Made by a program: the position numbers and the translations under genes
The notes under the pieces: generated by a model
Database searches by the model: none
What the model saw: only the letters and a program-made list of their open reading frames with translations
Told to the model about the DNA's origin: nothing
Part shown: in pieces, positions 1-64,000 of the stretch
How the letters are laid out: each line of letters opens with the position of its first letter
How positions within the stretch are numbered: the first letter of the stretch is position 1
Source: a virus
Lineage: Duplodnaviria > Heunggongvirae > Uroviricota > Caudoviricetes
Direction: 5' to 3' (one strand)
Virus record (IMG/VR): IMGVR_UViG_2681813233_000007
Length of the DNA: 64,000 bases

Positions 1-239
1 GCGCCGTTTCCGTTGTGGTAATTGCGGCTATGCGCTCGTGACGAAGCCATTTTCATTCACTACGTTCTGATAAGTGACGTCGCCGGGAGTGGCTAACCTG
101 GCAGGTGGAGGCACCACCGCCACAACTCCTCTCAATTCATCATATAGCCGCTCAGGCTGTACCTCTTAATTAATACGAAGTTACGACATCACTACCGGTA
201 CTTCCGGGGGATAGTCGCGCGTGTAAAAAAGGAGACGTT

Positions 240-815
240 ATGTTAATGGCGAACGATAACGCATATGCAGAAGAAGATCTCATTTTGAGTGACTTCATAG
301 GGAAGCGGGAACGCTGGACCCAAAAGCGAGAGGAACTTTACGCCTCATTAGTTCGCAAAGGCGTCAATATCGAAACCGCACAGAGCGGCGATATGACAGT
401 GGTAAGCGTTGGATTGCACGGTGTAAGCGTGTCAGCAATCAATCATGAGCCATACGTTGCGTTATCCGAGTCAATGGTAAGGTTAGTTAAGTTCCTGAAG
501 TACACAGAAGCGAATAATGTAATCATTGGCAAAAAGAATATCCCTTTTTCCTCGGCTTTTTACTGGATGATGAAAGGGCTTGATGCCCGGCGGACATCAT
601 GGCCTAAAGGGAGCTATATATCGATGTTCCGTGGCAGCATTGGCAGCAAAGAAAAGCTCTTCGAATTCTTGCCGGAAGAGGCATTCGATATTGTGGAAGG
701 GTGCGATGTGATGGTGATGCCTCGCCTGGTAATGATGAATGGGGATTTACAGGCGCAGACAGACTGGTTTGCAACTGGTGTGGATATTATCGCGACTGAC
801 TGGGAGGCTTTCTGA
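240..815 (+). CDS. hypothetical protein with C-terminal DUF2829-like (Tad2-like) domain
   Basis: ORF track; AAGGAG RBS before ATG; C-terminal motifs FYWMMKGLDARRTSWPKG ... IIATDWEAF shared with 8462..9163 and 24787..25728. Confidence 0.55.
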   Translation: MLMANDNAYAEEDLILSDFIGKRERWTQKREELYASLVRKGVNIETAQSGDMTVVSVGLHGVSVSAINHEPYVALSESMVRLVKFLKYTEANNVIIGKKNIPFSSAFYWMMKGLDARRTSWPKGSYISMFRGSIGSKEKLFEFLPEEAFDIVEGCDVMVMPRLVMMNGDLQAQTDWFATGVDIIATDWEAF

Positions 816-1207
816 TGTACGGGACTACCAAATTAAGCACTCAACAGGCCACCAATATGGAGTGGTCTATCGCTAACTGTAAGATCGTGTCATGCAATGC
901 CACGCGTACTGATGTGGGCCATAAAAGCACTATAACAGGCTATCTAGTAATGACCACCAGGGGGATGAGGGTTAGATTTCGCTGGAAAGCAGAGCAAGTA
1001 ACGCCATTCAGAGAGCCATCAATGCCGCTGCAGGTTGAGCAGGATTATCTATGTTTACCAGAAATAGATGGAGGAATGCTGGTGGAGTCTGATGGTAGTA
1101 AGGCTGATTTTGAAGCCAATTTGAAGCTGGCACAGGCCGTAATCAATAGTTATCGCGGAAAGTGGATCGCAAAAGTGAAACATGTTGTTCGTTTGTCTCG
1201 CTGGTAG
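815..1207 (+). CDS. hypothetical protein
   Basis: ORF track; start overlaps upstream stop by 1 nt (translational coupling). Confidence 0.5.
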   Translation: MYGTTKLSTQQATNMEWSIANCKIVSCNATRTDVGHKSTITGYLVMTTRGMRVRFRWKAEQVTPFREPSMPLQVEQDYLCLPEIDGGMLVESDGSKADFEANLKLAQAVINSYRGKWIAKVKHVVRLSRW

Positions 1208-1315
1208 CGTTAGATATTTAATATTAATTTTCTAATATAATCATCTTTTTACCAGTCTATACAGTTTTAACATTCTCATTATCATCCCCTCGGTCATTTC
1301 CTGCCCGGGGGATTA

Positions 1316-1708
1316 ATGGAACAAATCAGCAGCGCAGAAATTGCGGATATCATGATCAGGGCTGACTGCTATCTGACAGTCACTGAAATTACCACTCTCG
1401 CCAAAGAAAAATACCCTCATCTCCATGTTTCACGAGTAAGTGTAACTAACATCATTCGTCATTTTGTTCGTTCAAGCAGGGCAATCTGTGAGCTGGATGA
1501 TCGTGTGTATCCACGAAAATACTGGCTACATGGTCTGAACGGATATCAGTTCAAGGTGCGCGGGCGCACGCCTGAATACGGTAGCTTACTGGTTAAAAAC
1601 TGTAGCAGGAAATCAGTCGAACAGGCGCGAAAAGAGCAACGAGAGCTGGTGGACATGGCGAATAAGCTGTGGAATGCCGCCGTTAAAAAGCGTGGTGTTG
1701 CTTTATGA
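1316..1708 (+). CDS. hypothetical protein immediately upstream of pacA
   Basis: ORF track; stop overlaps pacA start. Confidence 0.5.
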   Translation: MEQISSAEIADIMIRADCYLTVTEITTLAKEKYPHLHVSRVSVTNIIRHFVRSSRAICELDDRVYPRKYWLHGLNGYQFKVRGRTPEYGSLLVKNCSRKSVEQARKEQRELVDMANKLWNAAVKKRGVAL

Positions 1709-3069
1709 GTCTGGTTAATTGGGAGGAGCACCGCGCCCGCTTTATAGCGTTGCGTGAAGAAAAAGGGATCACTGTAAAGGAATACTGTGAGGAGCATGGC
1801 CTTAGCTTCAATACAGCCAGAAAGCATCTCAATATGAAAAAAAATGAGGTGCGGTCGCAGGTAAAGACAACAAAAAAAAGCACCAAATCACCTGAAAAAA
1901 AACGGGCGGGAAGAGCAACAAAAAAGCTGGAAGAGGGCGCAGAAAAAACAAAATTTACAGAAATTGACAATTCGCAGGGTGCAGGTTCTTTCCGAAGTAT
2001 GCCAAGAAAGAAAACTCCGGATCATGAAAGTAATACCAATAATAACAATGAGATAAAAGAATCTGTCAGGAGATCATTGCGCGAAAAAATGGCGAAAATG
2101 ATCCCCGAAGAAGATAAAAGCGCCCCAAAAATTGAGGGATCTTCAGCAATGATCCCTGGCGGTGCTGTGCAACGTGCCACATTGCCCACTACGAATGTGG
2201 CTCGCGACATGATGAAGAACGGCGCAGAAGAACACCTGCGGTTAGCAATTCAAATGGCGCAAGAGCGCGCACTTCAGTATCAAAGCATTGTTGATCAGGA
2301 GGCCGAACGTCTACAGGCGGAAATAGACGCCTTGGGCGATAAAGAGCCAGAAGGAATGCACCCTGGGCAGCGCCTTCTCGGTCTAATCAGTGACGCGGCC
2401 TACTACATGAATGATTTTATCAGTAGGTTGGCAGCTATATATCAGTCCGAACAAAAGCTGCGACAGGGGGATGAAAAGCTTCGTCAGAGCGCTCGCCAGC
2501 AAGCATTCAAAGAGGCTGAGGCCAGAGAAAAACTCGAATTAGCACGCCTACAGGCCGAACAGCGTGGCAAAGAGATTGAATATCGCATTGGCGCTGACGC
2601 ACGCGCAGCCAGAGTTATCGCCGCCGCTATACGTATGCGTGAGCGCGAGGAACTGGATGATATCGGTGTTGCTGAATACATCGAGCGCCAGGGGGTCAGC
2701 GTCCCGGCTATCCTCGCGGCGCGCGCGGCGAAAGCTATCACTCTTCTCGAACCACCTGTTTCTGACGTCAATGATGTTGATGATGAACAGCTGGACAAAG
2801 AGGCAAGGGAGTTTGCGACGCTTCAGGCTAACCATCCGCAATGGCTGGCAGAGCGCCGGGCGGATGTGGCAACCATTGTTGAAGAATTGGGGTGCGGAGA
2901 TTACGACCGCAATGGCGAGCGTAAAGCTGGAGAATTCGAGGCCAACGACGAAGAGCTGGATATTGACCCTTCGGCAACGGCTGAAATTTACGGTGATTAT
3001 GATGCATCTGATGCAGGGTATGACGCCGGAGATGATGATATCGCGATAGAACCGCCGGAGGATGATTAA
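1705..3069 (+). CDS. pacA: terminase small subunit PacA-like
   Basis: Position directly upstream of and overlapping the large terminase; N-terminal HTH-like region, long acidic C-terminal tail; internal GATC hexamer cluster typical of a P1-type pac site. Confidence 0.8.
   Translation: MSLVNWEEHRARFIALREEKGITVKEYCEEHGLSFNTARKHLNMKKNEVRSQVKTTKKSTKSPEKKRAGRATKKLEEGAEKTKFTEIDNSQGAGSFRSMPRKKTPDHESNTNNNNEIKESVRRSLREKMAKMIPEEDKSAPKIEGSSAMIPGGAVQRATLPTTNVARDMMKNGAEEHLRLAIQMAQERALQYQSIVDQEAERLQAEIDALGDKEPEGMHPGQRLLGLISDAAYYMNDFISRLAAIYQSEQKLRQGDEKLRQSARQQAFKEAEAREKLELARLQAEQRGKEIEYRIGADARAARVIAAAIRMREREELDDIGVAEYIERQGVSVPAILAARAAKAITLLEPPVSDVNDVDDEQLDKEAREFATLQANHPQWLAERRADVATIVEELGCGDYDRNGERKAGEFEANDEELDIDPSATAEIYGDYDASDAGYDAGDDDIAIEPPEDD
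2019..2155. other. candidate pac (packaging initiation) site: cluster of five GATC-containing hexamers inside pacA
   Basis: GGATCA 2019, AGATCA 2071, TGATCC 2099, GGATCT 2137, TGATCC 2150, plus TGATCA 2291; resembles the Dam-methylatable hexamer repeats of the P1 pac site. Confidence 0.4.
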
Positions 3070-4577
3070 TGGCTGGAGGGCGCAAGATTAAATGCGTCAC
3101 CAGCGATCCACGCTGGCGCGATATGGTAATCAAATACCGCTACAACTTTACCCAGGCTGTTGTCGATATTTTTGGGATGTTCCCCTCCCACCAGCAGCAG
3201 CAGATCATTCAGTCCGTGCAGGAAACGGGGAGTAGGACGACCGTCACGTCCGGACACGGAACGGGGAAGTCGTCCCTTACCGCGATGTTGCTGTTGATTT
3301 TCATGATCCTGTTCCCCGATGCCCGTGTCATCATTGTTGCTAACAAGATAGGCCAGGTAAAAACAGGCGTATTCAAATACGTTAAACAGTATTGGGCGAA
3401 TGCAGTTAAGCGTCATGGGTGGTTGCAGACCTATTTTGTCCTCTCTGACACCATGTTTTATGAGCGCTCCCGTAAGGGGATTTGGGAAGTTCTCTGCAAA
3501 GGTTATCGACTCGGCAACGAAGAAGCGCTGGCGGGGGAACACGCGGCACATTTGCTTCTAATTCTGGATGAAGCATCTGGTATATCTGATAAGGCGATCG
3601 GCGTAATGACCGGTGCTCTTACTGAAGAAGATAACCGGATGTTGATGCTATCCCAGCCAACAAGGCCAAGTGGTTATTTTTACGATTCGCACCATTCTCA
3701 AGCAAAAACCCCAGACAACCCGAAAGGGATCTGGACAGCAATTGTTCTTAACTCGGAAGAATCACCGTTCGTCACACCACAATTCATCAAGCAGAAGCTT
3801 CTGGAATATGGGGGGCGCGATTCTATTGAGTACATGGTCAAGGTGCTTGGTCAGTTCCCACGAGAAATTAACGGCTATTTGCTTGGTCGTGATGAATGCG
3901 ATCGCGCTGCTCGCCGCAAGGTGCTGTTGGAGAAAAACTGGGGATGGGTGGCAACGGCTGACGTTGGTAATGGGCGAGATAAGTCGGTCCTCAACATCTG
4001 CAAGGTATCTGGTCACAGGGATAAGCGGCGCGTTGTTAACTTTAAGGTAATGGAGATGCCTGGCACTATGGACCCATTGGCCTTTGCTGACTTCATATAT
4101 AACGAATGTACGCCGGAAAAATACCCGAATATAACAATCGCGGTTGATGCTGATGGTTTTGGTTCTGATACGTGTGCGCAGTTGGTGCGTCGTGGTGCGA
4201 ACCCGGTACGTATTCGGTGGGGAAAACCCATGTTTGCGAACAAAGACAGGGAGCGATTTGTTAATCAGCGTGCCTACGCAAATATTATGGCGCGAGATGC
4301 CATAAAGTCAGGGCGTATGCGGATAGACAGTGACCCTAAAACGGCAGAGCAAGCGTCAAAAATCCCCTTTTTACTGAATGAAGAAGGGAAAATGGCGATG
4401 ATGCGCAAAGAGCACATGCGGCAAAAGCTAAACATCAAATCGCCTGACCGATGGGATACCTACTGCTTCACTATGCTGGTGGACTATGTGCCTGCTAATG
4501 AAGATATTGGTGCCGAAATGGCAACTTTCCGAGATCAGGTTCTGGCGGATATCGAAATGCCGGATCTGGATATATAA
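3069..4577 (+). CDS. pacB: terminase large subunit PacB-like
   Basis: Walker A SGHGTGKS, Walker B LLLILDEA, C-terminal nuclease-like region; coupled to pacA. Confidence 0.9.
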   Translation: MAGGRKIKCVTSDPRWRDMVIKYRYNFTQAVVDIFGMFPSHQQQQIIQSVQETGSRTTVTSGHGTGKSSLTAMLLLIFMILFPDARVIIVANKIGQVKTGVFKYVKQYWANAVKRHGWLQTYFVLSDTMFYERSRKGIWEVLCKGYRLGNEEALAGEHAAHLLLILDEASGISDKAIGVMTGALTEEDNRMLMLSQPTRPSGYFYDSHHSQAKTPDNPKGIWTAIVLNSEESPFVTPQFIKQKLLEYGGRDSIEYMVKVLGQFPREINGYLLGRDECDRAARRKVLLEKNWGWVATADVGNGRDKSVLNICKVSGHRDKRRVVNFKVMEMPGTMDPLAFADFIYNECTPEKYPNITIAVDADGFGSDTCAQLVRRGANPVRIRWGKPMFANKDRERFVNQRAYANIMARDAIKSGRMRIDSDPKTAEQASKIPFLLNEEGKMAMMRKEHMRQKLNIKSPDRWDTYCFTMLVDYVPANEDIGAEMATFRDQVLADIEMPDLDI

Positions 4578-4604
4578 AGCCCCGCGATGCGGGGCCGGTT
4601 GTGA

Positions 4605-5642
4605 TTACCAGAGCTTCGCGGCGTACTGCGTTTGGGGGAATGTGTATCCGTAACGTTCTTCGATTGCTTTGCCGTATTTTTTACGAGCTTCATTCAGTTT
4701 AATGCCGGTCAGGTCGTCTCCAGAGGCCATCATTACGTCTAACAATTCCAGATCCATTTTATCCAGCCTTGCCATTGCTTCACGTGATGTACGTATCTTA
4801 CGTTCAATGATATGGCGAATAGCCGGATCGGCATCCTCCAGCATCTTAGCGGATTTCTGCTTAAGGCTTTCATTGCGAATATCGATGTTCCTTAAGATGT
4901 ACGACTTCGCAACGTAGCTTGGCTGGTGTTTTTCCAGGTCACGAACACGATATAAGTTAAAATCGCCGAGAAGGCTGCAAGGTACCGATTCGACGCCAGA
5001 ATAAATTGTAATGCTCCGGCGTTCACCAACATTATTGACAACGGGGATCGTTGTCTTCGGTAGTCTTGCGAAAACCAATGCGCCATGTGCGCCAACTCTA
5101 AAGCGAGAAAGGGCATTGCTGCCTTCGATGTTTGTTGTCAGCACAACATCTGTATATGCCTCTTTACGCGCCCGGTAGATCTCGCCTTCAGGCTCAGCTT
5201 CAAAGAAGCGCTGTTCTTCTTCAAGAGCACCTACGATTTGAGAAAAAACCCTATTTTTCAGGCTTTTCTTTATGATTTTGTCGTATTTTTTTAGCAATTG
5301 TTCACGTGTAAATGTACGTGTTGTTGTAGCGCTTTGCACAACGACATGCGTGCTTTGATTGGTGTCCTCAATGATGAATGGGATCGGAGAATATACAGAC
5401 TCAACAATGTTCGACGCTTTGCCGTCGGCATCGCGGCACATGTCAACGAAGGCTTTCCATTCAGCAAGACATTTTTCAGCTTCTTCTAATATGTTTTGGT
5501 CATGCGTTAATGCAACATGGCGGAATTCCTCGCCAGCATAACTGGTATCATGGAAAACAGAGTTTGCGACCACCAGCTCTTTCCACCGTTCAGCGGTTTG
5601 CAGGAACCGTTTGTACTCTTTCTCGATCGACTTCTTACTCAT
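4605..5642 (-). CDS. hypothetical protein in the c1 position (candidate immunity repressor)
   Basis: Divergent from the recombinase gene, between pacB and the rox site as c1 is in P1; operator-like box TTTTCTAACA 20 bp upstream of its start; no sequence-level confirmation. Confidence 0.4.
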   Translation of the reverse strand: MSKKSIEKEYKRFLQTAERWKELVVANSVFHDTSYAGEEFRHVALTHDQNILEEAEKCLAEWKAFVDMCRDADGKASNIVESVYSPIPFIIEDTNQSTHVVVQSATTTRTFTREQLLKKYDKIIKKSLKNRVFSQIVGALEEEQRFFEAEPEGEIYRARKEAYTDVVLTTNIEGSNALSRFRVGAHGALVFARLPKTTIPVVNNVGERRSITIYSGVESVPCSLLGDFNLYRVRDLEKHQPSYVAKSYILRNIDIRNESLKQKSAKMLEDADPAIRHIIERKIRTSREAMARLDKMDLELLDVMMASGDDLTGIKLNEARKKYGKAIEERYGYTFPQTQYAAKLW

Positions 5643-5852
5643 TATTCCTACTCGATTTAGTTTTCTAACATAAAATTACTATGACAAATTTATGTCGAAT
5701 AACAGAGTGAGTAAAGGATCGAACTGTGATTTTTTGTCATCAATTTTAGAAAACCAACCGTAGAAACCACACTTCGCAAATTAAAGACCATGAAGGCAAC
5801 GTGTTACTGGTCATCATCAATCTATGATGGATTTAAAAAAATCGGCATTTTA

Positions 5853-5884
5853 TAACTTTAAATAATTGGCATTATTTAAAGTTA
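5853..5884. other. rox-type recombination target site (14-bp inverted repeats, 4-bp spacer)
   Basis: TAACTTTAAATAAT-TGGC-ATTATTTAAAGTTA; perfect 14-bp inverted repeats; reverse complement equals the rox sequence as I recall it; lies about 150 bp upstream of the recombinase gene. Confidence 0.85.
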
Positions 5885-6036
5885 GGCTATAATCATGTGT
5901 AGATGAACAGTGTTGACATCACTGAAAATACGTGCCTCGAATCAAAGGCTTGTATTTTGAAAATTAACTTATAGCTACCCTGTCATTTTTATATTTTTCG
6001 CGTAGCGTCATCTGTATATAGAGGTGTAATAGTTTC

Positions 6037-7065
6037 ATGAGTGAATTAATTATCTCTGGCAGTTCCGGTGGTTTTCTGCGCAACATTGGCAAAGAGTACC
6101 AGGAAGCCGCAGAAAACTTTATGCGGTTCATGAATGACCAGGGGGCTTATGCGCCGAATACTCTGCGCGACCTCCGGTTGGTGTTTCATTCCTGGGCGCG
6201 CTGGTGTCACGCTCGCCAGCTTGCCTGGTTTCCGATCTCACCAGAAATGGCCCGCGAGTATTTTCTTCAGCTGCATGATGCCGATCTGGCTTCGACCACC
6301 ATTGATAAGCACTACGCCATGCTGAACATGCTGCTTTCGCATTGTGGCCTTCCGCCACTTTCGGATGATAAAAGTGTTTCTCTGGCTATGCGGCGCATCC
6401 GGCGCGAAGCGGCAACTGAAAAAGGCGAACGAACAGGCCAGGCTATACCGCTTCGGTGGGACGATCTGAAACTGCTCGACGTCCTGTTGTCCAGGTCAGA
6501 ACGGCTGGTGGACCTGCGCAACCTGGCTTTTCTCTTTGTTGCATACAATACGCTGATGCGTATGTCGGAAATATCGCGTATTCGTGTAGGTGATCTGGAC
6601 CAAACAGGTGACACTGTCACGCTACATATTTCACACACGAAGACAATAACGACCGCCGCCGGGCTTGATAAGGTGCTTTCCCGTCGCACTACCGCTGTGC
6701 TGAATGACTGGCTGGATGTTTCCGGGCTTCGCGAGCATCCTGACGCTGTGCTGTTCCCGCCGATACACCGTAGCAATAAGGCCAGGATCACGATAACGCC
6801 CCTTACTGCACCTGCAATGGAGAAAATATTCAGCGACGCCTGGGTGTTGCTGAATAAAAGAGATGCTACGCCAAACAAAGGAAGATACCGGACGTGGACC
6901 GGGCATAGTGCACGCGTCGGGGCCGCTATTGATATGGCTGAAAAGCAGGTGTCTATGGTGGAGATCATGCAGGAAGGAACCTGGAAGAAACCGGAAACAC
7001 TTATGCGGTATCTTCGCCGTGGCGGCGTGTCTGTGGGGGCTAATAGCCGCCTGATGGATTTGTAA
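6037..7065 (+). CDS. dre: Cre-family tyrosine recombinase (Dre-like)
   Basis: 342 aa; alignable to Cre along its length (e.g. NLAFL..AYNTL.R..EI.RIRV.D, W.GHSARVGAA.DMA, EIMQ.G.W); adjacent rox site. Confidence 0.9.
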   Translation: MSELIISGSSGGFLRNIGKEYQEAAENFMRFMNDQGAYAPNTLRDLRLVFHSWARWCHARQLAWFPISPEMAREYFLQLHDADLASTTIDKHYAMLNMLLSHCGLPPLSDDKSVSLAMRRIRREAATEKGERTGQAIPLRWDDLKLLDVLLSRSERLVDLRNLAFLFVAYNTLMRMSEISRIRVGDLDQTGDTVTLHISHTKTITTAAGLDKVLSRRTTAVLNDWLDVSGLREHPDAVLFPPIHRSNKARITITPLTAPAMEKIFSDAWVLLNKRDATPNKGRYRTWTGHSARVGAAIDMAEKQVSMVEIMQEGTWKKPETLMRYLRRGGVSVGANSRLMDL

Positions 7066-7138
7066 ATTAAATTTCTAACACATCTTTTTAGATTAACATC
7101 TTTGCTGTAAAGTACCCTCGCCTATTTAGGAGGGTGCT

Positions 7139-7483
7139 TTGCAGAGTCAAATCACGGAATCAAGACGCTTCAAGGTGGATGGTTACACCGTAACCTTCGC
7201 CGCTGGTGTTAAGAACAGTCATGCTGTCGTTGTGTTCGGCATCATGACCGGGCTTGAGGCCGTCCCTGTGTTTACCCTCGAAAAAAACTGGCGAAATCTG
7301 GAGGAAGCAGAAAGCTACGTCCGGAAAGTAACCATCATTGCCGCCGAAAAACTCCTGGCCCACTATCAGGAAAATTATCGCACTATGGTCGAGAAGATTA
7401 ATCTCGCTTTCACTCGCCCCACTACCGGCTTTATTGCACCGGATACTAATGCAGGTCGATATCCTGCAAGGGGGCGTCGGTGA
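7139..7483 (+). CDS. hypothetical protein
   Basis: ORF track; operator-like box ATTTCTAACA at 7080-7089 upstream. Confidence 0.5.
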   Translation: MQSQITESRRFKVDGYTVTFAAGVKNSHAVVVFGIMTGLEAVPVFTLEKNWRNLEEAESYVRKVTIIAAEKLLAHYQENYRTMVEKINLAFTRPTTGFIAPDTNAGRYPARGRR

Positions 7484-7956
7484 AAACTTATTACCCATCT
7501 CTGAATTGTTACCCGTCTTCCTATCCAGAATTATCCGGGAAGCTGTTAGCTCTATTAGCTAAAGCACCTACGGAATGGTTTAAGCCAGTCGTTATCAATC
7601 CACACTTCCTGGATTACGGAACTGTTCGCACTCGTAACGAACTCAAAAACCTACTGGCGCATGGATTCATTCGACACCGTGCCGGGAAAGGCTATCAGTT
7701 AGCGATTGCGCCAGAAGAGGCCGTGCGGCTATTCGCATATCGTGACAGCCAGACAAAAGCTCGGGTAATAGCTCAAATACTTCATAACGGCAGCACCTAT
7801 GCCCGCCAGTTTGGCGGCGACACGTCGCAGTTCTTGCGGGCGGTGCGATCGCTGGAGGAGCAAGGAGTTATTGAAAGTTCCTGTCTTCCTGTTCCTACCG
7901 TTCCACATATCAAACGTCGGGTTTACACCTTCACGCAGAGAGCTAAAAAACAATGA
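7480..7956 (+). CDS. hypothetical protein
   Basis: ORF track; overlapping stop/start with flanking genes. Confidence 0.5.
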   Translation: MKTYYPSLNCYPSSYPELSGKLLALLAKAPTEWFKPVVINPHFLDYGTVRTRNELKNLLAHGFIRHRAGKGYQLAIAPEEAVRLFAYRDSQTKARVIAQILHNGSTYARQFGGDTSQFLRAVRSLEEQGVIESSCLPVPTVPHIKRRVYTFTQRAKKQ

Positions 7957-8447
7957 TTTACGTAAAAGTGAAACGCCTACATCCGGCAGCAAAACTTCCA
8001 GCTTATGCCACCTCCGGATCGGCGGCGATGGATTTTGAGGCTGTTGAAATAAAACCATGCGTCGATAGCAATGGTGCAATTTCCTCAAGCTGGTGGGTGT
8101 ACACCGGACTGGCTATGGAGATCCCGCCCGGCTGGTGTCTGAAACTCTATCCGCGCTCCGGATTGGGCTGCAAAAAACATACTCGCCTGGCTAACTGCGT
8201 AGGAATTATCGACTCCGATTATCGCGGTGAAATCATGGCAAAACTGATTACTGATCCCGGCGGGGAAGGCGTTTGTCTCAAGCCTGGAATGGCTGTCATG
8301 CAAGGCATTTTTGAGCGTGTTGAACAAGTCTCACTAGTCGAGGTTGAGGAACTCAACGAAACGGAACGTGGTGCTGGTGGCTTTGGTAGCACATCGGAAG
8401 ACCACTTTGAAATCAAGCGCACACCGCTTCAGTACGCAAAGTTTTAA
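7953..8447 (+). CDS. dut: dUTPase (trimeric dUTP pyrophosphatase)
   Basis: Motifs PRSGLG, GIIDSDYRGEI, RGAGGFGSTS. Confidence 0.85.
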   Translation: MIYVKVKRLHPAAKLPAYATSGSAAMDFEAVEIKPCVDSNGAISSSWWVYTGLAMEIPPGWCLKLYPRSGLGCKKHTRLANCVGIIDSDYRGEIMAKLITDPGGEGVCLKPGMAVMQGIFERVEQVSLVEVEELNETERGAGGFGSTSEDHFEIKRTPLQYAKF

Positions 8448-8461
8448 GCAGAGGAAAGGCT

Positions 8462-9163
8462 ATGAATTACATGACAACGAAAGAGCTTTTTAAGTTCCTT
8501 CCCAAATACAAAGCTCACAAAAACGTTAGTGCATCGAAAATCAAAAATGTTGTTATTTTCGGAGTAACTGCTTCCCCACTTTGGGGCTGCATCGAACTCG
8601 TTGAACCAAAAGGGGCAACAGTTTGTGTTGACGCAATTTTTTTACAAAAACACCGACCAAAAACTGGCGGGTATCTGATCGTTTATGAAAACGGTTATCT
8701 GTTCTATGCCCCGGAGAAACCATTTGAGCAATGCTATGGCCTGGTTAACGACGCCTCCGAAAATGGGGTATCGCTCAGCATTGAAGGTCACAATGGGGTG
8801 ACATTCATTACAGCCAGGGACGTAACTATTTCTGCTGGCGGTATCGCTACTCTACAAGAAGAAATCGACCTTGAAGCAGCCGACTTTTCTGACGCGCTGA
8901 TGTGGCTGAAGGATGGCAAGAAAGTTGCTCGACGCGGGTGGAACGGCGAAAACCAATTCTGCTGGCTGGTTCCTGACAAACAGGGTGCTTCAAGACTAAC
9001 CCCTATAAAACATGCCGCAAACGGAGAGCTTGAAATCAATTTCGACTCTCCTCTTGCTCCTTATGGTGCGCATTTCGTTTTGAAAAATGCACAAGGTGTA
9101 GTTGTTCCATGGATGCCTTCTGTAGGTGACCTGCTGGCATGTGACTGGTTTGTAGTGGAGTGA
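8462..9163 (+). CDS. protein with C-terminal DUF2829-like (Tad2-like) domain
   Basis: C-terminal ALMWLKDGKKVARRGWNG ... DLLACDWFVVE; N-terminal ~140 aa of unknown function. Confidence 0.55.
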   Translation: MNYMTTKELFKFLPKYKAHKNVSASKIKNVVIFGVTASPLWGCIELVEPKGATVCVDAIFLQKHRPKTGGYLIVYENGYLFYAPEKPFEQCYGLVNDASENGVSLSIEGHNGVTFITARDVTISAGGIATLQEEIDLEAADFSDALMWLKDGKKVARRGWNGENQFCWLVPDKQGASRLTPIKHAANGELEINFDSPLAPYGAHFVLKNAQGVVVPWMPSVGDLLACDWFVVE

Positions 9164-9169
9164 TTTAAC

Positions 9170-9976
9170 GTGGAAAATACTAAAGCAATTCAATACCGCT
9201 TGCGTAATGGCCTGCTGGTGGCTGTTAACGCCGACATGTCACTGCCGTTTGACACGATTGAACGCACCATAATGACGTATCTCGGCTTTAATGAAGAACT
9301 GAATGAAGAGCATGGCGTAGCTATATGGAGTGATGCAGACAGCGGCGTTCGTCGTTACATCACCGCCAGGGGCAAAGACTACTCTCTGGAAGAACTGTTT
9401 GCCCTTGCGCAGTCTTTCGAATGTGTAGCATTAGACCTGTTTAATGATCCTGCTATAGCGCAACGACTTATACGCGAGCTTGGGCTATCCGTTACACCAA
9501 TTATCTTTAAAAATGGCAGCCTGACTGGCACATGGCGCGTAGAACGCATATCAAACTACCTTCCATATAACCGACAGTTAAATGGAGTAATCTCCGGCGT
9601 TAATCAGCCCGTAGCATGTGAAAATGTAAACCTGGTTGTCGCTGTTTTGGCAACCGCATGTCGTGTTATCGGTTTGGCTAAACAGGCATTTATTCATTTC
9701 CCAAATGGTGCAGAAGGTAGCGCAGAGATTATCGCGTGTGATTTCGAATTTACCTGGATGCTACGCGAATATCTGGACCAAACAGTATTCCGTGCCGAAG
9801 AACTGGATATGTATATCACGTCAACGATTCCAGACGATGTGCGAGCTGAAGCAATCGCTACAGCCAGGGCGAAATGCCGTGCGGCGATTGCAGAACAGGC
9901 CAAAGAAGAACAGTCCGATGAAGTCGCGGCAGATGTGGAGGCAGAGGTAGCGGAGGATGCTGATGCTGACGCCTAA
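9170..9976 (+). CDS. hypothetical protein with acidic C-terminal tail, coupled to terminase-like paralogue
   Basis: ORF track; C-terminus EEQSDEVAADVEAEVAEDADADA; 20-nt overlap with next gene. Confidence 0.5.
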   Translation: MENTKAIQYRLRNGLLVAVNADMSLPFDTIERTIMTYLGFNEELNEEHGVAIWSDADSGVRRYITARGKDYSLEELFALAQSFECVALDLFNDPAIAQRLIRELGLSVTPIIFKNGSLTGTWRVERISNYLPYNRQLNGVISGVNQPVACENVNLVVAVLATACRVIGLAKQAFIHFPNGAEGSAEIIACDFEFTWMLREYLDQTVFRAEELDMYITSTIPDDVRAEAIATARAKCRAAIAEQAKEEQSDEVAADVEAEVAEDADADA

Positions 9977-11063
9977 AAACATCACCGAATTACCAGAGTG
10001 GAGAGAGCTGGTAAGCAAATATAGCCATGACTGGGCATTAGCAGCAGAAGAGTTGATGGGTGTTAAGTTAACCCACCAGCAAAAGCTAATTGTTGAGGCG
10101 ATTCAACAAAAAGGTTCAGCAGTCAGCGTCACCACTCCTGAAGGGATAGGCCAAAAGACGGTTATCGCTATAATTAGTATTCTTTATACAATCCTGATGC
10201 CTGAGTCTAAAACGGTTATTGTTTCCCCAAAGTTCTATAATTGTCGCAGGCAAGTTATCCAATACATAAGTACGTATTGGGATAGAGTCAGTAACAGAAT
10301 CCCATTGCTGGGAGAATATTTTAAAGTCGATGGAAACGGCATCAATCATCGTTACCGGGAATATTGGGGCTGCGAAATTAAGCCATATCACCGAAATTAT
10401 GAGGAAGGTTTCGGTGGATATTATGCTGAACATCTTTTAATCATTGTTACGGAGGCGGCTCTTGCTGGCGATCGGCTATTCAGCATGTTAAGAGCATCGT
10501 TAGTAAGTGACGATTCACGTATACTTTTAATGTCCGCTCCTTCAGAGGAGGAGCATGGACACTTTTACGATTCCCATCATGGTCGTGCTAAATCAGAAGA
10601 AAATCCATGTGGTATTTATACAGCCATCAAGCTGAACGCAGAAGATACCCCCATTATTTCTCAAGGTTATCTTGATAACATTGCAGAAATATATGGTGGT
10701 AAAAACAGCGATTACTACCGTCGTATGATTCTTGGTGAGTTTCCTGGTATTAGGGAGGCTGTTCTTGAATCAGATATGCCGAAGACAATGCGCTTTTCGA
10801 TGCCTGATGGTAGTGAATGGATAATGCCATTACGAGTGATAGCCCGGCATCATGCACAGCACCACGCCAAAAAACATGGCGTTACAACATTGGAGTGGTT
10901 GAAATCGCACACCATTCCACTCTTCACTGCAGATCACAATGCTATCGTTGAGTGGGCAAAAACAATTCCGTGGGAGAATGTTGCTGAATACGCCCACATG
11001 CTAAAACCGCCGAAAGACAGGCAAGAAATTAGCTGGCTGACAGCAGAAAAAATCATTGAGTGA
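9957..11063 (+). CDS. terminase large-subunit ATPase-domain paralogue with degenerate Walker motifs
   Basis: Alignable to 3069..4577 over ~250 aa (HQQ..I, LLII, HGHFYDSHHGRAK vs SGYFYDSHHSQAK, YGG....Y.....LG.FP); Walker A lysine replaced (GIGQKT), Walker B D replaced (IIVTEA); no nuclease domain. Confidence 0.7.
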   Translation: MLMLTPKNITELPEWRELVSKYSHDWALAAEELMGVKLTHQQKLIVEAIQQKGSAVSVTTPEGIGQKTVIAIISILYTILMPESKTVIVSPKFYNCRRQVIQYISTYWDRVSNRIPLLGEYFKVDGNGINHRYREYWGCEIKPYHRNYEEGFGGYYAEHLLIIVTEAALAGDRLFSMLRASLVSDDSRILLMSAPSEEEHGHFYDSHHGRAKSEENPCGIYTAIKLNAEDTPIISQGYLDNIAEIYGGKNSDYYRRMILGEFPGIREAVLESDMPKTMRFSMPDGSEWIMPLRVIARHHAQHHAKKHGVTTLEWLKSHTIPLFTADHNAIVEWAKTIPWENVAEYAHMLKPPKDRQEISWLTAEKIIE

Positions 11064-11070
11064 TAGTAGG

Positions 11071-11100
11071 AAGCCCGCCTGGTTGAGCGGGCTTCTTTTC
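11071..11100. terminator. hairpin between convergent genes
   Basis: AAGCCCGC-loop-GCGGGCTT followed by CTTTTC. Confidence 0.45.
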
Positions 11101-11479
11101 AAATATTGGAACCATATAGTTCACGTAGTTTTTCCGCTACTGAAGATACGGGGATTTCACCAGTTGCAGCCCCCACCGCAAGTTCCACCAGCACGGGAGA
11201 ATCATATACCTGTATACCGTTACGGCGTAGAAATAGCAGCGCACTGTTTAGCGCGGTACGCTTATTGGCATCATTGAATATATGCCCTCTCGCAGTAGCC
11301 ACCAGGTAGGTTGCGGAGACTTCGAAAAGGTCGGTGATCTCTTCGTAGGCAACTCTGGCCTGAACTCTCCCGATAATGGCCTCTGCCCTACCCGGATCTG
11401 ACATTCCCGGCAGGCCGCCGTAGCGGCTTATATTCGCATCATGAAGCGCAATAAGTTCTTCCGGTGATATATGCCTCAT
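11099..11479 (-). CDS. doc: Doc toxin (Fic-fold kinase) of phd-doc addiction module
   Basis: 126 aa, near-identical to P1 Doc as recalled ([39 protein letters not shown]...). Confidence 0.95.
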
Positions 11480-11700
11480 TATCGGTTAACCAGTTCCTTG
11501 TTGGTGGAGTCCAGGGTGTCAAACAGGGATGCAAATTCAGCATCCAGCGCCGCCTTTTTGTAGGCTTCGAAAGTAGCCTTGCTGACAATTACTGCTGGTT
11601 CACGGCCTCTGCGGGTGATTTCAACCTCTTCCCCGGCTTCAACATTGTTGAGCAATTCAGAAAGGTTGCCGCGCGCGGTACGGAAGTTAATGGACTGCAT
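11479..11700 (-). CDS. phd: Phd antitoxin
   Basis: [15 protein letters not shown]...; start taken at third codon of the track ORF to match the 73-aa Phd; stop overlaps doc start. Confidence 0.9.
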
Positions 11701-11772
11701 AAACACCTCGTGTACTCGTTATGTGTACACAATCATAAACTTCACAGGCATAAAGCACCAGCACTTTGCAGC

Positions 11773-12162
11773 TTAAATGACCGGACAATCATCAAACTCC
11801 CCACTTCGGGCATCATTGATGACATGAGTGATCACACCAAAAACAGCATTACTACCCGTGTAACCATCGTCATCTACTGGTAACGCCTCTTTCTTCCCGG
11901 TGCTTAAATCCTCCAGGTGCTGGCGCGGATACTTTCGGTATCTCTTTATGCGATATTCACCCTCCATAGCGCACACAAGCAGCGAACCATCAACTGGAGT
12001 AAGCGAAGAATCAACCACCAGCAAAGCACCCTGCAATATTCCCTCACGGTGATGGCTGTCTGCCGCCCGCATGAAGTATGTCGCTGATGGATGCCTGATT
12101 AGTTGCTGATCAAGAGAAATTCTGCTTTCAACATAGTCCGCCGCAGGAGAAGGGAAGCCCAT
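11773..12162 (-). CDS. humD: UmuD'-like S24 peptidase-fold protein (HumD)
   Basis: 129 aa, LexA/UmuD C-terminal-domain-like; position just upstream of phd as in P1. Confidence 0.8.
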   Translation of the reverse strand: MGFPSPAADYVESRISLDQQLIRHPSATYFMRAADSHHREGILQGALLVVDSSLTPVDGSLLVCAMEGEYRIKRYRKYPRQHLEDLSTGKKEALPVDDDGYTGSNAVFGVITHVINDARSGEFDDCPVI

Positions 12163-12249
12163 AGCGTTTTCACCTCAATAATACTGTTCATTTATACAGT
12201 ATACATTAAAGAGACACCTTTGGTGCAAACGCGTTATCGCCGGTCATCA

Positions 12250-12534
12250 TTAACTCCTACATTCAGGGCAAGAGTTCCCTTCCGCAAAATAGGGGAAACT
12301 GCTATCAAGCTCATCACACCATCTGCGATGGTCGTAGCACCAAAACGCCTCCCACGGTGCACGGAAATACTTCATCCACCAGGACACTCGATCAGGTATA
12401 TCTGCTGGTGGCAGCTCTTCTGGCAATAATTTGCCTGATAATTCCCTTTCCGCCCGCGCCAGCATTCCTTTTAGACTCGCATTCTCTTTTTCAAGAATCT
12501 CTATGCGCGCCTGTAACTCAGCTTTCGTTGGCAT
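12250..12534 (-). CDS. hypothetical protein
   Basis: Track ORF trimmed to internal ATG with GAGG RBS (MPTKAELQARIEILEKE...); coiled-coil N-terminus. Confidence 0.4.
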   Translation of the reverse strand: MPTKAELQARIEILEKENASLKGMLARAERELSGKLLPEELPPADIPDRVSWWMKYFRAPWEAFWCYDHRRWCDELDSSFPYFAEGNSCPECRS

Positions 12535-13285
12535 GGTCCGCCTCATGTTTATCAGCCACCAGCGGCAATAAAGCCTTCGCCATTTCATGAACCAACATGG
12601 CATCAATGACGCCTAGCGTATGGCCCGGCTTAATCTTTAATGCGGCCTCAAGATAGCCTCTTTCCAGAGTGGTTTTTACGCTTTTCCTGGGCGCTTGTTG
12701 GGAACTATCCGGAAAATCCGGATGGTTCCCAGCCTCATAAGCTACCCGCAACCAGTGCATGAATGTTTCCGCAGACACACAACCGCAGTCCACATCGATT
12801 TTCCCGCGTTGCTGTTCCAGCCATTGCTCAAAATCTAACTTGTAAGCCTTACTTTCAGACTTAACTTTCTGAGACGCTATGCGAGCTGCTTCATACTGTT
12901 CACGAGTGACAACCGATGTAAACGCACTGCGATCAAGGTCACTGATATCGCAAATAATGCCATCAATGGAATAATTCTTTGATGATTGGTAATTTTTATG
13001 GCGCGTACCAAAAAGAACCGTAGCGCGACTACTACCTGGCATCGTAATGGATAGATGGCAAAAATCTTTTCCATCAGGCCATCCACGCCCCTTAGATAAT
13101 TCCTTCACTAACAAGTCAATCAGTGTCATAGCTTTACCATCCTTGCAAGGCGCTAAAGCTATTTTGGCAAGCTCCAATACTTCATCTGCTGTGTATCCAG
13201 CACCGTGACCATACATTTCGATACGGGAAATAATATCTGAAATACGCTCTTTAGTGATTCTTGTCATAGTTTTATTTCCTTGCAT
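12518..13285 (-). CDS. hypothetical protein
   Basis: ORF track, 255 aa. Confidence 0.5.
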   Translation of the reverse strand: MQGNKTMTRITKERISDIISRIEMYGHGAGYTADEVLELAKIALAPCKDGKAMTLIDLLVKELSKGRGWPDGKDFCHLSITMPGSSRATVLFGTRHKNYQSSKNYSIDGIICDISDLDRSAFTSVVTREQYEAARIASQKVKSESKAYKLDFEQWLEQQRGKIDVDCGCVSAETFMHWLRVAYEAGNHPDFPDSSQQAPRKSVKTTLERGYLEAALKIKPGHTLGVIDAMLVHEMAKALLPLVADKHEADHANES

Positions 13286-13473
13286 GGTTCGCCTTTACGG
13301 CAAACAGCTACACGGTCATTTCTTACATTAACCACAGTCACCGTTCCGTCATCGCATTGAATAACGATGAAAGGGTGTTCATTCTCTTTTGTGCAATGTT
13401 GCTGTTCCCCTGCTGTAACAGTGAGGGGAATTAATAAAATAATAATTACTGCGAATTTACTAAATGTTGCCAT
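13264..13473 (-). CDS. small secreted protein (signal-peptide-like N-terminus)
   Basis: ORF track; hydrophobic N-terminus, four Cys. Confidence 0.4.
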   Translation of the reverse strand: MATFSKFAVIIILLIPLTVTAGEQQHCTKENEHPFIVIQCDDGTVTVVNVRNDRVAVCRKGEPCKEIKL

Positions 13474-13497
13474 AGCAATCTTTCTTTCTGTTTTTCA

Positions 13498-13791
13498 TTA
13501 TGGTTGAATCCAGTTATCTTCAATAGCAATGCTCAATCTTTGTAACCATTCTGCTAATTTCAGCATTGCTTCTCTTTCGCTTAAACCACGAGGAAAATCA
13601 TCAAGCGATATTGTTGGCTTGAAGTTTCCCAAATTATCCATTTCAACGGTCAGATTTTGCTCCAGCACGGTATTCCTTACGCGGCTATTGTGCCGAAGCA
13701 AATATACTGAACGTGATTTATTGGTTTTGTGGTCGAACGTATATTCGGTAAGTATCATCTGGCTTCCGCCATGATTATTACCGCGCCACAT
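13498..13791 (-). CDS. hypothetical protein
   Basis: ORF track. Confidence 0.45.
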   Translation of the reverse strand: MWRGNNHGGSQMILTEYTFDHKTNKSRSVYLLRHNSRVRNTVLEQNLTVEMDNLGNFKPTISLDDFPRGLSEREAMLKLAEWLQRLSIAIEDNWIQP

Positions 13792-14077
13792 AATTACTCC
13801 GTGTTAATTTTACCTTTATCGCGAACACCTTTACCGGTTTATCGCCGAAGTGCGGGTGTGTGATTATCTTGATTTCATAGCCGTCATACGGAACATCAAT
13901 TCTGCGGCTGGAATCGTCGCGCTTCGGATATCCCTTTGTGATAATCAGGCGGTCATACTTACGGTTAACGAGGCGCTTATTCCAGTAGTCATTACACAGG
14001 CGATACTCTTCCGTTTTCTCCCCGCGAATCATGGCATCGAAGTATTCACCTTTAACGGCAAGTTGCAGGTTAGCCAT
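13778..14077 (-). CDS. ASCH/PUA-like domain protein
   Basis: Start moved to internal ATG overlapping upstream stop; GEYFDAMIRGEKTEEYR motif. Confidence 0.45.
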   Translation of the reverse strand: MANLQLAVKGEYFDAMIRGEKTEEYRLCNDYWNKRLVNRKYDRLIITKGYPKRDDSSRRIDVPYDGYEIKIITHPHFGDKPVKVFAIKVKLTRSNYVAR

Positions 14078-14337
14078 TACCTCACCTCCAGTCTCCATAC
14101 CGCCTGACCAATCCGGCTGGCATGGGTATCTTTGGATACTGTTCCGTCTTTAGCCAGCTCCATAAGAATTTTGCGCAAATCTGCCGAACGCCATTCTTCA
14201 TCAGGAAATTCCTTCTCCATTGCCAACCGCAGATTCCAGGTTGCCATCCTGAATGGATATTCCCCGCCGAGAGCTTTATCTTGCAGGGCAGCCCGGGAAC
14301 GCATCACCTGCAAAACCTTCTCTTTTACATCCATCAT
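14077..14337 (-). CDS. hypothetical protein
   Basis: ORF track. Confidence 0.45.
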   Translation of the reverse strand: MMDVKEKVLQVMRSRAALQDKALGGEYPFRMATWNLRLAMEKEFPDEEWRSADLRKILMELAKDGTVSKDTHASRIGQAVWRLEVR

Positions 14338-14963
14338 TCCGCCTCCTGCGGCGGTTCTGGTAGCGGCATCCAGTGAGTTACTTTCGATGCCGGTTCTTCC
14401 CCATCGTCAGTAACTGCCCACCATTTGTTTCTCGACCAATCGTAATACCCTTCGAAGGTATTGCACTCAGTCCAGCCGTAAGACTTACCCCAACACCAAA
14501 CATACTGTTTATCGTTCGGCATTCGCTCACTACAGCTTATCCAACTATCCGGAATTACCGGAGAGTTGCCATTTACATCGAAGTTTGGTTCTGCGTCCTG
14601 AACTAGGAGGATGTAACCATTCTTGGCTGTATCAAGTTCTAACGCCTCGGTTACGGTACCGAAATAGCGATTACCTAAATCCGCATCACAAGTGCTTACA
14701 TCAATGGAAACCTCCATGCCTTCGATTAATTCTGGCAAGTTGTAAGTTTGGCTTACAGGCTCTGCTTCCAGTGATGCCAGTGCAATTCGTGCCAGCTCAC
14801 GCACAACTTCAGGGGGCGCGTAACGGTCATTCAGGTCATCCCACAGGCGTAGCATGTTATCGCTACCAGGGTGAACATCCTCGTTAGTTCCGGCAAGCGC
14901 ACTAATAACCTCATCGGCTGCTTCAATAATTTTCTGTGCCTGTTCTCTGGTAATAGTGGTCAT
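14334..14963 (-). CDS. DUF551-like phage protein
   Basis: C-terminal W-rich region ending VTHWMPLPEPP. Confidence 0.6.
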   Translation of the reverse strand: MTTITREQAQKIIEAADEVISALAGTNEDVHPGSDNMLRLWDDLNDRYAPPEVVRELARIALASLEAEPVSQTYNLPELIEGMEVSIDVSTCDADLGNRYFGTVTEALELDTAKNGYILLVQDAEPNFDVNGNSPVIPDSWISCSERMPNDKQYVWCWGKSYGWTECNTFEGYYDWSRNKWWAVTDDGEEPASKVTHWMPLPEPPQEAE

Positions 14964-15241
14964 TTGTTAATCCTTAAAACTTTATGCCCTGGCGCAAAAG
15001 CACGTGTTTTGTCTTTGCTTATTCGCCAGCCATCCTTACGTGCCTCTTTTGCACAGCCAGCCCATGACGTACCGATATATTCACCGAAGTCTGGTACTGG
15101 ATATACACCTTCCGTACACTGGCGGCAGTCACAATAGAGATGCATGGTGTAACTTGCGGCAATAGCCATATCACTCTCCTTTAGTACGCAAGTGGTTTTT
15201 CCAGCGGTTTTGCGCCGCGCTGGGCTTTTTGCAAAAACCAC
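14960..15241 (-). CDS. hypothetical Cys-rich protein
   Basis: ORF track; likely shorter true start. Confidence 0.4.
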   Translation of the reverse strand: MVFAKSPARRKTAGKTTCVLKESDMAIAASYTMHLYCDCRQCTEGVYPVPDFGEYIGTSWAGCAKEARKDGWRISKDKTRAFAPGHKVLRINK

Positions 15242-15531
15242 AATCCATCATCCCGTAATGTTTCATTAACCCCATCCGTCGGTTGCTGAGTCTCACCCAC
15301 TGCCAGACGCCAGGACCGTTTCTGCGAACTAATAGGATTTTTGCTTTACGGTTTTTCATCGCTTTGCTCTCCTGCGTTTCTTTGCTGCTCGTCGTGCCGC
15401 CGCAATACCTGTATGGCGGCGCTTTGGTGCCGGGATGATGTTGTCAGCCATCAGGACATGCGGCTTTGTAATTAGCGCAGAAGCCCAAAAACGAGTCGGA
15501 TACGGTAACAAGCCGATACATGCCACACGCA

Positions 15532-16011
15532 TTACTCACCTTCTTTGATGCGAATGCCTGCGGCGCGTGGCACATTAACTTCCACGATGCGCACTGTTGG
15601 TTTGTACATCTCAATCGCTGTCAGCCAGTCAGCGCCGGTCATACGCTTTTCTGCATCGCCATTAGTCCACTTAACCGGTACACCAATAGCCTTCATCGCA
15701 ATTTCTATTTCCCCGGCAATGGCGCTTTTCCCGCAACCAGTAAAACCAGATACAACGACAAGAACTTCGCCTTTTGCTGGTTTTATTTCCCGCGCCTCCA
15801 CCTCTGCAATTCGGCACATAGCATCGATATTTGTGTCTTCCTGGCGTTTAACTTCATCCAATAATGCCAACGCGATATCTGGCGAAAAGTGCTTCATAAA
15901 ATCGTTAAGCGCATTAATTCGCTGATCGAAAGGCATTACAGGCGCTTCACCAGCAATTTTTGTTTTTTCAGCAATTTCACGAAGCTTTTGATAGTCAATT
16001 TTGTTTGTCAT
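15532..16011 (-). CDS. hypothetical protein with P-loop-like GFTGCGKS motif
   Basis: ORF track; overlaps start of downstream gene. Confidence 0.5.
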   Translation of the reverse strand: MTNKIDYQKLREIAEKTKIAGEAPVMPFDQRINALNDFMKHFSPDIALALLDEVKRQEDTNIDAMCRIAEVEAREIKPAKGEVLVVVSGFTGCGKSAIAGEIEIAMKAIGVPVKWTNGDAEKRMTGADWLTAIEMYKPTVRIVEVNVPRAAGIRIKEGE

Positions 16012-16886
16012 GCCACTACCTCTTCGAATTTCAACTCCAATTGGTCACCCCAGATTTCACATGATTCGGAACACGAACCAGTATCAAACCGCTTGGCCTG
16101 CACCATCGCCTGATACAAATTTCTGTAGTCGCTGTCGGCATACATTCTGGCAATCCCGTCAAGCGTCAGGTGACCACGGTACATAACGTCTTTACCTGTT
16201 CTGCGATGACCATCCCTGACGTGTTTGCCTGTAACCAGTTCATTAAAAACCCGCATCAGACCTGGTTCGTCTTTACATGCAAGCCCCAGCTTTTGCGTTG
16301 ACTTTTTGATGCAAAAAACACAGTTCCCGAGGTGCTCCGGGATTTGCAAATCAAAAGGTTGTTTTCGCCACCACCGGATAACATCCGACTTATCAAAATC
16401 TGACAGCTCGGCAAGATACCGGACGCCCGGTTTCGGTTTCAGCCTACGGGGTTCGTCCGCACGAATACCCAGCCATGTGATGTAATTCCCTCGCCCAAAA
16501 TGGTCATCGCAATATTTCGTGAAAGGGGTGAGTTTTAGCCTGTCAGTACAGAACGCGCCGCCGATGTATGGCGTACCGTACTTTTTAACCATGTCCATAA
16601 ACGGTTTAAGCACCGGCATTCGCGTCTGAATATCCTTTGGTTCCCATTCCGTATAACCATTTGGCTGCCCAAGTTCTGGATTTATATCGACCTGCAACAC
16701 CGTTAGCGGTACATTCCAGAACTTCACAACCTCACGAATAAAGCGATACGTCAGAGGATGTTCACAGCCGGTATCCATAAAAATGAAATGGACGCTAGCG
16801 CCAGCTTTTCGCTGTGCTTCCATCAGATGAACGAGATAAGCCGATGTTCGTCCACCTGAAAAGCTGACGACTTGATGCATACTCAC
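16008..16886 (-). CDS. PAPS reductase family PP-loop protein
   Basis: N-terminal SFSGGRTSA PP-loop; C-terminal Cys cluster. Confidence 0.8.
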   Translation of the reverse strand: MSMHQVVSFSGGRTSAYLVHLMEAQRKAGASVHFIFMDTGCEHPLTYRFIREVVKFWNVPLTVLQVDINPELGQPNGYTEWEPKDIQTRMPVLKPFMDMVKKYGTPYIGGAFCTDRLKLTPFTKYCDDHFGRGNYITWLGIRADEPRRLKPKPGVRYLAELSDFDKSDVIRWWRKQPFDLQIPEHLGNCVFCIKKSTQKLGLACKDEPGLMRVFNELVTGKHVRDGHRRTGKDVMYRGHLTLDGIARMYADSDYRNLYQAMVQAKRFDTGSCSESCEIWGDQLELKFEEVVA

Positions 16887-16889
16887 GGT

Positions 16890-17582
16890 TTATTCCTGAA
16901 CGCGCTTAAACTCGATTACCCATACCCACGGGTTAGATAGCCAGTTATCCTGCCCGTAAATACTGCGCCAGATATCACCAAAACCAACGCGATAAACAGC
17001 TTCCGGCGGCGTAATTTTGTACATCGCCGGAGATGCGCCTTCTGCTTTAGCATCTGCCTCGCTCATATCACGCAGCCGTTCCACACGCACGTCGGTAATT
17101 TCCAGCAAAATGCGCGATGCCCAGCGCGGCATGTGAATTGATGGACGCCACCCGCCATCAAATTTTTCATTCACAGTGTGAGGTTTCCAGTCGGCATCAT
17201 CGGGTATCGACCACAAGCCGTAATCACCCGGCTTTTGCTCACAACTGGCCCGATAAATCCTTGCTGCGTTCTTCTCATCGCCACGACAAAGGTTGTCGTT
17301 CCAGTCCACACTGCAACCATCCTCATTGCCTAATATCGCCCACGCCTCACGGACCCATATGCGATCACCAACGTTACCGAACGGGCATAAACCATGTTCA
17401 GGTGCATCCATAACGTGGGTATAGACACCATTGCGTTTCTTGGTCGGTTTACGGATAACCAGGCAGTTATCGGCCCTGACATTTTTTACAGGTCGGCGAG
17501 TCTGCGTCTTCCTTCCTTCGAGGATGGCCCTGACCATCTCATCGTTAAAAATCATCCCGCGTTCTTTCATTTTTTGATCCAC
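16890..17582 (-). CDS. hypothetical protein (ASCH-like N-terminus)
   Basis: MIFNDEMVRAILEGRKTQTRRP N-terminal motif. Confidence 0.5.
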   Translation of the reverse strand: MDQKMKERGMIFNDEMVRAILEGRKTQTRRPVKNVRADNCLVIRKPTKKRNGVYTHVMDAPEHGLCPFGNVGDRIWVREAWAILGNEDGCSVDWNDNLCRGDEKNAARIYRASCEQKPGDYGLWSIPDDADWKPHTVNEKFDGGWRPSIHMPRWASRILLEITDVRVERLRDMSEADAKAEGASPAMYKITPPEAVYRVGFGDIWRSIYGQDNWLSNPWVWVIEFKRVQE

Positions 17583-17586
17583 CTCA

Positions 17587-18582
17587 TCAGTTATTGAACG
17601 TGATCACTCCGCGCTCGATGGCGAAGTCGAAAAGCTGGTTAGCTGCTACGTAAAGGCGTATGCCATGTGCTTTTTCCCATGCCCGGACATCGTTTTCTGC
17701 GCTTCTGGCGCAGTCATCGCAAAGAGGAACAGCCCAGCGGTCGTGTTCGTTTAACGAGCGGGCGCGGTACATGAATGGGTGATTAACCTTGCCGCCGCAG
17801 CCTACACACGGGCGAGACACCACAAACCGGAGATAAGCCGGGCTTTTTCCGAGTAAGGTTTTTGGACGGCGCATATATAGGAGGCCAGAATCTTCATCGA
17901 CGGACAGATTGACGATCTGCTCTGCGGAAATATCCACCAGCTCGCGGGTACTATGCTCCCAGGTAATATCCGACTCTTTCAGAGTGCCGGTAGGGATTTC
18001 AGTTTTTGGCTGACAAAATGCAATGCGACCAGCTTCATCAGGCAGTTCGTCTTTAAGATTCCGGCGAATGGCCCAAAAGGTGAGTTCAACCATGCTCAGA
18101 TCGCGATCTGGCGGAAGTTTTAACTCGCTGGCAGCCCAGTTCATAATCCAGTTGGCGCGATTCAGTGACAGTTGGTCTTCCAGCTTGCCGTATCCCTTCA
18201 TCATGTATTCCGCATCATGCTTCCAGCACAGGCGAACGGCAGAACCGTTATAGAAATGGGTGGTTAACTGGTGGCTGCAATCGCGCTTATCATGCGCCTG
18301 GCAATCGTGAATGTTGGTGCTAACCCAGTGAACGAGAGAATCCTCACCACCTAACGCGTTAAATACGCGCTCACTTTGAAAAAAGGGTGCCAGTGACTGG
18401 TTGGTAACCAGTGAATAATTCAGGTCAACGACACCATCAGGGGTGTTTTCAGCCTGTTCACGCGGCAATGGGGATATAAGAAAACGACGTCCTGCGCCGA
18501 TGTAATTGCTGGTGGGCTTATCTACAGGAAAGACAGCCACACCAGTTTCATTTACGACATATGGGGTGATTATTGCACTCAT
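17587..18582 (-). CDS. hypothetical protein with C-terminal CxxC zinc-ribbon
   Basis: CVGCGG ... CDDCAR. Confidence 0.5.
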   Translation of the reverse strand: MSAIITPYVVNETGVAVFPVDKPTSNYIGAGRRFLISPLPREQAENTPDGVVDLNYSLVTNQSLAPFFQSERVFNALGGEDSLVHWVSTNIHDCQAHDKRDCSHQLTTHFYNGSAVRLCWKHDAEYMMKGYGKLEDQLSLNRANWIMNWAASELKLPPDRDLSMVELTFWAIRRNLKDELPDEAGRIAFCQPKTEIPTGTLKESDITWEHSTRELVDISAEQIVNLSVDEDSGLLYMRRPKTLLGKSPAYLRFVVSRPCVGCGGKVNHPFMYRARSLNEHDRWAVPLCDDCARSAENDVRAWEKAHGIRLYVAANQLFDFAIERGVITFNN

Positions 18583-18680
18583 AATGCATACCGACTCTGT
18601 TTTGTTCCGAGCGGTAAAATAATATGTTAGAAAACTAAAATCAATGTTCTAACGCATTTTTGAGTGCGTAAGTGATTTGA

Positions 18681-19373
18681 TCAGACTTTAAGCTGCCCTC
18701 CCTTCACCTGCATTAGCGTCAGATTTCCGCAAAAAACCGCGCCCGTGTCTATGTAGTGCTGATTCCAGTATGCTTTTGGTCTTCGTACCGGTGTGTGCCC
18801 AAAGATAAAGCGATCTGCGCCTGTAATTTCTCCACCAATGCCATCTATCGAATCACCGACGCGACTGCGCGACCAGACAACATCAAAAAGCGACACATCC
18901 TTACCGAACTGGTACTCTCCACCTGGATAGTCGGCATGGGCTATAACGATAGTTTCATGCCCGGTGTTCAACTCAATGATATATGGCAGACGCTTTACCA
19001 GCTCCACCAGCGCCCTGGCTAATATTTCCTGATCAGCGTCCAGCATGAAGAACCATTGTCCGCCATTCATTAGCCAGTTATTCACGTTGCCATCAGGACT
19101 TAACGCATCGATCATTAATCGCTCGTGGTTTCCCATAACCGACCGAAACCAGGGCATCTGCAATAGCTCCAGGCATTCAACATTTTCGGTGCCGCGATCG
19201 ATAAGGTCGCCAACCGATATCAGTAAATCCTGCGCCGGGTCAAAATCCACACGATGGAGTTCGGACATCAGTCTGGTGTAGCAACCATGCAGATCACCAA
19301 CAACCCATATGTTTCTGTAGCCAGAACCATCAATACGGCTATATAAATTCACTTCATGCATAGCCTGTGTCAT
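18681..19373 (-). CDS. ppp: Ser/Thr protein phosphatase (lambda-PPase family)
   Basis: GDLHG, GDLIDRG, GNHE motifs. Confidence 0.85.
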
Positions 19374-19681
19374 GCGGCAACCTTCTCACGCAGCCAGATA
19401 CAAACCGGACCATCTTCAGTGTCATGAATAGAGCCAACAAACCAGCCTTCACCCTCTGGTCGCTCAGGTTCCCAGGCGGCAATATCGGGACCAGCTGCGT
19501 CCAGATCAAAATCATCTTCATCCATACTGCGAATAGTCCACTGAAGATTATTTCCCTTCATCCAGGCGTCAAATTCCTCAGTGGAAATATATTCACGGCC
19601 TGCGCAAAACTTTTCATACTCCGGATGTGTCCAGCAGCCATATTCATCACGTTCTACCGGCATTTCTTTAATTGTGCTCAC
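19370..19681 (-). CDS. hypothetical protein
   Basis: ORF track, coupled. Confidence 0.45.
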
Positions 19682-19902
19682 TCTTCATCCTCCAAATCGG
19701 CAACGGCCTCCATCACATCAGAACCGCGAATAAACTCAAAAGCACGGCAAGCCATTTCAAACACCTGTTGTTCTTGCGGATGCGGTGACTCCCAATACTT
19801 AAAACCAGGTCGATGCTCGTAACCCATCATGGAATAAAAATCGCCAGCAAGTTCAATCGCGGCATCAACAAGTTCGCGATTTGTCATCGTCTGTTCTGTC
19901 AT
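19678..19902 (-). CDS. hypothetical protein
   Basis: ORF track, coupled. Confidence 0.45.
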   Translation of the reverse strand: MTEQTMTNRELVDAAIELAGDFYSMMGYEHRPGFKYWESPHPQEQQVFEMACRAFEFIRGSDVMEAVADLEDEE

Positions 19903-20174
19903 TTTGTTTTCTCCTGTCTGAACATCACTATCATCAGGTCGCCTTTTGTCGCTATCCTGGCTGTTGTGCCTGGTTCTATGCGGCTAAGTTCAAATGCGTC
20001 ATAGAACGCTTCTAATGCCTTCTGGCGTAGTTCCTGTTTGCGCCGTTTTTTCCACTGTTTTAGGAAAATGGAACCCAGCCATCGCCATGTACTGGACATG
20101 ATGTAAAGCCAACCGAGAAGTGCCAGTCCGGTATTTAGGGCCGTATCGATCGTTATCGTGGTGTCGATATTCAC
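19899..20174 (-). CDS. hypothetical membrane protein
   Basis: ORF track; one hydrophobic helix. Confidence 0.45.
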   Translation of the reverse strand: MNIDTTITIDTALNTGLALLGWLYIMSSTWRWLGSIFLKQWKKRRKQELRQKALEAFYDAFELSRIEPGTTARIATKGDLMIVMFRQEKTK

Positions 20175-20419
20175 TGTGGAGGCTCCTGCTTTTCTGCCTT
20201 CAATACCATGCGAGAACCATCATCCAGCTCCCAATTAATTTCACCGCCTTCAGCCATGACTAGATGCCAAACGAGTTGTGCGGCCTCGTTGGTTACATCG
20301 CGACCGCGATCATTGCCGACACGACGTTTTGTTCCATCCCCTAAGTCACGCATTTTTGCCAACACGATTGTTTTTGATAGCGGTGAAAAACCAAGCTGTA
20401 GTCGTGCTGAATTGCTCAC
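20171..20419 (-). CDS. hypothetical protein
   Basis: ORF track. Confidence 0.45.
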   Translation of the reverse strand: MSNSARLQLGFSPLSKTIVLAKMRDLGDGTKRRVGNDRGRDVTNEAAQLVWHLVMAEGGEINWELDDGSRMVLKAEKQEPPQ

Positions 20420-21087
20420 TGTTTGCCTCCTTTGCGAATCCGGGCGGCTAACTCGTCACATATGTGCGTCAAAGAGAAAAGTTTGATTGATGGGTGTTCG
20501 CGCATCATCTCCAATCCCTGCGCCCGGACTTCAGCTAGGAAAGCATCAGTGGTTGGCGTTTCAGGTATCTGTCTCCTCATCCGTTCTACTGCATGATTGA
20601 ACCCGAAGTCTTCCGCGAGAGATACGTCATCCATATTGTCATTGTCATCCTCAATATCCAGTGGTTCTGGAATTGCAGACTTTATTCCCGCATTCTCCGC
20701 CGCCAGCGCCGCGCGATTACCCTCCAGCTCTGCAATGCGCTGTTTTGCGGTATCAAGTTCAATCGATAATTTTTCCAACTGCTCTTTATGCTTCTTGTAT
20801 TCCTGATATGCGTGCCAGGACTGACCTTTGCGCACACTATCAGTAATATCAGTAATCTGTTCTGGTGTTAGCGTAGTCAGTGGCTGTGCTGGGAAAATCA
20901 GCACTTTCCCGGAATCCCAATCAAAACCAGCGTGAATTGACTGAACCTCAATTGAAGGTGTTGAACCAACGCTGCCAGGCGAATGAACAACGATCGTTAC
21001 ATCCATATCGCGACGATGGCTGTGGTTATTGGACAAAATACGATTCACCAACTCAGAAAATTTGGAGAATTTCATGCGGAGCCTCAA
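20416..21087 (-). CDS. hypothetical protein
   Basis: ORF track; C-terminal TDAFLAEVRA segment shared with 21491..21994. Confidence 0.5.
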   Translation of the reverse strand: MRLRMKFSKFSELVNRILSNNHSHRRDMDVTIVVHSPGSVGSTPSIEVQSIHAGFDWDSGKVLIFPAQPLTTLTPEQITDITDSVRKGQSWHAYQEYKKHKEQLEKLSIELDTAKQRIAELEGNRAALAAENAGIKSAIPEPLDIEDDNDNMDDVSLAEDFGFNHAVERMRRQIPETPTTDAFLAEVRAQGLEMMREHPSIKLFSLTHICDELAARIRKGGKQ

Positions 21088-21494
21088 TATGCAAAATAGA
21101 CAGTTGCCACACCGTTATAGTGATCAAACGATACGGCGTTTACTTCATAGCTGGCAGGAAGCTTCGAGCCGAGAACGTATCCGGGCCACGTTTTCCATGG
21201 AATTTCTCTACTCTCACTATCCCCATATACCGTACATCCAAGCGAACCTACAGCCTCGTCAGAACGTTTGCCGCATGTTATGAAACCTATATTTTTCTTG
21301 CTGGCCTTAATGGCGATTGGGTGAACACTGGCTGATGCATTGGCAGCACGCTGTGACTGTTGGTTTGCGATATTCGCAGAGTTCGCAGCAGCTACAGCAG
21401 CCGTGGTCGCGGCGGTAGATGCCACAATAACTGCTGAAGCCTGCGCCTGTTGGGTAATGGTCAGCAATGCCGCCACAAAAATCATCTTCTTCAC
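21084..21494 (-). CDS. secreted protein (signal peptide)
   Basis: MKKMIFVAALLTITQQAQASA. Confidence 0.5.
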   Translation of the reverse strand: MKKMIFVAALLTITQQAQASAVIVASTAATTAAVAAANSANIANQQSQRAANASASVHPIAIKASKKNIGFITCGKRSDEAVGSLGCTVYGDSESREIPWKTWPGYVLGSKLPASYEVNAVSFDHYNGVATVYFAY

Positions 21495-21994
21495 TTGTCA
21501 GCTCCTTTGCGAATCTGTTCCGCCCATTCTTCAAGGGATTTCTCCGCATATTCACCGGACAGGCCATCAATCGGGTGCGATTCATTAGCCAACTCTTCTT
21601 TCGCTGACAGAATCATGCGCGTAACGTCGAAAACTTCACGTAAAGACTTATTGATAAATCCGTGGTTGAAAGCAGCAGCAAGACGGCTTGCGGTATAGTT
21701 AATCCCCTCGTTGCGAGCCTCCGCACGAATTTCAGCCAGGAAAGCATCGGTGACTGGCATATTTCCTGTTGCCTTCATGGCCTCCAAAATAACCAGAACG
21801 CCATCTCTCCCTACCTCCTCGCAGATAACCTCGGTGTTGTCGCCAACAACATCGCAGAATGCCTGAACTGCTTTACGAGCAAGTGCATTCTCCGCCGCCA
21901 GCGCAGCACACGCTTTCTCAAGTCGGGAAATTTCCGTTACATACTCAGCGTTACGCTCTGCCAGTTGTGCGGGCGTTAAACCTTCAGACTTCAT
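21491..21994 (-). CDS. hypothetical protein
   Basis: ORF track; paralogous segment with 20416..21087. Confidence 0.5.
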   Translation of the reverse strand: MKSEGLTPAQLAERNAEYVTEISRLEKACAALAAENALARKAVQAFCDVVGDNTEVICEEVGRDGVLVILEAMKATGNMPVTDAFLAEIRAEARNEGINYTASRLAAAFNHGFINKSLREVFDVTRMILSAKEELANESHPIDGLSGEYAEKSLEEWAEQIRKGADK

Positions 21995-22301
21995 ACACTC
22001 TCCTTTCGAAATAAACGTACTGATTAATCATGCCCAGGGGCATTTCGAGTTTTTCCGCGATCTCACGGCGGGGAACGCCACACTGATGAAGCTGCCGCGC
22101 CAGCTCTATATCGCTCTGCCGGTATTTGGCTGACTGGTGAAAGTCACCTTTCAGAATCATGCTGATCCCAAGCTCTCGCGCTTTAGTCCTGACGGCATCA
22201 CCGGTACGACCGATCAGCTTCCCAATACTCTCGACCGTCATAGTTCCGGCGCACTGGCGGAGTATCATGATTTCTGCCCTTCCCCATCCCCGCCAGCTCA
22301 C
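21984..22301 (-). CDS. hypothetical DNA-binding-like protein
   Basis: ORF track. Confidence 0.45.
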   Translation of the reverse strand: MSWRGWGRAEIMILRQCAGTMTVESIGKLIGRTGDAVRTKARELGISMILKGDFHQSAKYRQSDIELARQLHQCGVPRREIAEKLEMPLGMINQYVYFERRVYEV

Positions 22302-22936
22302 GCAGAACTCCTTCTAACCAAAAGAACGCCATCTTCAGAAACAACGTTGCAGGACTTCAGGTAATTCATTGCCTCTTTCGGTAATGGATTCTTTGGATCG
22401 GCGTTTGCCAGGGATTTCGATAACCTCATGATAAATTTGATCATTACCTTCTGGCGGAGCTTGTGCTCATGAGATAAAGAAAGGTAATAGGAAATGGTAT
22501 GGGCTAAACGCTCACGAAGCTGTTCTGTGCCGTGATATACAGCAGCGATATCACGCAGTGCATTGACCAGTTCCCGGTAAATATGCGGAGCAACCTGGCA
22601 TTCAATGTTGGTTGGTGACTCATAAATTACAGTCAGCCCCAGCTTTTCAGCCAGCGCGTGCTCTGCACGAGCACCAACCGATTCTTCCCATCGATTGAGC
22701 AAATAAATCGCATCAGCAGAACGCACCATTGCCAGGCAAATATCCATGTATTCACTCTGGCAAAGGCCACCAGGTAACACCGCTGGATTCAGAACGATAT
22801 GCCCTTCAGCCATCAGCTCGCTCGCTTTCGCATTAAACGCCGCACGGTTGTAATCTGGATAACCAGTCATCGGCCCCGCGATGTAAATTTTCAAAATACG
22901 TTTCACCATCAAAATTTCCCCAAAATCGTGACGCAA
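22298..22936 (-). CDS. DUF4406 / nucleoside 2-deoxyribosyltransferase-like protein
   Basis: KIYIAGPMTGYPDYN motif; true start may be the ATG 27 nt downstream. Confidence 0.5.
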   Translation of the reverse strand: MRHDFGEILMVKRILKIYIAGPMTGYPDYNRAAFNAKASELMAEGHIVLNPAVLPGGLCQSEYMDICLAMVRSADAIYLLNRWEESVGARAEHALAEKLGLTVIYESPTNIECQVAPHIYRELVNALRDIAAVYHGTEQLRERLAHTISYYLSLSHEHKLRQKVMIKFIMRLSKSLANADPKNPLPKEAMNYLKSCNVVSEDGVLLVRRSSA

Positions 22937-23181
22937 AACATAAGCACTGCGAAAAGCTCAATACCAAGCTCAAGTAGCGCCAACGCCCCGAAAAACAACA
23001 CATAGAACAGGCCAATCTCATTCACAGATGGCTGGTGGATCGCACTTAAAGCTATAAGCATCATGTCCTCCAAACAGTTATCAGGAATGATATTAATGTT
23101 TTGTGTTAGAAAATCAATTTTGAATATCTAACCATTTTGATCAATCATAGAAAAATCGCTGAAAAGTAAGAGGCAGCCATC

Positions 23182-23760
23182 ATGCAGAAACAGAGCTACT
23201 GGGAGAAACAGAGACAAAAAGCCATGCAAAGATTGGCTGACCCGGCCTGGCGAGAGGAACAAAGGGCAAAGCGCCTTCAACAAGCTCAACGCCAGCAGCA
23301 GCGAGCGAGAGAAAAAGCCGCATCGCCTGAATATCGGCAAAAGAGAATTGAAAAAGCAAAGCAATATGACCAGCGGAGAAAAGAGAAAGCTGTATCCGCT
23401 CCGTCCAAAAAAACACGCACGTCACGCGGCCTGAAGGGCAGATCACTCACAGCCGATGAACGCCGGATACAGACCGCTATCGGTACTCTCCCCTGCATTG
23501 CCTGCCATATTCACGGGCAACATAGCCCAGTGGTATCCCTGCACCATATCTTCGGGAGAACGGCAGAGAACGCGCATAAATATGTCCTCCCTTTGTGTAA
23601 ATGGCACCACCAGTACGCAGCGCCAGCCGAGGTCCGAGAACAATATCCCTGGCTGGTCCCTGTTCATGCTGATGGAAAAATAGGCGGAAAAGCAGATTTC
23701 ATACGGCACAATGCCGATGAAATGGCGTTGTATCAGATGGCAATTGAATTGATAAATTAG
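23182..23760 (+). CDS. ref: Ref-like HNH endonuclease (recombination enhancement function)
   Basis: Highly charged N-terminal half, C-terminal LPCIACHIHG...SLHHI...LCKWHHQYAAPAEVREQYPWLVPVHADG as in P1 Ref. Confidence 0.8.
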   Translation: MQKQSYWEKQRQKAMQRLADPAWREEQRAKRLQQAQRQQQRAREKAASPEYRQKRIEKAKQYDQRRKEKAVSAPSKKTRTSRGLKGRSLTADERRIQTAIGTLPCIACHIHGQHSPVVSLHHIFGRTAENAHKYVLPLCKWHHQYAAPAEVREQYPWLVPVHADGKIGGKADFIRHNADEMALYQMAIELIN

Positions 23761-24091
23761 TTTTCTAACATTTTAAGTTGAATTGGAAATTTCTCCGATG
23801 TACATTCACTACCGATTGGCACACCGGTCAACTTTTTGAGACAAACTGTTTAGTTTTTCGTATTATTGCCGCCGCCATACCTATGGCGGTGCAATATAGG
23901 TGGCTGAAAAGCCCCCGTTGACTCACGGTGTTCCAGCCTTTATTGCGCCGCCACCAGACCGTGGAACAGTCGATGGCGGCTCCGAAAGCAAGGAGTCACT
24001 ACACTATGAACAACTACAGTCTTTTCCCATCACTCGTCGTCCACCACTCACGCGATAATCTGCATTCTTTACTCGCGCTGGGGGTGTCAAA

Positions 24092-24258
24092 ATGACTGTT
24101 CGCTACCTCAACTTTCAAATCAAGAACATTACTGGCGGTTGCTATGACTGGTTTGTCACTCTCGGAAAAGAAGTGATCACCGGGAAGCTGGATGAAGTGA
24201 AAGCTAAAGCAATGGCCTACGCCTGCAAGCAAGCCCGGAAAAAATCCGCCAAAGCATA
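24092..24258 (+). CDS. small ORF (55 aa), coupled to a 27-codon upstream ORF at 24007..24094
   Basis: Own reading; below the 60-aa track cut-off; stop/start overlap TGATG-like. Confidence 0.3.
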
Positions 24259-24299
24259 AAATACTGACTGTTGCGCCCTGGCATTATCGTGGGGTATAT

Positions 24300-24386
24300 T
24301 TCTACGGCACCTTAGAAAAACGGGTGCCGGGATTGGAACCCCGGATAATGTCAAAGGCGACACAGACGCCGAAAGCGTCTTTTTTT
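24300..24386 (+). ncRNA. candidate small structured RNA ending in an intrinsic terminator (c4-like antisense regulator candidate)
   Basis: Hairpins GGCACC...GGTGCC and CCGGG...CCCGG, then GACGC-CGAAA-GCGTC + T7; near-complement of hairpin 2 at 24489-24500. Confidence 0.3.
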
Positions 24387-24571
24387 GTGTCATGCCATCG
24401 CACAGCCATACGTAGCGTTTAGCTCAGAGATCAATGGTAGTGCTGGCTGGGCTGCCGAAAGGCAGGCCGGTTCCCTTTGACGCCGGTAGTTCCAACCCAG
24501 TCAGTGCTACCGCCATTGAGATTGGAACCTCACGCGGTAGCTCCTTAACTTAGTCAAAGGAGGCTGCCAAT

Positions 24572-24787
24572 ATGGCTACTATCCCCACCCCAACTCATTC
24601 TGAATTTATCTGGCGTTTCTATTCCTGCCAAAAACACCTCTATATCTGCGTCATGGCTGCTACCGAAGCAGAAGCGCGCTCATGCATTCCCGAAGAACCC
24701 TGCATTTTTGCTGCTCGCTTCACTCTTGATGCGATGGAGATCCTCAATTACTGGAATCTGCCGATGAACTGCGTGGAGGTGCACTGA
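24572..24787 (+). CDS. small ORF coupled to antirepressor (icd-like position)
   Basis: AAGGAGG RBS; stop overlaps antirepressor ATG. Confidence 0.45.
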   Translation: MATIPTPTHSEFIWRFYSCQKHLYICVMAATEAEARSCIPEEPCIFAARFTLDAMEILNYWNLPMNCVEVH

Positions 24788-25728
24788 TGAATCTGTCCAT
24801 CTCTCAAAAAGCGACAATGACCAGTATTGAGATCGCGGAACTGGTAGGTAAGCGTCATGATAATGTGAAGCGTACCATTGAAGTATTAACTAAAGGTGGT
24901 GTCATTCAATTTCCTCAAATTGAGGAAATTGAAAATAAACAATCAGTTGGCCCTCGTCGATTTTCCAAGGCTTACATCTTTGAAGGCGAACAAGGCAAGC
25001 GTGACAGTATCATTGTCGTCGCACAGCTTTCTCCCGAATTTACCGCCCGGCTGGTGGACCGCTGGCGCGAACTGGAGAATGCCCGGGTACAGTTAAAATC
25101 AAAAGCCGAAATCCTAGCTGAAATGGCGCAAATGCATCTTGAGCATGAACGCCGGATCAACGCCGTTAATGCCCAGGTAGCCGAAGTATCGGCACAAGTG
25201 TCCAAAGTCGCTGAAACCGTCGAGCAAATCAAGAAAGGCAATATGCCGGAAGGCTACATTGGCTACCGCCAGCTGGCGGCGAAATGCGGCCTGACTGAAG
25301 CCAAATGTCGCAACCTTGTCAACGCTTACCGGATTCCCACCGATACACATGAGTTTTTGACCCCCGATGGCTTGCTTGCGCGACGCTCCATTGTGGCCCT
25401 GGCCCCCTTCCGGAAAGCCTTTAAGCAGGTGATGTCGGAGGCAGAACCACGCAATAAACGCTGGTATCATCCAAAGATGGGGATGTTTCAGGCAATCCAC
25501 CATCCTGTGCCTGAAAGTCCAAAGGCAAACCTGTCGTTGCATACCGCCAGAGAGAGGATTAAAACAGGGTATGCAATCGTATGCCGTCGAGCATCTTGGC
25601 CTGAAGGTGTATGGGTATGGCCCGAAGGTGGATCACGAAAGCACTGGCGCACTATCCGGGATGGGAAAATCCATGCGATTGATTTAGCTCCAGAGGATGT
25701 TGTTGCTACGGACTGGATTGTTAGTTAA
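24787..25728 (+). CDS. Rha-family antirepressor-like protein with C-terminal DUF2829-like domain
   Basis: N-terminal MTSIEIAELVGKRHDNVKRTIEVL (Rha-type); C-terminal IKTGYAIVCRRASWPEG ... VVATDWIVS. Confidence 0.75.
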   Translation: MNLSISQKATMTSIEIAELVGKRHDNVKRTIEVLTKGGVIQFPQIEEIENKQSVGPRRFSKAYIFEGEQGKRDSIIVVAQLSPEFTARLVDRWRELENARVQLKSKAEILAEMAQMHLEHERRINAVNAQVAEVSAQVSKVAETVEQIKKGNMPEGYIGYRQLAAKCGLTEAKCRNLVNAYRIPTDTHEFLTPDGLLARRSIVALAPFRKAFKQVMSEAEPRNKRWYHPKMGMFQAIHHPVPESPKANLSLHTARERIKTGYAIVCRRASWPEGVWVWPEGGSRKHWRTIRDGKIHAIDLAPEDVVATDWIVS

Positions 25729-25736
25729 TTACTGTT

Positions 25737-25758
25737 GCCCCGGCCTGTCCGGGGCTTT
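25737..25758 (+). terminator. hairpin after antirepressor gene
   Basis: GCCCCGG-CCTGT-CCGGGGC + TTT. Confidence 0.4.
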
Positions 25759-26208
25759 AACTACTAAATAACCGGATTCTCCGCACGATGAAGAAAATAG
25801 ATTTCACTTACTCTGCTGCCACAATCCAGCGACGTTTCAGTCTCATAAGGGAAGTGGAACTATCAAAAAACTGGTATCAAATTCTACTGGATGAAGAGTT
25901 TTCACTGATGGTTATAGCATAAAAATTGGCTATGCCGAATGACCGGCACAAGGTCATAGCCAGCCTGGATCTGGTGACAAACAGATACTGGGAATCCGAG
26001 GAACTACTTGAAGTTGGCTTGATACGCGAGATGATAGAACAGGCTGTTCCCCTCCACTTACAGCAACCATAATTGAAAGGTCTTAACGATAGTCTGCCAC
26101 GAATAGTTACTTTCACTGCCTAAAGTTATTTAATTGCATTACAAAGTGTAAATTAGTAACATTAGAATCTCACACAGCACTATAACTATATGTTTTTTAT
26201 GTAAAAGG

Positions 26209-26568
26209 ATGATAATCGTGGCTACTAAAATTAAACTTGAAAACCCTCAAACTGGCGAATCAATCACCGGTTTTTATGGTTTTTCCTGGACTACATTCTT
26301 GTTTGGTGCTTTTCCAGCTTTGTTCAGGAAAGACTTTATAACTTTTATTGGGGTATTCGTAGTGATGCTGATACTGGCATTCCTCACAGCCGGAATTGGC
26401 CCGTGGATTGCCTCATTTATCTGGGCGTTCATGTATAATAAATATTTCACCGTAAATAAGATAAAACAAGGCTTCATTTTTGCTGGTTCTCACACAGAAA
26501 ATGAGTTGGCTGCTAGCAAGCTAGGATTGTCATTAAATCAAAACAACTGCAAAACTATTACCGAGTAA
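26209..26568 (+). CDS. small membrane protein (2 TM helices)
   Basis: ORF track; AT-rich; GTG start 6 nt in is possible. Confidence 0.5.
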   Translation: MIIVATKIKLENPQTGESITGFYGFSWTTFLFGAFPALFRKDFITFIGVFVVMLILAFLTAGIGPWIASFIWAFMYNKYFTVNKIKQGFIFAGSHTENELAASKLGLSLNQNNCKTITE

Positions 26569-26608
26569 TAGCCAAAAAGCAGGCTTAATAGTAAGCCTGC
26601 TATGTCAA

Positions 26609-27493
26609 TCACGAATCTCTCTGACAATTCAGAAACATAAACGCCCGCTTGTCTGTTAAATCCGTAACATAATACTCTCTCATGCCTGTAGGTTTTATTC
26701 TACGAGCATATACAAACTTATGAACTGGTTGTTTTTCCCCATAACTTACATCAGTCCTAAATTCATCAACCACGCTACCATCTTTTTCGACTTCCTTCCT
26801 CACCAGCTTATTTTCTAATGCTGGCTTTAATTCGTCCATGCCACTAAAAGCATCCTGGCCTGTACTATTGCCTCGATTTCCGCGCGGCAAATCCCAGGAG
26901 AAATAAGTGCCATAGTCAGTAATCACACGATCCCAGACTCCGGTATCCCCCATATAGTTAGAGCGCTTTCCATTGTAGGTTACAGCCACTTTACAGGAGT
27001 ACGTTTCTTCATTCCCTCCAGCCTTAGTCGCTGTGGTTGCAGGGATATTTTGGATAGATGCGCTTACGTCATCTTGCGTTAATTCCTCAACTGGAGCAAA
27101 TTCATATATGGGTGTGCCGAGGCTATTTAAATATAACTTATATCTAACCCTAAGCGCACTTCCATCTGAGAATTCATACGTTCCCAGGCATTGGAGCTTA
27201 TTTTTTTCTCTTATCTCATTGATCTGATTATAAGCATCAATTACAGAGATTGCTTCCTGATCGTCCTTCAGCAGTTCATTATAATCATCAATTAACATCT
27301 GTCTGGTTTTAGGGGCATTGCAGTCAATTTTGCTAAAATCATAAGCAAAGGCAAATGTGGGAACAGAGAGAGCAACAACAGTAGCAAGTATTGTTGAGGA
27401 ACATCTTTTTCCATTTTTTATAAAAAACATTTCATTAACTCCATACTTTACCATCTTAGCCGCGAGCGCGGTCCCTAAAACCATTAACTTCAC
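26609..27493 (-). CDS. secreted protein of unknown function (AT-rich gene)
   Basis: Signal peptide MFFIKNGKRCSSTILATVVALSVPTFAFA (true start probably 27430). Confidence 0.5.
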   Translation of the reverse strand: MKLMVLGTALAAKMVKYGVNEMFFIKNGKRCSSTILATVVALSVPTFAFAYDFSKIDCNAPKTRQMLIDDYNELLKDDQEAISVIDAYNQINEIREKNKLQCLGTYEFSDGSALRVRYKLYLNSLGTPIYEFAPVEELTQDDVSASIQNIPATTATKAGGNEETYSCKVAVTYNGKRSNYMGDTGVWDRVITDYGTYFSWDLPRGNRGNSTGQDAFSGMDELKPALENKLVRKEVEKDGSVVDEFRTDVSYGEKQPVHKFVYARRIKPTGMREYYVTDLTDKRAFMFLNCQRDS

Positions 27494-27724
27494 TGCACCG
27501 TTCCTTCATGCAATCAAAATGACTTTTATGTTATAAAAATAATCAGCCAAATCAACATGATTTAGGCCAAATTTCTGTCAAAAAATAAAATCCACAAAAA
27601 GTGGTTGACACTATTTTGGAAATCACAAACTGCACATAATCCATCGCGCTAACGGCTCCCGTTGAAGGTTCTTTTGACGATTAACTTTCAGCCGAAGCGC
27701 GGTAGGGAGTCATAACGCCAAAGC

Positions 27725-27749
27725 AGGCCGCCATGTGCGGCCTTTTTTT
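27725..27749 (+). terminator. intrinsic terminator-like hairpin in the leader of the 27777 operon
   Basis: AGGCCGC-CATGT-GCGGCCT + T6; the track's GTG start at 27735 lies inside it. Confidence 0.45.
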
Positions 27750-27776
27750 GTATCCGTCATCCGTGGAGGAAGGACA

Positions 27777-28430
27777 ATGGAAAAGATCGCAATATTCAGC
27801 CTGACCACCAGCAAGCCTCAAATGCTCACTGCAATACTGAAAGACGGTGCTCTCATTATTAACGAAGTAAAACCCCTTCCCGCGTCAGCATTGGAGCAAA
27901 AGCAAAAAATTCCTCCAGCTATAGCAGCCCTGCGGAAAAGCAAATTTAAGGTACTGGTAGACGAAATTACGCCAACGATCTCCGCTGGCACCGGAGCAAG
28001 CCAGGTGACTCTCAAGACCCGTCATGCCGATGGCAGAGCAGCAATCATCGTCGGGATGGAGAGATACAGAGAGTTAAAACTCCAGAAGCTATTATCCCTG
28101 CCGCAAAATAACAAAGGTGCTTTCGAAATCCCCGACTCCATCGTTGACACCGAATACAACGGTAACGGAGAAGAAGTCTACCGGGTGAACTGGCAGGATA
28201 TCAGGCCGGAACATATTCTGATGATCCTGTGTTGCTACGCGACCGTATACCACAACGTTGCCAGTGCAGATTACGTAGAGCAGATGACCGGTACAGTCGA
28301 GAAAGAGCAAAAAACAGGCATACTCGCTTCGTTCCTTTCCATTATTGGGCATGAAAAAGTTAAAGCAGGCACCTCCCAGCCAAAGTCACTGGCCGGGAAA
28401 GAAGTTGATGAAGATACCGTGATACTTTGA
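27777..28430 (+). CDS. hypothetical protein
   Basis: Start moved to ATG 27777 with GGAGGAAGGA RBS. Confidence 0.5.
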   Translation: MEKIAIFSLTTSKPQMLTAILKDGALIINEVKPLPASALEQKQKIPPAIAALRKSKFKVLVDEITPTISAGTGASQVTLKTRHADGRAAIIVGMERYRELKLQKLLSLPQNNKGAFEIPDSIVDTEYNGNGEEVYRVNWQDIRPEHILMILCCYATVYHNVASADYVEQMTGTVEKEQKTGILASFLSIIGHEKVKAGTSQPKSLAGKEVDEDTVIL

Positions 28431-28565
28431 TCACATTAGTAGCTTTGTTAACTCCCTCAATACCAGGTAGAAGAGTAACAAAAATATTGACGCAAGTATT
28501 TGCGTGGTCAATGAGGCGTTCATAAACAGATCAATAAGCTTTAACAATTCTAGAATAACATCCAT
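28431..28565 (-). CDS. candidate small hydrophobic peptide (44 aa)
   Basis: Own translation MDVILELLKLIDLFMNASLTTQILASIFLLLFYLVLRELTKLLM; GGAG 8 nt upstream; in a 330-bp gap. Confidence 0.3.
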   Translation of the reverse strand: MDVILELLKLIDLFMNASLTTQILASIFLLLFYLVLRELTKLLM

Positions 28566-28758
28566 GTCATTCACTCCGTTTAATTTTTAATCTAATGCCA
28601 GCAAATGAAGCTGGCCCCCGCATAAAGATTAATGAAAGTCACTTGTCACCAGTGAGGGGATTTATGAACCACATCCCCCTGAACTGGTGGCCTGTCTGTT
28701 TCTCGCATTTCACACCCTGCATACAGTTTCCCCCAGGTTATGACTGAGAGGCTTTGTT

Positions 28759-29088
28759 ATGGGCTATAGCAGACTCGACGATAGGTACATTGAAGACGAT
28801 ATTTTTCGTGCGCTGTTTCACCAGGAAATGATTAAGCGGGTATCGGAGTATCACTCTGATAATTTCCAGTACACGATAAAGATTGATGAAGTATATCGTT
28901 CAGACCTTGCAGCCTACAGGGCGTATGGCAATGCAGATTTGCGCTGGGTATTCCGGGTGCTGGTGGGCCATGAGTCAGAAATGGAAGAAATGCCCGCAGG
29001 GACCACGTTAACTCTTCCTGATGTGGCATGGCTGAGGAACAAGATCCGTGATTACGCAAGCGCGAAACCGGAGATAGAAAATGCCTGA
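28759..29088 (+). CDS. hypothetical protein
   Basis: ORF track; 8-nt overlap with next gene. Confidence 0.5.
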   Translation: MGYSRLDDRYIEDDIFRALFHQEMIKRVSEYHSDNFQYTIKIDEVYRSDLAAYRAYGNADLRWVFRVLVGHESEMEEMPAGTTLTLPDVAWLRNKIRDYASAKPEIENA

Positions 29089-30274
29089 TTTCCTGAAAAA
29101 CCAGGACGGGCGCTATATCACTGACGGCCTGTCCTCTAAGGACTTCACGCGTTTATTCGACCTTATCAGGAAAGAACAAACCCGTAAGCGCCGACAAGCT
29201 CACCGGACGCTGACGCCAGGTAGACTGAGGAACAAATCCGCCGAAGATATTCTCAAGTTAGGGAAGAAAAAAGGCGGCACGTTCTTCACGCGAGACGACC
29301 TGAAAGGTTTCGAAAAGCTACGGAGTAAAACGCGCGAAAAATATGACAGCAAGACGGCTGGCATCACATACGCCCAGCTGGTGGCATCCAGCCAGGCAAT
29401 CGATATTAAGCGTGCAAATAACGCCGTGGATGACGGATCTGGTATCAAAAGAGCTACACCCGTATCTCTTCGCCACAATGTGATTAATATCCGCGTAGAA
29501 GCATCGGATATATCCGTCCACCAGCACCATATCGTCCGGATACGCTTTGAAGAATGGGATCAGATGGTTGATGACATCGCAGAAGACGATAAATCAGCTC
29601 TCAAAATCACTAAATCACTGTGCGCCGGGCGAGTGTCTTTCGATTGTGACTGTGGTCGTCATCAATACTGGTATCGTTACATCGCCACTGCGGGTAACTT
29701 TGCCCTGGCACCGCCAAAAGAATACGCCTATCCAAAAGTTCGCAACCCGAAGCTGCAAGGCGTCGCCTGTAAACACGTGATCCACTCAATGACGCGGTTA
29801 CAGTCCGCCAGTTGGCAAATGAGTATTGCTCGTGCGCTACAAAAGGCTGCAACGCAAATTGCATTTGGTGACGATCGCCGCCGTACAACTAAACACTTCT
29901 CAAAAGAAGACGAGAAGGAGTTTAATCGCAATCGTAGCAGTAAAACGAACGTTGAAGCCGCCAAACGCGAATGGAGGCTCTATCAGAAGCGCCAGGCAGC
30001 TTTAAGTACAAAACTGGCAAAGGACAACGGCAAGATCGACAAACTACGTGACCAATTGACCAAGGCCAGAAAGTTGTCAGATGCACAGAAAAAACGGGCG
30101 GCAGCAAAAGAAGCGGCCTTGCAACGTGAGAAACAGAAAAACAAGGAGCTTCAGCAACGCCTTGCCGATCAGTTCGCACTGAAGAAGCAGGCGTTCATTG
30201 ATGCGCTTGTCATGGCTGGAACACCACCAGCACAAGCTGAAAAAATGTTCATGGAGTATGTAAAAAAAGCATAA
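29081..30274 (+). CDS. SWIM zinc-finger protein with basic coiled-coil C-terminus
   Basis: CxC...CxH pattern SFDCDCGRHQYWYRY...ACKHVIH. Confidence 0.55.
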   Translation: MPDFLKNQDGRYITDGLSSKDFTRLFDLIRKEQTRKRRQAHRTLTPGRLRNKSAEDILKLGKKKGGTFFTRDDLKGFEKLRSKTREKYDSKTAGITYAQLVASSQAIDIKRANNAVDDGSGIKRATPVSLRHNVINIRVEASDISVHQHHIVRIRFEEWDQMVDDIAEDDKSALKITKSLCAGRVSFDCDCGRHQYWYRYIATAGNFALAPPKEYAYPKVRNPKLQGVACKHVIHSMTRLQSASWQMSIARALQKAATQIAFGDDRRRTTKHFSKEDEKEFNRNRSSKTNVEAAKREWRLYQKRQAALSTKLAKDNGKIDKLRDQLTKARKLSDAQKKRAAAKEAALQREKQKNKELQQRLADQFALKKQAFIDALVMAGTPPAQAEKMFMEYVKKA

Positions 30275-30307
30275 ACCACACATAGCCTAGTAGTTTATGC
30301 TGGGCTT

Positions 30308-31036
30308 TCATTTTTTTGAAAGATCAACTCCAGTATTATCAAACAAACTGGAAATATCAGACACCAATTTATTAAAATGCTTGTCATCATTATAGAATGA
30401 TGTGCTTTTTATAGCGACTATAAAATCACATAAATCTTGCGGAGATTCAATGCTAACCCCCTTATTTTTATATAGTTCAATAATACTGCCAACATCAGTA
30501 TGCAATAGTTTTATCGCGCCACAAATTTCTCGCTGTTTCGTAACCAAGTCATTAAGTTTATTTTCATTTTCATCTAAGATTTGTTTTGAATATTTAGCGT
30601 CATTGGTTGCTTGATTTAACTTTGTTTTCTTTCTTTGCAATTCTATTCTTTTATCATAATCAGCAACTTCATCTAAATATCTTATTTCAGTGTATAATTT
30701 ACTTGTTAGCTTAGATATCGTCAGTGTGAGAATAGGAGCTAATACAGATGCAAATACTCCATAAATAAATGGGATTACAACGTGACAAACCCACGGGGGT
30801 ACAATCCAATTATCAAAGAACGGTACATTACCACCAACAAAAACAATAGATAATGTATATAGGATGTCGTCCTTTGACTTTAATATAATTAAAATATCCT
30901 TCCAGTTAAGGATTAGAAAAGAAATGACAACATATGCAAAAACCTTGTTAAATATTTTATCTTTTATTATTTCAGAAAATGATTTTAGTTCTGTTTCATT
31001 TATAGACGAATTATCTTTAACTTTTTCTGACATCAT
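30308..31036 (-). CDS. membrane protein of unknown function (AT-rich; Abi/exclusion candidate)
   Basis: Two N-terminal TM helices then Lys/Asn-rich coiled-coil; strongly AT-rich codons. Confidence 0.55.
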   Translation of the reverse strand: MMSEKVKDNSSINETELKSFSEIIKDKIFNKVFAYVVISFLILNWKDILIILKSKDDILYTLSIVFVGGNVPFFDNWIVPPWVCHVVIPFIYGVFASVLAPILTLTISKLTSKLYTEIRYLDEVADYDKRIELQRKKTKLNQATNDAKYSKQILDENENKLNDLVTKQREICGAIKLLHTDVGSIIELYKNKGVSIESPQDLCDFIVAIKSTSFYNDDKHFNKLVSDISSLFDNTGVDLSKK

Positions 31037-31057
31037 AGCTTATCCTGATTACTTTTA

Positions 31058-31258
31058 TTATGGATAGTTAAAAGATTCAACAGGTGATGGTGGCTGAATT
31101 GGGTAATGTTTCTTCTCGTACTCCTCAATGAGAAGACTCATAACCTCAAAGAAATCACCTTCCGGAGTATTCATTTCCGGTTCGTTATCGAACATCGGTT
31201 CGACCGCACGCAGTGCGGCCTCATAATCTTGTTCTGTACGGATAGGTTTAATGTTCAT
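31058..31258 (-). CDS. small ORF resembling the N-terminal domain of long HigA-type antitoxins (no HTH)
   Basis: IKPIRTEQDYEAALRAVEPMF...EGDFFEVMSLLIEEYEKKHYPI. Confidence 0.35.
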   Translation of the reverse strand: MNIKPIRTEQDYEAALRAVEPMFDNEPEMNTPEGDFFEVMSLLIEEYEKKHYPIQPPSPVESFNYP

Positions 31259-31314
31259 TAATTACAAAGGAAAGCCCACTTGCTAAGTGGGCTTTTTGTA
31301 TGTGTTTTACTATA

Positions 31315-31653
31315 TCAGGCTGCTTTTTTATTCAGGTTCCGCTGAGAAATAAATTTTTCAGCAGTATTGATACGACTTAACTCTTCCTGAACGCGCATAT
31401 CATTTTCGACTTCCCACAGATCTACTGCGGTCTGAAGATTAATCCAAAAATCTACAGAAGTATCGAATGCTTTTGCCAGGCGATATGCCATATCCATCGT
31501 TAGCTTACGATTATTATTAACAAGAGCACTTACGGTGTTACGATGAACATGAAGTATTTCTGCTAACTCGTTGATCTTCAGCTCTAACGGCTCCAGGTAT
31601 TCGTACAGCAGGATATCACCTACGGTCGTCGGTTTTCTGGTTGCCTGTTTCAT
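31315..31653 (-). CDS. higA: HigA antitoxin (XRE-family HTH)
   Basis: HTH core ELAEILHVHRNTVSALVNNNRKLTMDMAYRLAKAFDTSVDFWINLQ; downstream of higB. Confidence 0.8.
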   Translation of the reverse strand: MKQATRKPTTVGDILLYEYLEPLELKINELAEILHVHRNTVSALVNNNRKLTMDMAYRLAKAFDTSVDFWINLQTAVDLWEVENDMRVQEELSRINTAEKFISQRNLNKKAA

Positions 31654-31723
31654 TTTTTGCCCTTACTAGCGTGCGTATTAAGTGGACTCTGGTCAGAACC
31701 CGGTCCGTAACCGGGTATCTGTT

Positions 31724-32026
31724 TTAGTATTTGTGAGGGTCGAGATACAAGTCCTCGGCCTTTCCGTTAACCCACTTAAAAATTAACCTATATTGCTTAT
31801 TCACCCTTACTGATGAATAGCCATTTAGCTTCCCTGACAGTTCCTCATACCGATTACCTGGTGGTGATCTTAAATCCTTACAGGTAGTTGCGGCATTGAT
31901 AATGTCCAACTTCCGTGACAATGTCATATGAATATCAGGAGGTATCTTTCTATGTGGTGTTGAAAATTCAAAAAAATCATCAAGCCACGCATCCCTGAAA
32001 TCCTTTATGTTAATTTTTTTGGTCAT
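31724..32026 (-). CDS. higB: HigB toxin (RelE/ParE superfamily)
   Basis: SPPGNRYEELSGKLNGYSSVRVNKQYRLIFKWVNG...DPHKY. Confidence 0.8.
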   Translation of the reverse strand: MTKKINIKDFRDAWLDDFFEFSTPHRKIPPDIHMTLSRKLDIINAATTCKDLRSPPGNRYEELSGKLNGYSSVRVNKQYRLIFKWVNGKAEDLYLDPHKY

Positions 32027-32176
32027 TAGTCATTTGATCCTCCGTGATGATTACCGAATGCCATAACTATAGCGCACCGTTGCACTGTGCGCAAGTGCAT
32101 TTTATGAATTCCCCCTCCTTCATCCAAAATCACAATCTCCCGAAAATCTTCCTTTCGATACCTGACAGATCGACCT

Positions 32177-32980
32177 TTGAGGATGCTTATGGGCCGTTTT
32201 GACGAATGGTTTGCTGACGATGCAAACCTGGCAAGTAAGGAGTCAGAACATGACAGCACGCAGAGAGAAACGCCAGCGCCGATTGAAGCGAATGCAGGAG
32301 GCGCGCCGGAACATGGCAATACCGGTTCGGATTCATTCAGCATTCTGGAAGAGCAACCCGCCGCCAAAGCTGATAGCCATGATAATTTTGCTGATAGCAA
32401 CGGTGGCCTTACTCCGGATGCTGGCGAATCAGATATAGCCATACTTCCATCTTCCCTGGCTGGCAGAGAACCGACTCCACAGTTAAAAGCACGCTATAAC
32501 GGGCATAAAGCCTTTAACGACCAAATCCGCGCAGACTGGATGCTGATTATTGAATCCAGCCCAGACGCGTTTCAGGCTCTCTTATATCGACCAGATGTTG
32601 GCACATATGGGGTAGTCAGCGACGAAACAGGAGAAGAGTCATTCACTGAACTGGATAACAACCAACGCGAACTGACTTACCAGGAACCTGAAATCGTTTA
32701 TGTGCTGGATAACCCTGACGGGCGTGACTCTTTCCATGCGATTGACGCAGACGGTGAGCAGGATGGCTTAACCGATGATGTTCTGATTCTGCGTATTGCA
32801 GCAAATAACGTCCCCGTCGGCTCAATTCTTGAATGGAATGAAGAGATGGTAAACGGCGTAGCGCGCCGCTGGTGGTACGTGCACCGTATTTTTAGCTACG
32901 GCACACAGCATGTTGGTTCGCTTTACTACTGCATACCTGCCAGGAATTTTGATACGACTCAAAACGGAGTGATCGAATGA
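32177..32980 (+). CDS. hypothetical acidic protein
   Basis: ORF track; first gene of a 4-gene plus-strand operon. Confidence 0.5.
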   Translation: MRMLMGRFDEWFADDANLASKESEHDSTQRETPAPIEANAGGAPEHGNTGSDSFSILEEQPAAKADSHDNFADSNGGLTPDAGESDIAILPSSLAGREPTPQLKARYNGHKAFNDQIRADWMLIIESSPDAFQALLYRPDVGTYGVVSDETGEESFTELDNNQRELTYQEPEIVYVLDNPDGRDSFHAIDADGEQDGLTDDVLILRIAANNVPVGSILEWNEEMVNGVARRWWYVHRIFSYGTQHVGSLYYCIPARNFDTTQNGVIE

Positions 32981-33744
32981 CTTCAAATAAAACCCTCCTG
33001 GCGCGAACAGGTGAATGGCAAACCTCACGCACAGGAAAATTCCAGACCACGGGCTTTGAAAACGTGGATAACGCGTTTGCGACGCTAATCAGCAACATTT
33101 TTTCTGATATCTTACTGGTGGCCCCCGCGCCGGAAGAAAAACGCTTTGCGTCATTCCTGAATCGTCCACCAGCAGAGCGTGTCTATGTGGCCCGTTTCGA
33201 CAATGCGATCGAGTTTCTTAAAGCAGTTCGTCGCGCAAATGCCGGGCAAGGGAGAAAACCTGAAAACCAGAACATTAACCGGGATGCTCTCCCCCTGGTC
33301 AATATCTCACGCACTATGGATATCAATTATATCAACGATGATCAGCAGATTGACCGCAAAAAAGTAGCCAGTTTTTGCGAACCGGATACCGGAATGCCTT
33401 TAGCAGAACTGGAATACACCCAGGCCATTCTGACGTATGACGTTACGTTAATGGCAACTGATAAAGCGACCATGAGTCTGATGTGTAATTCGCTGGGCGC
33501 ACGGCTTCGCCTGATGACAGGTACACAATTTGAAGCAACCACTCACCTTGTTCGTGTCCCGGTCCCGCTGATTTGCTCGATACAGGATGCCAAAGAAGTC
33601 GGCTTTACGGATGTTTCAGCACCAATTGGAGAAGAGCGTATTTATGCCACACAAGCGCCGATAAGTGTGATTGCAGACGTGATCACAACATGGGAGTTGG
33701 ACGCAAAACGTATTATTACCGAAACCTCGATATCTATGGGGTGA
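32977..33744 (+). CDS. hypothetical protein
   Basis: ORF track. Confidence 0.5.
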   Translation: MTSNKTLLARTGEWQTSRTGKFQTTGFENVDNAFATLISNIFSDILLVAPAPEEKRFASFLNRPPAERVYVARFDNAIEFLKAVRRANAGQGRKPENQNINRDALPLVNISRTMDINYINDDQQIDRKKVASFCEPDTGMPLAELEYTQAILTYDVTLMATDKATMSLMCNSLGARLRLMTGTQFEATTHLVRVPVPLICSIQDAKEVGFTDVSAPIGEERIYATQAPISVIADVITTWELDAKRIITETSISMG

Positions 33745-33747
33745 TAA

Positions 33748-34728
33748 GTGGCCCAGGAGTTACAACAATATTTTCTACAGTCAGTGCTCATTAACGATAA
33801 CAAAGTGCCACGAGACTGGATTTTTACCGCAGTATATGTAGAAAAAACCAGCCTCAAAGCCCCTTTGCTAAAACTGGAAATTCATGACGCTACCGGCACC
33901 GTAATTGATGACTGGAAAGCCAAATACGGTGCATCGCTGGTGGCTGAAATGGGCGATCCAAACGGTAATGCAGGCACTTTTAAAACAGATTTCTTTGTTA
34001 CGTCTGCAATGCTGGCTGGTGATGTTGTTACCGTTATTGCTGTCAGTGAAGACGTGCGCAGGTTTAAGATCCCCTCCCCGCGCACAAATTTACATACCAA
34101 CAAAACACCAGACGCTATATTCAAGGCATATTCCGGCAAACTTAAAATTACCAGCAGCGTGCTAAAACGCGCAGTTACATATCATCTGAATGCCGGTGAC
34201 AAACCGTCAAAAATGCTTTCTGAGATAGCGCGAGACAAAGGTGCATTGTGTTGGGTATGTCGGGGGGAATTTAACTTTTACACCCTGGCTGATCTGATGA
34301 AGCAAACGCCATCATTTACCTACGAGGGGAATAACCCTAAAGCAGAATACACTTTGTCAAAAATGCGCCTACTCCAACAGGAACATGCGACAACAGCAAA
34401 GAATCAATATCGTTTTGTTGGGTATTCCATGACCGATGGCTACGTCGAATATGGCGATAGCTCACTCCCAGTGCGTTATATATCCGACTCTGATATGGAA
34501 ACTCTTCGCAATATGCAGCTGTCTCTCGTCCCCAAAATGGATATAGAAGTCGCAGGCAATCCTGATATAAAACCGGGGATGGTGATAGAGATTATCGTAT
34601 ACCGCTATGACCAGGAAAACCGCATTGATGAATCAATGCCCCGTAAGCTGATAGTAAAAAATGTTGCGCACTTTGAAGACCGCGTAGGCTACACAACACG
34701 AATGATATTGGGAGTGCCGAACAAATGA
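33748..34728 (+). CDS. hypothetical protein (possible baseplate hub component)
   Basis: ORF track; precedes spike-like gene. Confidence 0.45.
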   Translation: MAQELQQYFLQSVLINDNKVPRDWIFTAVYVEKTSLKAPLLKLEIHDATGTVIDDWKAKYGASLVAEMGDPNGNAGTFKTDFFVTSAMLAGDVVTVIAVSEDVRRFKIPSPRTNLHTNKTPDAIFKAYSGKLKITSSVLKRAVTYHLNAGDKPSKMLSEIARDKGALCWVCRGEFNFYTLADLMKQTPSFTYEGNNPKAEYTLSKMRLLQQEHATTAKNQYRFVGYSMTDGYVEYGDSSLPVRYISDSDMETLRNMQLSLVPKMDIEVAGNPDIKPGMVIEIIVYRYDQENRIDESMPRKLIVKNVAHFEDRVGYTTRMILGVPNK

Positions 34729-35378
34729 AGCGTAGAGCGCAAATTGTTGGAACTGTGCACCCGGCAGGGCTTATGCGTGCTCAAGTCCGTGTTTTACCTG
34801 ACTGGAATGGCGTTCCTGATGACGATCTACCCTGGGCGGAATACCTGTTACCCATCGGAAACGCTTTTGTACCCACAGTCAAAGGTGACCTGGTTTGGGT
34901 AGAGTTTCCTTATTTAGATGTTAACGGTCGAATAGACACCAGACGCCCAATGATAGTTGGTGCCGCTCAGGATGCACCGGGAGGAATTCCAAACGTTGCA
35001 CCAGAAGCATCTGGCAAAGGCAACGGCTGGACGCCGCCGGAAGTAGATGGAGCACCTCCCCGCCCCCAAATCTCAGCAACGAAAGACTTCGTTATTCACC
35101 GCAACAATATTCTTGAAGTACGAACTGCTGGTGGCGGCTATGAAATTGCCAATACGGCAGCAGGCTCAAGGATTGGCATGAATGAGTCCGGGCAGATATA
35201 TATCATTGGTCCGGCTGATGTAATCGTGAATGCAGGAGGGAGTGTTAACGTCAAATCAGCCAACAACATCAATGTTAAAGGGGAAAATATTGCTGTCACC
35301 GCTAACGGAGACATAGCTTTCAAGGCAGGAGGAACCTTTCAGGCCACTGCTAGCAACTTCGATTTCAAGAAAGGATAG
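34725..35378 (+). CDS. baseplate central spike-like protein (gpV-like OB fold plus beta-helix repeats)
   Basis: N-terminal VGTVHPAGLMRAQVRV...GDLVWVEF; C-terminal VNAGGSVNVKSANNINVKGENIAVTANGDIAFKAGG repeats. Confidence 0.5.
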   Translation: MKRRAQIVGTVHPAGLMRAQVRVLPDWNGVPDDDLPWAEYLLPIGNAFVPTVKGDLVWVEFPYLDVNGRIDTRRPMIVGAAQDAPGGIPNVAPEASGKGNGWTPPEVDGAPPRPQISATKDFVIHRNNILEVRTAGGGYEIANTAAGSRIGMNESGQIYIIGPADVIVNAGGSVNVKSANNINVKGENIAVTANGDIAFKAGGTFQATASNFDFKKG

Positions 35379-35437
35379 AAAATGCACCAGTTTGTGTTAG
35401 ATAATTAATATGTATTTTCTAACACAAATGGTGAGAC

Positions 35438-36343
35438 ATGAGATCAGTCGCTTTCAAAAATATCTTCATCTATCGTCTTTCACGCGAAGTTAGCTGGGAT
35501 ACTGCAGAAGTAAATGCAGCCCTTAGCAAGTTTGTGTTTACCCCATGCGGTTCTCAGGATATGGCTAAAGCTGGTTGGACCCCCGTTCTTGGCGACAACC
35601 TCACCCATGAATACCAGGGTTTTCTTCTGATACAGCATAAACGAGAGGAAAAAATCCTACCCTCTCAAGTGCTCAAAGAAGAGTTACAGAAAAAAATCCT
35701 GACACTTGAAGAAGAGCAAGACAGAAAGCTGAAGAAGACTGAAAAAGATTCGCTGAAGGATGAAGTGCTTCACTCTCTTCTTCCTCGTGCTTTCACGAGA
35801 AAATCAGTCGCTAAAATCCTGATAGACCGAAGCAATCATCTGGTTTTTGTCGAGGCCAGCAGTGCTAAAAAAGCAGAGGATCAGCTGGCTTTGTTACGGA
35901 AATCGCTTGGCAGCTTGCCCGTTGTCCCCTTCTCTCCGAAAGACCCATTAGAACTGACCATCACTGGCTGGATTAAAAATGGCTTCCCGAACGGTTTCCG
36001 TGCCGGTGAGGAAGCGACCTTAAAAGCATTGCTTGATGATGGCGGCGCGGTCCGCTGCAAAAAAGTGGACCTGCTATCCGACGAGATCATGAGTCATATA
36101 GAAGCTGGTAAGGTTGCAACCACAGTTGCGGTTAACTGGCAAGACCGTGCATTTTTCAGACTGAATGACGATATGAGTATCAAGGCTTTGTCGTTCAGCG
36201 ACGAATTGTACGACCAGAACGACGATATTGATCGAGAGGATGTTGCGCAACGATTTGACGCTGACTTTATCCTATTTACTGCTGAATTATCAGCGATGTT
36301 CACCTCGCTAGTGGAGGCCGTTGGTGGTGAAGCAGAACGTTAA
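35438..36343 (+). CDS. hrdC: RdgC-family recombination-associated protein (HrdC)
   Basis: Alignable with E. coli RdgC end to end (YRLSRE...[49 protein letters not shown]). Confidence 0.85.
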
Positions 36344-38615
36344 CCTTCGATATGGTTCAGTTTGCAGTGGAATTGAAGCCGCGAGCATTGCCTGGGAACC
36401 GTTGGGTATGCGTCCGGCGTGGTTTGCTGAAATTGAGCCTTTTCCATCTGCCGTTCTTGCGCACCGCTGGCCTCATGTCGCCAACCTTGGCGATATGACA
36501 AAACTTGCCAAAAAAGTCCTGGCTGGGGAAATCGAATCCCCTGATGTGCTCGTCGGGGGAACACCTTGTCAGGCATTCAGTATCGCGGGATTACGTGGTG
36601 GGCTTGATGATGAGCGTGGCGCGCTAACTTTAAAGTATGTGGAGCTTGCAAATGCAATTGACGACAAACGGGCTGAGTCATTTCTCAAACCAGCCGTTAT
36701 CGTCTGGGAAAATGTCCCAGGAGTCTTGTCATCGGCAGATAACGCCTTCGGATGTTTCCTTGCCGGATTGGCTGGAGAAGATGCGCCATTTGAACCAGGT
36801 GATCGACCTGAATCAGGAAAAAGTAACACGTTCTGGCGGTGGGATGGCAAAACCGGTTGCCATGCTCCAAAGTGGCCGCAGTGTGGTTGTATTTATGGAC
36901 CGCAGCGAAAAGTGGCCTGGAGAATCCTTGATGCCCAATACTTCGGAGTGGCACAACGACGCCGACGCGTGTTTGTTGTCGCAAGTGCTCGAACAGACCT
37001 CGATCCCGCAACGGTACTTTTTGAGTTCGAAGGCGTGCGCCGGAATATTGCGCCGAGCCGAAAAAAGAAGGAAATCGCTTCCGCCATTATTGCAAATGGC
37101 GCTGCAATCAGTGGCGAAAGCCTAAATCCATGCCTACACGCTGACATGCCACCCGGTATGAAATCGACGAAAGCCGTAAACGCTTTCAGGATGGCAGCAT
37201 TTGGGGAATATATTGACGATGAAACCGCATCGACAGTAAAGGCAAGAGATTTTAAAGATGCCACTGACCTTGCCGTTTTTAGCAGCACAGGAGCAGGTTT
37301 TTGGTCAGAAGGGCATGGTACATTGCGGGCACGTGAGCAAGAAAGCCATGAGCATCTTGTTACATTGGCTTTTCCTGAGCGTATGAGCGGTACACAACAT
37401 GCTGCAACTAAGAATACTTCACCATCTCTAATGGCTAAAAATCCAACAGCTGTTTGCTATGAAGTAAGAAACGCAGAAGTAGCTGTCCGCCGTCTTACCC
37501 CTGTCGAATGTGAAAGGCTGCAAGGTTTTCCTGAGGGGCATACGTTGATCCCGACGGAAAAGCGTAAAAAAGTTTCTTCAGATGAACTGGCATACCTTCG
37601 CAATCACTATCCAGATTTAAGCGAAGAAGAGGCCGCGATGCTTGCAGCTGACGGACCGCGTTACAAAGCGATCGGCAACAGCATGGCAGTTCCTGTTATG
37701 CAATGGATAGGGTGTCGCATTCTTGCGACCGTAGCGGATAAACAGCAAAAAACAATAAATACCATTACCTACACAAGAAAACTCCGGACTCCGGATGAAT
37801 ATGAACGCCCAATATTCAAATGGGTAGGCGGTAAATTCTCAGAGTTGCCTACAGTGCTTGAGCATCTACCACACGGCAAGCGGTTAATAGAACCATTCGT
37901 TGGTGGCGGTTCCGTATTTACGAATGCAGGATTTCGCCACAACCTGCTTAATGATATTAACGGTGACCTGATTAACTTCTATCAGACATTGCAGCGAGAG
38001 GGACATTCGCTCGTCACGCTGGCATATAGTTTTTTCAAAAATTACAACAACGCTGACGCTTACCTCGAAGTGCGTGAGGCATTTAACAGAGGAAAGTATG
38101 ACCAACTACATCATGCTGCTGCCTTTTTGTACCTTAATCGGCACTGTTTTAATGGCGTAACGCGGTACAACCAAAATGGCGAGTTCAACGTAGGGTATGG
38201 CAAATACAAAGCGCCCTACTTCCCACATGCAGAGATGGAGGCATTTTTGGCTGATGACGTACTCAAAAACACTTCCTTTGTATCAGGTGACTTTGCTAGC
38301 GTCATTGAGGCGGCTGGTGAAGACGATGTGATTTTTTGTGATCCGCCGTATGAACCGCTTCCGGATACAGAGGGATTTACCAGCTATTCAGGAAATAGCT
38401 TCCGTTTCGACGAACAGAAACGGCTTGTATCACTGTTGGTGGATGCCCACCAGCGCGGCGCTAAGGTAGTGATAACAAATAGTGGTGCTCCAAACATCCG
38501 TGAACTATATGAAGGAAACGGGTTTAAAGTACATCATATGGCAGCCAGACGGTCGGTTTCCTGCAAGGCGTCAACACGTGTAGTTGCTAACGATATAATT
38601 GCAATAATGAAGTAA
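36321..38615 (+). CDS. dmt: bifunctional DNA methyltransferase: C5-cytosine MTase fused to Dam-like N6-adenine MTase
   Basis: N-terminal [12 protein letters not shown] and WENVPGV; C-terminal FVGGGSVF and DPPY; 764 aa as in P1 Dmt. Confidence 0.9.
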
Positions 38616-38646
38616 AAAACGCCGCAGTAGCGGCGTTTACTTTTTC
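38616..38646 (-). terminator. rho-independent terminator of glnS (bidirectional hairpin)
   Basis: CGCCGC-AGTA-GCGGCG flanked by A-run/T-run. Confidence 0.55.
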
Positions 38647-38663
38647 ATGTGGCGAAATACCTA

Positions 38664-40325
38664 TTAACCTAACTTCGCCCAGGTATCACGCAGCCCAACG
38701 GTGCGGTTAAATACCGGTTTTTCCGCCGTAGAATGGCGGCTGTCGAGGCAGAAATAACCTTCACGCTCAAACTGGAATGCTTTACCCGCTACCGCTTCTT
38801 TCAGCGACGGTTCAGCAAAGCCCTGTTTGATCACCAGCGATTCCGGGTTAATCACCGACAGGAAATCATCCGCAGCACCTGGGTTCGGCACGTTGAACAG
38901 ACGATCGTACAGGCGGATTTCAACCGGCAGCGCATGTGCCGCGCTCACCCAGTGAATAACGCCTTTCACTTTACGACCATCTGCCGGATCTTTGCTTAAG
39001 GTGTCGGCGTCATAAGTACAGAAGATGGTGGTGATATTGCCTTCGGCATCTTTCTCCACGCGTTCAGCCTTAATGACGTAAGCATTACGCAGACGCACTT
39101 CTTTACCCAGCACCAGACGTTTGTACTGCTTGTTAGCTTCTTCGCGGAAATCGGCGCGGTCGATCCAAATCTCACCGCTAAACGGCACCTGACGGCTACC
39201 CATTTCCGGTTTGTTTGGATGGTTCGGCATGGTGACCATTTCGCCTTCGCCCTGGTAGTTTTCGATAACCAGTTTCACCGGATCGATAACCGCCATTGCG
39301 CGCGGGGCATTTTCGTTGAGATCTTCACGGATGCAGGATTCCAGCGACGCCATCTCAATGGTGTTGTCCTGCTTGGTCACGCCGATGCGTTTGCAGAACT
39401 CACGAATAGAAGCCGCAGTGTAACCACGACGACGCAGACCGGAAATGGTCGGCATACGCGGGTCATCCCAGCCTTCAACGTGCTTGTCGGTCACCAGCAG
39501 GTTCAGCTTACGCTTGGACATCACGGTGTATTCCAGATTCAGGCGCGAGAATTCGTACTGGCGCGGGTGAACAGGAATGGTGATGTTGTCCAGTACCCAG
39601 TCATACAGACGACGGTTGTCCTGGAACTCAAGCGTACACAGAGAGTGCGTAATACCTTCCAGCGCATCGCTGATGCAGTGGGTGAAGTCGTACATCGGGT
39701 AGATGCACCACTTGTTGCCAGTCTGGTGGTGTTCAGCAAACTTAATACGGTACAGCACCGGGTCGCGCATCACGATAAACGGCGAAGCCATGTCGATTTT
39801 CGCACGCAGGCAGGCTTTACCTTCTTCAAAACCACCGGCACGCATTTTTTCGAACAGCGCCAGGTTCTCTTCAACGCTGCGGTCGCGGTACGGGCTGTTT
39901 TTACCCGGCTGCGTCAGGGTGCCGCGGTATTCGCGGATCTGTTCCGGCGTCAGTTCGTCAACATACGCCAGGCCTTTGTTGATCAGTTCAACAGCATAGG
40001 CATGGAGTTTGTCAAAATAATCGGAGGAGTAACGGATGTTGCCAGACCAGTGAAAACCTAACCATTCAACGTCGTTTTTAATCGACTCAACGTACTCGAT
40101 ATCTTCTTTTACCGGGTTAGTGTCGTCGAAACGCAGGTTGCACTGGCCTTTATAGTCCTGGGCGATCCCGAAGTTCAGGCAGATAGATTTCGCATGACCA
40201 ATATGCAGATAGCCATTCGGTTCCGGCGGGAAACGGGTATGTACTGTGGTGTGCTTACCACTGGCCAGATCTTCATCGATGATCTGACGAATAAAGTTAG
40301 TCGGGCGGGCTTCTGCCTCACTCAT
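38664..40325 (-). CDS. glnS: glutaminyl-tRNA synthetase
   Basis: 553 aa; HIGH motif (LHIGHAKS), KMSKS-type VMSKRK; N-terminus [24 protein letters not shown] recognised as enterobacterial GlnS. Confidence 0.95.
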
Positions 40326-40593
40326 TGTGGATTCCTCAAAGCGTAAACAACGTATAACAGCGTATGATCTTATAAGCCGAATAGGCTGACAACCACTAGT
40401 TGATTAGAAATTGCTTTCTATCGTTATTTCAATAATGAGCTTTTTCATGAAGCCCACTTTTGCGCATAAGTAAATTAATGATAAATGGCACACAATTGGA
40501 ACCAAAAAGGATGTAAAGGTGCACCAAATTAGTGGTGTATTGGTACACCTTTGGTTCAAGACTTTTTAAGTTCTAAAACCAACCTGAAAGACT

Positions 40594-40881
40594 TTATTTT
40601 GCTTCCTCAGACTCCGCTAACATGAGGATAGCATGGCGGATCATATTCAATTTGCTGCGATTATGCTTTTTACTTAACGCATCAAGTACTTGGTACTCGT
40701 ATTCATTGAAACCAACACGAATAGATTTAAAATCACGTGGAGCGTCCTTATCGAGCACTTTGTTGTCTTCTGGTTGCTCACCCGGCACCAAATCAGCCTT
40801 ACTGGCAAAATCCTCAATTCGGCGTTCAAGATCGGGGTCTTTTACTTCGGGGGCTTTTACCGATTTACGAGGCTTAATCAC
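40594..40881 (-). CDS. small RHH centromere-binding protein (ParG-like)
   Basis: C-terminal ribbon-helix-helix; 8-nt overlap with upstream ParA gene. Confidence 0.55.
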   Translation of the reverse strand: MIKPRKSVKAPEVKDPDLERRIEDFASKADLVPGEQPEDNKVLDKDAPRDFKSIRVGFNEYEYQVLDALSKKHNRSKLNMIRHAILMLAESEEAK

Positions 40882-41545
40882 TTAATAACTCCTTAACCAA
40901 CATCTGGATTTCACCTTTAGCTTTCCCGTTGTCCATCTCAACAACGCCCTTCCCTTCAGCCATGCAATCGCGGTAAACCTTACGATCACGAATGATGGTT
41001 TTCAGCAACTTCAGTTGCGGATATTCAGCTAGGTACTCTTTGGCCTCATTGGTTTCATTCACAACCGGATTGGATGGGGCCATTGTTAAGACTGCGAACG
41101 CCTTAATGCTAGGATTAGGCATCAGGTCCAAAGCCTCTTCAAACACTTCAACAAAGTGTGCCAGCGTGTCTAAATCTGGTTGAGATGGTCTGAATGGGAC
41201 CAACACAATATCTGCAGCGGTTATGCCTGTACGCATCTCTTTGCTATCGCGCCCGGCTGTATCAACAACTACAAATTCATAACGCTTATCCAGATCGAGA
41301 AGTGTTTCTCGAATATTACCAAACTTCTGGACACAATGAATTACAGGAGAAACCTCTGCCGTGTTACGGTCAGCTGCCCAGCGGGCAGCTGTTCCTTGCT
41401 TGTCTGCATCTAGTAACACTACATCCTTATTTGCGCGGGCAAGCTCCGCACAGATGTTTACGCTTGTGGTTGATTTTCCACAGCCACCTTTTTGGCTGAC
41501 TACCAATATAATCATATCCGTTCCTCGGTGTGATTTTGGTATCAA
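40874..41545 (-). CDS. ParA-family partition ATPase (small type Ib, ParF-like)
   Basis: Deviant Walker A SQKGGCGKST; 223 aa. Confidence 0.8.
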   Translation of the reverse strand: MIPKSHRGTDMIILVVSQKGGCGKSTTSVNICAELARANKDVVLLDADKQGTAARWAADRNTAEVSPVIHCVQKFGNIRETLLDLDKRYEFVVVDTAGRDSKEMRTGITAADIVLVPFRPSQPDLDTLAHFVEVFEEALDLMPNPSIKAFAVLTMAPSNPVVNETNEAKEYLAEYPQLKLLKTIIRDRKVYRDCMAEGKGVVEMDNGKAKGEIQMLVKELLSD

Positions 41546-41757
41546 AACGGTTCCAGATAAGAGCCTTTTTGATGCGGGACAGGCTCTATAATGGAGTCAT
41601 GAATGTTTGGCAAAGTATAACATCAATCAGACCAAATACACCTTATATTGCATCCTATTTAACACGAAATCAGCCCTAAATTGGAACCAGATACAAAATT
41701 GCACCATAACAGCACCTAACCGGTGCCAGATTAACACTAATTAGACACCATTAAGGC

Positions 41758-41783
41758 ATAAAAAAGGCTGCAATTTGCAGCCT
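41758..41783 (-). terminator. hairpin downstream of parR
   Basis: AGGCTGCAA/TTGCAGCCT with T-run on minus strand. Confidence 0.4.
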
Positions 41784-41802
41784 TAAACCAGCACATCTTC
41801 TG

Positions 41803-42147
41803 TCAATCAGGTAGAGAGTCAGCCAGATTGCGCGCCGACGCGCTTTTGGCAACAACTTGCTCCTTCACTGGCTCAATGGAGGCAGGGCGCTCCTCAACCG
41901 CAGCTGGTAGTTCCAGGAAGGATGCCAGCATTTTTCGGATCAGCTCCGGGTTATTGTCTTCGGTCAGCAGGGAAGCCAGTAATCCTGGAAGCCTGCTATC
42001 GACTTCTCCCAGCGCAAGCCCTGCCAACAATGCGGTTCTTGCCATATCGCTATGTTTTTTTATCTTCTCGCTCGCCGCCTTTTCATTGGCATAAGCCTCT
42101 GGGCGAAGATAAATCATCACTTTCTTACGTTCCTGAGACATGGACAT
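41803..42147 (-). CDS. parR: ParR-like centromere-binding protein
   Basis: Small protein directly downstream of parM; AALLAGLALGE region resembles ParR/StbB. Confidence 0.6.
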   Translation of the reverse strand: MSMSQERKKVMIYLRPEAYANEKAASEKIKKHSDMARTALLAGLALGEVDSRLPGLLASLLTEDNNPELIRKMLASFLELPAAVEERPASIEPVKEQVVAKSASARNLADSLPD

Positions 42148-42154
42148 TACCTCG

Positions 42155-43135
42155 TTAACCGATTGCTTTCAGGCCATGAACAAGAGCAAGTTGCGGGTCA
42201 TCCGCCACGAAGAAACGGTCATCACGAATATTAACTTGCTCGCGAATTGCATCTGCCACCAGCGGTGCGCCACCACCGATCACCATGACATGCGTATATC
42301 CTTTAAAGTCGCCAATCACATCAAGAACTCGGGTACGCAGACGGTCAATGCTTGCGGCAATGGCCTTTTTCACATCACCAATCGCTGATGGGTCATTGAT
42401 ATTGTCGTTCAGATAATCTTCATCGTGGCGGTTAATAATGAGCTGATCAACATTGTAATTTGACGTTTCGGTATTGGCCCTTGCAAGTGCTTGCCTTACT
42501 TCCCTGGTGACCAGTGATACACCAAGATTCGAATCGCCAAAAACACGGGAAACTGCCGTCATTTGCCCAGCGACCATTGAAACATCAAGGGTAGTTCCAC
42601 CCAAATCGACGATAAGAACAGAATGGACAGGGTTCAGATTGTCGCACAGGCCAATTCCTGCCGGAATAGACTCCGGTCGTACCGTAACTTTCTTAATCGT
42701 GAACACATTGCCTTTATTCAGCGTGACGGGGCGCATAAGGCTGGCTTTCTTGCGCTCGATGTTATCGAGATTGTATTGCGCGTCGTCGTCGTAAAACTCC
42801 GCCAGAGGCAGCGTGACCACAATTTCTACTTCCTGCGGCTCAATACCGCTTGTCAGCAGGGCATGGTGAACAGCCAGGACGTTAAGCGGGCTGTATTGCC
42901 ATTCCACGTTATTCGTCGGCAGAACATCTGGCGAGATCAAATCATACGAATACTTCTCGTCGTCAATGACATAGTTAAACGGCTTGCCAGCACCAAATGT
43001 TGCTGACCATCCGCGCTTAAAGCTGTTAGGACTGATGTGAGTGCGAGTTTCCCCGTCGTGCTCCCACAGCATTTTGATATTGGTTGAACCATCATCGATA
43101 AAAATGCGCATCTTCTTGCTCCACTTCTGAGACAC
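42155..43135 (-). CDS. parM: ParM/StbA actin-like segregation ATPase
   Basis: IFIDDGSTNIKM, HISPNSF, LIVDLGGTTLD, VMVIGGGA motifs; 326 aa. Confidence 0.85.
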   Translation of the reverse strand: MSQKWSKKMRIFIDDGSTNIKMLWEHDGETRTHISPNSFKRGWSATFGAGKPFNYVIDDEKYSYDLISPDVLPTNNVEWQYSPLNVLAVHHALLTSGIEPQEVEIVVTLPLAEFYDDDAQYNLDNIERKKASLMRPVTLNKGNVFTIKKVTVRPESIPAGIGLCDNLNPVHSVLIVDLGGTTLDVSMVAGQMTAVSRVFGDSNLGVSLVTREVRQALARANTETSNYNVDQLIINRHDEDYLNDNINDPSAIGDVKKAIAASIDRLRTRVLDVIGDFKGYTHVMVIGGGAPLVADAIREQVNIRDDRFFVADDPQLALVHGLKAIG

Positions 43136-43137
43136 AT

Positions 43138-43310
43138 TTGAGAATCAAAATGTAATTTTAAAAGAGAAGCACCCAAAAATCCACACCAAACGAGACAAAA
43201 AAGAGCACTTGTTGAGTTTATTTTGAGAATATCTTAATCACCCACTGAATGATGGCCTGATAGTGAGATTTATTTGAGAATGAATTGAGAATACAAAAAT
43301 ATTCTGAAAT
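43138..43310. repeat. parC-like centromere repeats upstream of parM
   Basis: TTGAGAAT at 43138, 43223, 43274, 43285 plus inverted ATTCTGA. Confidence 0.4.
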
Positions 43311-43377
43311 TTAACTCTCCGTTTGAATGACGAAATAACAAAGTGATGACAATAGGAGGATAACCAGGAGGTGAAGA

Positions 43378-43662
43378 ATGAGCGCAATAGCCACCAGCGA
43401 CACCCTTTGTTCTGGTCACGGAGGATTTCCGCCGCGACTGGTAGCTGAAACCGTTCCCTGGTTCACCGTTAACGGTAAGCCAGTTGTTGTAGATGGTGCC
43501 ATGTTTCCCAGTCACACTGACGGTAACAGTGCACACCCAGGGGCAGCTGTATCGACGCGAGTATGGTTTTCGATAGGTGGAAAGGGAGTTGTCTGTGTAG
43601 GCGATCCGCTTTCTTGTGGTTCTGTTATCGCCAACGGCGAGGATATTTTTCAGGTTGCATAA
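43378..43662 (+). CDS. PAAR-like spike-tip protein
   Basis: 94 aa; CSGHGG ... VNGKPVVVDGAM ... IGGKGVVCVGDPLSCGSVI. Confidence 0.5.
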   Translation: MSAIATSDTLCSGHGGFPPRLVAETVPWFTVNGKPVVVDGAMFPSHTDGNSAHPGAAVSTRVWFSIGGKGVVCVGDPLSCGSVIANGEDIFQVA

Positions 43663-44468
43663 TGCTTGATTCAATAGGTGAAGTTAAAGCCTTCAAAATT
43701 CTGTCAGATGCCGGTATCTCTACACCAGAATCTATAACCATAAGCCGGGCAGCTTCTGTAAAAGCCTCATCGCTCGCCAGCGCCATACAGGGAATAGTTC
43801 ACGCCGATAAAACCTATCCTGATTCTGTTTCGGCCTGGACTACTCAATTGCTTGGCTTTTCTGAACAGCTCAATGAGGCCAGCAAAGCGTCTTCATTACT
43901 GGCTGATTCTCTTTCCCCATACACCAAGCCATCAGAGTTGTTACAGATGAAGATTGGCTGGGAATGCTACGCAAAAGGTAACGAGCTGACCCCCATACCT
44001 GCTTTCGCCCTTGTTGAGGGAATGGGGAATGTTTCCATTCCGCAATCTCTAACGGACGCATTGACGGCGCTAAAACTTGATGCTCTGAAAACCGCCATGA
44101 ACGCCATTAACGCAAAAATTGAAGCTGCCGGAAGTGCTGGTGGTGGTGAAAGCAATGGTGGACAGGGTGGTGCTGGGGGCGCTCAGGCTCCAGTCATTAC
44201 TCAGGATGAAATTGATGCTTTACGGGAAGCAGTGACAGCCGCCGAAGTTTTACTCTCCGAAATTAACTCAGCAAGTGAGGGTGTCGTAGCCCTTACAGGT
44301 CGCATTAAAACGTCAACCACTCAGGCAACCAAAGGTTTAGAGAACGCTGTCGCCATCACGTTAACTGGTTCTCTACTGGATGATGCAGTAATGAGTCCGG
44401 CAATCAGTTTAATCATGCCACAAGGCGTTATCGATGCGCTCCAAAAGAACACCAAAAAGGAATCATAG
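43662..44468 (+). CDS. hypothetical protein coupled to PAAR-like gene
   Basis: Start set at ATG overlapping upstream stop (TAATG); Gly/Ala-rich linker. Confidence 0.5.
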   Translation: MLDSIGEVKAFKILSDAGISTPESITISRAASVKASSLASAIQGIVHADKTYPDSVSAWTTQLLGFSEQLNEASKASSLLADSLSPYTKPSELLQMKIGWECYAKGNELTPIPAFALVEGMGNVSIPQSLTDALTALKLDALKTAMNAINAKIEAAGSAGGGESNGGQGGAGGAQAPVITQDEIDALREAVTAAEVLLSEINSASEGVVALTGRIKTSTTQATKGLENAVAITLTGSLLDDAVMSPAISLIMPQGVIDALQKNTKKES

Positions 44469-44524
44469 AAGCACCACTTAGGCACACAAAAGGATGTAAA
44501 TTGGTACATGTTTAACACCAAAAA

Positions 44525-44998
44525 ATGAACCTGGAGAGGATGGTTTTGAAAAAGATAATTTTGATTGTAATTGCGCTTTTAGCCATTTCTGGAATTTACC
44601 GAACAACGACGGCAGTTATCGAACACATCAGGTATGTCCGATCGCTTGAAGACTCAAAATCACAACTGGAAAGCACGAACAACACGCTTTCTACCGCATT
44701 ACAGTTAAGTGAGAACGCTCGCTCAGCCATGCTGACCGAAAACGAAAGAATTAAAGCACTGGAAAAGGAGTACCAGCGCAAAACAGCAGAACTGAATGCC
44801 AACCTAATCAAACAACGAGAGGAAAGCCAGAATGAAATCACTCGCCTTGAAAATGCGTTACGCCGTGCTGGGATTAACGATGTGCGTGTGCCTGATGACG
44901 TTATCAGGATGCAGCGGGAACGGGCAAAAGCCATCAACCAGCGTGCCAGTGAAAATTACCGTAGAAGCCACCAGCAAGCCGCAGGCAAATCTGATTGA
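44525..44998 (+). CDS. Rz-like inner-membrane spanin
   Basis: N-terminal TM helix then coiled-coil; out-of-frame lipoprotein ORF overlaps its 3' end. Confidence 0.55.
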   Translation: MNLERMVLKKIILIVIALLAISGIYRTTTAVIEHIRYVRSLEDSKSQLESTNNTLSTALQLSENARSAMLTENERIKALEKEYQRKTAELNANLIKQREESQNEITRLENALRRAGINDVRVPDDVIRMQRERAKAINQRASENYRRSHQQAAGKSD

Positions 44999-45164
44999 TT
45001 ACTCCCCTTGTTTAGTGCCAGAGGACACGCCAGTGCTGTTAAACAAGTATCCGACATACGCTGAACAGTTATTCAGCACGATCGACGAATGCAACCAACG
45101 AAACGCACTGAATAACCAAAGAAACAGGGAGATTTGGGAAGGGAAGGGGGATCAAGGCTCCTGA
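44853..45164 (+). CDS. Rz1-like outer-membrane lipoprotein spanin (overlapping frame)
   Basis: Lipobox LMTLSGC; start taken at internal ATG 44853. Confidence 0.45.
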   Translation: MRYAVLGLTMCVCLMTLSGCSGNGQKPSTSVPVKITVEATSKPQANLIDYSPCLVPEDTPVLLNKYPTYAEQLFSTIDECNQRNALNNQRNREIWEGKGDQGS

Positions 45165-45610
45165 AGCCAGATGTCCTGGCTGTCAGCTTCTTCGAAACCG
45201 TGACAGACGTTAAAGTCACTCAAGCGATACTGACGCTGACGGCCTCTATTTCGCTCATGCCAATGCATATATCCACCAGCAAATGCCAGCGGACAATCAC
45301 TATAGTCTATGTAACCAATACCATTCCCCAAACGTGCTTCGCGCGCACCGGCTTTCCAGGACAGTAGAAAAGAGTCACGATCCGCCAGCATAACAACAAA
45401 ATCGTCCGGATCTCCGATACAGTGAAGAATACCTGCCTTACATAACTGCTTGAGCGCTTTGGACTGGCTCAGGATGTCTTCTCCGTAATACTGAAAACAA
45501 TCATCAACAACAGCGGGATAGCCTGCCGGGGGATTCAGGCTGGTTGGTATAGCTGACGCGATCGCCAGCATTAAGCGATATTGTGTTTTTGATGGGTTAA
45601 CGTGACTCAT
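45152..45610 (-). CDS. hypothetical protein
   Basis: ORF track. Confidence 0.5.
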   Translation of the reverse strand: MSHVNPSKTQYRLMLAIASAIPTSLNPPAGYPAVVDDCFQYYGEDILSQSKALKQLCKAGILHCIGDPDDFVVMLADRDSFLLSWKAGAREARLGNGIGYIDYSDCPLAFAGGYMHWHERNRGRQRQYRLSDFNVCHGFEEADSQDIWLQEP

Positions 45611-45626
45611 TTTGTCCCTTGTTTAC

Positions 45627-46019
45627 TCATTGTCGCCATGCATTTTTTAACTCAGGAATATCTGCCATTTCAATTAACTTGCGAAGTCCAGCACTGACTT
45701 TCCCATTGCCAACCATAGCAAGCCAATCTCTTACAGCTTTCGGCATGTAGAGCGTTGCAGTTACCGGCTCTTCAACCCTGGCAGGACATCCGCATACAGG
45801 CCATTTAATTGATTCCATAACTTCGGATGCCGGGGTGAGGGCGGGGACATTGAGTATATATCTACCAGAAAACTGGATAACGATCCGTTCAGCGAGCGAG
45901 AGTATCTCACTTTCGGCAAGAATTGATGCCAACTGCGCCTCAACAAGAAAGCGACTTGTTGTGTTCAGAGAGTGGCTCTTAGCGCCATTTTTATACGAAA
46001 CAAAGATTCGATACGCCAT
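45627..46019 (-). CDS. hypothetical protein
   Basis: ORF track; operator-like box just upstream at 46035-46044. Confidence 0.5.
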   Translation of the reverse strand: MAYRIFVSYKNGAKSHSLNTTSRFLVEAQLASILAESEILSLAERIVIQFSGRYILNVPALTPASEVMESIKWPVCGCPARVEEPVTATLYMPKAVRDWLAMVGNGKVSAGLRKLIEMADIPELKNAWRQ

Positions 46020-46177
46020 AACTCTAATGATTTGTGTTAGAAAACTAAAATTAAATCACATAACAACATGTGTGTTAATAGATTTTATTTTACTAAACCT
46101 ATTGACTAAATCACAAAGTAGGTATTGTTAGCCCGTCAAAAGAACCTTCACGCCGCGCCCGAATTTAGGGCTTAACC

Positions 46178-47875
46178 GTGAATAAAAACATTCAGCCAGC
46201 TCGTGATCGCGAGCGCGAGATTATGAATCGGGCGGCAAGCGTCATGGCTATGACCGTCGATCCGACCACCGATGCAGCAGGCAACATGATTGCTGACCAG
46301 GCAGTAATGATGGAAAACCTGGATAAAGCAATCCAGAAAGTGCCTATGTTTGAAGGCGTAAATCCAGAGGTCGCTCGTCAGATCACTGGTGGGTGGGCTA
46401 TGTCTCTGCATGAGTATAAACGTCAACATGGTCATTACCCGGCAAGTGACATCCTGGCGAACGCACACATGGCTCTTGAACGCCTGATGACTGAATGTGC
46501 CAGTGATACCCATGAAGGCACGGGTAAGGCAATGTTTGAGTCTGTCGCGCAATCAATGCGTAGCTCTGACGGCGTAATGAAAGTTGCTCAATATGCTGCT
46601 CTAATTCTGCCTGCCTCTCTGGGCGCTGCTACCAGTGATGCCTGTACTTTTGTTCCTTGTGATCGTGACGAGTCAAATATTTATGAACTGGTCAACGTAG
46701 CAGGCACAAAATTCGGCACCTTCAAACAAGGTGACGAACTGAATATGCAGTCAGCTGGTGTTTATTCTCAAATGAAGCGCCTGTATACCCTTTCCACTAA
46801 AGGGGATGGCAGCACCAAAACCTTCCAGTTCGACATCCAAAATTTTGAGGGACAATCCTGCCCGCTTCGCGCTGGTTATAACAAACTGCTGATCAACCGC
46901 AAACCGTCCAAAGTTGACGACGGCGATGGCAACCTTTATTTCAATGCTAAAGACAGCAAAGGTAATGCTTTCTCAGCGACTGCCAAAGTTGCCTATGACA
47001 CTGGTGTCATTGACATTACATTTACCCAGGCTCCGCCAGAAGGTACTGAAATTGCTGTTCAGGTCGAAATTAACATCGAGCGCAATCCAAGCCTGATTCC
47101 GGTGATCAACCAGGCTATGCGTAAGTACGAAGTTCGTCCGTCCCAGTACGTAATTGCTTCCGAACACACGGTAATGTCCGCATCCGATTTAAGCCGTGAG
47201 CACGGCCTTGAATTAGCGGCACTTCAGTTTTCCGCGATGCGTAACTGGATCTCCCATGAAACCGACATCATGCGTCTGCGCACCCTGGTATTCCATACCG
47301 TTTATGGTCGTGAATTTGATGTGGCTCTGCCGGAAGCTCAAAACTATGAGTCCTGGGTCGGCCTCCTGCGTCACGTAGTAAACGCTCTGTCTCAAGAAAT
47401 GGCAAATCGTACCCTGACAACGGGTATTCGTGGCGGCTTTGCTGGTGGTGACGCCGCGAACTTCCTGCGCTCTCTGCCTCCACAGCACTTCCAGATCGCA
47501 CCAGGTTACGTTCAGTCGCCGTATGTACAGTACATCGGCACCTTGTTTGGCACGATTCGTATTTACGAAGTGCCGCAACCTGTCTGTGAGCAATTCCAGG
47601 CACAGGGATATGACTTCGGGCTGGATGACATCTTCTTCTATGGGCGTGGCGAAGGCATCGGTAAAGCCGGTTTGATTGCTGGTGATGCAGTCCCAGCAAT
47701 CCCTTACGTGCACGAAACCAATCCGTCTCTCGTTAACCGTACCACTCTCTGGGGCAGTGCCATCAACGAAGTACATCCTCGCAACGGTGAAAACTACTTC
47801 ACCCGCCTGCGTCTGACTCGTGCCAAAGAAGGTGCTATCGACATGCTGACAGGCAAGGTTAACGAAAAAAAGTGA
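46178..47875 (+). CDS. virion protein, putative major head protein
   Basis: 565 aa; first gene of structural operon; assignment by size and position only. Confidence 0.45.
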   Translation: MNKNIQPARDREREIMNRAASVMAMTVDPTTDAAGNMIADQAVMMENLDKAIQKVPMFEGVNPEVARQITGGWAMSLHEYKRQHGHYPASDILANAHMALERLMTECASDTHEGTGKAMFESVAQSMRSSDGVMKVAQYAALILPASLGAATSDACTFVPCDRDESNIYELVNVAGTKFGTFKQGDELNMQSAGVYSQMKRLYTLSTKGDGSTKTFQFDIQNFEGQSCPLRAGYNKLLINRKPSKVDDGDGNLYFNAKDSKGNAFSATAKVAYDTGVIDITFTQAPPEGTEIAVQVEINIERNPSLIPVINQAMRKYEVRPSQYVIASEHTVMSASDLSREHGLELAALQFSAMRNWISHETDIMRLRTLVFHTVYGREFDVALPEAQNYESWVGLLRHVVNALSQEMANRTLTTGIRGGFAGGDAANFLRSLPPQHFQIAPGYVQSPYVQYIGTLFGTIRIYEVPQPVCEQFQAQGYDFGLDDIFFYGRGEGIGKAGLIAGDAVPAIPYVHETNPSLVNRTTLWGSAINEVHPRNGENYFTRLRLTRAKEGAIDMLTGKVNEKK

Positions 47876-48022
47876 TGGTGGCGAACGTGTCGGTATCACC
47901 AACGTCACTTGACGTAGATGAAGGTGAAACTATCGCCGCGAACACTTCAAAGGCACAGAAAAAAACAAAGCAGAAGTAAGGCAAAAACACGCCCCTGAAT
48001 AAGGGGCGTTCAGGAGAAAAGA

Positions 48023-48301
48023 ATGGCAAACATTCAAGTAACTATCACGCCATCTGACGCAACAGACAAATCTTTCACTGTTGAGTCAGATCACCCTGAA
48101 ATTGTCCAGGTTGATGGCACTACATGTACCGCTCTTAAGGCCGGGCAGGCAGTGCTGACAATCAAAACAAATGACGGCAATAAAACCGCACAGTGCACAG
48201 TCACTGTTAGGGAGGCACCTAAAAGCGTAAGCGCCGTCAGTGTTGAACCAACTACGAAAGAAGTAACCGTAGGCGACAACTTCACGGTAAGCGAATCCTG
48301 A
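48023..48301 (+). CDS. Ig-like (Big_2-type) domain protein
   Basis: VTITPSDATDKSFTVESDHPEIVQVDGTTCTALKAGQAVLTIKTNDGNKTAQCTVTV. Confidence 0.55.
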   Translation: MANIQVTITPSDATDKSFTVESDHPEIVQVDGTTCTALKAGQAVLTIKTNDGNKTAQCTVTVREAPKSVSAVSVEPTTKEVTVGDNFTVSES

Positions 48302-48368
48302 TCAGAGGCTGCCCATTAACCGTGGGTAGCCTTGCCTCGTTCTCTCGCTTTAGAGGATAAGAACCAGC

Positions 48369-50027
48369 ATGAATAAGATTAGTTTTTCGGTAGGGCAGGC
48401 AGCTGGCGTTGCTGTAATGTCAGTAAATGCTGACGCTACCCTCACCAATACCAGCGGTGGCGCATCCGTCTTTGCTGGGCTTGTAATATCGCGTCGTGGC
48501 GCACCGGGTAAGGTACTGAAAGTTGACGATACGACTTATCAAAGCGTATTAGGTTCACCGATTCACCCTCGCCAGGGCGCGGCATTTGAACCATATCGCC
48601 ACGTGGAGCGTGCAGTAAAAGGCGGCTCTGGATATGTCGTTCGAGTTTGCGCTAAAGACATGAAGGTGCCGGGTATTTCTGTTTCCGTTGTGGGCAAAGC
48701 AAAAGCGGCAAAGGCGAGCAAAGAACTTTCCGTTGAACCTACTGAAACCACAGTAAATCCAGGTGACACATTAAGCGTTGGTGTTGCTTCAACTGCAACG
48801 ACTCAATCAGTGTCCTTCACACCCAAAGAGACGCCCCAGATTAAAGGTGAAGAGAAGGCATTATTCTTCATCAAAGATGGTGATGCATCTCAAAATCGCA
48901 CGTTATCACTAACTCGCGATGATGAAGAAAGCGAACTCTTTACGCTGACGCTGAAAGAAAAACAAACCGATGGGTCCATTGAGGTGCTGGAAAGCCACCA
49001 AGTGTCTTTCAATCCAGAAGGCACTAACGACATGGGCCAACCAGCATGGATTCCGACACTGCTTGAAAGCCAGTCCACTCGCATTGGTGCCGTACTGGCA
49101 GATAATGCAGAAGCATCCGCTGCTCAACTCATTTTTGAGGATGTAGCTTTTGAAGGTGGTACTGATGGAGATCTGTCCGAAATTGACACTGAAGACTATC
49201 TGGAAGCATTAAAGGTTCTCGAAGCTTCAGAGGTTAATTACACAGCATTGCTGTCACTGGGTTGTTATGACGCATCCGCCTTAGCCGCAATCAAAAAGCT
49301 GGCTGAAGATGTTCGCGTAGACATGTTCTATGACCTGAAGGGCAACCAGACACCTGAAAACGCTATTTCAGAAGCGAAAAGCCATAGTTTTGGCGGCTCA
49401 CATCAACCAAGCCGTTACTACTTCCCGCTCTCCTGCCGAGATACTTTCACTGGAATGAATGTCGTCTATGGCATTAGCTGCGACGCATTCGTAGCGAAAG
49501 CAAAAGGAGTGGCGCTGGTACCGGATGTTGGTGGTTGGCATTACGCACCGGCAGGTATATCACGCGCGATTATTGATCGACAGAACATTGCCCGAATTCC
49601 AAATATCGGTGCAGTTGATCGTGAAGCGTTCGTTCTTGCGCGCATTAATCCAGTTTCAGTTGCTGCTGACGGGTCCGTTTACATTGACGACTCTTTAACA
49701 ACTTACAGCAAAAACAATTATCTGCGATTCCAGCATGTGTCTTCCTTGATGAACGCCATCGCCAGAGATTTCTATGAAGTAGCTCAGGCGATTAAGCACG
49801 AACCGGATGGCATTACCAAAGAAACGCTAATGAAAGCAATGACTGAATTGCTTGACCGTTACGTTGCAGCCGGTGCGCTGGTTACTCCACGTGACAAGTC
49901 CCAGGGTGAAGATCCATATGTTGTTCAGGTTGTCCAAAAGGACATCGATCTGTGGGAAGTGTCCTGGTCTGTTTGTCCGACCGGTACAGCTCGCCGAATC
50001 GTCGGTAAGCCAATTCTGATGCGCTGA
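48369..50027 (+). CDS. putative tail sheath protein
   Basis: 552 aa; size and position within tail gene block. Confidence 0.5.
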   Translation: MNKISFSVGQAAGVAVMSVNADATLTNTSGGASVFAGLVISRRGAPGKVLKVDDTTYQSVLGSPIHPRQGAAFEPYRHVERAVKGGSGYVVRVCAKDMKVPGISVSVVGKAKAAKASKELSVEPTETTVNPGDTLSVGVASTATTQSVSFTPKETPQIKGEEKALFFIKDGDASQNRTLSLTRDDEESELFTLTLKEKQTDGSIEVLESHQVSFNPEGTNDMGQPAWIPTLLESQSTRIGAVLADNAEASAAQLIFEDVAFEGGTDGDLSEIDTEDYLEALKVLEASEVNYTALLSLGCYDASALAAIKKLAEDVRVDMFYDLKGNQTPENAISEAKSHSFGGSHQPSRYYFPLSCRDTFTGMNVVYGISCDAFVAKAKGVALVPDVGGWHYAPAGISRAIIDRQNIARIPNIGAVDREAFVLARINPVSVAADGSVYIDDSLTTYSKNNYLRFQHVSSLMNAIARDFYEVAQAIKHEPDGITKETLMKAMTELLDRYVAAGALVTPRDKSQGEDPYVVQVVQKDIDLWEVSWSVCPTGTARRIVGKPILMR

Positions 50028-50064
50028 TTTATAACCCCCGCTAAATGATGCGGGGGAGAGAGGT

Positions 50065-50805
50065 TTGAATATGAAAAATTATACTGCTGATCCTTTTATG
50101 CGTGCGATTTTCGGTTCTGGCTGCTTTGAAAGCGGTGATAAATCCACGCAGGACAATAATGATAACGCCATGCTGGAAAGCGCAGGACAGAAAGGAAAGG
50201 ACACTCAACCAAAGCCCAAAGACGACATTGAAACCGCGATGATGGAAGCGGTTGAATCCCGTGCACAAGGTGATATGCGCAGCCTGGCAGCGTCCATGCT
50301 TGCTGGTTGGGTTGAAGATGGTGATCCGGAGGCTGACTCATTTGATGCATTAGCAATCACTATGGCTGGCCTGGCTGATATCGATGAAGACACCGATTTC
50401 ACCGATGAGCAAATCGATGCTTATAACGATGCTCTCGCAGCTCTTGCTGATGCAGCTGTTGCGCTTGGCGCTGATCAGGACGATGTAACCGAAATGATCG
50501 ACGATGAAGATGACTCAGCTGCCGAACGTGTTTATGACGCTCTTTCCGAAAGCGACACCGACATGATGGAAACAGCTATTGCCATTTACACCGTTGCTGG
50601 TGGTGATAGCGCAATGCTGGAAGCGGTACGTAAAAAAGTGGTTCGTGATGGCAAGGTTACCATCATCCGTAAACGCCCGCGTCCTCGCCGCATGACGTCA
50701 TTGCAAAAACAGGCGCTGAAAAAAGCACGCCGCAAAGCACATACATCCGTAGCGAATATCAACCGCAAAAAATCAATGCGCATTCGCAAAAAACGCGGTT
50801 TGTAA
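50065..50805 (+). CDS. hypothetical protein (acidic core, basic C-terminus)
   Basis: ORF track. Confidence 0.5.
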   Translation: MNMKNYTADPFMRAIFGSGCFESGDKSTQDNNDNAMLESAGQKGKDTQPKPKDDIETAMMEAVESRAQGDMRSLAASMLAGWVEDGDPEADSFDALAITMAGLADIDEDTDFTDEQIDAYNDALAALADAAVALGADQDDVTEMIDDEDDSAAERVYDALSESDTDMMETAIAIYTVAGGDSAMLEAVRKKVVRDGKVTIIRKRPRPRRMTSLQKQALKKARRKAHTSVANINRKKSMRIRKKRGL

Positions 50806-50854
50806 GTGACATAGGCCGCCTGCAAAGGTGGCCTCTACCTGGGAGAAATAGCGT

Positions 50855-51445
50855 TTGATTTGCGGCGCGATAATGCCTGACGGAATAAGTCCGTTAATGA
50901 AGGTTTATATCCTCTCTTCAGAGGATATGGTCGTCGGTTATATCGGTGAAGGATCTACCGCAGAACTGTCATCAATGTGGCAATCACCATTTGAAAACCA
51001 GTCAGTAGGAGGTTTGCTTGGCGGTATTAGCGCTGCGGCTGGCTCTCTTGCAGATACGCTTCAGACCGCAACCGGCGTAACAACAAAAACCCTCTTCAAC
51101 TCAATGCTTGTTTGGGAAGGTCAGCAACCGCCTGAATTTAATCTGGTAATTGATTTCATGGCGACAACGAACGCGCAACTTGAAGTGAACGCAGCCATTA
51201 CAGCATTGCTGAAGATGGAATCGCCGGAACTGAACAATGTAGCGCCATTCGGTCGTCGCCCGGAGACTGTAACGTTAAACATAGGTAGGAACATAGCCCT
51301 TACCGACGTTGTTATCAAAAGCGTGAGTTACCAACTGGACGCCCCGCGCACACCGGAAGGCTATTTCACTCATAACACGGTAACCCTGCAATGCAGCGGT
51401 AACACATCGATCAACCGTAGCAATATCTCATCTGTTTTTGTGTAG
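50855..51445 (+). CDS. hypothetical virion-associated protein
   Basis: ORF track. Confidence 0.45.
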   Translation: MICGAIMPDGISPLMKVYILSSEDMVVGYIGEGSTAELSSMWQSPFENQSVGGLLGGISAAAGSLADTLQTATGVTTKTLFNSMLVWEGQQPPEFNLVIDFMATTNAQLEVNAAITALLKMESPELNNVAPFGRRPETVTLNIGRNIALTDVVIKSVSYQLDAPRTPEGYFTHNTVTLQCSGNTSINRSNISSVFV

Positions 51446-51453
51446 GAGTATTT

Positions 51454-51945
51454 ATGTCCGGTTTTGCAAATACAAAAGCCGATATGGCCTTTCTAAAATC
51501 CCGGTTTAATAAAAACCTGGCTGCAGGCGAAAAACTTATTGGTTCTGAATATTGGATGACCATTAAGGGTTACGAACATCTGTCTGTACTAGTTCGTACA
51601 GCTCAGTTACCAGAAATGACACGTGAAGATGTGGAGGATTACGCCCCTGGTGGCATGAAATTCAACCAGCACGGACCATTACGCAACTCTGGTGAATTTC
51701 AGGTCACATGCGCGGAAACTATCGAAGGCGCAGTTCTCGCCGCTGTAAAACAGATGGTATACGGAAAAGAATATCTGGAAATTACCTTACAGGCGGCGGC
51801 TGAATCGAATAGCGGTAACCATAAAGGTCTGATCCGCACATATTCTCATTGCAAAGTGTATTCCGACGCCGTGGACTTCTCATCCGAAGACGTAACGGCG
51901 GTCGTTAAACCTTCTCTGCGCATTGTTTACAACTGGGCGGAATAA
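51454..51945 (+). CDS. hypothetical protein (tail-tube-like size)
   Basis: ORF track. Confidence 0.45.
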   Translation: MSGFANTKADMAFLKSRFNKNLAAGEKLIGSEYWMTIKGYEHLSVLVRTAQLPEMTREDVEDYAPGGMKFNQHGPLRNSGEFQVTCAETIEGAVLAAVKQMVYGKEYLEITLQAAAESNSGNHKGLIRTYSHCKVYSDAVDFSSEDVTAVVKPSLRIVYNWAE

Positions 51946-51999
51946 TCCCTATCCCGCCCTTGTGGCGGGAACATCCTTGTTATTGAGTTGTAGGCAACA

Positions 52000-52551
52000 A
52001 TGACACCAATTGAATTATTAGAAAGCGTTAAAGAGCGATTTAATCCGCTGCTTGTGCGTGAAGAAGAAACGTTGAATGCATTCCTGATCAAAGCTCTGAC
52101 CACGTATCAGGACAGGGCAGGGGTAGTGAAAACGTTAAAACTTGAAAAAGCTGGTGGTACTGCAATCCCGTTGCCAGAAGATTATCTCTCTCTGGTTCAT
52201 GTTACCGACAACAACGGCTTGTTGGTCTATTCGGATGAATTATCCGGATTTATTGAATTAGAGCTAACAGGTTCAGAACGCTGGCCTTTTCGAATGCTGT
52301 ATCTGGTTAATCTACGCGACAGAAAGCTGGATGAATGGCAAGTGCCTCCTGCAATCATTGGAATGCTGGAGGAATATCTGGAGGCGCTTATCAATGTAAG
52401 AAATGTCGCCCGGCAGCGTAGAGCGTCCATCGACGGGAAATTTGACTACTCCGATCTGCCCGATGAAGCCACGCTATATGCCCGCGTGCAGGAGATTGAG
52501 GAAAAAATGTCCTCAAACCGGGCCATTATTCCGGGGGCTACCATTTTTTAA
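52000..52551 (+). CDS. hypothetical protein
   Basis: ORF track. Confidence 0.5.
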   Translation: MTPIELLESVKERFNPLLVREEETLNAFLIKALTTYQDRAGVVKTLKLEKAGGTAIPLPEDYLSLVHVTDNNGLLVYSDELSGFIELELTGSERWPFRMLYLVNLRDRKLDEWQVPPAIIGMLEEYLEALINVRNVARQRRASIDGKFDYSDLPDEATLYARVQEIEEKMSSNRAIIPGATIF

Positions 52552-52566
52552 CGCTGGAGGCGCAGA

Positions 52567-53274
52567 GTGAGTATTTTCAGCAGCGTTGGTAGAACGTTGA
52601 CCACCGCATTGTCATTTAACACGAAATCATTCACCAGCAACCTCATTAGCGACATTCTTGATAAAGCCATATCAGGCGGCGGGGTAAGCGGGAATTACAG
52701 TAGCGATATTGCCTACGGGAAAAATATTGTTGCTGCCGCTATGCGTATCCGTTACGCCCAGGGGTGGCAGTGGACCGTTGAAGTGGATGGCCTGAACGGC
52801 TTCGATATGTTCGTGAAGGATATCACCTACAGCAGTGGAAACATTGAGACAGAAAGCAAGGTGATCGGCAGCGTAGAATTCAGCAAGCCAACCTATGTTA
52901 GCGCCGGACCGGTCACTATGACCGTGAGGGATACCGAAGATGGCAAGATCATGGACTGGTTCAAAGAGCGTCGTTCTCGTGTAACAAATCCTGATGGAAC
53001 AATAAACCTTCCTCCTGAATATCTGATGAAAATCCGTGTCTACCGGGTAACTCAGGACGGCGGAAAAGAACTGGAAGAAGAAATGCGCGTATTTCCTACG
53101 CAACTTGGGGAAATCACACGCTCACGTGATCAGGTGTCAGAGTTCTTGTCATACCCAATCACTTTCCAGAAATACACATCCGCAGGCTCAGGTGTTTCTG
53201 CTTTGGTCAACGGTGCCGCGGGCATGGCTACAAGTGCGTTAAAGGGGGCTATCAGTGGAGTGATCAAATTCTGA
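52567..53274 (+). CDS. hypothetical protein
   Basis: ORF track; GTG start with GGAGG RBS. Confidence 0.5.
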   Translation: MSIFSSVGRTLTTALSFNTKSFTSNLISDILDKAISGGGVSGNYSSDIAYGKNIVAAAMRIRYAQGWQWTVEVDGLNGFDMFVKDITYSSGNIETESKVIGSVEFSKPTYVSAGPVTMTVRDTEDGKIMDWFKERRSRVTNPDGTINLPPEYLMKIRVYRVTQDGGKELEEEMRVFPTQLGEITRSRDQVSEFLSYPITFQKYTSAGSGVSALVNGAAGMATSALKGAISGVIKF

Positions 53275-53285
53275 AATGCTTTAAT

Positions 53286-53510
53286 TATGTGTGCTGTAGG
53301 GAAAGGTTTACGTTAAATGTGTGCTGCCGGGAAACCCCATTGCTCAAGATGTGTTGTAGAGGGAATGGTAATGGCAACATGTGTGCTGGAGGGGAATTTC
53401 GCATGTAAAGAGCGTCATTTATCCCGCCAGCACACATCTGAAATAAGCAATCCTCTGAAATTCCCTCCACCACACATCCAGACATGAAACTATCCCTTCA
53501 GCACACATTT
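53286..53510. repeat. incA-type iterons (RepA-binding 19-bp repeats) downstream of repA
   Basis: About seven copies of GATGTGTGCTGGAGGGAAA-like repeats in both orientations. Confidence 0.8.
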
Positions 53511-54372
53511 AATCTGTTGGTTTAAGTTTCGGATTCCGAGAGTGAACGATAATGAAGTTTTCACGACCTTGCTTTTCAATGGTGCAATCGAGATAACCTA
53601 TTGTTTTTAACTGGTCTATAGCTTTTTTTATCGTTCTGTTTTGCTCACTTACCGATGACATCAAGGCTAATCTTTCACGTATTCTGGCAAATGAAATAGG
53701 TATTGGACGTGCCGGGAGGCTTTCTATAAAGGTATATATGGCCTGGGCTGCTTCTTTTTTAGGTAAAGCGCGAAGTGCGTGTTGCTGTAGAAGCACCCGA
53801 TAGTCTAGCTGGAAGATTTCCCATAACTTGGAATCAGCCTCCAGTTCAACGACATCTGTTTCAAAGTCAAAATATCCCGTTTTAAGCAGGCCAGTATTGT
53901 AGCTTCCACGAGCACTTTTCCCTCTTTTGAATGAGATGCCTTTGTTGCGTAACCGACCTAAAGAATCGTGGATCGTGTTTCTTAATTTCCCATCAAGTCG
54001 CTTAGATGGAAATCCGCACGCCTTTGCAAATTCTTGAAAAGAAAGGCGAATTGTATTCGATGATAAGCCATACTTGCTAAATGAGTAGATTACCCCAATC
54101 CAGACTTTGAAATCAGTATCCATGTCCAAGCGAGGGCCAGTGATCTTGATGTTGTCGTAGCCTTCTGCTTGAGCTATTTCCAGTTTGGAAAAAACAGATG
54201 ATGCATCTATCTCGTTGTTTTCACCCTGTTTTTTAGTTGGTTTAGGGACGAAAACACCAAGCCGCATAAGTGCGACAGGTTGAACAGTATTGTTCGAATT
54301 AACTGTTAATTCTTTAGCCTTGCTTTCAATGTCAGCATAAAGAATATCAGAGATAAATGACTTATCCATCAA
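53509..54372 (-). CDS. repA: replication initiator RepA (P1 type)
   Basis: 287 aa, near-identical to P1 RepA as recalled (FISDILYADIESKAKELTVNSNNTVQPVALMRLGVFVPKP...). Confidence 0.95.
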   Translation of the reverse strand: MMDKSFISDILYADIESKAKELTVNSNNTVQPVALMRLGVFVPKPTKKQGENNEIDASSVFSKLEIAQAEGYDNIKITGPRLDMDTDFKVWIGVIYSFSKYGLSSNTIRLSFQEFAKACGFPSKRLDGKLRNTIHDSLGRLRNKGISFKRGKSARGSYNTGLLKTGYFDFETDVVELEADSKLWEIFQLDYRVLLQQHALRALPKKEAAQAIYTFIESLPARPIPISFARIRERLALMSSVSEQNRTIKKAIDQLKTIGYLDCTIEKQGRENFIIVHSRNPKLKPTD

Positions 54373-54426
54373 TAAGTTACCGTCATGTTGTGAATAAAGT
54401 TTACGACAGTGGATATCCGGCTTTTT

Positions 54427-54530
54427 TTCCCGTCAGCACACATCCTACATCCCGTCAGCACACATGTAAAACCCTCCAGCACACATATTTTTCCCGTCAG
54501 CACACATCATTTTCCCTCCAGCACACATCT
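54427..54530. repeat. incC iterons (five direct repeats) upstream of repA
   Basis: Five copies of TCCC(G/T)(T/C)CAGCACACAT. Confidence 0.8.
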
Positions 54531-54539
54531 GAATAGTGG

Positions 54540-54700
54540 TTAAAGCCTTATGTGGCGCGGCCTGAAGAGCTACGGGATCTATTTGGTACTATATGGATCT
54601 AATCAGGATCTATATATTGGATCTATCCTGTGGATAAAAAAGAAGAATTACAAAGCTCCACCCAATTTCACACACTACCTATCCTCCAACGAATAAACAG
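54540..54700. other. oriR-like plasmid origin (DnaA box plus GATC repeats)
   Basis: TGTGGATAA DnaA box; four GATCTA heptamers. Confidence 0.6.
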
Positions 54701-54723
54701 ACATCTGCTTATCGGAGGAATAC

Positions 54724-55545
54724 TTGAACATTCCAAAATTCCCATTGCCTTCCCGTCCTGAGACAGAAATTCAGTTCCACGCCCCTACCGTGAAGGATGC
54801 GCTGAAATATTCTGACCTGAACCCGGCAGAAGATGAGGCAACTACTACAGAGTACCTTAACTCTATGCAGGATGGTGAAATTAACGACAGTGCTTACTGG
54901 ACAGTCCAGGATCGCAGAACTGCCCTTTGGTGGATATTTGTTAATTCGCGCCCCGATGCAGTAATGACTTACTCCTATGAGTGCAGTCACTGCGGTAATA
55001 CGCATCACGCCGATATAAACCTGAGCGATCTGGCTCAAACAGTAGAGATACTCACTGTACCGCCTTACGTAAAAACCAACGTACCGGTAAACGGTGTACC
55101 AACTGACTGGATACTTAAACCATTAACCGGGAAAGGCGCGGAACTCCTTGAACGAATGCGAGCGTCACTTCCTGATATGAAAAGTCCCGAATACAGTGCT
55201 GGCGTAGCACGGATGCGAATTGCTGAACTCGCTTTATGCACGGCGCTTGAAGACGATCCGGAGGACTTCACGCAGGCCGCTAACCGACGCTTTGACATCA
55301 TTGAAAGCATGGCGCTTGAAACCGAATTTACCCCGCTTGTGGCTCGCATACAGCTTATGCAAAAAGACCTACGCCACGGCCTGAAAATGTCTATTGAGAG
55401 AGGCTCAAGCCGACTGATCCTGCCTCCGCAACATTGCAAAAACGCTAAGGAGGGTGCAGATGTGACAACCACACTGTACGTCCCCTTTCTCAATAGAGAG
55501 TTTATCCCATCAATTAGATCTGAATGGATGGCTAACCATTATTAA
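54724..55545 (+). CDS. hypothetical protein
   Basis: ORF track; TTG start with GGAGGA RBS. Confidence 0.45.
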   Translation: MNIPKFPLPSRPETEIQFHAPTVKDALKYSDLNPAEDEATTTEYLNSMQDGEINDSAYWTVQDRRTALWWIFVNSRPDAVMTYSYECSHCGNTHHADINLSDLAQTVEILTVPPYVKTNVPVNGVPTDWILKPLTGKGAELLERMRASLPDMKSPEYSAGVARMRIAELALCTALEDDPEDFTQAANRRFDIIESMALETEFTPLVARIQLMQKDLRHGLKMSIERGSSRLILPPQHCKNAKEGADVTTTLYVPFLNREFIPSIRSEWMANHY

Positions 55546-55559
55546 CAACCTGACTCTAT

Positions 55560-58500
55560 ATGGATATCAGCCCGTTAGCGACGTTGAACAATTACCGCAA
55601 TGGCGAGCACTCCATATGTCAAAAGCCCTGGAAGAAAAATACAAAGCTCAAGCCGGGAAACGTTGATCGCGCTGGTAAAAGAGAGGTTATTTTGAAAGAG
55701 AATAAAGACCGTATCGCAATAATTGACGCTATTCAGGAAGCGAGCACAAACGAACTTAAAGCTCTTGCTGAGGTAAAAGACGCCATTCTTTCTGGGGCAA
55801 GCACCATAACTCAACAGGACGAAAGGCAAGGCAGAGTTAGCAACAGACTATCACGCAGGCGTAAAGACTACGAGCAAAGTACATCTGATAGCGTTAGAGA
55901 TGTCCAAACTAACCCATATAAAAAACGTCTCCCTGCTAAAAAGGAGAGGGCACCGATAAACCAGACCGTGGACCGCTCTATCGTTGCAACGAACACACCA
56001 GAAAGTGTTCGTTCTGTGCAATCACGTCAGAACATCCGAAAATCGGACGGTTCTATACCGGTAGCTGCTAATTCAACTCCTCTTGAACCACAATCCCCCC
56101 AAAGTCTAAAAGGCCCGCTGCGGGATAGTAATGGACGTTTTGTATCCCAGAAAAGCAATGAGGATGTAGCCAGAAAAAAAGAATTGCAGAACGCACGTAA
56201 AGCCGACGCAAAATTACAAGCTGGCTTTCTCAGAAAGCTAGGTTCCATTATGGGGGTAGATGGCAATCAGTCTTCCAGTGAAGAGTCTTTAACAAATGCA
56301 GCTGGTGTCGGTGCTGGTGGGCCGTTATGGATGGCGGCTCGTGGCATGTACGACATAACTAAAGAGATCACAGGTAAAGCAGAATCTCTTAAAGAATGGG
56401 TAGAAAAGGGGAAAAAAGAAACATCAACCTCGAAAGCGATATCACCAGTAATTACTTATCCGGCGGCGGTGAATTCTCAAAAAGCAACATCTGCAAAAGC
56501 GTTCAATAACGCTGTTGAGACAAAATCCGCACAAGCAGTAGAAGAGCAAACCAAAATCCTTCAGACCAATGACAACAAAATAATTGATGGTCTGGAAAAT
56601 GTTTCTGACGAGATAGTTAAGCTTCGGAAATCAGTGTCTTCTGGAAATAAGTTCGGCTTAAGTGATCTCTGGAAAAATCGAGCAAGCAGAAGAAATAAAA
56701 TCAATATTGGTGATCGGGCGGGAAAAAATAAACGGAACAAATCGAAAAGGAAAGGCCACAATCTTGGGAAAAAAGCACTCTCCGTTGGCGAAAAAGTTGC
56801 TGCCGGTAGCGCTGCAGCTGGCACTGGTGTCGGAACAGCCAAAGCAGTTAAAAATAAGATCAGCAAACCCAAAGATGTAAGCACTATCAGCGATACATCA
56901 AAGGGGATTGCAAAGGAAACAAAAAATACTGCTAAGGCCGTGAAGTCAGCTGGTGTTGTGGCTGAAGATACTACCATTAAAACCGGCGAAGCCATTGCAA
57001 AGAAAAAAACTGAATCTGTAGCCCTCAAAAGTGCTGCAAAAATAGGTGTTAAATCAGCAGCATCCACAGCGGCAAGAGCGGTCCCTATCATCGGTTCGCT
57101 GGCAATGGCTGGATATGACGCCATAGATGGTTACACAGATACAGAGGCGCAAAAGGCAGCCTTTGGTTTAAGTGACGATGATGCTGTATCCGAACAGCAA
57201 AAAACGGCTTACGCAACAGCTAATGTGCTCGATATGGGGGGCTTGGTGTCGGGCGCAACAAACTTGATAGGGAAAGGAATTTCTGCGCTAGGATTTGAAA
57301 GAGCTGGTGAAAAACTTCAGAATTTTGATACCGGAGATATTGCTCGTGGTGTTAACGGTGCAGTAGATATCACCAAATCTGTTTTTGGTAGCCTTAAGGA
57401 TACATTTTTATCCACTGACGAAAACACGAAACAAGTAAAAAAAGCGGTTGAGGATGGCACCAAGAAGACCGTCGATGCGATTCATTCTTTAGGTGAGCAG
57501 CTACAAGGCGGGCGTGATGGTGAAGATGGTGTTGGTGAGCACGGGTATACTTCCCCGGCTGAATTTAATGCCCCTGCCAGCAACACCATTGCAGCGGATC
57601 TGAATATTGGTGGCAGCAACGCTAAAAACCGCAATTACCGGAATAATAACCTCGGCAACCTTGTTTTCGCTAATCAGGAAGGGGCTGCGCTGGAAGCACC
57701 AAATGCAAAAGGTGAACAACGTTTTGCGCGATTTAACACGCCTGAAGAAGGGATCAGGGCGCTGGCAAACCAGGTGTCAAGCTATTACAACGGCACCAGC
57801 GCCGCTGCTGGGTATCAGAAGCTACAGACGGTATCCAGTATTATTTCCAAATGGGCACCCCCAAAGGAGAACAATACTAATCAATATATTGATAACGTCA
57901 GCAAATATCTTGGCGTCTCGCCTAATGAAAAAATAGACGTCAGCAACCCAGAAGTTATGACGCAATTAGTTCGTGCAATAGCGACGAAAGAAGGTGGAAA
58001 CCCGGCGGTTAACAATGAGTTCATAAAGAATGCTCTTGGGGCATTTAACACAAACACTGGTCGATGGGAGGGACAATTCTCTGACGAAACATTGGCGCGG
58101 ATTAATAAAATTCAGAAAGAAAATGGTGGTCAGCTAATTGCCCGCGATTCGCAATATAGTGTTGGTCGCAAGGTAAAATATGCTAATGGAAAATCTCCAG
58201 CTCAACCAGTTTTGAATGCCGTTCCGACAGCAACACAACAGCCAATTGAGGTTGCACAACATGCCCAGGCAGTCAAAAAGCCACAAAAAACAGGCAATCA
58301 ATCGCAACCGATTAATCCAGAGAATGTTGATGTTAATACTGGCTCGCCATCAAGTCTGCTTGAGAGATTAATCGCTATAAATGACAGCGGGGTAGGTAAT
58401 TTATTTGGAGGTGCGGCTACCAGCATTGCTGGTACAAGCCTTGGCCTGATTAAGGATTTTGCGTCGGCGACTTCGTTTGGTTCTATATCTTCGCTTTCCG

Positions 58501-59342
58501 AAAAAGCGAAAGGAATGGATCAGGCTCTTACTGAAAAGATATCCAGCTTAACCGGTAAATCTTTTGGATTTCAAAAAGCAAGCCAGGTAACTGATATAAG
58601 AGACGCTTTACAAAAAAGACCAAAAGCTGAACGCGATATGCCTTCAGTGGATCTTCTTTCCGGTGTTTCTTCGGCAAGTGAGAGTGAAAAAATCTCTGTA
58701 AACTCAAGGGGGATTCCAGTTTATGACAATGGATACAAGGTAATTGATGGTGAAGATAAGGGGGTGCTTGGCTCTTTGTTTGACTCGTCATTAACAGGTC
58801 TGAAACGTATTAGCTCTGCTGTGTTACCTGCAATTGGCGATAACGTTTCACGACTTATTGGTGGGGTAGATGGCACTGGCATTGTTAATGATTTGGTTTA
58901 TCAGGCTACTGGGCAGAACTCAACAATTGCGAGGGCTATTAGCCCGCTTACCAGGAGCGCCGGTAGTTGGCTGAATAATGGTATTCAACAAACCGCAGAT
59001 AGCATTAGAGGTATATCAAACGAAGCCAATAATGCCATATTTGGCTCTGCGTCAGCCGTGCAAGAACCTTTTCTTGCTATGCCACCACAGCTTCCTACTG
59101 TAACAGATCTCGCACGAAGCGGAATAAGACAACCATTAACTACTGACACTATAAATAACGATCCTGCTATGTTGAAGGCGCTGGATAACATCTGCTCTAT
59201 CCTGAACGACCTTCTGAATGTGAACAAGAACAATACAAAAGGCGATCCGGATAAGGTTGTCAAAACATCGCAGCCGCAACCGCGACCACGTGCTAGCACA
59301 ACTATTAATGACCCGTCGCTGGATGCTCTGCTTGAGGATTAA
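55560..59342 (+). CDS. large virion protein (Sit-like / tape-measure-like)
   Basis: 1260 aa, Lys/Ala-rich extended regions; positioned before baseplate genes. Confidence 0.55.
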   Translation: MDISPLATLNNYRNGEHSICQKPWKKNTKLKPGNVDRAGKREVILKENKDRIAIIDAIQEASTNELKALAEVKDAILSGASTITQQDERQGRVSNRLSRRRKDYEQSTSDSVRDVQTNPYKKRLPAKKERAPINQTVDRSIVATNTPESVRSVQSRQNIRKSDGSIPVAANSTPLEPQSPQSLKGPLRDSNGRFVSQKSNEDVARKKELQNARKADAKLQAGFLRKLGSIMGVDGNQSSSEESLTNAAGVGAGGPLWMAARGMYDITKEITGKAESLKEWVEKGKKETSTSKAISPVITYPAAVNSQKATSAKAFNNAVETKSAQAVEEQTKILQTNDNKIIDGLENVSDEIVKLRKSVSSGNKFGLSDLWKNRASRRNKINIGDRAGKNKRNKSKRKGHNLGKKALSVGEKVAAGSAAAGTGVGTAKAVKNKISKPKDVSTISDTSKGIAKETKNTAKAVKSAGVVAEDTTIKTGEAIAKKKTESVALKSAAKIGVKSAASTAARAVPIIGSLAMAGYDAIDGYTDTEAQKAAFGLSDDDAVSEQQKTAYATANVLDMGGLVSGATNLIGKGISALGFERAGEKLQNFDTGDIARGVNGAVDITKSVFGSLKDTFLSTDENTKQVKKAVEDGTKKTVDAIHSLGEQLQGGRDGEDGVGEHGYTSPAEFNAPASNTIAADLNIGGSNAKNRNYRNNNLGNLVFANQEGAALEAPNAKGEQRFARFNTPEEGIRALANQVSSYYNGTSAAAGYQKLQTVSSIISKWAPPKENNTNQYIDNVSKYLGVSPNEKIDVSNPEVMTQLVRAIATKEGGNPAVNNEFIKNALGAFNTNTGRWEGQFSDETLARINKIQKENGGQLIARDSQYSVGRKVKYANGKSPAQPVLNAVPTATQQPIEVAQHAQAVKKPQKTGNQSQPINPENVDVNTGSPSSLLERLIAINDSGVGNLFGGAATSIAGTSLGLIKDFASATSFGSISSLSEKAKGMDQALTEKISSLTGKSFGFQKASQVTDIRDALQKRPKAERDMPSVDLLSGVSSASESEKISVNSRGIPVYDNGYKVIDGEDKGVLGSLFDSSLTGLKRISSAVLPAIGDNVSRLIGGVDGTGIVNDLVYQATGQNSTIARAISPLTRSAGSWLNNGIQQTADSIRGISNEANNAIFGSASAVQEPFLAMPPQLPTVTDLARSGIRQPLTTDTINNDPAMLKALDNICSILNDLLNVNKNNTKGDPDKVVKTSQPQPRPRASTTINDPSLDALLED

Positions 59343-59347
59343 TACAG

Positions 59348-59722
59348 ATGCTTTATGAAATAGACGCAAGACTTCAAACGAATGAGAGCGGTGTCATTAT
59401 TGCAGAAGGAAGTACCGCAGCATGGATGGCCCGACTTGACGAGTGGCTACGAACCCCTGAAGGGAGTGTTTATGGTTTACCCTCTTGGGGGAATCCAATG
59501 GAAGAATTTAAGCATGAACCATTCGGCTCTGAAACTTCGCACATAGTTGAAGTGGCTATTGAAGGGAGAATGATGAAAAAACTACGACAAGACTTGCCAG
59601 GTTTGGATGTGGAGGGGATTCGTTGCACATCAATTTCTGAAGATTCTTTATTAATTAGTTTTTATGCGAAAGGTGGGAGCATGGATATTGTTATGCAGAA
59701 ATCAAGTGGGGTGGGCGCGTGA
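59348..59722 (+). CDS. baseplate wedge protein (gp25/GPW-like)
   Basis: 124 aa; size/position. Confidence 0.45.
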   Translation: MLYEIDARLQTNESGVIIAEGSTAAWMARLDEWLRTPEGSVYGLPSWGNPMEEFKHEPFGSETSHIVEVAIEGRMMKKLRQDLPGLDVEGIRCTSISEDSLLISFYAKGGSMDIVMQKSSGVGA

Positions 59723-61149
59723 CGATTACAGAATTACTGGACAAATTTAACGCTAAGTTAAATGAAAACACATGGTGGTCACGATTTGTAAATAGTCAGT
59801 TTGTGCAGATGCACGCTATATTCGGATCACAGCTTATTTATATTGCCCGTACATTTGCAAGCCGCGGCCTCACTGAGGGACTTATTTCAACGGCTACGCG
59901 CCGCTCAAGTATTTTAGCGGTTGCTGAAGACCGTAGTTACGTAGGGCGATTTGTTAGTGCTTCATACGGAACAACGTCTATAACTAATAAAACTGATCGG
60001 GATATTACGTTACCAGCCGGGGCTGAATTGCTTGCCAATGACCAAACACCTTTGGCAATTATTAACAGTGTTGTAATTCCTGCTGGAGGAACTGTTTCTG
60101 GCGTAGAAACTAAACAGCATGAAGCTGTTAGCGTTACATTTGATATTGAGAAGGAAACTTTATTTCTGACATTGTTGCTTTCCAGAGAGTTAACAAAAGA
60201 AGTTTCCAGTCTGGATGTTTATGTTATTACAGATGGCGTAGAAGAAAAATGGACATATAACCCATTATTTAGAATGTCCAGAGACAAGAGTAAGCACTAT
60301 TCATTGGCATATAAACCTACAGAACAACTTGGAGTCAAGTTTGGTGATGGTTCTATGGGTATGATGCCTCCAGCAGGCTGTCAGGTTCGAATCGATGTTA
60401 TGGCTAGCCTTGGCGACTATACTTTGGCTGAAGGACAAAAGTTAGAACCGGCTGGAAATATCGCTCAATATGTGGAGTCACTAGAGTTTAAAACTGATTC
60501 GATCATTACCGGTGGTAGTGGTATGGAAACTACAGAAGAAACTCGAAATCGTGCTCAGTATTATGTTGCATACGATGAACAAGTGGTATGGGGCGGTGAT
60601 TATCGCCAATTCATTCAGAATGTTGTTCATGGAACTTCATGGTTGAACGTTTGGGGCGAAGCGTTACAAGAGAAAATAACTGGGTTTGACGTTCGAAACA
60701 TCAACAAGATTTTCTTTTGCGGACATAAGCCAGGTGTAAGCCAGGCTCAGCTAAAATCAGAAATACTGAAAGCTCTAGAGAATGTTCCAAATGAGTTGAA
60801 CAAGCGGTTTGAGTATGTAGATACAAATGAACAACCATTTACTATAAAATTTACAGGTATTGCACGTAAAAATGTTCTGATAGACGACGCTCAAAATACT
60901 ATTAAAGCAGCGTTGGAAGATAATTTTGGTCGTGATTCGTCATCATTCAGTTTATTACTACAGAGTGATGATGATTCTCAGCAATGTTATGCACAGGTAA
61001 AAGTTAAAGATATTTGGCGAGTAATAGAGTCGCTGGATATGTTTCTCTCTTATGACATAACAATACAAAATATGAAAGATGCAGTTTACTTTAATGACTT
61101 CATTTATCTTGACGTGAAATCTTCAACGTTCAGTATTTCTTACCCGTAA
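59719..61149 (+). CDS. baseplate J-like protein
   Basis: 476 aa; coupled to flanking baseplate genes. Confidence 0.45.
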   Translation: MTITELLDKFNAKLNENTWWSRFVNSQFVQMHAIFGSQLIYIARTFASRGLTEGLISTATRRSSILAVAEDRSYVGRFVSASYGTTSITNKTDRDITLPAGAELLANDQTPLAIINSVVIPAGGTVSGVETKQHEAVSVTFDIEKETLFLTLLLSRELTKEVSSLDVYVITDGVEEKWTYNPLFRMSRDKSKHYSLAYKPTEQLGVKFGDGSMGMMPPAGCQVRIDVMASLGDYTLAEGQKLEPAGNIAQYVESLEFKTDSIITGGSGMETTEETRNRAQYYVAYDEQVVWGGDYRQFIQNVVHGTSWLNVWGEALQEKITGFDVRNINKIFFCGHKPGVSQAQLKSEILKALENVPNELNKRFEYVDTNEQPFTIKFTGIARKNVLIDDAQNTIKAALEDNFGRDSSSFSLLLQSDDDSQQCYAQVKVKDIWRVIESLDMFLSYDITIQNMKDAVYFNDFIYLDVKSSTFSISYP

Positions 61150-61159
61150 TGAGGTTAGC

Positions 61160-62005
61160 ATGAAAGATAATTGGCTTAAGGAACGATTAACTAAAGTAAA
61201 ACAGGATTCACATCTCTGGAGTGCATTTATAGACGCTTTACAGGATGTCTGGAATGAGGCAGTAGAACCAATATTAACAAGAATAAGTAACAGAAAATCC
61301 TTCTTCACTATGGACAGTGAGGATATGGATGCCCGCATTGCTGAATACGGGCGTTTTTTCGTTATCACTGAAAAAGATAAGGCTCGTAGGCCAATGCTGC
61401 TGGCACAACGTTTAGATGAAGTGCACTTTAAAGGCACTATCTTGCCAATTGAGCAGACATTCTGGCGTGAATTCGGTTGTATTCCTGTTAGTTGGGAACC
61501 GCTGTATGCACCTGTAAATATAGAAAAACACCCCTATGGTTCATATTTTGCGACCGAAATAGAAATACCTACGGCACAGGCTCAATTCGGTGAGTTCTTC
61601 CTGACATCAAGGGGGCTGGTCGTTGTTGATCAGAACAAGCTATATCGCTCATATGGAGAGCAGGATAAAGAAGCCGCTGTACAGAAATTGTTATCTGACT
61701 TCGAAACAGTAATAGCCCCTTTATTGCCATTGCATATTGTTTTTGATGGCGTCTCGTTTCGGCTTAGTGCTGTATTCCCTGAAGTGGCAGAAATACTAAA
61801 TTGCTTGTCTACGGATGTTTCGGTAATTGAAGGTGTTTATGTTACTGAGAGTATGGCTGATATGCTATCCCGTAGTGATACCTCCTGCCAGGTAGACAAT
61901 ATTTCTCTTAACGCCATACCGAACCGAACGGCAGAAAAGCAATTACATCTTGATGTAACCCCACTCGATGCGTGGCCTTTGGATTACCACCTTCAACCTG
62001 TTTAA
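61160..62005 (+). CDS. hypothetical baseplate/tail protein
   Basis: ORF track. Confidence 0.45.
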   Translation: MKDNWLKERLTKVKQDSHLWSAFIDALQDVWNEAVEPILTRISNRKSFFTMDSEDMDARIAEYGRFFVITEKDKARRPMLLAQRLDEVHFKGTILPIEQTFWREFGCIPVSWEPLYAPVNIEKHPYGSYFATEIEIPTAQAQFGEFFLTSRGLVVVDQNKLYRSYGEQDKEAAVQKLLSDFETVIAPLLPLHIVFDGVSFRLSAVFPEVAEILNCLSTDVSVIEGVYVTESMADMLSRSDTSCQVDNISLNAIPNRTAEKQLHLDVTPLDAWPLDYHLQPV

Positions 62006-62099
62006 TAATTCTTCCCCCGCATTTGGGGGAAGAACAACGGAAATCACAAACTGAGCATACTCTCCTTTGGTTCATTGCTTATGAAGGAGCTATGTTCGT

Positions 62100-62546
62100 A
62101 TGGCTGAAAATTTAAAGGCAAGAGATGGTAACCGCCTGTATAAGGCGCAATTGCTTTCCTACTATTATTCTCGCCGCGCAGAGTCGGCGATCGGCAAAGG
62201 TGCGCGTTTTGTTATCTCTAAGGCGTATTGGTGCAAATCTAGTCTGGTAACTGCTAATGGTGCAGGAGGCTGGAATATAGCGGACATTCCACTCGATTTT
62301 AAATTGAGTGACGCTCAACAGTTTGCCGTGTCCGATCTGATATTATCCAGCGTGGATGGGATTATCACTATCAATGCAGCCTTCCCTCAAGAAAGAATGC
62401 CGGATAACACGCCTTACGACTTTAACACGCTTGTGCTTGTTGATGCTGAGGAACAGGCTTTTGGTGTGCTTTGCACCCAGCAAGATACCCTCTATAAAGG
62501 TAAACGTTACAGTATTCTCATGACAATCGAGCAAGTTGAGGGTTGA
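62100..62546 (+). CDS. hypothetical tail protein
   Basis: ORF track. Confidence 0.45.
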   Translation: MAENLKARDGNRLYKAQLLSYYYSRRAESAIGKGARFVISKAYWCKSSLVTANGAGGWNIADIPLDFKLSDAQQFAVSDLILSSVDGIITINAAFPQERMPDNTPYDFNTLVLVDAEEQAFGVLCTQQDTLYKGKRYSILMTIEQVEG

Positions 62547-62548
62547 TT

Positions 62549-64000
62549 ATGGGGGCTGATAAAACGAACAACATAATGACACTATCCTCTGGTGTCTCAC
62601 AGCCTTTGCTTGCTGATGTTCAATATTTCGAACTCTATAGTAGTTCGGCTCTTAACAGAAAACTAAAAAATATTGTTTTGCCTGGCTTTTACTGTGGATT
62701 TGAACCAGTTCCCGGCACAGGGTTGAGCGTCCGTATAACTTCTGAAAATTCAGAAGGTAAAGGGGCTGCTTCAGTAGATGTGAATAATGTTCAGATATCC
62801 GTTCAGCAAATAGAAGATGTGACTGTCTCGGTAAAGGCAGGGGCTACCAACATTATTGTGCTGGAAGCCAATTTTGAACATGGTGTAAAAACGACACAGG
62901 TAGATAGCGCATCTTCTGTCAGTGCTGCAAGAATTTACGCGCGTACGGACAATACTATTGGGCAGAATCAAATTGAATTATGTCGAGTTATCGTGCCTAG
63001 CGGCGCAACGGCTGTGACTAAAGAAATGATTGTGCTTAAATACCGGGTTAACCGTGCTGTTGGTGTCGAATTCTCTAATGAAATAAGCAGTACAGAAGAA
63101 AGAAAAGCGGCTACACCTCTGGCTGTCAAAACTCTCCATGATTTGGTTGATACAAAAGCTCCGCTCGATAGTCCGCATCTGTCAGGTACGCCGACTTCGC
63201 CAACACCTGAACCCGGTACAAACAACACACAGATCGCAAATGCGGCCTTTGTCTATGCTGCTATAAATGCGCTTATCAATGGTGCTCCGGGAACGATGGA
63301 CACGCTGAAAGAAATTGCAGCAGCCATCAATAACGACCCAAAGTTCAGCGAAACTATCAATAACGCACTGGCTCTTAAAGCTCCTTTGGCAAGCCCGGCG
63401 TTTACAGGTACACCGACAGCGCCTACGGCCTCACAAGGAACAAATAGCACGCAGATTGCAAATACAGCCTTTGTTAAGGCAGCTATAACGACACTTATCA
63501 ACGGTGCGCCTAGCACATTGGATACGTTGAAAGAAATAGCGGCTGCGATCAATAACGACCCGAATTTCAGCACAACTATCAACAATGCCCTGGCTCTCAA
63601 AGCGCCTTTGGCAAGCCCTGCATTAACGGGTGTCCCTACTGCGCCGACCGCCGCACAGGGCACAAACAATACGCAGATCGCTACGACTGCTTACGTACGG
63701 GCTGCTATCTCTGCATTGGTCGGCTCATCACCTGAAGCTCTTGATACCCTGAATGAGCTTGCAGCAGCATTGGGCAATGACCCGAACTTTGCGACAACCA
63801 TGACAAATGCGCTGGCAGGCAAACAGCCTCTGGATGCAACTTTAACCGCGCTCGCTGGTCTTGCGACTGGTGCAAACAAACTGCCTTATTTCACCGGTAA
63901 GGATACGGTAGCGCAGACTGATTTAACGTCAGTCGGTCGCGATATTCTGGCTAAAACAAGCACACTGGCTGTTATCCAATACCTTGGTTTAAGAGAACTC
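62549..64000 (+). CDS. tail fibre protein (5' part; continues past window end)
   Basis: Own reading of open frame from ATG 62549 to window edge; three tandem ~72-aa repeats; C-terminal TALAGLATGANKLPYFTGKD...LAVIQYLGL resembles conserved tail-fibre segment. Confidence 0.8.
   Translation, partial: MGADKTNNIMTLSSGVSQPLLADVQYFELYSSSALNRKLKNIVLPGFYCGFEPVPGTGLSVRITSENSEGKGAASVDVNNVQISVQQIEDVTVSVKAGATNIIVLEANFEHGVKTTQVDSASSVSAARIYARTDNTIGQNQIELCRVIVPSGATAVTKEMIVLKYRVNRAVGVEFSNEISSTEERKAATPLAVKTLHDLVDTKAPLDSPHLSGTPTSPTPEPGTNNTQIANAAFVYAAINALINGAPGTMDTLKEIAAAINNDPKFSETINNALALKAPLASPAFTGTPTAPTASQGTNSTQIANTAFVKAAITTLINGAPSTLDTLKEIAAAINNDPNFSTTINNALALKAPLASPALTGVPTAPTAAQGTNNTQIATTAYVRAAISALVGSSPEALDTLNELAAALGNDPNFATTMTNALAGKQPLDATLTALAGLATGANKLPYFTGKDTVAQTDLTSVGRDILAKTSTLAVIQYLGLREL
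63173..63830. repeat. three tandem ~216-bp repeats inside the tail-fibre gene
   Basis: Repeated GTPTAPTA.QGTN.TQIAN.AFV.AAI..LINGAP.T.DTLKEIAAAINNDP.FS.TINNALALKAPLASPA units. Confidence 0.55.

Follow-up and report, generated by a model that had tools for sequence, protein, structure and literature searches.

The DNA analysed here, a window of 64,000 nt, is a D6-like relative of phage P1, and it carries counterparts of several P1 immunity and lytic control genes. On sequence comparison, the product of 4605-5642 is a C1-family protein: it shows 21% identity to P1 C1 (E 2e-8), both proteins are taken in by phrog_1678 (E 3e-170 and 3e-140), and near-identical homologues of the window protein carry PF27008 Phage_P7_repressor_C1. 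The late-promoter activator gene lpa is the key lytic target downstream of predicted operator 1208-1237. As in P1 immI, a c4-icd-antirepressor operon is present downstream of predicted operator 23754-23770; it includes a C4 antisense RNA and isrK, and the Icd homologue is 61% identical to that of P1. Using tblastn (E 1e-3 or better), no match to P1 Coi or Lxc was found in the window or in D6, and no coi-like ORF lies upstream of c1. In P1 these are partners of C1, Coi being its inactivator and Lxc (Bof) a co-repressor. Since homologues of both proteins are absent, the circuit differs from that of P1.

Six exact copies of TGTTAGAAAA were found in the window against 0.15 expected, and none of 100 shuffled sequences contained six or more. 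The first-pass annotation had reported that this box recurs at scattered intergenic sites and that several copies share a longer form, and both claims were confirmed by these counts and by TGTTAGAAAACTAAAAT, which is identical at 18625 and 46035 and has near-copies with 2 mismatches at 5654 and 23754. The enrichment also held after correction for the A+T content of non-coding DNA: the 4.8 kb of intergenic sequence contains 10 matches of at least 15 bits, whereas simulating that sequence with a first-order Markov model gave 0.07. Copies that had been placed at 5662 and 7081 are both present, but the positions were up to 10 bases out, and the second is a one-mismatch copy at 7071.

A 17-bp weight matrix with the consensus TGTTAGAAAAYTAAWWT describes 12 half-sites at 8 loci of the window, all between genes. 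These score 18-25 bits, or 14-24 bits under leave-one-out training, and nothing else in the window scores above 11.7 bits. The half-site is asymmetric, with a near-invariant GTTAGA core and an A/T-rich other arm, and its information content drops beyond 17-19 bp. Four loci hold a single half-site, and four hold inverted pairs with a fixed spacing between the cores. The latter are 30-bp palindromes of one design, GTTAGA-N16-TCTAAC, in which two inverted 17-mers overlap by 4 bp with their cores outermost. With one mismatch or none, this arrangement occurs 4 times in the window against 0.11 expected, and other spacings from 10 to 22 gave nothing beyond 2-mismatch chance matches. The shared design had gone unremarked in the first-pass annotation, where 35395 was described as a weaker copy of the box; it is really the second arm of a bivalent site with 35415. 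The orientation of the half-sites relative to their target genes varies among loci.

Table 1. Predicted operators and immunity features in the 64,000-nt window, with box copies (exact TGTTAGAAAA unless stated) and P1 counterparts.
Feature	Position	Strand	Box copy	Details	P1 counterpart
Bivalent predicted operator, 30 bp	1208..1237	.	1228-1237(-), one mismatch, TATTAGAAAA	1208-1224(+) CGTTAGATATTTAATAT, 21.4 bits; 1221-1237(-) TATTAGAAAATTAATAT, 22.9 bits; upstream of lpa	Olpa
lpa, late-promoter activator	1316..1708	+		PF25716 BPP1_LPA, E 5e-57	Lpa, 31% identical
c1, presumed repressor of the sites	4605..5642	-		345 aa; 100% identical to D6 C1	C1
Monovalent predicted operator TGTTAGAAAACTAAATC	5654..5670	-	5661-5670(-)	21.2 bits; same direction as c1	Oc1/coi, operators upstream of c1/coi
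Degenerate distal half-site TTTTAGAAAA	5744..5753	+		83 bp upstream of c1-proximal site, inverted to it	
Monovalent predicted operator TGTTAGAAATTTAATTT	7064..7080	-	7071-7080(-), one mismatch, TGTTAGAAAT	24.1 bits; at stop codon of cre/dre recombinase gene	Ossb, upstream of ssb-isaA
Bivalent predicted operator	18625..18654	.	18625-18634(+)	24.4 + 18.5 bits; perfect GTTAGA-N16-TCTAAC	OpmgT
Bivalent predicted operator	23104..23133	.	23104-23113(+)	23.8 + 18.0 bits; 49 nt upstream of ref	Oref
Monovalent predicted operator TGTTAGAAAACTAATTT	23754..23770	-	23761-23770(-)	24.8 bits; overlaps last 7 nt of ref	Omat (overlaps ref end) and Oc4
isrK	24307-24385				
C4 antisense RNA	24430-24517			RF01695, 77 bits	
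Bivalent predicted operator	35395..35424	.	35395-35404(+), one mismatch, TGTTAGATAA; 35415-35424(-)	24.6 + 20.7 bits; perfect palindrome cores	Odmt, upstream of uhr-hrdC-dmt
Monovalent predicted operator TGTTAGAAAACTAAAAT	46035..46051	+	46035-46044(+)	24.4 bits; candidate target uncertain	

Neither the c1-proximal site, 12-28 nt ahead of the c1 start codon, nor the ribosome-binding site varies among 4 genomes. A candidate c1 promoter with a conserved -35 TTTACT and -10 TAAATT, 17 nt apart, may lie upstream of the proximal site. At the distal c1 site, TTTTCTAA forms an invariant block within diverged flanks, and the distance between the proximal and distal positions is 85-98 bp across 6 genomes. 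The site at 7064 is upstream of a rightward operon (7139-9976) whose last gene is an isaA homologue, 48% identical to P1 IsaA, and it is kept in the comparison loci L008-L010, L014 and L015. The site at 18625, also conserved in relatives, sits between ppp and pdcB, upstream of a leftward pdcB-pmgT-like operon (PdcB is 39% and PmgT 68% identical to the P1 proteins). The site at 23754 precedes a series of small ORFs, isrK, the C4 RNA, icd and the antirepressor gene, and that at 35395 takes up the 59 nt separating gene 5 from hrdC, ending 13 nt before the start codon of hrdC, the product of which is 54% identical to P1 HrdC.

The 30-bp palindromes of four loci could fold as 10-bp stems, and homology between relatives sometimes begins exactly at the box. 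The palindromes might then be RNA hairpins (terminators, processing sites or antisense targets), or sequences of recombination or module boundaries, with no role in repression. This is very improbable, however, as half of the loci are single asymmetric half-sites incapable of forming a hairpin, the stems are A/U-rich and are not followed by a consistent T-run, and none of the sites falls at a mosaic breakpoint relative to D6. The palindrome centres vary with no compensatory change while the cores stay fixed; at 1208..1237, where the palindrome has the N16 spacing with 1 mismatch, relatives keep the half-site cores and the centre varies. The palindrome at 23104..23133 is wholly invariant in 4 genomes, with an unrelated upstream flank; a possible -35 (TTGAAT) falls within it, and it is followed by a conserved GATCAATCATAG block.

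In a blind test, the matrix trained on the window was applied to the 27 kb of D6 outside it. Further sites of 19.7-25.6 bits were found upstream of repL (compare P1 OrepL), between repL and a second icd-ant copy (compare Orlf/Oc4), and flanking pmgS (compare OpmgR). The box is also conserved across relatives with C1 proteins 44-90% identical to that of the window. Across plasmids at 90, 80 and 70% C1 identity, neither the half-site cores nor the N16 spacing changes while the flanks and palindrome centres diverge, and at the 51% and 44% identity loci, TGTTAGAAAA occurs downstream of cre, upstream of c1 in two copies (a complete core occupying the distal position), and upstream of lpa. In plasmids whose C1 is about 30% identical the box is absent, and CCTTAGAAT stands at the same places instead. 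This second motif was derived in a Leclercia plasmid and then sought in a Citrobacter plasmid, where 6 exact intergenic copies were located upstream of hrdC and ref and downstream of cre, of pmgS (two copies) and of a head-processing gene, with one-mismatch copies upstream of c1. The motif thus covaries with the C1 clade, while the neighbouring genes remain orthologous.

These results bear on whether the sites could be regulatory sequences bound by some other protein, phage-encoded or a host factor, with C1 recognizing a different sequence. The phage does have many proteins of unknown function, such as those of 240-815, 815-1207 and orf52/53, which are without a Pfam family or a P1 homologue. 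Nevertheless, we regard another binder as unlikely, given that the layout of the sites follows that of the P1 C1 operators from gene to gene and that the motif switches with the C1 clade beside orthologous genes. Nor, a late-promoter-like box, Chi sites and RepA iterons aside, was a second over-represented intergenic motif seen that would be fit to be the C1 site.

The late-promoter-like box is relevant to the site at 46035, which had been placed upstream of the structural operon. This site is 16 nt from the start of an orf52 homologue that runs leftward (45627-46019), and the late-promoter-like box of gene 23 follows 57 nt downstream; D6 carries TGTTAGAAAACCAAAAT at the equivalent position, and the site has no counterpart in P1, where orf52/53 have no homologue. 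A connection of the site with the structural operon is doubtful, since gene 23 is preceded by a late-promoter-like box of its own at 46108. The presence of the 46035 copy upstream of the capsid gene could also suggest that TGTTAGAAAA is itself a late-promoter element recognized by Lpa, a counterpart of the P1 -22 box. With Lpa sharing only 31% identity with its P1 homologue, and with no enrichment of the P1 -22 box in the window, a different late box would be expected. A separate box, AAATCACAAACT, followed by a -10-like TAnnnT, holds the late-promoter positions. In the window it is found upstream of mat, gene 7, gene 23 and R, and in D6 upstream of the lysin gene, prt, lydA, R, pmgB, gene 23, gene 7 and mat, in every case co-oriented with its gene, a set that parallels P1 LPlyz, LPpro, LPdar, LPs, LPsit, LP23 and LPmat. 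As AAATCACAAACT marks the late operons, from which TGTTAGAAAA is absent, the latter is not the late promoter. It instead precedes early and immunity genes, including lpa itself, is often palindromic and abuts start codons, so that a late-promoter role is contradicted by the data and retains a negligible probability.

The boxes are best read as the C1 operators of a D6-like, P1-related plasmid prophage, a reading to which we give a probability of roughly 0.8. The mechanism of the P1 C1 operators was used as the model (PMC8546580), P1 having 22 operator sequences (PMC8546580). At 7 of the 8 loci, the gene that follows or adjoins the site has a P1 orthologue with an annotated C1 operator (Table 1), so the proposal that the distribution mirrors the scattered operators of P1 is supported. 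The two systems share a 17-bp asymmetric unit used in monovalent and bivalent forms; in a bivalent site the A/T-rich arms overlap at the centre and the cores form the outer ends, as also in P7. For P1, Obanab was the site compared. They have in common many loci dispersed over a plasmid-prophage genome of about 90 kb (12 in D6, at least 14 annotated in P1), a same-family repressor encoded beside a lox/rox-recombinase module, and a set of targets comprising lpa, c1, ref, the ref 3' end, hrdC-dmt, c4-icd-ant, repL, pmgR/S, pmgT and the isaA operon. The description of the site sequence as a recognisable variant of the P1 operator, however, has no statistical support: the two matrices are no more alike than column shuffles are (p=0.59), and the window contains no match to the P1 consensus ATTGCTCTAATAAATTT even when 3 mismatches are allowed. 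Only the TTAGA core is common to both, and its position relative to the A/T arm is reversed. Bivalent sites overlap by 4 bp here (30 bp in total) and by 6 bp (28 bp) in P1, and they make up half of the loci here but are rare in P1. The window C1 also has a C-terminal helical extension of about 100 aa that P1 C1 lacks. Homologous repressors with diverged specificity at the same regulatory positions define the immunity groups of the heteroimmune lambdoid phages (lambda, 434 and P22), although lambdoid operators are symmetric dimer sites at two loci, whereas those described here are dispersed and built from asymmetric half-sites.

The box set thus very probably marks the C1 regulon of a P1-like phage that is heteroimmune; such a regulon is expected in this phage group, here with a site sequence unlike that of P1. 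The earlier view of an immunity regulon is supported by the P1-matching positions, the blind test in D6, the conservation in relatives and the covariation with C1 clade. The pairing of C1 with the box is argued from analogy and co-variation, and we infer that C1 is the binder, that it represses by binding, and which promoters are concerned. In a lysogen, C1 on these sites would shut off promoters overlapping them or just upstream of them. Repression of lpa would silence all late genes through it, and the other targets would be ref, hrdC-dmt, the c4-icd-antirepressor operon and the pdcB-pmgT and isaA operons, with repL and pmgS elsewhere in the D6 genome. C1 may also limit its own synthesis through the proximal site in the c1 leader, assisted by the inverted site roughly 85 bp farther upstream. 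At c1 and hrdC the sites stop 12-13 nt short of the start codon, a distance that suits an operator and not an activator site. Scans for sigma-70 promoters gave no good promoter over most sites; at lpa, the best predicted -35 is about 20 bp downstream of the operator.

D6-group phage-plasmids are common in E. coli, Salmonella and Shigella, and an operator sequence, a half-site and bivalent architecture and a likely regulon are now given for them. Relatives of the window C1 occur in 149 plasmid records. The sites enable immunity groups to be predicted among D6-type elements, their early and late promoters to be annotated, and reporters and orthogonal repressor-operator pairs to be designed. They also make three C1 clades comparable, in which the regulon map is constant and the site specificity has changed.

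Tus is a monomeric protein that binds asymmetric Ter sites in the replication fork trap of E. coli, and it was the only structural match to the predicted structure of C1 (one AlphaFold model with pLDDT 79 and pTM 0.46, from a 9-sequence alignment). The two sequences show no significant similarity (hhalign probability 8%, P 0.004), and C1 has no match to the Pfam Ter family. The sequence TGTT..AACTAAA resembles the Ter core but is 2 bp out of register, and the sites do not appear to conform to the Ter consensus. Going by this model, the C1 repressors of P1/D6-type phage-plasmids may have a Tus fold, with a monomer on each 17-bp half-site and two on each 30-bp palindrome, a tentative proposal that we hold at a little under even odds. 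In contrast to Tus-Ter, the proposed role here is transcriptional repression, and nothing points to fork arrest. To our knowledge, the Tus fold has so far been seen only in the enterobacterial replication-fork trap. If confirmed, these would be the first transcriptional repressors with this fold, which would account for the unexplained asymmetry of P1-type operators and bear on the origin of Tus, pointing to a common origin with a family of mobile-element repressors. The TTAGA core shared by the clades, set in ATTAGAGC in P1, TGTTAGAAAA in D6 and CCTTAGAAT in the Citrobacter/Leclercia clade, would then represent, with its clade-specific flanking bases, a simple specificity code.

Nucleotides 1-5868 of the window are the reverse complement of nucleotides 1-5868 of phage D6 (MF356679), with 99.6% identity, and the remainder is colinear with D6, descending from D6 position 91159 with 88-99% identity and a number of replaced segments. 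This colinearity identifies the window as a D6-like plasmid prophage that is distantly related to P1. The genes lpa-pacA-pacB, c1 and the cre-like recombinase gene dre with its rox site are followed by early, immunity, tail, head and replication modules. Neither D6 GenBank record carries any operator annotation, and full-text literature searches found no prior description of D6 operators; it is possible that they have been noted in an earlier paper.

Six exact copies of TGTTAGAAAA were found in the window against 0.15 expected, and copies with one mismatch are located at 1228, 7071 and 35395. The first-pass annotation had listed such boxes at intergenic sites; all are present at slightly shifted coordinates, but the inverted partner of most copies had been overlooked. 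The window contains three perfect copies of the paired arrangement GTTAGA-N16-TCTAAC and a fourth with a single mismatch (0.11 expected), and among alternative core spacings of 10-22 none besides N16 stands out. There are thus four bivalent sites of 30 bp, each made of two inverted 17-bp half-sites, and four monovalent sites with a single half-site. The consensus of the 12 half-sites is TGTTAGAAAAYTAAWWT (16 bits), and the 17-bp weight matrix built from them separates two populations in the window: the sites score 18-25 bits (14-24 when left out of training) and the next best match scores 11.7 bits. Information content falls beyond 17-19 bp across 58 distinct sites in five genomes, which were picked by the same 17-bp matrix. 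Every one of the eight window loci is intergenic or touches a stop codon. The enrichment held with base composition kept, as 10 matches of at least 15 bits were found against 0.07 expected from simulations matched in composition to the window's 4.8 kb of non-coding DNA. Sigma-70 promoter scans near the sites gave fewer matches than shuffled sequences and did not settle the promoter-operator geometry. A fork-trap-like orientation of the monovalent sites about the point opposite the plasmid origin was considered and rejected because the sites are too few and there are exceptions.

The sites were placed against the P1 map (AF234172, with annotated C1 operators and late promoters) using gene orthology determined by tblastn, and the resulting counterparts are listed in the table. 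The P1 operator Omat likewise overlaps the end of ref. The matrix, trained on window sites only, was then used to scan the 27 kb of D6 lying beyond the window, and the matches recovered there bring D6 to a total of 12 loci.

Candidate operator sites, late-operon boxes and reference genes
Sequence	Position	Feature	Context	P1 comparison
Window	1316-4577	lpa-pacA-pacB		
Window	4605-5642 (-)	c1		
Window	6037-7065	rox site and dre		
Window	1208-1237	bivalent site	5' of lpa	Olpa
Window	5654-5670	monovalent site	5' of c1	operators upstream of c1/coi
Window	7064-7080	monovalent site	end of recombinase gene, before operon ending with isaA homologue	Ossb (ssb-isaA)
Window	18625-18654	bivalent site	5' of pdcB and pmgT homologue	OpmgT
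Window	23104-23133	bivalent site	5' of ref	Oref
Window	23754-23770	monovalent site	overlaps ref end, heads isrK-C4 RNA-icd-antirepressor region	Omat and Oc4
Window	35395-35424	bivalent site	5' of hrdC-dmt	Odmt
Window	46035-46051	monovalent site	between orf52 homologue and capsid gene	none
D6	22467	matrix match, 19.7 bits	5' of repL	cf. OrepL
D6	21260	matrix match, 25.6 bits	just 3' of repL, 5' of second icd-antirepressor copy	cf. Orlf, Oc4
D6	10315; 9066	matrix matches, 24.8; 22.9 bits	either side of pmgS	cf. OpmgRa,b
Window	27620-27631 (+)	AAATCACAAACT box	mat	
Window	32127-32138 (+)	AAATCACAAACT box	gene 7	
Window	46108-46119 (+)	AAATCACAAACT box	gene 23	
Window	62041-62052 (+)	AAATCACAAACT box	R	
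Window	near 54668	AAATCACAAACT variant	5' of pmgB	
NZ_CP099368	5778, 13617, 18377, 26034, 26214, 39799	exact CCTTAGAAT copies	intergenic	

The C1 protein encoded here is only 21% identical to that of P1, and no P1-type operator is present in the window. The suggestion that the box is a recognisable variant of the P1 operator was not borne out, since the best matrix alignment was no better than those of column-shuffled matrices (p=0.59) and was not significant in either orientation; half-site orientation relative to P1 at orthologous sites is mixed. Both operator types share a 17-bp asymmetric unit and bivalent sites in which the cores lie outside and the A/T arms overlap centrally. A TTAGA core is common to three C1 clades, as ATTAGAGC in P1 (reverse strand), TGTTAGAAAA here and CCTTAGAAT in the third clade, but the side of the A/T arm on which it lies differs between P1 and D6, one being the opposite of the other.

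Relatives of C1 in the plasmid collection were 100, 97, 90, 80, 70, 62, approximately 30 and 24% identical. Loci encoding C1 at 90, 80 and 70% identity carry the same motif at the same positions, and in alignments the half-site cores and the N16 spacing are invariant, while divergence affects the flanks and reaches even into the middle of the lpa palindrome. In public-assembly loci with C1 proteins of 51% and 44% identity, TGTTAGAAAA lies 3' of cre, 5' of lpa and twice 5' of c1. The region 5' of c1 carries two half-sites in all six genomes, one proximal (-25 to -31) and one distal and inverted (-111 to -123), spaced 85-98 bp apart; the distal half-site of the window has degenerated to TTTTAGAAAA (5744-5753). 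The D6-type motif is missing from Leclercia plasmid NZ_CP042508 (C1 30% identical), which has a dispersed AAAGCCTTAGAATCTA-like box in its place. As that pattern was derived post hoc, and the third-clade 9-mer with one mismatch was not significant at this locus (8 against 5.0 expected), the claim for this clade rests on an independent locus of the same clade, Citrobacter plasmid NZ_CP099368. There, six exact copies of CCTTAGAAT were found, all intergenic, located 5' of hrdC and ref and 3' of cre, pmgS (two copies) and a head-processing gene, with one-mismatch copies 5' of c1. CCTTAGAAT, found at the gene positions that carry sites in the D6 type (hrdC, ref, cre, c1 and pmgS), is probably the operator of the third C1 clade, whose C1 is about 30% identical. 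A Pantoea plasmid contained neither the D6-type nor the third-clade motif. The regulon map thus stays the same between clades whereas the site varies along with the repressor, and this provides the strongest argument available for C1 as the binding protein.

Alternatively, TGTTAGAAAA could be a late promoter element, as Lpa shares only 31% identity with its P1 counterpart and the P1 late -22 box (AAGTGACTT) is not enriched in the window. A different box, AAATCACAAACT, lies 5' of late operons in both the window (mat, gene 7, gene 23 and R) and D6; its copies have no more than one mismatch, invariably share the orientation of the gene and are followed by a -10-like TAnnnT. D6 has eight copies before late operons, including those of the lysin gene, prt, lydA and pmgB, and the positions match the Lpa-dependent P1 late promoters LPmat, LP23, LPs, LPlyz, LPpro, LPdar and LPsit. 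AAATCACAAACT with TAnnnT is probably the D6-type late promoter. Given this separate box, TGTTAGAAAA is not the late promoter element, and the site at 46035 is not needed as a gene 23 promoter.

Agreement with the P1 map, the blind test in D6, conservation and co-variation with C1 clade all support the earlier proposal of an immunity regulon, in which the boxes are very probably the operators of C1 in a heteroimmune P1 relative of the D6 type. In P1, approximately 22 dispersed operators are bound by C1, which represses lytic functions including repL and lpa and is counteracted by a c4-controlled antirepressor (PMC8546580). By analogy, C1 in the lysogen would occupy the eight window loci. In the c1 leader the site lies 3' of a conserved putative promoter with -35 TTTACT, 17 nt and -10 TAAATT (read from the alignment), and together with the distal inverted site it could mediate autoregulation. 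At ref a -35-like TTGAAT falls within the palindrome, and the palindrome 5' of hrdC takes up the short interval preceding the start codon. Since tblastn found no homologues of Coi or Lxc in the window or D6, induction would have to proceed through the icd-antirepressor operons. Directly 5' of icd and the antirepressor gene lie an isrK-like sRNA (24307-24385, +) and a C4 antisense RNA (24430-24517, +); the second icd-antirepressor copy of D6 is outside the window. Right before the lpa start, a hairpin (CCCCTCGG...CCCGGGGGA, 1286-1315) that is invariant in four genomes overlaps the ribosome-binding site and may control lpa translation.

The c1 product belongs to the P1 C1 family (phrog_1678; PF27008), for which a profile search of 1.84 billion representatives gave 83 members with a conserved core of approximately residues 5-245 and invariant R159 and P88. 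No solved structure related to C1 by sequence was found. When an AlphaFold2 model (9-sequence alignment, pLDDT 78.8, pTM 0.46) was searched with Foldseek, Tus was its sole match: the best four entries were all Tus-Ter complexes (E 7e-7 to 2e-5, probability 1.00) with 273-306 aligned columns, and the entry after them had an E of 0.05; the viral structure library gave zero matches. Sequence comparisons of C1 with Tus (PDB-sequence profile search, Pfam scan and hhalign) were negative or weak. The best hhalign alignment was colinear (C1 12-234 with Tus 70-309, P 0.004, probability 8%) and placed R157/R159 opposite Tus K229/K231. No link between Tus and C1 repressors was found in the literature searched. 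The predicted Tus-like fold is a lead rather than an established finding. Were it correct, it would account for the binding of monomers to asymmetric 17-bp sites, and it is the sole point here that could surprise, the motif itself being of modest interest.

Several other features of the window were observed. At the end of the isaA operon and remote from pacAB, an ORF (9957-11063, +) shares 35% identity with the N-terminal half of P1 PacB, the terminase large subunit; it is a truncated terminase-like gene, the second in the window. This phage-plasmid also has a full-length gene for glutaminyl-tRNA synthetase (38664-40325, -; GlnS-like in the D6 annotation). Ten copies of ATGTGTGCTG at 53287-53500 and 54434-54520, either side of a repA-like gene (53509-54372, -), are probably replication iterons comparable to incC/incA of P1. 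Chi sites (GCTGGTGG) number 38 where 1.6 are expected (for example at 1078, 1645 and 4475), a strong over-representation that is also known for P1.

Follow-up and report, generated by a model that had tools for sequence, protein, structure and literature searches.

A Dre/rox site-specific recombination module in a D6-like phage-plasmid of Escherichia coli

The D6 element is a circular plasmid prophage, and the source reference for its Dre/rox recombination system is reportedly Sauer and McDermott 2004. Together with Cre/loxP of P1, this system is the natural term of comparison for the locus described here. In published assays rox has been experimentally defined as the target of Dre, and the two systems have been found to be heterospecific: Dre acts on rox but leaves loxP unrecombined, and rox is likewise no substrate for Cre, with mild cross-reactivity between Cre and Dre being noted by some groups at high expression only. 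The wild-type rox sequence has been published as 5'-TAACTTTAAATAATGCCAATTATTTAAAGTTA-3' (PMC4777119), and the study of rox spacer mutants in G3 supports a functional 8-bp crossover region, ATGCCAAT, as the counterpart of the loxP spacer. The arms of rox and loxP have TAACTT...ATA in common and present three differences per half-site, where rox carries TAA in the place of CGT, and the 14-4-14 layout of rox differs from the 13-8-13 layout of loxP. Discrimination between the two sites has been mapped to Cre residues K43, R259 and G263, which read the three differing arm bases (PMC4957104). Panto/pox (Pantoea sp. aB), Vika/vox, VCre/VloxP and Nigri/nox likewise each pair a Cre-like tyrosine recombinase with a short site of inverted repeats beside its gene, but their proteins are far more distant and their sites are 13-8-13 repeats of other sequence. 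Vika has been published as 23% identical to Dre, and Panto is known to recombine rox as well (PMC4957104).

The locus under study occupies positions 5853-7065 of a 64-kb window, the term by which we refer to the whole stretch of DNA that was analyzed. These limits coincide exactly with the start of rox and the end of dre, since the site starts at 5853 and the open reading frame (ORF), stop codon included, ends at 7065. The locus is almost certainly the module for Dre/rox site-specific recombination carried by a D6-like E. coli phage-plasmid, where it presumably acts and serves as Cre/lox does in P1. This analysis establishes what the site, the protein and the genomic context are; catalysis on rox and orthogonality to loxP are taken from the literature on D6 Dre and, for the allele present in the window, would follow from its sequence. 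The main features of the locus and of its left-hand neighborhood are as follows.

3069-4577, plus strand: pacB, terminase large subunit gene, annotated as pacB/terminase in D6 and in an identical plasmid.
4605-5642, minus strand: c1 repressor gene (345 aa), divergent and to the left of rox, annotated as c1/phage repressor in D6 and in the identical plasmid.
5853-5884, no strand assigned: rox, with 14-bp arms at 5853-5866 and 5871-5884 and an asymmetric 4-bp core, TGGC, at 5867-5870.
5866-5893, plus strand: sigma-70-like candidate promoter (TTGGCA, 16 nt, TATAAT) directed toward dre, matching the consensus at 11 of 12 positions.
6021-6027, plus strand: AGAGGTG, read from the sequence as a probable ribosome-binding site, with 9 nt between it and the dre ATG.
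6037-7065, plus strand: dre; its 342-aa product, a tyrosine recombinase of the Cre family, represents a natural allele of D6 Dre (R163L, T253I, S342L).

The 32-mer at 5853-5884, TAACTTTAAATAATTGGCATTATTTAAAGTTA, is a perfect 14-4-14 inverted repeat, exactly as a first-pass annotation of this DNA had described it (32 bp, perfect 14-bp inverted repeats and a 4-bp TGGC spacer). The same annotation had identified the site with the reverse complement of rox, and this correspondence holds at every base: the reverse complement of 5853-5884 is the published wild-type sequence TAACTTTAAATAATGCCAATTATTTAAAGTTA (PMC4777119), the window copy lying on the strand opposite to the literature form. Alignment of the c1-dre intergenic region with D6 shows that the 32 bp are also base-for-base those of D6 rox, which the D6 record AY753669 annotates as 'region of crossover (rox) site for Dre recombinase'. 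The arms, in which a departure from rox had been proposed as the point to check, are hence identical to those of both D6 and the published site. The claim that the site is not a 13-8-13 loxP is in turn borne out by its perfect 14-4-14 structure, and no loxP-like site was found in the window at up to three mismatches. When parsed in the manner of loxP, over 5852-5885, the site reads ATAACTTTAAATA / ATTGGCAT / TATTTAAAGTTAG, with an 8-bp crossover region at its center.

The region in which this palindrome lies is AT-rich and intergenic, which could lead to its interpretation as a chance inverted repeat, or as an operator or terminator that has nothing to do with the recombinase. However, not one of 100 dinucleotide-preserving shuffles of the window yielded a match to the rox 32-mer, and the longest inverted-repeat arm obtained in 20 block shuffles was 10 bp, as against 14 bp in rox. 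Moreover, the exact site, which is an experimentally defined target of Dre, is kept in 21 IMG/VR viral contigs (one copy each), in D6 and in five of the seven plasmid loci examined, amid a left flank that is wholly divergent. The shuffles and this conservation rule out a fortuitous or unrelated palindrome, an explanation to which we attach next to no probability. Regarding other copies of rox, the 32-mer is the sole match in the 64-kb window at up to three mismatches, and no second rox or pseudo-rox was detected in it, the lone half-site-like match (at 36625) being within chance. A scan of the whole window for perfect inverted repeats with short spacers revealed arms as long as those of rox at one other place, 24905-24933. 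This second perfect palindrome (14-1-14, TTCAATTTCCTCAA-A-TTGAGGAAATTGAA) sits within an anti-repressor-like ORF (24787-25728) of the immI region that is described below.

Downstream of rox, the ATAGAGGT portion of the probable ribosome-binding site is invariant in an alignment of eight sequences, its last G being variable. The recombinase encoded by the gene that follows had been described in the first-pass annotation as Cre-like, with conserved RHR-Y regions, but clearly divergent, and alignment to Dre and Cre had been suggested as a check. In these alignments, the window protein is identical to D6 Dre at 339 of 342 positions, differing by R163L, T253I and S342L from the sequences in both D6 records (AAV84949 and ASR76376), and it presents 42% identity to P1 Cre over 322 aa, so that the description as Cre-like but clearly divergent is accurate. 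Residues R175, K202, H290, R293, W316 and Y325, which according to the literature correspond to the active site of Cre, are all present and do not vary among window Dre, D6 Dre, Cre and a further five, more divergent Dre-like proteins. Membership in the tyrosine recombinase superfamily is thus apparent from the full R-K-H-R-(H/W)-Y set and from an above-cut-off match to the Pfam Phage_integrase domain (PF00589, 8.9e-16); the score for the N-terminal SAM-like domain (PF02899) is 21.6 bits, just below the 22.3 cut-off. Every Cre chain in the PDB matches window Dre over residues 22-341 with E values of about 3e-69, and the closest solved relatives are all Cre.

The Pfam label 'Phage integrase family', together with the fact that three of the 126 places at which dre/rox occurs in complete E. 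coli genomes are chromosomal, might be taken to indicate that the recombinase is a chromosomal integrase and the 32-bp site its attP. Against this stand the remaining 123 places, on plasmids of about 90 kb, and the circular plasmid prophage state of D6. In addition, the site consists of the minimal symmetric 32 bp, with no arm-type repeats found near it, the closest relatives of known structure are Cre and not integrases, and published assays show simple recombination of rox with rox. Plasmid location, site architecture and Cre-like sequence therefore lead us to reject an integrase/attP pair, which we consider very improbable, in favor of a Dre/rox module.

The three substitutions that distinguish window Dre from D6 Dre merit separate consideration. 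The six other Dre-like proteins in the comparison, down to 89% identity, all have R163, T253 and S342, and the window carries L163, I253 and L342 instead. This could be read as the sign of a decayed or attenuated copy, in which the substitutions impair Dre and rox is no longer efficiently recombined. The substitutions, however, miss both the catalytic residues and the positions that discriminate rox from loxP: Cre K43, R259 and G263 align to Dre R44, P259 and K263, all of which are as in Dre in the window allele. L163 is, furthermore, the residue that Cre has at that position, the ORF is intact, rox is perfect, the same 5700-7200 DNA, with dre and rox included, is found in three complete plasmids, and a copy of the whole rox-dre unit (5853-7065) that is 99.9% identical is present in an O111:H8 strain. 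Decay is consequently an unlikely explanation, with only a slight chance of being correct, and we regard the window gene as a natural, probably working allele of dre. The identity of the recombinase, the adjoining 32-bp rox, the P1/D6 context and the discriminating residues concur in assigning the locus to Dre/rox of D6, and no observation speaks against this assignment. The label 'Dre/rox-type' given in the first-pass annotation was therefore right as to the system, with an exact rox and 339 of 342 residues of Dre, but not in suggesting a divergent type: this is Dre/rox itself, in a natural allele, and the system is already known from E. coli strains.

The genomic surroundings of the module are those of D6. 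Its gene order, lpa-pacA-pacB-c1(-)-rox-dre-orf-orf-dut, with phd/doc further on, is the D6 order; rox lies only about 1.3 kb past the end of the packaging genes and, as in D6 (AY753669, MF356679), has its center about 168 bp ahead of the dre ATG, with c1 to the left and the two orfs and dut to the right. In a megablast comparison of 5700-7200 with phage records D6 was the only match, at 97% DNA identity, with the annotation 'dre: tyrosine recombinase' and with rox, which is the same in all 32 bp. The same stretch is 100% identical to three circular E. coli plasmids of 93,415 bp from UK cattle faeces (pRHB39-C21_3 and its siblings). The element in the window thus corresponds to a natural pRHB39-C21_3-like E. 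coli plasmid and not to the laboratory D6 isolate, from which it also differs in the three Dre residues. Beyond 25 kb, most of the window shows 97-98% identity to D6. D6 aligns to the window at 95-98% identity over 94% of the 25-50 kb interval and 90% of the 50-64 kb interval, as opposed to 45% of the first 25 kb. This last figure shows that the accessory region to the right of dre is, as far as can be judged from alignment, extensively mosaic. The rest of positions 1-25000 matches lambdoid/Stx-phage and P1-group accessory genes (ead/Ea22-like, DUF551, ppp and others). Rfam models identify isrK (62.7 bits) and C4 antisense RNA (77.1 bits) at 24307-24517 on the plus strand, upstream of icd- and ant-like ORFs; this is the P1/P7-type immI antisense-RNA immunity region in a D6-like element. 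Because of its gene order, its identity to complete plasmids, its alignment with D6 and its immI region, the window can be considered a D6-like phage-plasmid, and the attribution to the D6 lineage made in the first-pass annotation holds for the gene order, for dre and rox, and for the 95-98% identity of the aligned portions.

The comparison with P1 reveals a similar arrangement with different parts. Dre and Cre belong to the same enzyme family and share, by sequence, the same fold (E 3e-69) and the same catalytic residues. In both elements the recombinase gene is preceded by its site, which has the same orientation in each and neighbors the pac genes and the c1 immunity region. The coding strand of dre reads ATAACTTTAAATA-ATTGGCAT-TATTTAAAGTTAG and P1 reads ...GCATACAT-TATACGAAGTTAT toward cre, and the correspondence between these strand readings is what makes the orientation of site to gene equal in both. 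Unlike P1, however, the window does not contain cra between the site and the recombinase gene. Neither a 13-8-13 site with the ATAACTTCGTATA arm nor a Cre-identical protein is present, and the module would accordingly be Cre/loxP-like in its working, but not Cre/loxP. Given the three arm differences per half-site, and since the recombinase differs at the matching contact residues, Dre/rox is expected to be normally inactive on loxP.

By analogy with Cre, one Dre monomer would bind each 14-bp arm of rox, and two occupied sites would come together in a tetrameric synapse. Tyr325 would then cleave in the central region and become joined to the DNA through a 3'-phosphotyrosine link; the exchange of one pair of strands would generate a Holliday junction, to be resolved by a second pair of cleavages, and the reaction would presumably take place, as for Cre, without accessory factors. 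Two roles, those presumed for Cre/loxP, can be proposed on the model of P1. The first would be the circularization, after injection, of terminally redundant linear DNA bearing rox at both ends, and the second the conversion of plasmid-prophage dimers into monomers, with stable segregation as its result. Cyclization would require rox to fall within the terminal redundancy. Clustered TGATCA/G hexamers of the kind that form the P1-type pac were not found in or near pacA, and TGATCR is no more frequent than chance would give (78 sites, as compared to 77.8 expected). For want of such a P1-style cluster, the position of rox within the terminal redundancy is one that we infer from P1.

Besides serving recombination, rox might help to control transcription. 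Within the candidate promoter, the -35 hexamer TTGGCA (5866-5871) contains the TGGC core of rox, and Dre bound at the site could therefore repress its own gene. The 11/12 match is the only one of its kind in 5600-7200, both hexamers are unchanged in five of the seven aligned relatives, and no promoter overlapping lox is annotated in P1. On the other hand, the candidate is a consensus match, the region contains fewer promoter-like sites than its shuffled versions (one, against a mean of 2.9), and the -35 hexamer would be conserved in any case because it is part of rox. In Shigella flexneri the -10 hexamer is TATGAT, and in S. dysenteriae both hexamers are weaker (TTAGTA and TGTAAT). Weighing these observations, we see control of dre through the rox core as a possibility that falls somewhat short of even chances, and as an addition to the recombination role, not a substitute for it. 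The literature searched, with two primary D6 papers lying outside its scope, held nothing relevant on a promoter inside rox, nor was dre autoregulation or rox arm swapping found in it. As for the dre leader, an attenuator was considered and discarded: there is a weak hairpin at 5934-5949, but the fold of 5900-6040 is not significant (z = -0.85).

A second potential layer of regulation concerns a short motif that borders the module. The 9-mer TTTCTAACA occurs seven times in the window (at 5662, 7072, 18625, 23104, 23762, 35416 and 46035), with 0.72 copies expected and at most three in 100 shuffles. Two of the copies frame the rox-dre unit.

5662-5670, plus strand: TTTCTAACA, lying 20 bp upstream of the start of c1 and a candidate operator for a D6-type repressor.
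7072-7080, plus strand: second copy of TTTCTAACA, 7 bp past the dre stop and upstream of the ORF at 7139-7483, at the right edge of the rox-dre unit.

All seven copies are intergenic; in five cases an ORF begins no more than about 70 bp downstream, and three of the copies are accompanied by an inverted GTTAGA partner at a distance of some 12 bp. The extended consensus of the sites is approximately (A/T)TTT(T/A)AGTTTTCTAACA. We therefore propose TTTCTAACA as a candidate operator for a D6-type C1. A search for the P1 C1 operator consensus, ATTGCTCTAATAAATTT, with up to three mismatches allowed gave no match anywhere in the window.

The conservation of rox amid divergent sequence was further explored by comparing anchored flanks across 28 rox-bearing loci, in 20-bp bins and with the window as reference. 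The dre side can be aligned in all 28 (about 10 to 20 matching bases of 20 per bin). On the left side, homology to the window is random from the very edge of rox in 11 loci and becomes so within 20-40 bp in three more, that is, in about half of the 28 (L005-L007, L009, L010, L013, L017, L019-L021, L023, L026, L030 and L031). Since left-hand homology ends at rox and the dre side remains alignable, rox marks a mosaic junction. Among these 14 the dre side matches at about 55-100% per 20-bp bin, and in L010 and L031 it is nearly identical (18-20 of 20 bases, and at least 85%, in each bin) despite the break on the left. A gapped alignment of L010 indicates that only about 125 bp are unalignable (5727-5852, approximately, in the window) and that the c1 promoter region beyond is again nearly identical; given this resumption of similarity, rox bounds on its right a short segment that has been replaced or is hypervariable. 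The junction is possibly the footprint of Dre-mediated exchange between co-resident elements. More generally, we advance the tentative notion, which on the present evidence we rather doubt, that rox does more than serve as a recombination target. It might mediate Dre autoregulation through the -35 hexamer in its core, coupling recombinase level to site occupancy, and it might provide the point at which co-resident D6-like phage-plasmids swap arms.

Natural variants of rox were also observed among these loci. That of L010 (CP057755), TAACTTTAGATAAT-TGGC-ATTATTTAAAGTTA, has one arm change and adjoins a Dre that is 99% identical, and that of L005 (S. dysenteriae plasmid NZ_CP026808), TAACTTTAGATAAT-TAGT-ATTATTTAAAGCTA, is altered in the core and in both arms and accompanies a Dre of 89% identity. 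These may be naturally heterospecific sites.

Dre/rox is present in 124 of 5,426 complete E. coli genomes (approximately 2%), in one copy per replicon, and the dre module was identified in 144 PLSDB plasmids from Escherichia, Salmonella, Shigella and one Enterobacter. A search of the GTDB species-representative genomes with a degenerate rox pattern returned zero matches; Dre/rox is a strain-level accessory element that is missing from these representatives. In two plasmids, L006 (an IncY plasmid of S. flexneri) and L009 (an IncFIB plasmid), a dre-like gene of about 79% DNA identity accompanies an exact rox among insertion sequences. The L006 gene is flanked by two IS26 copies, with mph(A) just outside, and the L009 gene lies between IS26 and IS903B. 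As these copies are carried by large resistance plasmids and placed between insertion sequences, dre/rox travels also outside intact phage-plasmids. Dre/rox is already on record in E. coli H252 and DEC12A (PMC4957104), and in D6-like plasmid prophages of Salmonella the dre gene and its site have been assigned to multimer resolution (PMC6799933). Both the Dre/rox module in the window and the kind of element that carries it are thus already known.

Genome engineering makes standard use of Dre/rox beside Cre/loxP, and the presence of the module in a D6-like E. coli plasmid only confirms the natural origin of that tool. Nevertheless, the natural allele with R163L, T253I and S342L offers a Dre that can be compared with the laboratory protein, and the rox variants of its relatives could be mined for new heterospecific site pairs. 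The occurrence of the module in about 2% of complete E. coli genomes also matters for the use of rox-flanked cassettes in wild E. coli and Salmonella, because a resident Dre could recombine them.

Follow-up and report, generated by a model that had tools for sequence, protein, structure and literature searches.

Tad2 proteins are phage 'sponges' that sequester nucleotide-derived immune signals, and they are a central phage counter-measure to signalling immunity (Thoeris, CBASS, Pycsar). Every Tad2 sponge characterised so far is, to our knowledge, a small single-domain protein. The stretch of viral DNA analysed here, 64,000 nucleotides long and hereafter called the window, carries two genes whose products had been proposed, in a first-pass annotation, to end in a common DUF2829-like (Tad2-like) module fused to unrelated N-terminal regions. 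This locus raises the question of whether the two proteins belong to the Tad2 family, whether they could act as sponges and what their additional N-terminal domains might contribute. The explanation that we consider probable is that both genes are accessory genes whose products have Tad2-fold C-termini, protein 1 acting as a sponge and protein 2 being a paralogue with a remodelled pocket.

Two genes with a common C-terminal domain

The gene of protein 1 (233 aa; 8462..9163, + strand) and that of protein 2 (191 aa; 240..815, + strand) are both present where they had been placed, each with a good ribosome-binding site; the Shine-Dalgarno sequences are GAGGAAAGG ahead of the ATG at 8462 and AAGGAG ahead of the ATG at 240. 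Protein 1 is predicted to consist of a Dec-like OB-fold, a stalk or linker and a Tad2-like domain, and protein 2 of an N-terminal alpha/beta domain and a divergent Tad2-like domain. The suspected DUF2829 relationship was borne out by Pfam, in which PF11195 "Tad2-like" (formerly DUF2829) matches both proteins above its curated gathering cutoff of 25 bits, at aa 141-232 of protein 1 (76.3 bits, E 2.7e-21) and aa 103-190 of protein 2 (39.1 bits, E 1.1e-9). Two motifs had been put forward as common to the pair. The C-terminal one, D[LI][LI]A[CT]DW, is exact and restricted to these two proteins among the 749 six-frame ORFs of the window (63,934 residues). The N-terminal one fits neither protein as it was written, its register being off by one, but fits these two only once a spacing of +/-1 is allowed.

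Searching all ORFs of the window with an HMM of the protein 1 family domain retrieved protein 2 (E 1.4e-5) and no third Tad2-like copy, and hhalign aligned the two family profiles over 80 columns (E 3e-5). BLASTP, by comparison, found no match between protein 1 and protein 2, which are therefore remote homologues and not the outcome of a recent duplication. The N-terminal regions likewise gave no BLASTP match with each other and are mutually unrelated, as had been claimed. Predicted structures of both proteins superpose on solved Tad2 proteins; the input alignment of the AlphaFold2 model of protein 2 contained Tad2 domains of the protein 1 family, so that its fold match is not fully independent, whereas its Pfam match is independent of that alignment.

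Judged by nucleotide identity and gene order, the window belongs to a D6-group (P1-family) phage-plasmid. Phage-plasmids of the P1/D6 type are frequent in clinical E. coli, Salmonella and Shigella. Positions 1-1300 are 99.3% identical to Escherichia phage D6, and positions 7400-10000 are 97% identical to it across 83% of their length. The gene order is that of D6, namely orf6, orf5, lpa, pacA, pacB, the C1-like repressor, the Cre-like recombinase, orf117, orf116, dut, the DUF2829 protein and the isaA-like gene, followed by doc/phd and humD. The exact window alleles of both proteins also occur in CP057047.1, a 93-kb E. coli plasmid from cattle faeces.

Protein 1 is encoded directly downstream of dut, the dUTPase gene (7953..8447, + strand; PF00692, E 1.7e-14), with a gap of 14 nt between the end of dut at 8447 and its own start. 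An IsaA-like gene (9170..9976, + strand), whose product is 48% identical to P1 IsaA, follows directly and constantly accompanies the Tad2-like gene in both the P1 and the D6 group; the synteny with isaA is found in SJ46, Ro157c2YLVW, D6, L012 and L014. Phage P1 itself is devoid of the protein 1 gene. P1 IsaA was considered as a homologue of protein 1 and rejected, as its counterpart is the IsaA-like gene further downstream (9170-9976). P1-group elements are ordered ssb, Tad2-like gene, isaA, hxr, ddrB, ddrA and darA, and the Tad2-like gene therefore abuts the Dar anti-restriction operon. The protein 2 gene lies just upstream of lpa/pacAB, outside any anti-defence cluster. Regulatory searches returned little: the P1 C1-operator consensus had 0 matches in the window when up to 3 mismatches were allowed, a promoter scan gave fewer matches than shuffled sequences and is hence uninformative, and Rfam and tRNA scans of positions 1-12000 gave no matches.

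Pocket residues and alleles of protein 1

The Tad2-like domain of protein 1 (aa 138-233; 8873..9160, + strand) was delineated by Pfam, phmmer against the PDB, Foldseek and residue mapping. Among solved Tad2 chains the best sequence match of protein 1 is ModTad2 (9eib, 1.6e-12), followed by matches to SptTad2, HgmTad2/AcrIIA7 and SPO1 Gp34.65; phmmer against the PDB also gave a ModTad2 match at 2e-13, and the family profile reaches the solved chains with values down to 2e-25. In the AlphaFold2 model (mean pLDDT 71.6) both domains are confident, and low confidence is confined to the linker at aa 98-137 and a loop at aa 174-198 (pLDDT <50). Foldseek ranks 1-24 are all Tad2 proteins, with TM-scores up to 0.89 relative to the target.

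The matches to AcrIIA7/HgmTad2 chains, which bear the PDB label 'Inhibitor of Type II CRISPR-Cas system', would also accommodate an AcrIIA7-type anti-CRISPR, just as the NCBI name 'MW1434 family type I TA system toxin' given to a relative of protein 2 (P0128) would accommodate a type I toxin-antitoxin toxin. The literature largely refutes both and we give them hardly any credence. The anti-Cas9 activity of HgmTad2/AcrIIA7 proved irreproducible, and the protein is now classed as a sponge (10.1101/2023.11.15.567273), while the MW1434 label goes back to a purely bioinformatic list in which an 81-aa prophage protein was entered with no toxicity test (PMC6266405). Moreover, no NCBIfam model matched protein 1 or protein 2 in our scan, and both proteins, at 191-233 aa, are predicted to be globular and two-domain rather than small membrane peptides.

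SPO1 Tad2 binds gcADPR through W25, N26, W73, S76, T78 and D79 (10.1101/2023.05.01.538930), and the HgmTad2 pocket consists of W21/N22/G23 and W87/S90/T92/D93, the W21A/N22A and S90A/T92A/D93A mutants having lost binding altogether (10.1101/2023.11.15.567273). HMMER and MAFFT alignments place W160, N161, W217, S220, G222 and D223 of protein 1 at the SPO1 positions, so that five of the six residues are kept, the exception being T78, replaced by G222. W160, W217, S220 and D223 are invariant among 36 relatives of protein 1, and N161 is kept in 31 of them; the five remaining alleles have Lys at this position, together with G159E and a shorter loop. The cyclic-dinucleotide pocket of HgmTad2 (R31, S47, F70, N85) is not recognisably kept, protein 1 having V, H, Y and a gap at these positions in an alignment that has low confidence across the insertion loop, which is disordered in the model and leaves room for a different second pocket.

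Taken together, sequence and residue conservation identify protein 1 as a bona fide Tad2-family member with the canonical residues of an ADPR-signal pocket. Since five of the six SPO1 pocket residues are kept, a sponge role can reasonably be inferred, and we regard it as probable; ligand specificity cannot be predicted. The Tad2/DUF2829 call for this gene was already known. The identical NCBI protein (P0001, 100%) is named 'DUF2829 domain-containing protein', one relative in UniRef is called 'Thoeris anti-defense Tad2 family protein', and a 2025 preprint gives the DefenseFinder call 'Tad2 AcrIIA7 (anti-Thoeris)' for 93% of the D6 and 56% of the P1 phage-plasmids (10.1101/2025.09.12.675607). 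What is new, and unmentioned in published surveys, is the fusion to a Dec-like module, the series of alleles with a mosaic loop and the second, cryptic paralogue.

In the mechanism that we envisage, the Tad2 domain of protein 1 would assemble as a dimer of dimers through its alpha1/beta2 surfaces, like the solved Tad2 tetramers, and would hold an ADPR-derived signal between two tryptophans of adjacent protomers; in Tad2 homotetramers the pockets lie between protomers that are not dimer partners. Protein 1 would thus soak up Thoeris-type signals (3'cADPR/gcADPR, His-ADPR or N7-cADPR), possibly bind a second ligand via its hypervariable insertion loop, and by this sequestration protect the element on infection or induction. 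Such breadth would not be unusual in a functionally plastic family whose members inhibit CBASS, Pycsar and Thoeris types I, II and IV, and in which ModTad2 binds His-ADPR as well as cUMP and cCMP in a second pocket (PMC12393519). The N-terminal fusion of protein 1 joins straight onto helix alpha1, which is the Tad2 tetramer interface; in AcrIIA7 9kzr, a 158-aa protein with a solved Tad2 fold, the domain occupies residues 43-150, so that an N-terminal extension is compatible with the fold. An accessory or anti-defence role fits protein 1 because its gene is absent from P1, adjoins the Dar operon, has a mosaic loop and exists as several alleles.

In one of these alleles, reference D6 orf114 (146 aa), an in-frame deletion has taken out precisely the OB-fold ('...KYKAHK|KNGTTV...'). 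Six D6-like contigs have an in-frame fusion of dut to the Tad2 domain (P0059; '...ERGAGG|ITTQQEEIDLEAADF...'), which lacks the OB-fold as well as the last dUTPase motif. The DNA of the Tad2 core is nearly identical across the window, D6 reference and dut-fusion alleles, and more distant relatives have an added C-terminal crAss001_48 domain (PF21825) or other inserts. The OB-fold is probably dispensable, the D6 reference having lost it through an in-frame deletion and the fusion alleles having a dUTPase in its place; on these sequence comparisons, the Tad2 domain appears to be the constant part of the locus and the OB-fold an optional one.

A second source of variation is the insertion loop that separates beta2 from the next core strand (~aa 172-202; 8975..9065, + strand), which has low pLDDT and was delimited by DNA comparison with SJ46. 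Over 8756-8965, covering the stalk and Tad2 alpha1-beta2, 208 of 210 positions are identical to SJ46; over ~8975-9065 identity falls to ~50% with a 24-nt indel, and thereafter it is 90% or more. The loop of the window allele differs wholesale from those of SJ46, D6 and the fusion alleles, and its pattern looks like that of a recombination patch. Second pockets are formed by this very region in HgmTad2 (10.1101/2023.11.15.567273) and MoTad2 (PMC12393519). The hypervariable loop and the G159E/N161K alleles would fit selection on specificity.

The N-terminal module of protein 1

The first-pass annotation had left the N-terminus of protein 1 without any assignment to a Dec-like OB-fold. AlphaFold2, profile searches of the PDB and Foldseek now delineate an OB-fold module at ~aa 13-95 (8498..8746, + strand), modelled with pLDDT 85-92 and built around the core motif P..GGY..(6)..G...Y.....FE..Y. 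The protein 1 family profile matches Dec, the decoration protein of phage L (6e3c), with E 8e-6, and a profile of the N-terminal 133 aa does so with E 9.4e-7 over Dec residues 23-121, which include the start of the Dec spike. With the protein 1 model as Foldseek query, Dec comes at rank 25 (E 2.7e-3, 28% identity over 82 columns). A single-sequence phmmer search of the PDB with the N-terminus gave no match and did not reach Dec, for which profiles are needed. Aligning the OB module with Dec and with stand-alone phage homologues brings out a shared core, 'KPEVGGYLFRSQYGELLYMSKTAFEANY' in Dec and 'RPEVGGYLVVYEDGYLSYSPEKAFEEGY' in the protein 1 family. By profile and model comparisons, the N-terminal module of protein 1 is homologous to the Dec OB-fold.

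In Dec, the OB-fold comprises residues 12-89, and a tail at residues 90-134, which has no fold in the monomer, builds the spike of the trimer and is needed for capsid binding (PMC11398494). The OB module of protein 1 is followed by a beta-rich stalk or linker (~aa 96-137; 8747..8872, + strand), recognised by its low pLDDT and by the profile alignment reaching Dec residue 121; it aligns in part with the start of the trimerising Dec tail (Dec residues 90-121). A rival explanation can be built on this likeness, in which protein 1 is a virion-associated, Dec-like decoration protein, bound to the capsid as a trimer, with the Tad2-like domain displayed on the particle or carried along with it, and either has a function other than sequestering signals in the cytoplasm or acts as a sponge delivered or concentrated through capsids. 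Both the profile and the Foldseek matches to Dec speak for it, as does the disorder of the linker in the monomer model, reminiscent of the Dec tail, which folds only in trimers (PMC11398494). The linker is, on the other hand, not conserved among distant relatives or across the family.

The distribution of the OB module bears on the same explanation. Stand-alone versions of ~90 aa occur in unrelated phages (GP4 gp05, PCSE1, Bas106_0070); the module has another tail in gp96 of Pseudomonas phage Dolphis, which is annotated as 'capsid decoration protein', and is fused to Tad2 in Klebsiella phage SopranoGao. A virion role would suit the Dolphis annotation, the position of gp05 in the head-gene module of Ralstonia phage GP4 and the adjacency of the P1-group gene to the operon of the Dar head-internal proteins. 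Against it, the OB-module homologues lie mostly in early or DNA-metabolism regions, and the contexts in the D6 and P1 groups, like most other carrier contexts, are non-structural (dut, ssb, regulators, helicase, MazG). The 90-aa homologues are devoid of the tail that Dec needs for capsid binding. Furthermore, reference phage D6 is infectious with the OB-fold deleted in frame and the Tad2 part kept. No decoration protein is seen on P1 virions, though P1 is without this gene anyway. We therefore regard a decoration role as very unlikely.

Two further candidates were set aside in the course of this comparison. The GP4 match had been considered as the cryo-EM-resolved cement protein and was rejected in that role, the match being gp05 and the cement protein gp1. 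A tail-fibre repeat::Tad2 protein (P0027) was discounted as support for a virion role, since its gene starts 19 nt from the contig edge and its OB-fold is truncated. Searching a large database with the N-module profile brought back the same family and no new architectures.

Returning to protein 1 as a sponge, the Dec-like OB-fold and stalk would be an optional add-on that the core function can do without; the natural OB-deleted and dut-fusion alleles speak against a need for it. The module may trimerise, may bind capsids or may just increase avidity. We also observe that a trimerising Dec-type stalk and a Tad2 pocket that requires a tetramer may be in symmetry conflict within full-length protein 1.

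Protein 2 and the comparison with known systems

Protein 2 has an N-terminal domain of predicted alpha-alpha-beta-beta-beta-alpha topology (~aa 10-90; 267..509, + strand) and a Tad2-like domain (~aa 100-191; 537..812, + strand) with W121, P122 in place of the Asn, W176, T179, V181, D182 and a terminal ATDW. It is 100% identical to D6 orf6, annotated 'hypothetical protein', and is found in at least 125 plasmid records, being 'hypothetical' in all 59 annotated records among those listed. A single-sequence PDB search with protein 2 gave no match, and its family profile reached only SptTad2 in the PDB (E 0.55). In an exhaustive HMMER search the family numbered 16 representatives (E<=1e-3) out of 1.84 billion, and several of these were full-length two-domain relatives. 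W121, W176, R118, G113, D187 and W188 are invariant in this family and D182 is mostly kept, while the residue after W121, an Asn in canonical Tad2, may be P, R, M, N, D, G or H; G132, 'GVP' and 'MPR' are lineage-specific motifs. A joint alignment that includes protein 2 and four solved Tad2 proteins has W25, W73 and D79 invariant throughout. Relative to SPO1 Tad2, protein 2 has Pro for N26 with a one-residue deletion, Thr for S76 and Val for T78, and keeps both pocket tryptophans (W121, W176) and the aspartate (D182). We accordingly view it, on residue conservation, as a member of a tiny divergent Tad2-like subfamily.

Protein 2 would then be a distant Tad2-fold paralogue that evolves separately and has a remodelled pocket; if it is a sponge, its ligand would be a different one. 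Its role as a second sponge is speculative because the Asn is replaced, a residue whose mutation together with the Trp abolished binding in HgmTad2 (W21A/N22A); a sponge function is conceivable here but uncertain. The alternative explanation is that the Tad2 fold of protein 2, and perhaps that of both proteins, does not serve to sequester immune signals but, for instance, to bind a housekeeping nucleotide or another macromolecule, with the N-terminal domain of protein 2 perhaps contacting RNA or ribosomes. The missing pocket Asn, the motifs peculiar to protein 2, the very small size of its family and the position of its gene upstream of lpa/pacAB rather than in an anti-defence cluster all favour such a use. 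Yet the ligand-sandwiching Trp pair, the Asp and the terminal A.DW motif are conserved in protein 2, and the pockets of Tad2 homologues are known to have been retuned to ligands of widely differing kinds (PMC12393519). The N-terminal domain, for its part, gave generic HPF/RaiA-like and dsRBD-like fold matches only, which are weak and non-specific. We consider a use of this kind unlikely, and a dsRBD or HPF-like reading of the N-terminal domain is no more than a weak hint.

With two Tad2-fold proteins whose pockets differ, a single genome could achieve the 'layered anti-signalling' that the first-pass annotation had hypothesised. A bolder combination, in which the Dec-like module tethers the Tad2 sponge to capsids or particles and protein 2 represents a new sponge subfamily for a signal that no known sponge has yet been matched with, is a long shot, even more so than a decoration role for protein 1. 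If true, the tether would mean a sponge pre-positioned at infection, or a trimer-by-tetramer lattice, and either the tethered sponge or the new protein 2 sponge would take the concept beyond free cytoplasmic homo-oligomers.

Even the more conservative outcomes would be informative. If the multi-domain alleles are active, the OB-fold + Tad2, OB-fold-deleted, dUTPase::Tad2 and loop-swapped or pocket-swapped variants would constitute a natural allelic series in which to follow the effect of fusion partners and loop swaps on the assembly and specificity of a sponge. Protein 2, found in at least 125 sequenced plasmids and hypothetical in the annotated records listed, might be a sponge for a new ligand. 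If both proteins turn out to be inactive, they would caution against taking DefenseFinder or Pfam 'Tad2' calls as function.

Among known systems, the characterised Tad2 proteins (SPO1 Gp34.65, ModTad2, HgmTad2/AcrIIA7 and SptTad2) share their domain family and fold with both window proteins. Protein 1 resembles them in its W-N and W..S..D pocket residues, its terminal A.DW motif and its variable beta2-beta3 insertion, ModTad2 being closest in sequence, and it differs from SPO1 Tad2 by the Gly at T78. Protein 2 departs further, with Pro for Asn, a one-residue deletion in that loop and insertion motifs of its own. Unlike the characterised Tad2 proteins, which are single-domain and 89-158 aa long, both window proteins have an extra N-terminal domain of ~95-135 aa; published conservation analyses of Tad2 deal with short versions only (10.1101/2023.11.15.567273).

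Dec is the nearest counterpart of the N-terminal ~85 aa of protein 1, with a homologous OB-fold, the core 'PEVGGYL...G.L.Y.....FE..Y' and a monomer-disordered segment after it. Dec, however, is a 134-aa capsid-binding trimer encoded with structural genes, whereas the module of protein 1 is fused to Tad2 among accessory genes, is deleted in reference D6 and belongs to a gene flanked by dut and isaA (in the P1 group, by ssb and isaA); the 90-aa stand-alone relatives of the module lack the spike with which Dec binds capsids. The closest known relatives of the locus as a whole are D6 orf114 and SJ46 gp048 (RefSeq 'DUF2829 domain-containing protein'), which occupy the orthologous position upstream of isaA. 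The window allele has a full OB-fold, absent from D6 orf114, and an insertion loop that is distinct and 8 residues longer.

Allelic variation of the dut-adjacent Tad2-like protein

When the gene at 8462-9163 (protein 1), which encodes a Dec-like OB-fold followed by a Tad2-like domain, is compared with orf114 of reference phage D6 (L001 2594-3034), the OB-fold is seen to have been removed from the latter by an in-frame deletion. The RefSeq record of orf114 notes that its product resembles the SJ46 protein's C-terminal half, thereby masking the deletion. Variation extends to the Tad2-like domain. In alignment A1 of protein 1 relatives, the primary pocket loop RRGWNGENQ is changed to RREWKGEKQ (G159E, N161K) in P0010, P0044, P0049, P0050 and P0052, with the exception that P0049 retains G159. 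The insertion loop of these same alleles is much shorter and their beta4 is altered as well. Consequently, the canonical pocket too, beyond the loop alone, is variable among otherwise close alleles.

Gene order and DNA flanking the Tad2-like genes

The dUTPase and Tad2-like genes of the window (7953-9163) were compared with loci of Bacillus phage JL (L011 1918-2788) and of a D6-like contig (L012 4001-4726). In the SPO1-like phage JL, a dUTPase gene is again followed by a Tad2 gene (gp136/gp137), a single base separating the two. Six D6-like contigs carry an in-frame dUTPase::Tad2 fusion (P0059, 241 aa) from which the OB-fold and the final motif of the dUTPase have both been lost. Both Tad2-like genes of the window are flanked by conserved D6-group genes, three in all: orf5, orf117 and orf116 (phrog_7004, phrog_1968 and phrog_6669; plus strand, 815-1207 and 7139-7956), none of which has a Pfam match. 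Their stop and start codons overlap or abut, which suggests co-transcription.

Positions 7-128, non-coding according to the D6 annotation, contain pieces of 43-55 nt that are 86-91% identical to unannotated DNA situated close to the ends of the genomes of two Klebsiella phages, SopranoGao and vB_KpnP_ZX1, in which protein 1 or its OB-fold module has homologues as well. Scans of positions 1-12000 yielded neither an Rfam match nor a tRNA in this stretch.

A paralogue of the terminase ATPase domain

The gene at 9957-11063 (plus strand) has a product of 368 aa that is paralogous to the PacB/TerL ATPase domain, as judged from its similarity to the PacB/TerL protein encoded at 3069-4577 (34% identity over 258 aa, E 3e-52). 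Its Walker A motif is degraded (GHGTGKS to PEGIGQK), its Walker B motif is altered (LILDEA to IIVTEA), the nuclease domain is missing and the C-terminal ~100 aa constitute a region of their own. The product may be a catalytically dead terminase, for which a decoy role is conceivable. The gene is missing at the corresponding position in reference D6 and is found in other D6-like contigs.

The isaA gene and the Dar operon of P1-group elements

The gene downstream of the Tad2-like gene is named isaA in the SJ46 and D6 records. The P1 isaA gene (L009 4570-5532) has an annotated product of 320 aa, whose similarity to the IsaA-like protein of the window (9170-9976) starts at residue 60, right past an internal methionine; the P1 start codon is probably annotated too far upstream. 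In a P1-group contig (L014 19-5939), the Tad2-like gene and isaA directly adjoin hxr-ddrB-ddrA-darA, the Dar anti-restriction operon, with which they form an anti-defence neighbourhood in P1-group elements.

Follow-up and report, generated by a model that had tools for sequence, protein, structure and literature searches.

Among the proteins of tailed phages, large terminases show the strongest conservation, and they are a main target of bacterial innate sensors. Two proteins known to interfere with terminase, SaPI Ppi and PICI Rpp, are not terminase homologs themselves; they target TerS, acting by binding the small terminase. The sensors respond to features of the motor, with EcAvs2 recognition using terminase-bound ATP together with a bridging ATP and SeAvs3 reading terminase active-site residues, and Avs2 is activated, not inhibited, by T4 vs.8, a terminase-ATPase-like protein with intact motifs (PMC13601566). 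In phage-plasmid P1, the isaA gene was found to be nonessential by CRISPRi (PMC10695390), and the isaA region is a variable hotspot (PMC9603915). The window analyzed here is a 64,000-nucleotide stretch of viral DNA (IMG/VR record IMGVR_UViG_2681813233_000007) in which an isaA homolog is followed by a paralog of the ATPase domain of the large terminase.

The window element belongs to the P1 family of phage-plasmids and is D6-like, with Escherichia phage D6 as its best phage match, and E. coli plasmids identical to it exist. The paralog gene lies about 5 kb from the pacA-pacB packaging module, behind dre, dut, a Tad2-like gene, and isaA (Table 1). The sole strong sigma-70-like promoter located 5' of this string, which comprises dre/cre, two open reading frames, dut, the Tad2-like gene, isaA, and the paralog gene, overlaps the rox site. 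No terminator-like site could be convincingly placed between these genes on the plus strand before position 11077, and the GC-rich hairpin that follows the paralog gene is likely a terminator, judging from its stem and T-run. We infer that the string from dre/cre to the paralog gene forms one operon. The P1 C1 operator consensus was absent from the window, as expected for a D6-type element, which is heteroimmune. The Tad2-like gene directly precedes isaA in the window, and in SJ46 the two genes likewise adjoin each other, at another genomic location.

Table 1. Coordinates of the packaging genes, the predicted operon carrying the paralog gene, and the features within the paralog in the window
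Feature	Position	Strand	Remarks
pacA	1705-3069		Packaging module
pacB	3069-4577		Packaging module; PacB is the true large terminase
C1-type repressor gene	4605-5642	-	
rox site	5853-5884		Overlapped by the promoter-like site
Sigma-70-like promoter	5866..5893	+	TTGGCA-16-TATAAT, 11/12 matches
Dre/Cre-like recombinase gene	6037-7065		Two small open reading frames next
dut	7953-8447		
Tad2-like (DUF2829) gene	8462..9163	+	PF11195, E 2.7e-21, residues 141-232
isaA homolog	9170..9976	+	268 aa, GTG start, stop codon 9974-9976
Shine-Dalgarno and start codon (predicted) of paralog	9952..9965	+	GGAGG (9952-9956) and ATG (9963-9965), both inside IsaA-tail codons; database forms begin MLTPKN
Paralog N-domain	9963..10748	+	Residues 1-262; large-terminase ATPase fold without catalytic residues
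Hypervariable patch in N-domain	10130..10310	+	58-73% DNA identity between alleles otherwise about 97% identical
Former Walker A	10131..10160	+	Residues 57-66, TTPEGIGQKT; P-loop glycines kept, lysine lost
Former Walker B	10434..10460	+	Residues 158-166, LLIIVTEAA; Asp lost, Glu unconserved in family
FYDSHH motif	10563..10580	+	Residues 201-206; common to active PacB-type terminases and the dead clade
Paralog C-domain	10749..11063	+	Residues ~263-366 plus stop codon; small conserved domain
GC-rich hairpin and T-run	11070..11100	.	Stem 11077-11092, then TTCTTTT; between paralog and convergent doc
doc/phd	3' of the hairpin		Convergent to paralog

Both open reading frames reported in the initial annotation, one of 268 aa with a GTG start and one of 368 aa spanning 9957..11063, were present. 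The start of the second is likely the ATG at 9963, giving a protein of 366 aa, rather than position 9957, because a GGAGG motif lies six nucleotides upstream of this ATG and because the 366-aa form is the one found in databases. From either candidate start the gene overlaps the stop codon of the upstream frame, which makes translational coupling of isaA and the paralog plausible. BLASTP aligned residues 7 to 263 of the paralog with residues 8 to 264 of PacB (87 of 258 positions identical, or 34%; E 3e-52), a match far beyond chance with the ATPase domain, as had been claimed. The nuclease domain is missing, since the protein ends at residue 366 and the alignment with PacB stops at about residue 263. 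Pfam, NCBIfam, and PADLOC contained no significant family for the paralog or IsaA, and a sequence search of the PDB gave no match for either protein. The top structural matches of the paralog were large terminases, and the placement in an unrelated ATPase family that the initial annotation had named as a refuting outcome did not occur. Among the features that define a functional large terminase, the paralog has the ASCE ATPase domain of terminase type; the Walker A Lys is replaced by Gln, the Walker B Asp-Glu pair is lost through replacement of the Asp by Thr, and the gene does not adjoin a small terminase gene in a packaging module.

The substitutions in both Walker motifs were as first described, with SGHGTGKS in PacB corresponding to TPEGIGQK in the paralog and ILDEAS corresponding to IVTEAA. 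Word-indexed homology searches returned few relatives, and motif conservation was tabulated from an alignment of the 150 best cluster representatives of an exhaustive HMMER search, in which 108 full-length active proteins were compared with 13 proteins of a clade that we define here as dead, that is, having a PacB-type ATPase fold, no Walker A Lys or Walker B Asp-Glu, no nuclease domain, and a length of 230 to 444 aa. The paralog in the window fits this definition, and the clade is part of phrog_5902. In PacB numbering, Walker A residue K67, Walker B residue E168, and H158 were conserved in 100% of the 108 active proteins, D167 of Walker B was conserved in 91%, and Q96 was conserved in 90%, whereas all five positions were unconserved among the 13 dead-clade proteins. 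These contained Q, E, R, H, T, M, C, or I at the position of the Walker A Lys and T, I, V, M, L, or P followed by E, N, D, H, or Q at the positions of the Walker B Asp-Glu. The possibility that K65 in GIGQKT serves as a shifted Walker lysine was rejected because relatives have K, K, P, P, T, and T at this position. The Q-motif, the two P-loop glycines, G156, the C-motif Ser, FYDSHH, and several lid residues were kept in both the active and the dead sets; the F and Y of FYDSHH were conserved in 100% of the dead clade, compared with 92% and 70%, respectively, of the active proteins.

A neighbor-joining tree, a crude method in which long-branch attraction is possible, placed the window protein with P0003, P0004, P0007, P0023, P0024, P0026, P0027, P0029, and P0031 and most of the motif-dead sequences in one clade that is not sister to the resident PacB. 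All of the motif-dead sequences that the tree assigned to dead clades were short (230 to 444 aa) and lacked the nuclease domain. One protein of 875 aa (P0106) was also scored as motif dead yet groups with active terminases. A recent duplication of the resident PacB was rejected as the origin of the paralog, which falls within the old dead clade of the neighbor-joining tree. The paralog is thus, so far as its sequence and tree position indicate, a member of an old and diverse family of dead domains whose main carriers are P1-like phage-plasmids; locus scans with P0029, P0024, or P0031 as the single protein yielded no loci. The sequence, the fold, and the family-wide loss of catalytic residues agree in identifying the protein as a catalytically degenerate homolog of the terminase ATPase, as the initial annotation had proposed, and the family can be classed by these predicted features as pseudo-enzymes derived from the large terminase. 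The family, although conserved and widespread, is undescribed in Pfam, NCBIfam, or the searchable literature, in which a search for a dead or pseudo-terminase or a terminase decoy found no description. PHROGs groups the paralog with PacB under "unknown function," and its labels in GenBank are "hypothetical" or, wrongly, "terminase large subunit."

A protein that has lost its catalytic residues and its nuclease domain, and whose N-domain has a raised dN/dS, could be the decaying and functionless remnant of a second terminase gene. We consider this very improbable. The open reading frame is intact in relatives ranging from 100% down to 37% identity and in at least 13 clusters, and the dN/dS ratio is below 1. 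The dead domain is also fused to a second domain that is well conserved (dN/dS of 0.1 to 0.25 in three of four informative pairs and 0.79 in the remaining pair, for which dS was 0.016). In addition, W24, W106, and R253 are conserved specifically in the dead clade, which points to a new function rather than decay.

The gene is accessory. Among the 790 plasmids that gave a PacB-type match, 163 (about one in five) have a near-full-length paralog, and the gene is absent from P1, D6, and SJ46. Within complete E. coli genomes, the allele group of the window was found only on plasmids, in 45 of 5,426 genomes. The isaA-paralog pair occupies two sites, one between dre and doc in D6-type elements and the other between ssb and hxr in P1-type elements, and dead-domain genes without an adjacent isaA were found after ban (L006) and after ref (L018). 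The paralog is encoded in early or accessory operons and not within the packaging module. At the P1-type locus, ssb has a C1 operator with one mismatch in front of it and the operon closes with a strong terminator behind the paralog, which suggests that expression at this locus is early and controlled by the repressor. This ssb-isaA-paralog operon adjoins the dar anti-restriction operon.

The C-terminal part of the paralog, which the first reading of the sequence had missed, is a separate conserved domain and not leftover sequence. Homologs of this C-domain occur as stand-alone proteins of 98 to 158 aa (P0089, P0133, P0144, and P0150), and in phrog_17928 it corresponds to the C-terminal end. 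In Cronobacter phage JK004, the C-domain is a gene of its own (gene_35) located directly after ban/DnaB, and the same site in the related contig L006 carries a dead N-domain fused to the C-domain (P0007), with 74% identity between gene_35 and the C-domain of the fusion. In Xanthomonas phage CP2, the C-domain forms the C terminus of ORF36 (511 aa), inside a module of DUF2303, Erf, exonuclease, and SSB genes. The reverse arrangement also exists; L018 encodes a dead N-domain without the C-domain, directly after a gene for a Ref-like nuclease, and P0027 is a dead N-domain with a different C terminus. The paralog is thus a two-domain protein composed of a dead ATPase-fold N-domain and a domain of about 100 aa that also occurs alone.

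These gene neighborhoods raise the possibility that the paralog is an accessory factor in DNA replication or recombination, in which the dead translocase fold would be a scaffold for binding DNA or protein and the C-domain would dock to SSB, Ban/DnaB, or Ref/Erf. The position of the C-domain after ban/DnaB and its fusion to the dead N-domain at the same site, its place at the end of CP2 ORF36, the presence of the gene in the ssb operon of P1-type elements, and the N-domain-only form after the Ref-like nuclease gene are all consistent with such a role, as is a weak similarity of IsaA to Hjc/endonuclease-like folds. However, early operons gather accessory genes of all kinds, so that adjacency is weak evidence, and a housekeeping role leaves unexplained why most P1-like elements lack the gene and why the N-domain combines an approximately 20-fold relaxation of constraint with exchange as a cassette (see below). 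On balance, a replication or recombination role appears unlikely.

The upstream 268-aa protein is, on the strength of its matches, a homolog of P1 IsaA (48% identity; E 2e-90) and matches phrog_2326 across profile positions 1 to 263 of 264 (E 9e-137). Its acidic tail was confirmed, the protein ending in …EEQSDEVAADVEAEVAEDADADA, and PacA likewise ends in an acidic stretch. The likeness to PacA that had been drawn from these tails did not extend further; BLASTP detected no similarity between the two proteins, PacA matches terminase PHROGs and helix-turn-helix Pfam models whereas the 268-aa protein matches only phrog_2326, and the acidic tail is missing from many IsaA relatives. A role of IsaA as an analog of PacA or TerS was rejected because of this absence of similarity and because the tail is unconserved.

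The proposal of the initial annotation that the two genes encode a "pseudo-terminase pair," in which IsaA and the paralog would form a degenerate TerS/TerL-like complex, draws on the overlap of the two open reading frames, the acidic tails of IsaA and PacA, and the occurrence of isaA-like genes near dead domains in three lineages. It is highly unlikely in view of the differences between IsaA and PacA and of the distribution of the two genes. Each is found without the other: isaA occurs without the paralog in P1, D6, SJ46, and Klebsiella elements, and the paralog occurs without isaA in L006. Their alleles also reassort independently; the paralogs of the window and L015 are identical while the IsaA proteins have diverged, and the comparison with L014 gives the reverse. 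The two genes are frequent neighbors and not an obligate pair, and IsaA is best seen as a frequently cotranscribed neighbor that is presumably not a small-terminase analog.

Comparison of the window with plasmid pPSS-10_3 revealed how the paralog evolves. Protein identities were 97.8% for PacB, 94.5% for PacA, 97.6% for IsaA, and 98% for the C-domain of the paralog but only 53% for its N-domain, and the DNA alignment showed sharp borders between conserved and diverged segments. The dN/dS ratio was about 0.47 for the paralog N-domain and about 0.1 for IsaA, compared with 0.02 for the N-domain of the true PacB, so that the paralog N-domain is roughly 20 times less constrained than its counterpart in PacB. 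A hypervariable patch begins at the former P-loop and extends downstream, and the highest protein entropy was found at residues 91 to 150, which probably lie on the surface of the fold. The N-domain is thus fast evolving, and its exchange as a cassette is independent of PacA and PacB.

This pattern bears on whether the paralog regulates the packaging of its own element, as a dead copy made early that, by competition with PacB for PacA, pac DNA, or the portal, delays or tunes pac cleavage. Its homology to the resident PacB, which includes the N-terminal ~55 residues, and its placement in an early operon of P1-type elements fit such a role. The tree, however, does not join the paralog and the resident PacB as sisters. 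Regulation of this kind is disfavored because the N-domain differs between elements that have almost the same PacA and PacB and because the gene is missing from about 80% of P1-like plasmids, including P1, which packages normally. We regard it as quite improbable.

A different possibility is that the paralog interferes with packaging by rival P1-like elements, the dead domain coassembling with a foreign PacB-type terminase or titrating its partners so that the motor is stalled in a dominant-negative manner. Retention of the entire fold without catalysis, including the N-terminal extension and the lid, would suit this mechanism; divergent alleles could mirror different targets, and the most variable residues are those with the predicted surface location. 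In contrast, the C1 operator on the P1-type operon should keep the gene silent in a lysogen, when exclusion is needed, and an identity of 34 to 38% to PacB-type terminases leaves coassembly uncertain. The resident PacB would also be at risk of poisoning. Interference by this route is accordingly rated improbable.

The best overall explanation in our assessment is that the paralog is a binding-only terminase mimic used in conflict, a tentative reading that falls short of being probable; it is ranked ahead of a replication or recombination accessory function, which is in turn ranked ahead of regulation of the element's own packaging. It is suggested by the early-operon setting, by the Tad2-like and dar neighbors, and by the pattern of diversification, which is uncoupled from the real terminase. 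The accessory status of the gene also favors this reading, as do the intact open reading frame, the dN/dS ratio below 1, and the clade-specific conserved residues. Catalysis is unexpected given that every residue invariant in active relatives has been lost, and a protein that does not hydrolyze ATP would work by binding. The terminase look-alike would be made before the real terminase and would engage something that recognizes terminase ATPase domains. Host terminase sensors of the Avs1-3/Upx type would be the first candidate target and packaging components of rival elements the second, with the conserved C-domain supplying a constant anchoring or effector function.

Several observations weigh against the conflict mimic. 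Its neighbors are equally often DNA metabolism genes (ssb, ban/DnaB, ref, and dut, with Erf and exonuclease for the C-domain), and the mosaicism could have arisen by recombination of old lineages without positive selection; the dN/dS ratios are below 1. The paralog has no match to a known anti-defense family, and PADLOC returned no family at E values up to 0.1 for the paralog, IsaA, or the Tad2-like protein. Since recognition by Avs2 and Avs3 depends on bound ATP and on the active site of the terminase (PMC13601566), binding by a decoy is less straightforward than was first assumed, and a protein without these features may be invisible to the two sensors rather than a blocker of them. It is possible that the loss of the active-site and ATP features represents evasion of the sensors rather than their blockade. 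The specific proposition that an ATP-blind early mimic occupies or misassembles Avs1-3/Upx sensors before PacB appears is, taken by itself, unlikely. If it were true, the paralog would be the first inhibitor of a bacterial NLR-like receptor to work by mimicking the receptor's target, and the variation of its hypervariable, cassette-like face would be the trace of an arms race with the alleles of the sensors. More broadly, a conflict mimic would provide a testable handle on how phages meet terminase-sensing immunity or rival packaging, whereas a replication or recombination factor would be a new instance of a viral motor giving rise to a pseudo-enzyme.

Among described proteins, PacB of P1 and D6 shares with the paralog the N-terminal ATPase fold, the Q-motif, the P-loop glycines, the C-motif Ser, FYDSHH, and the lid region. 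The paralog differs in having neither the Lys of Walker A nor the Asp-Glu of Walker B, in the loss of the invariant His and Gln and of the RNase H-like nuclease domain, in carrying an unrelated C-domain of about 100 aa, and in being an accessory, fast-evolving protein encoded outside the packaging module. SaPI Ppi and PICI Rpp would be functional analogs if the paralog interferes with packaging by binding rather than catalysis; neither homology nor shared context with the paralog was found for these proteins. Like the paralog, T4 vs.8 is a short, stand-alone, terminase-ATPase-related protein encoded outside the packaging genes, but its Walker A (GGRQSGKS) and Walker B (IIDE) motifs are intact, unlike those of the paralog, and it is an Avs2 trigger and no known inhibitor (PMC13601566). 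A comparison of vs.8 with the dead clade by hhalign gave a probability of 0.2%, with no detectable profile similarity. The paralog also gives context for the isaA region of P1. The window IsaA directly precedes the paralog, as it does in P1-type elements, whereas P1 itself has IS1 and isaB, a gene unrelated to the paralog, right after isaA. The homology between P1 and its IS1-free relatives stops at the isaA stop codon, and the suggestion that IsaB is the C terminus of a paralog severed by IS1 was rejected because the two show no similarity. In the IS1-free P1-type relatives, this position between ssb and hxr is occupied by the paralog.

At the ssb-hxr locus, IS1-free P1-type relatives carry the dead terminase gene directly 3' of isaA, whereas phage P1 itself has IS1 and isaB at that position; isaB is unrelated to the dead terminase gene. 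In some GenBank records the dead gene is labeled "terminase large subunit." On its other flank in the window, the paralogue shares a hairpin terminator with the convergent doc/phd addiction module. In D6, a small pdcA-like gene occupies the place of the paralogue.

Coordinates of the features and loci compared
Feature	Element	Coordinates	Strand
rox-like site and promoter	Window	5853-5893	
Tad2-like domain protein gene	Window	8462-9163	
Hairpin terminator	Window	11070-11100	
doc/phd addiction module	Window	11099-11706	minus
ssb-hxr locus	Phage P1 (L004)	21569-24132	
ssb-hxr locus	MH422554 (L002)	15219-17100	
Two regions of a more distant P1-like element	IMG/VR UViG_3300045988_166783 (L018)	6330-7789; 3650-4324	
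Stand-alone C-domain gene (gene_35)	Cronobacter phage JK004 (L012)	5001-5297	
Fused C-domain gene	JK004-related contig (L006)	6001-7098	
vs.8	Phage T4 (L017)	8254-8913	

The two domains of the paralogue are also found apart. The more distant P1-like element encodes a dead terminase protein of 263 aa consisting of the N-domain only, directly after a gene for a Ref-like RecA-dependent nuclease, with an IsaA relative (25% identical) 2.7 kb upstream. In JK004, the C-domain (~100 aa) is a separate gene following ban/DnaB, whereas the related contig has, at the equivalent place, a dead terminase domain with the C-domain joined to it, a clear domain-fusion event. A Vibrio campbellii plasmid (NZ_CP050473.1) matches the paralogue/PacB query in two separate places, so a second terminase-like gene may be present in P1-like plasmids of Vibrio as well.

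Upstream of isaA, the window encodes a protein with a Tad2-like domain (the anti-Thoeris sponge family) and an N-terminal extension of ~140 aa. Plasmid pPSS-10_3, nearly identical in other respects, either lacks this extension or has other sequence in its place (the alignment has a gap at 8462-8760). In Salmonella phage SJ46, the Tad2-like gene likewise adjoins isaA, with the pair lying elsewhere in the genome.

Ahead of the Dre/Cre-like recombinase gene, the window has just one strong sigma-70-like promoter, and its -35 hexamer is overlapped by a 32-bp rox-like site (TAACTTTAAATAAT-TGGC-ATTATTTAAAGTTA; 5853-5884); a rox half-site is annotated in the D6 record. Given this overlap, recombinase binding at the putative rox-like site could autoregulate the whole downstream gene string.

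In vs.8 of phage T4, Walker A and Walker B are both intact, unlike in the dead clade, to which the protein shows no profile similarity; vs.8 seems to be a small, independent terminase-ATPase-like protein.
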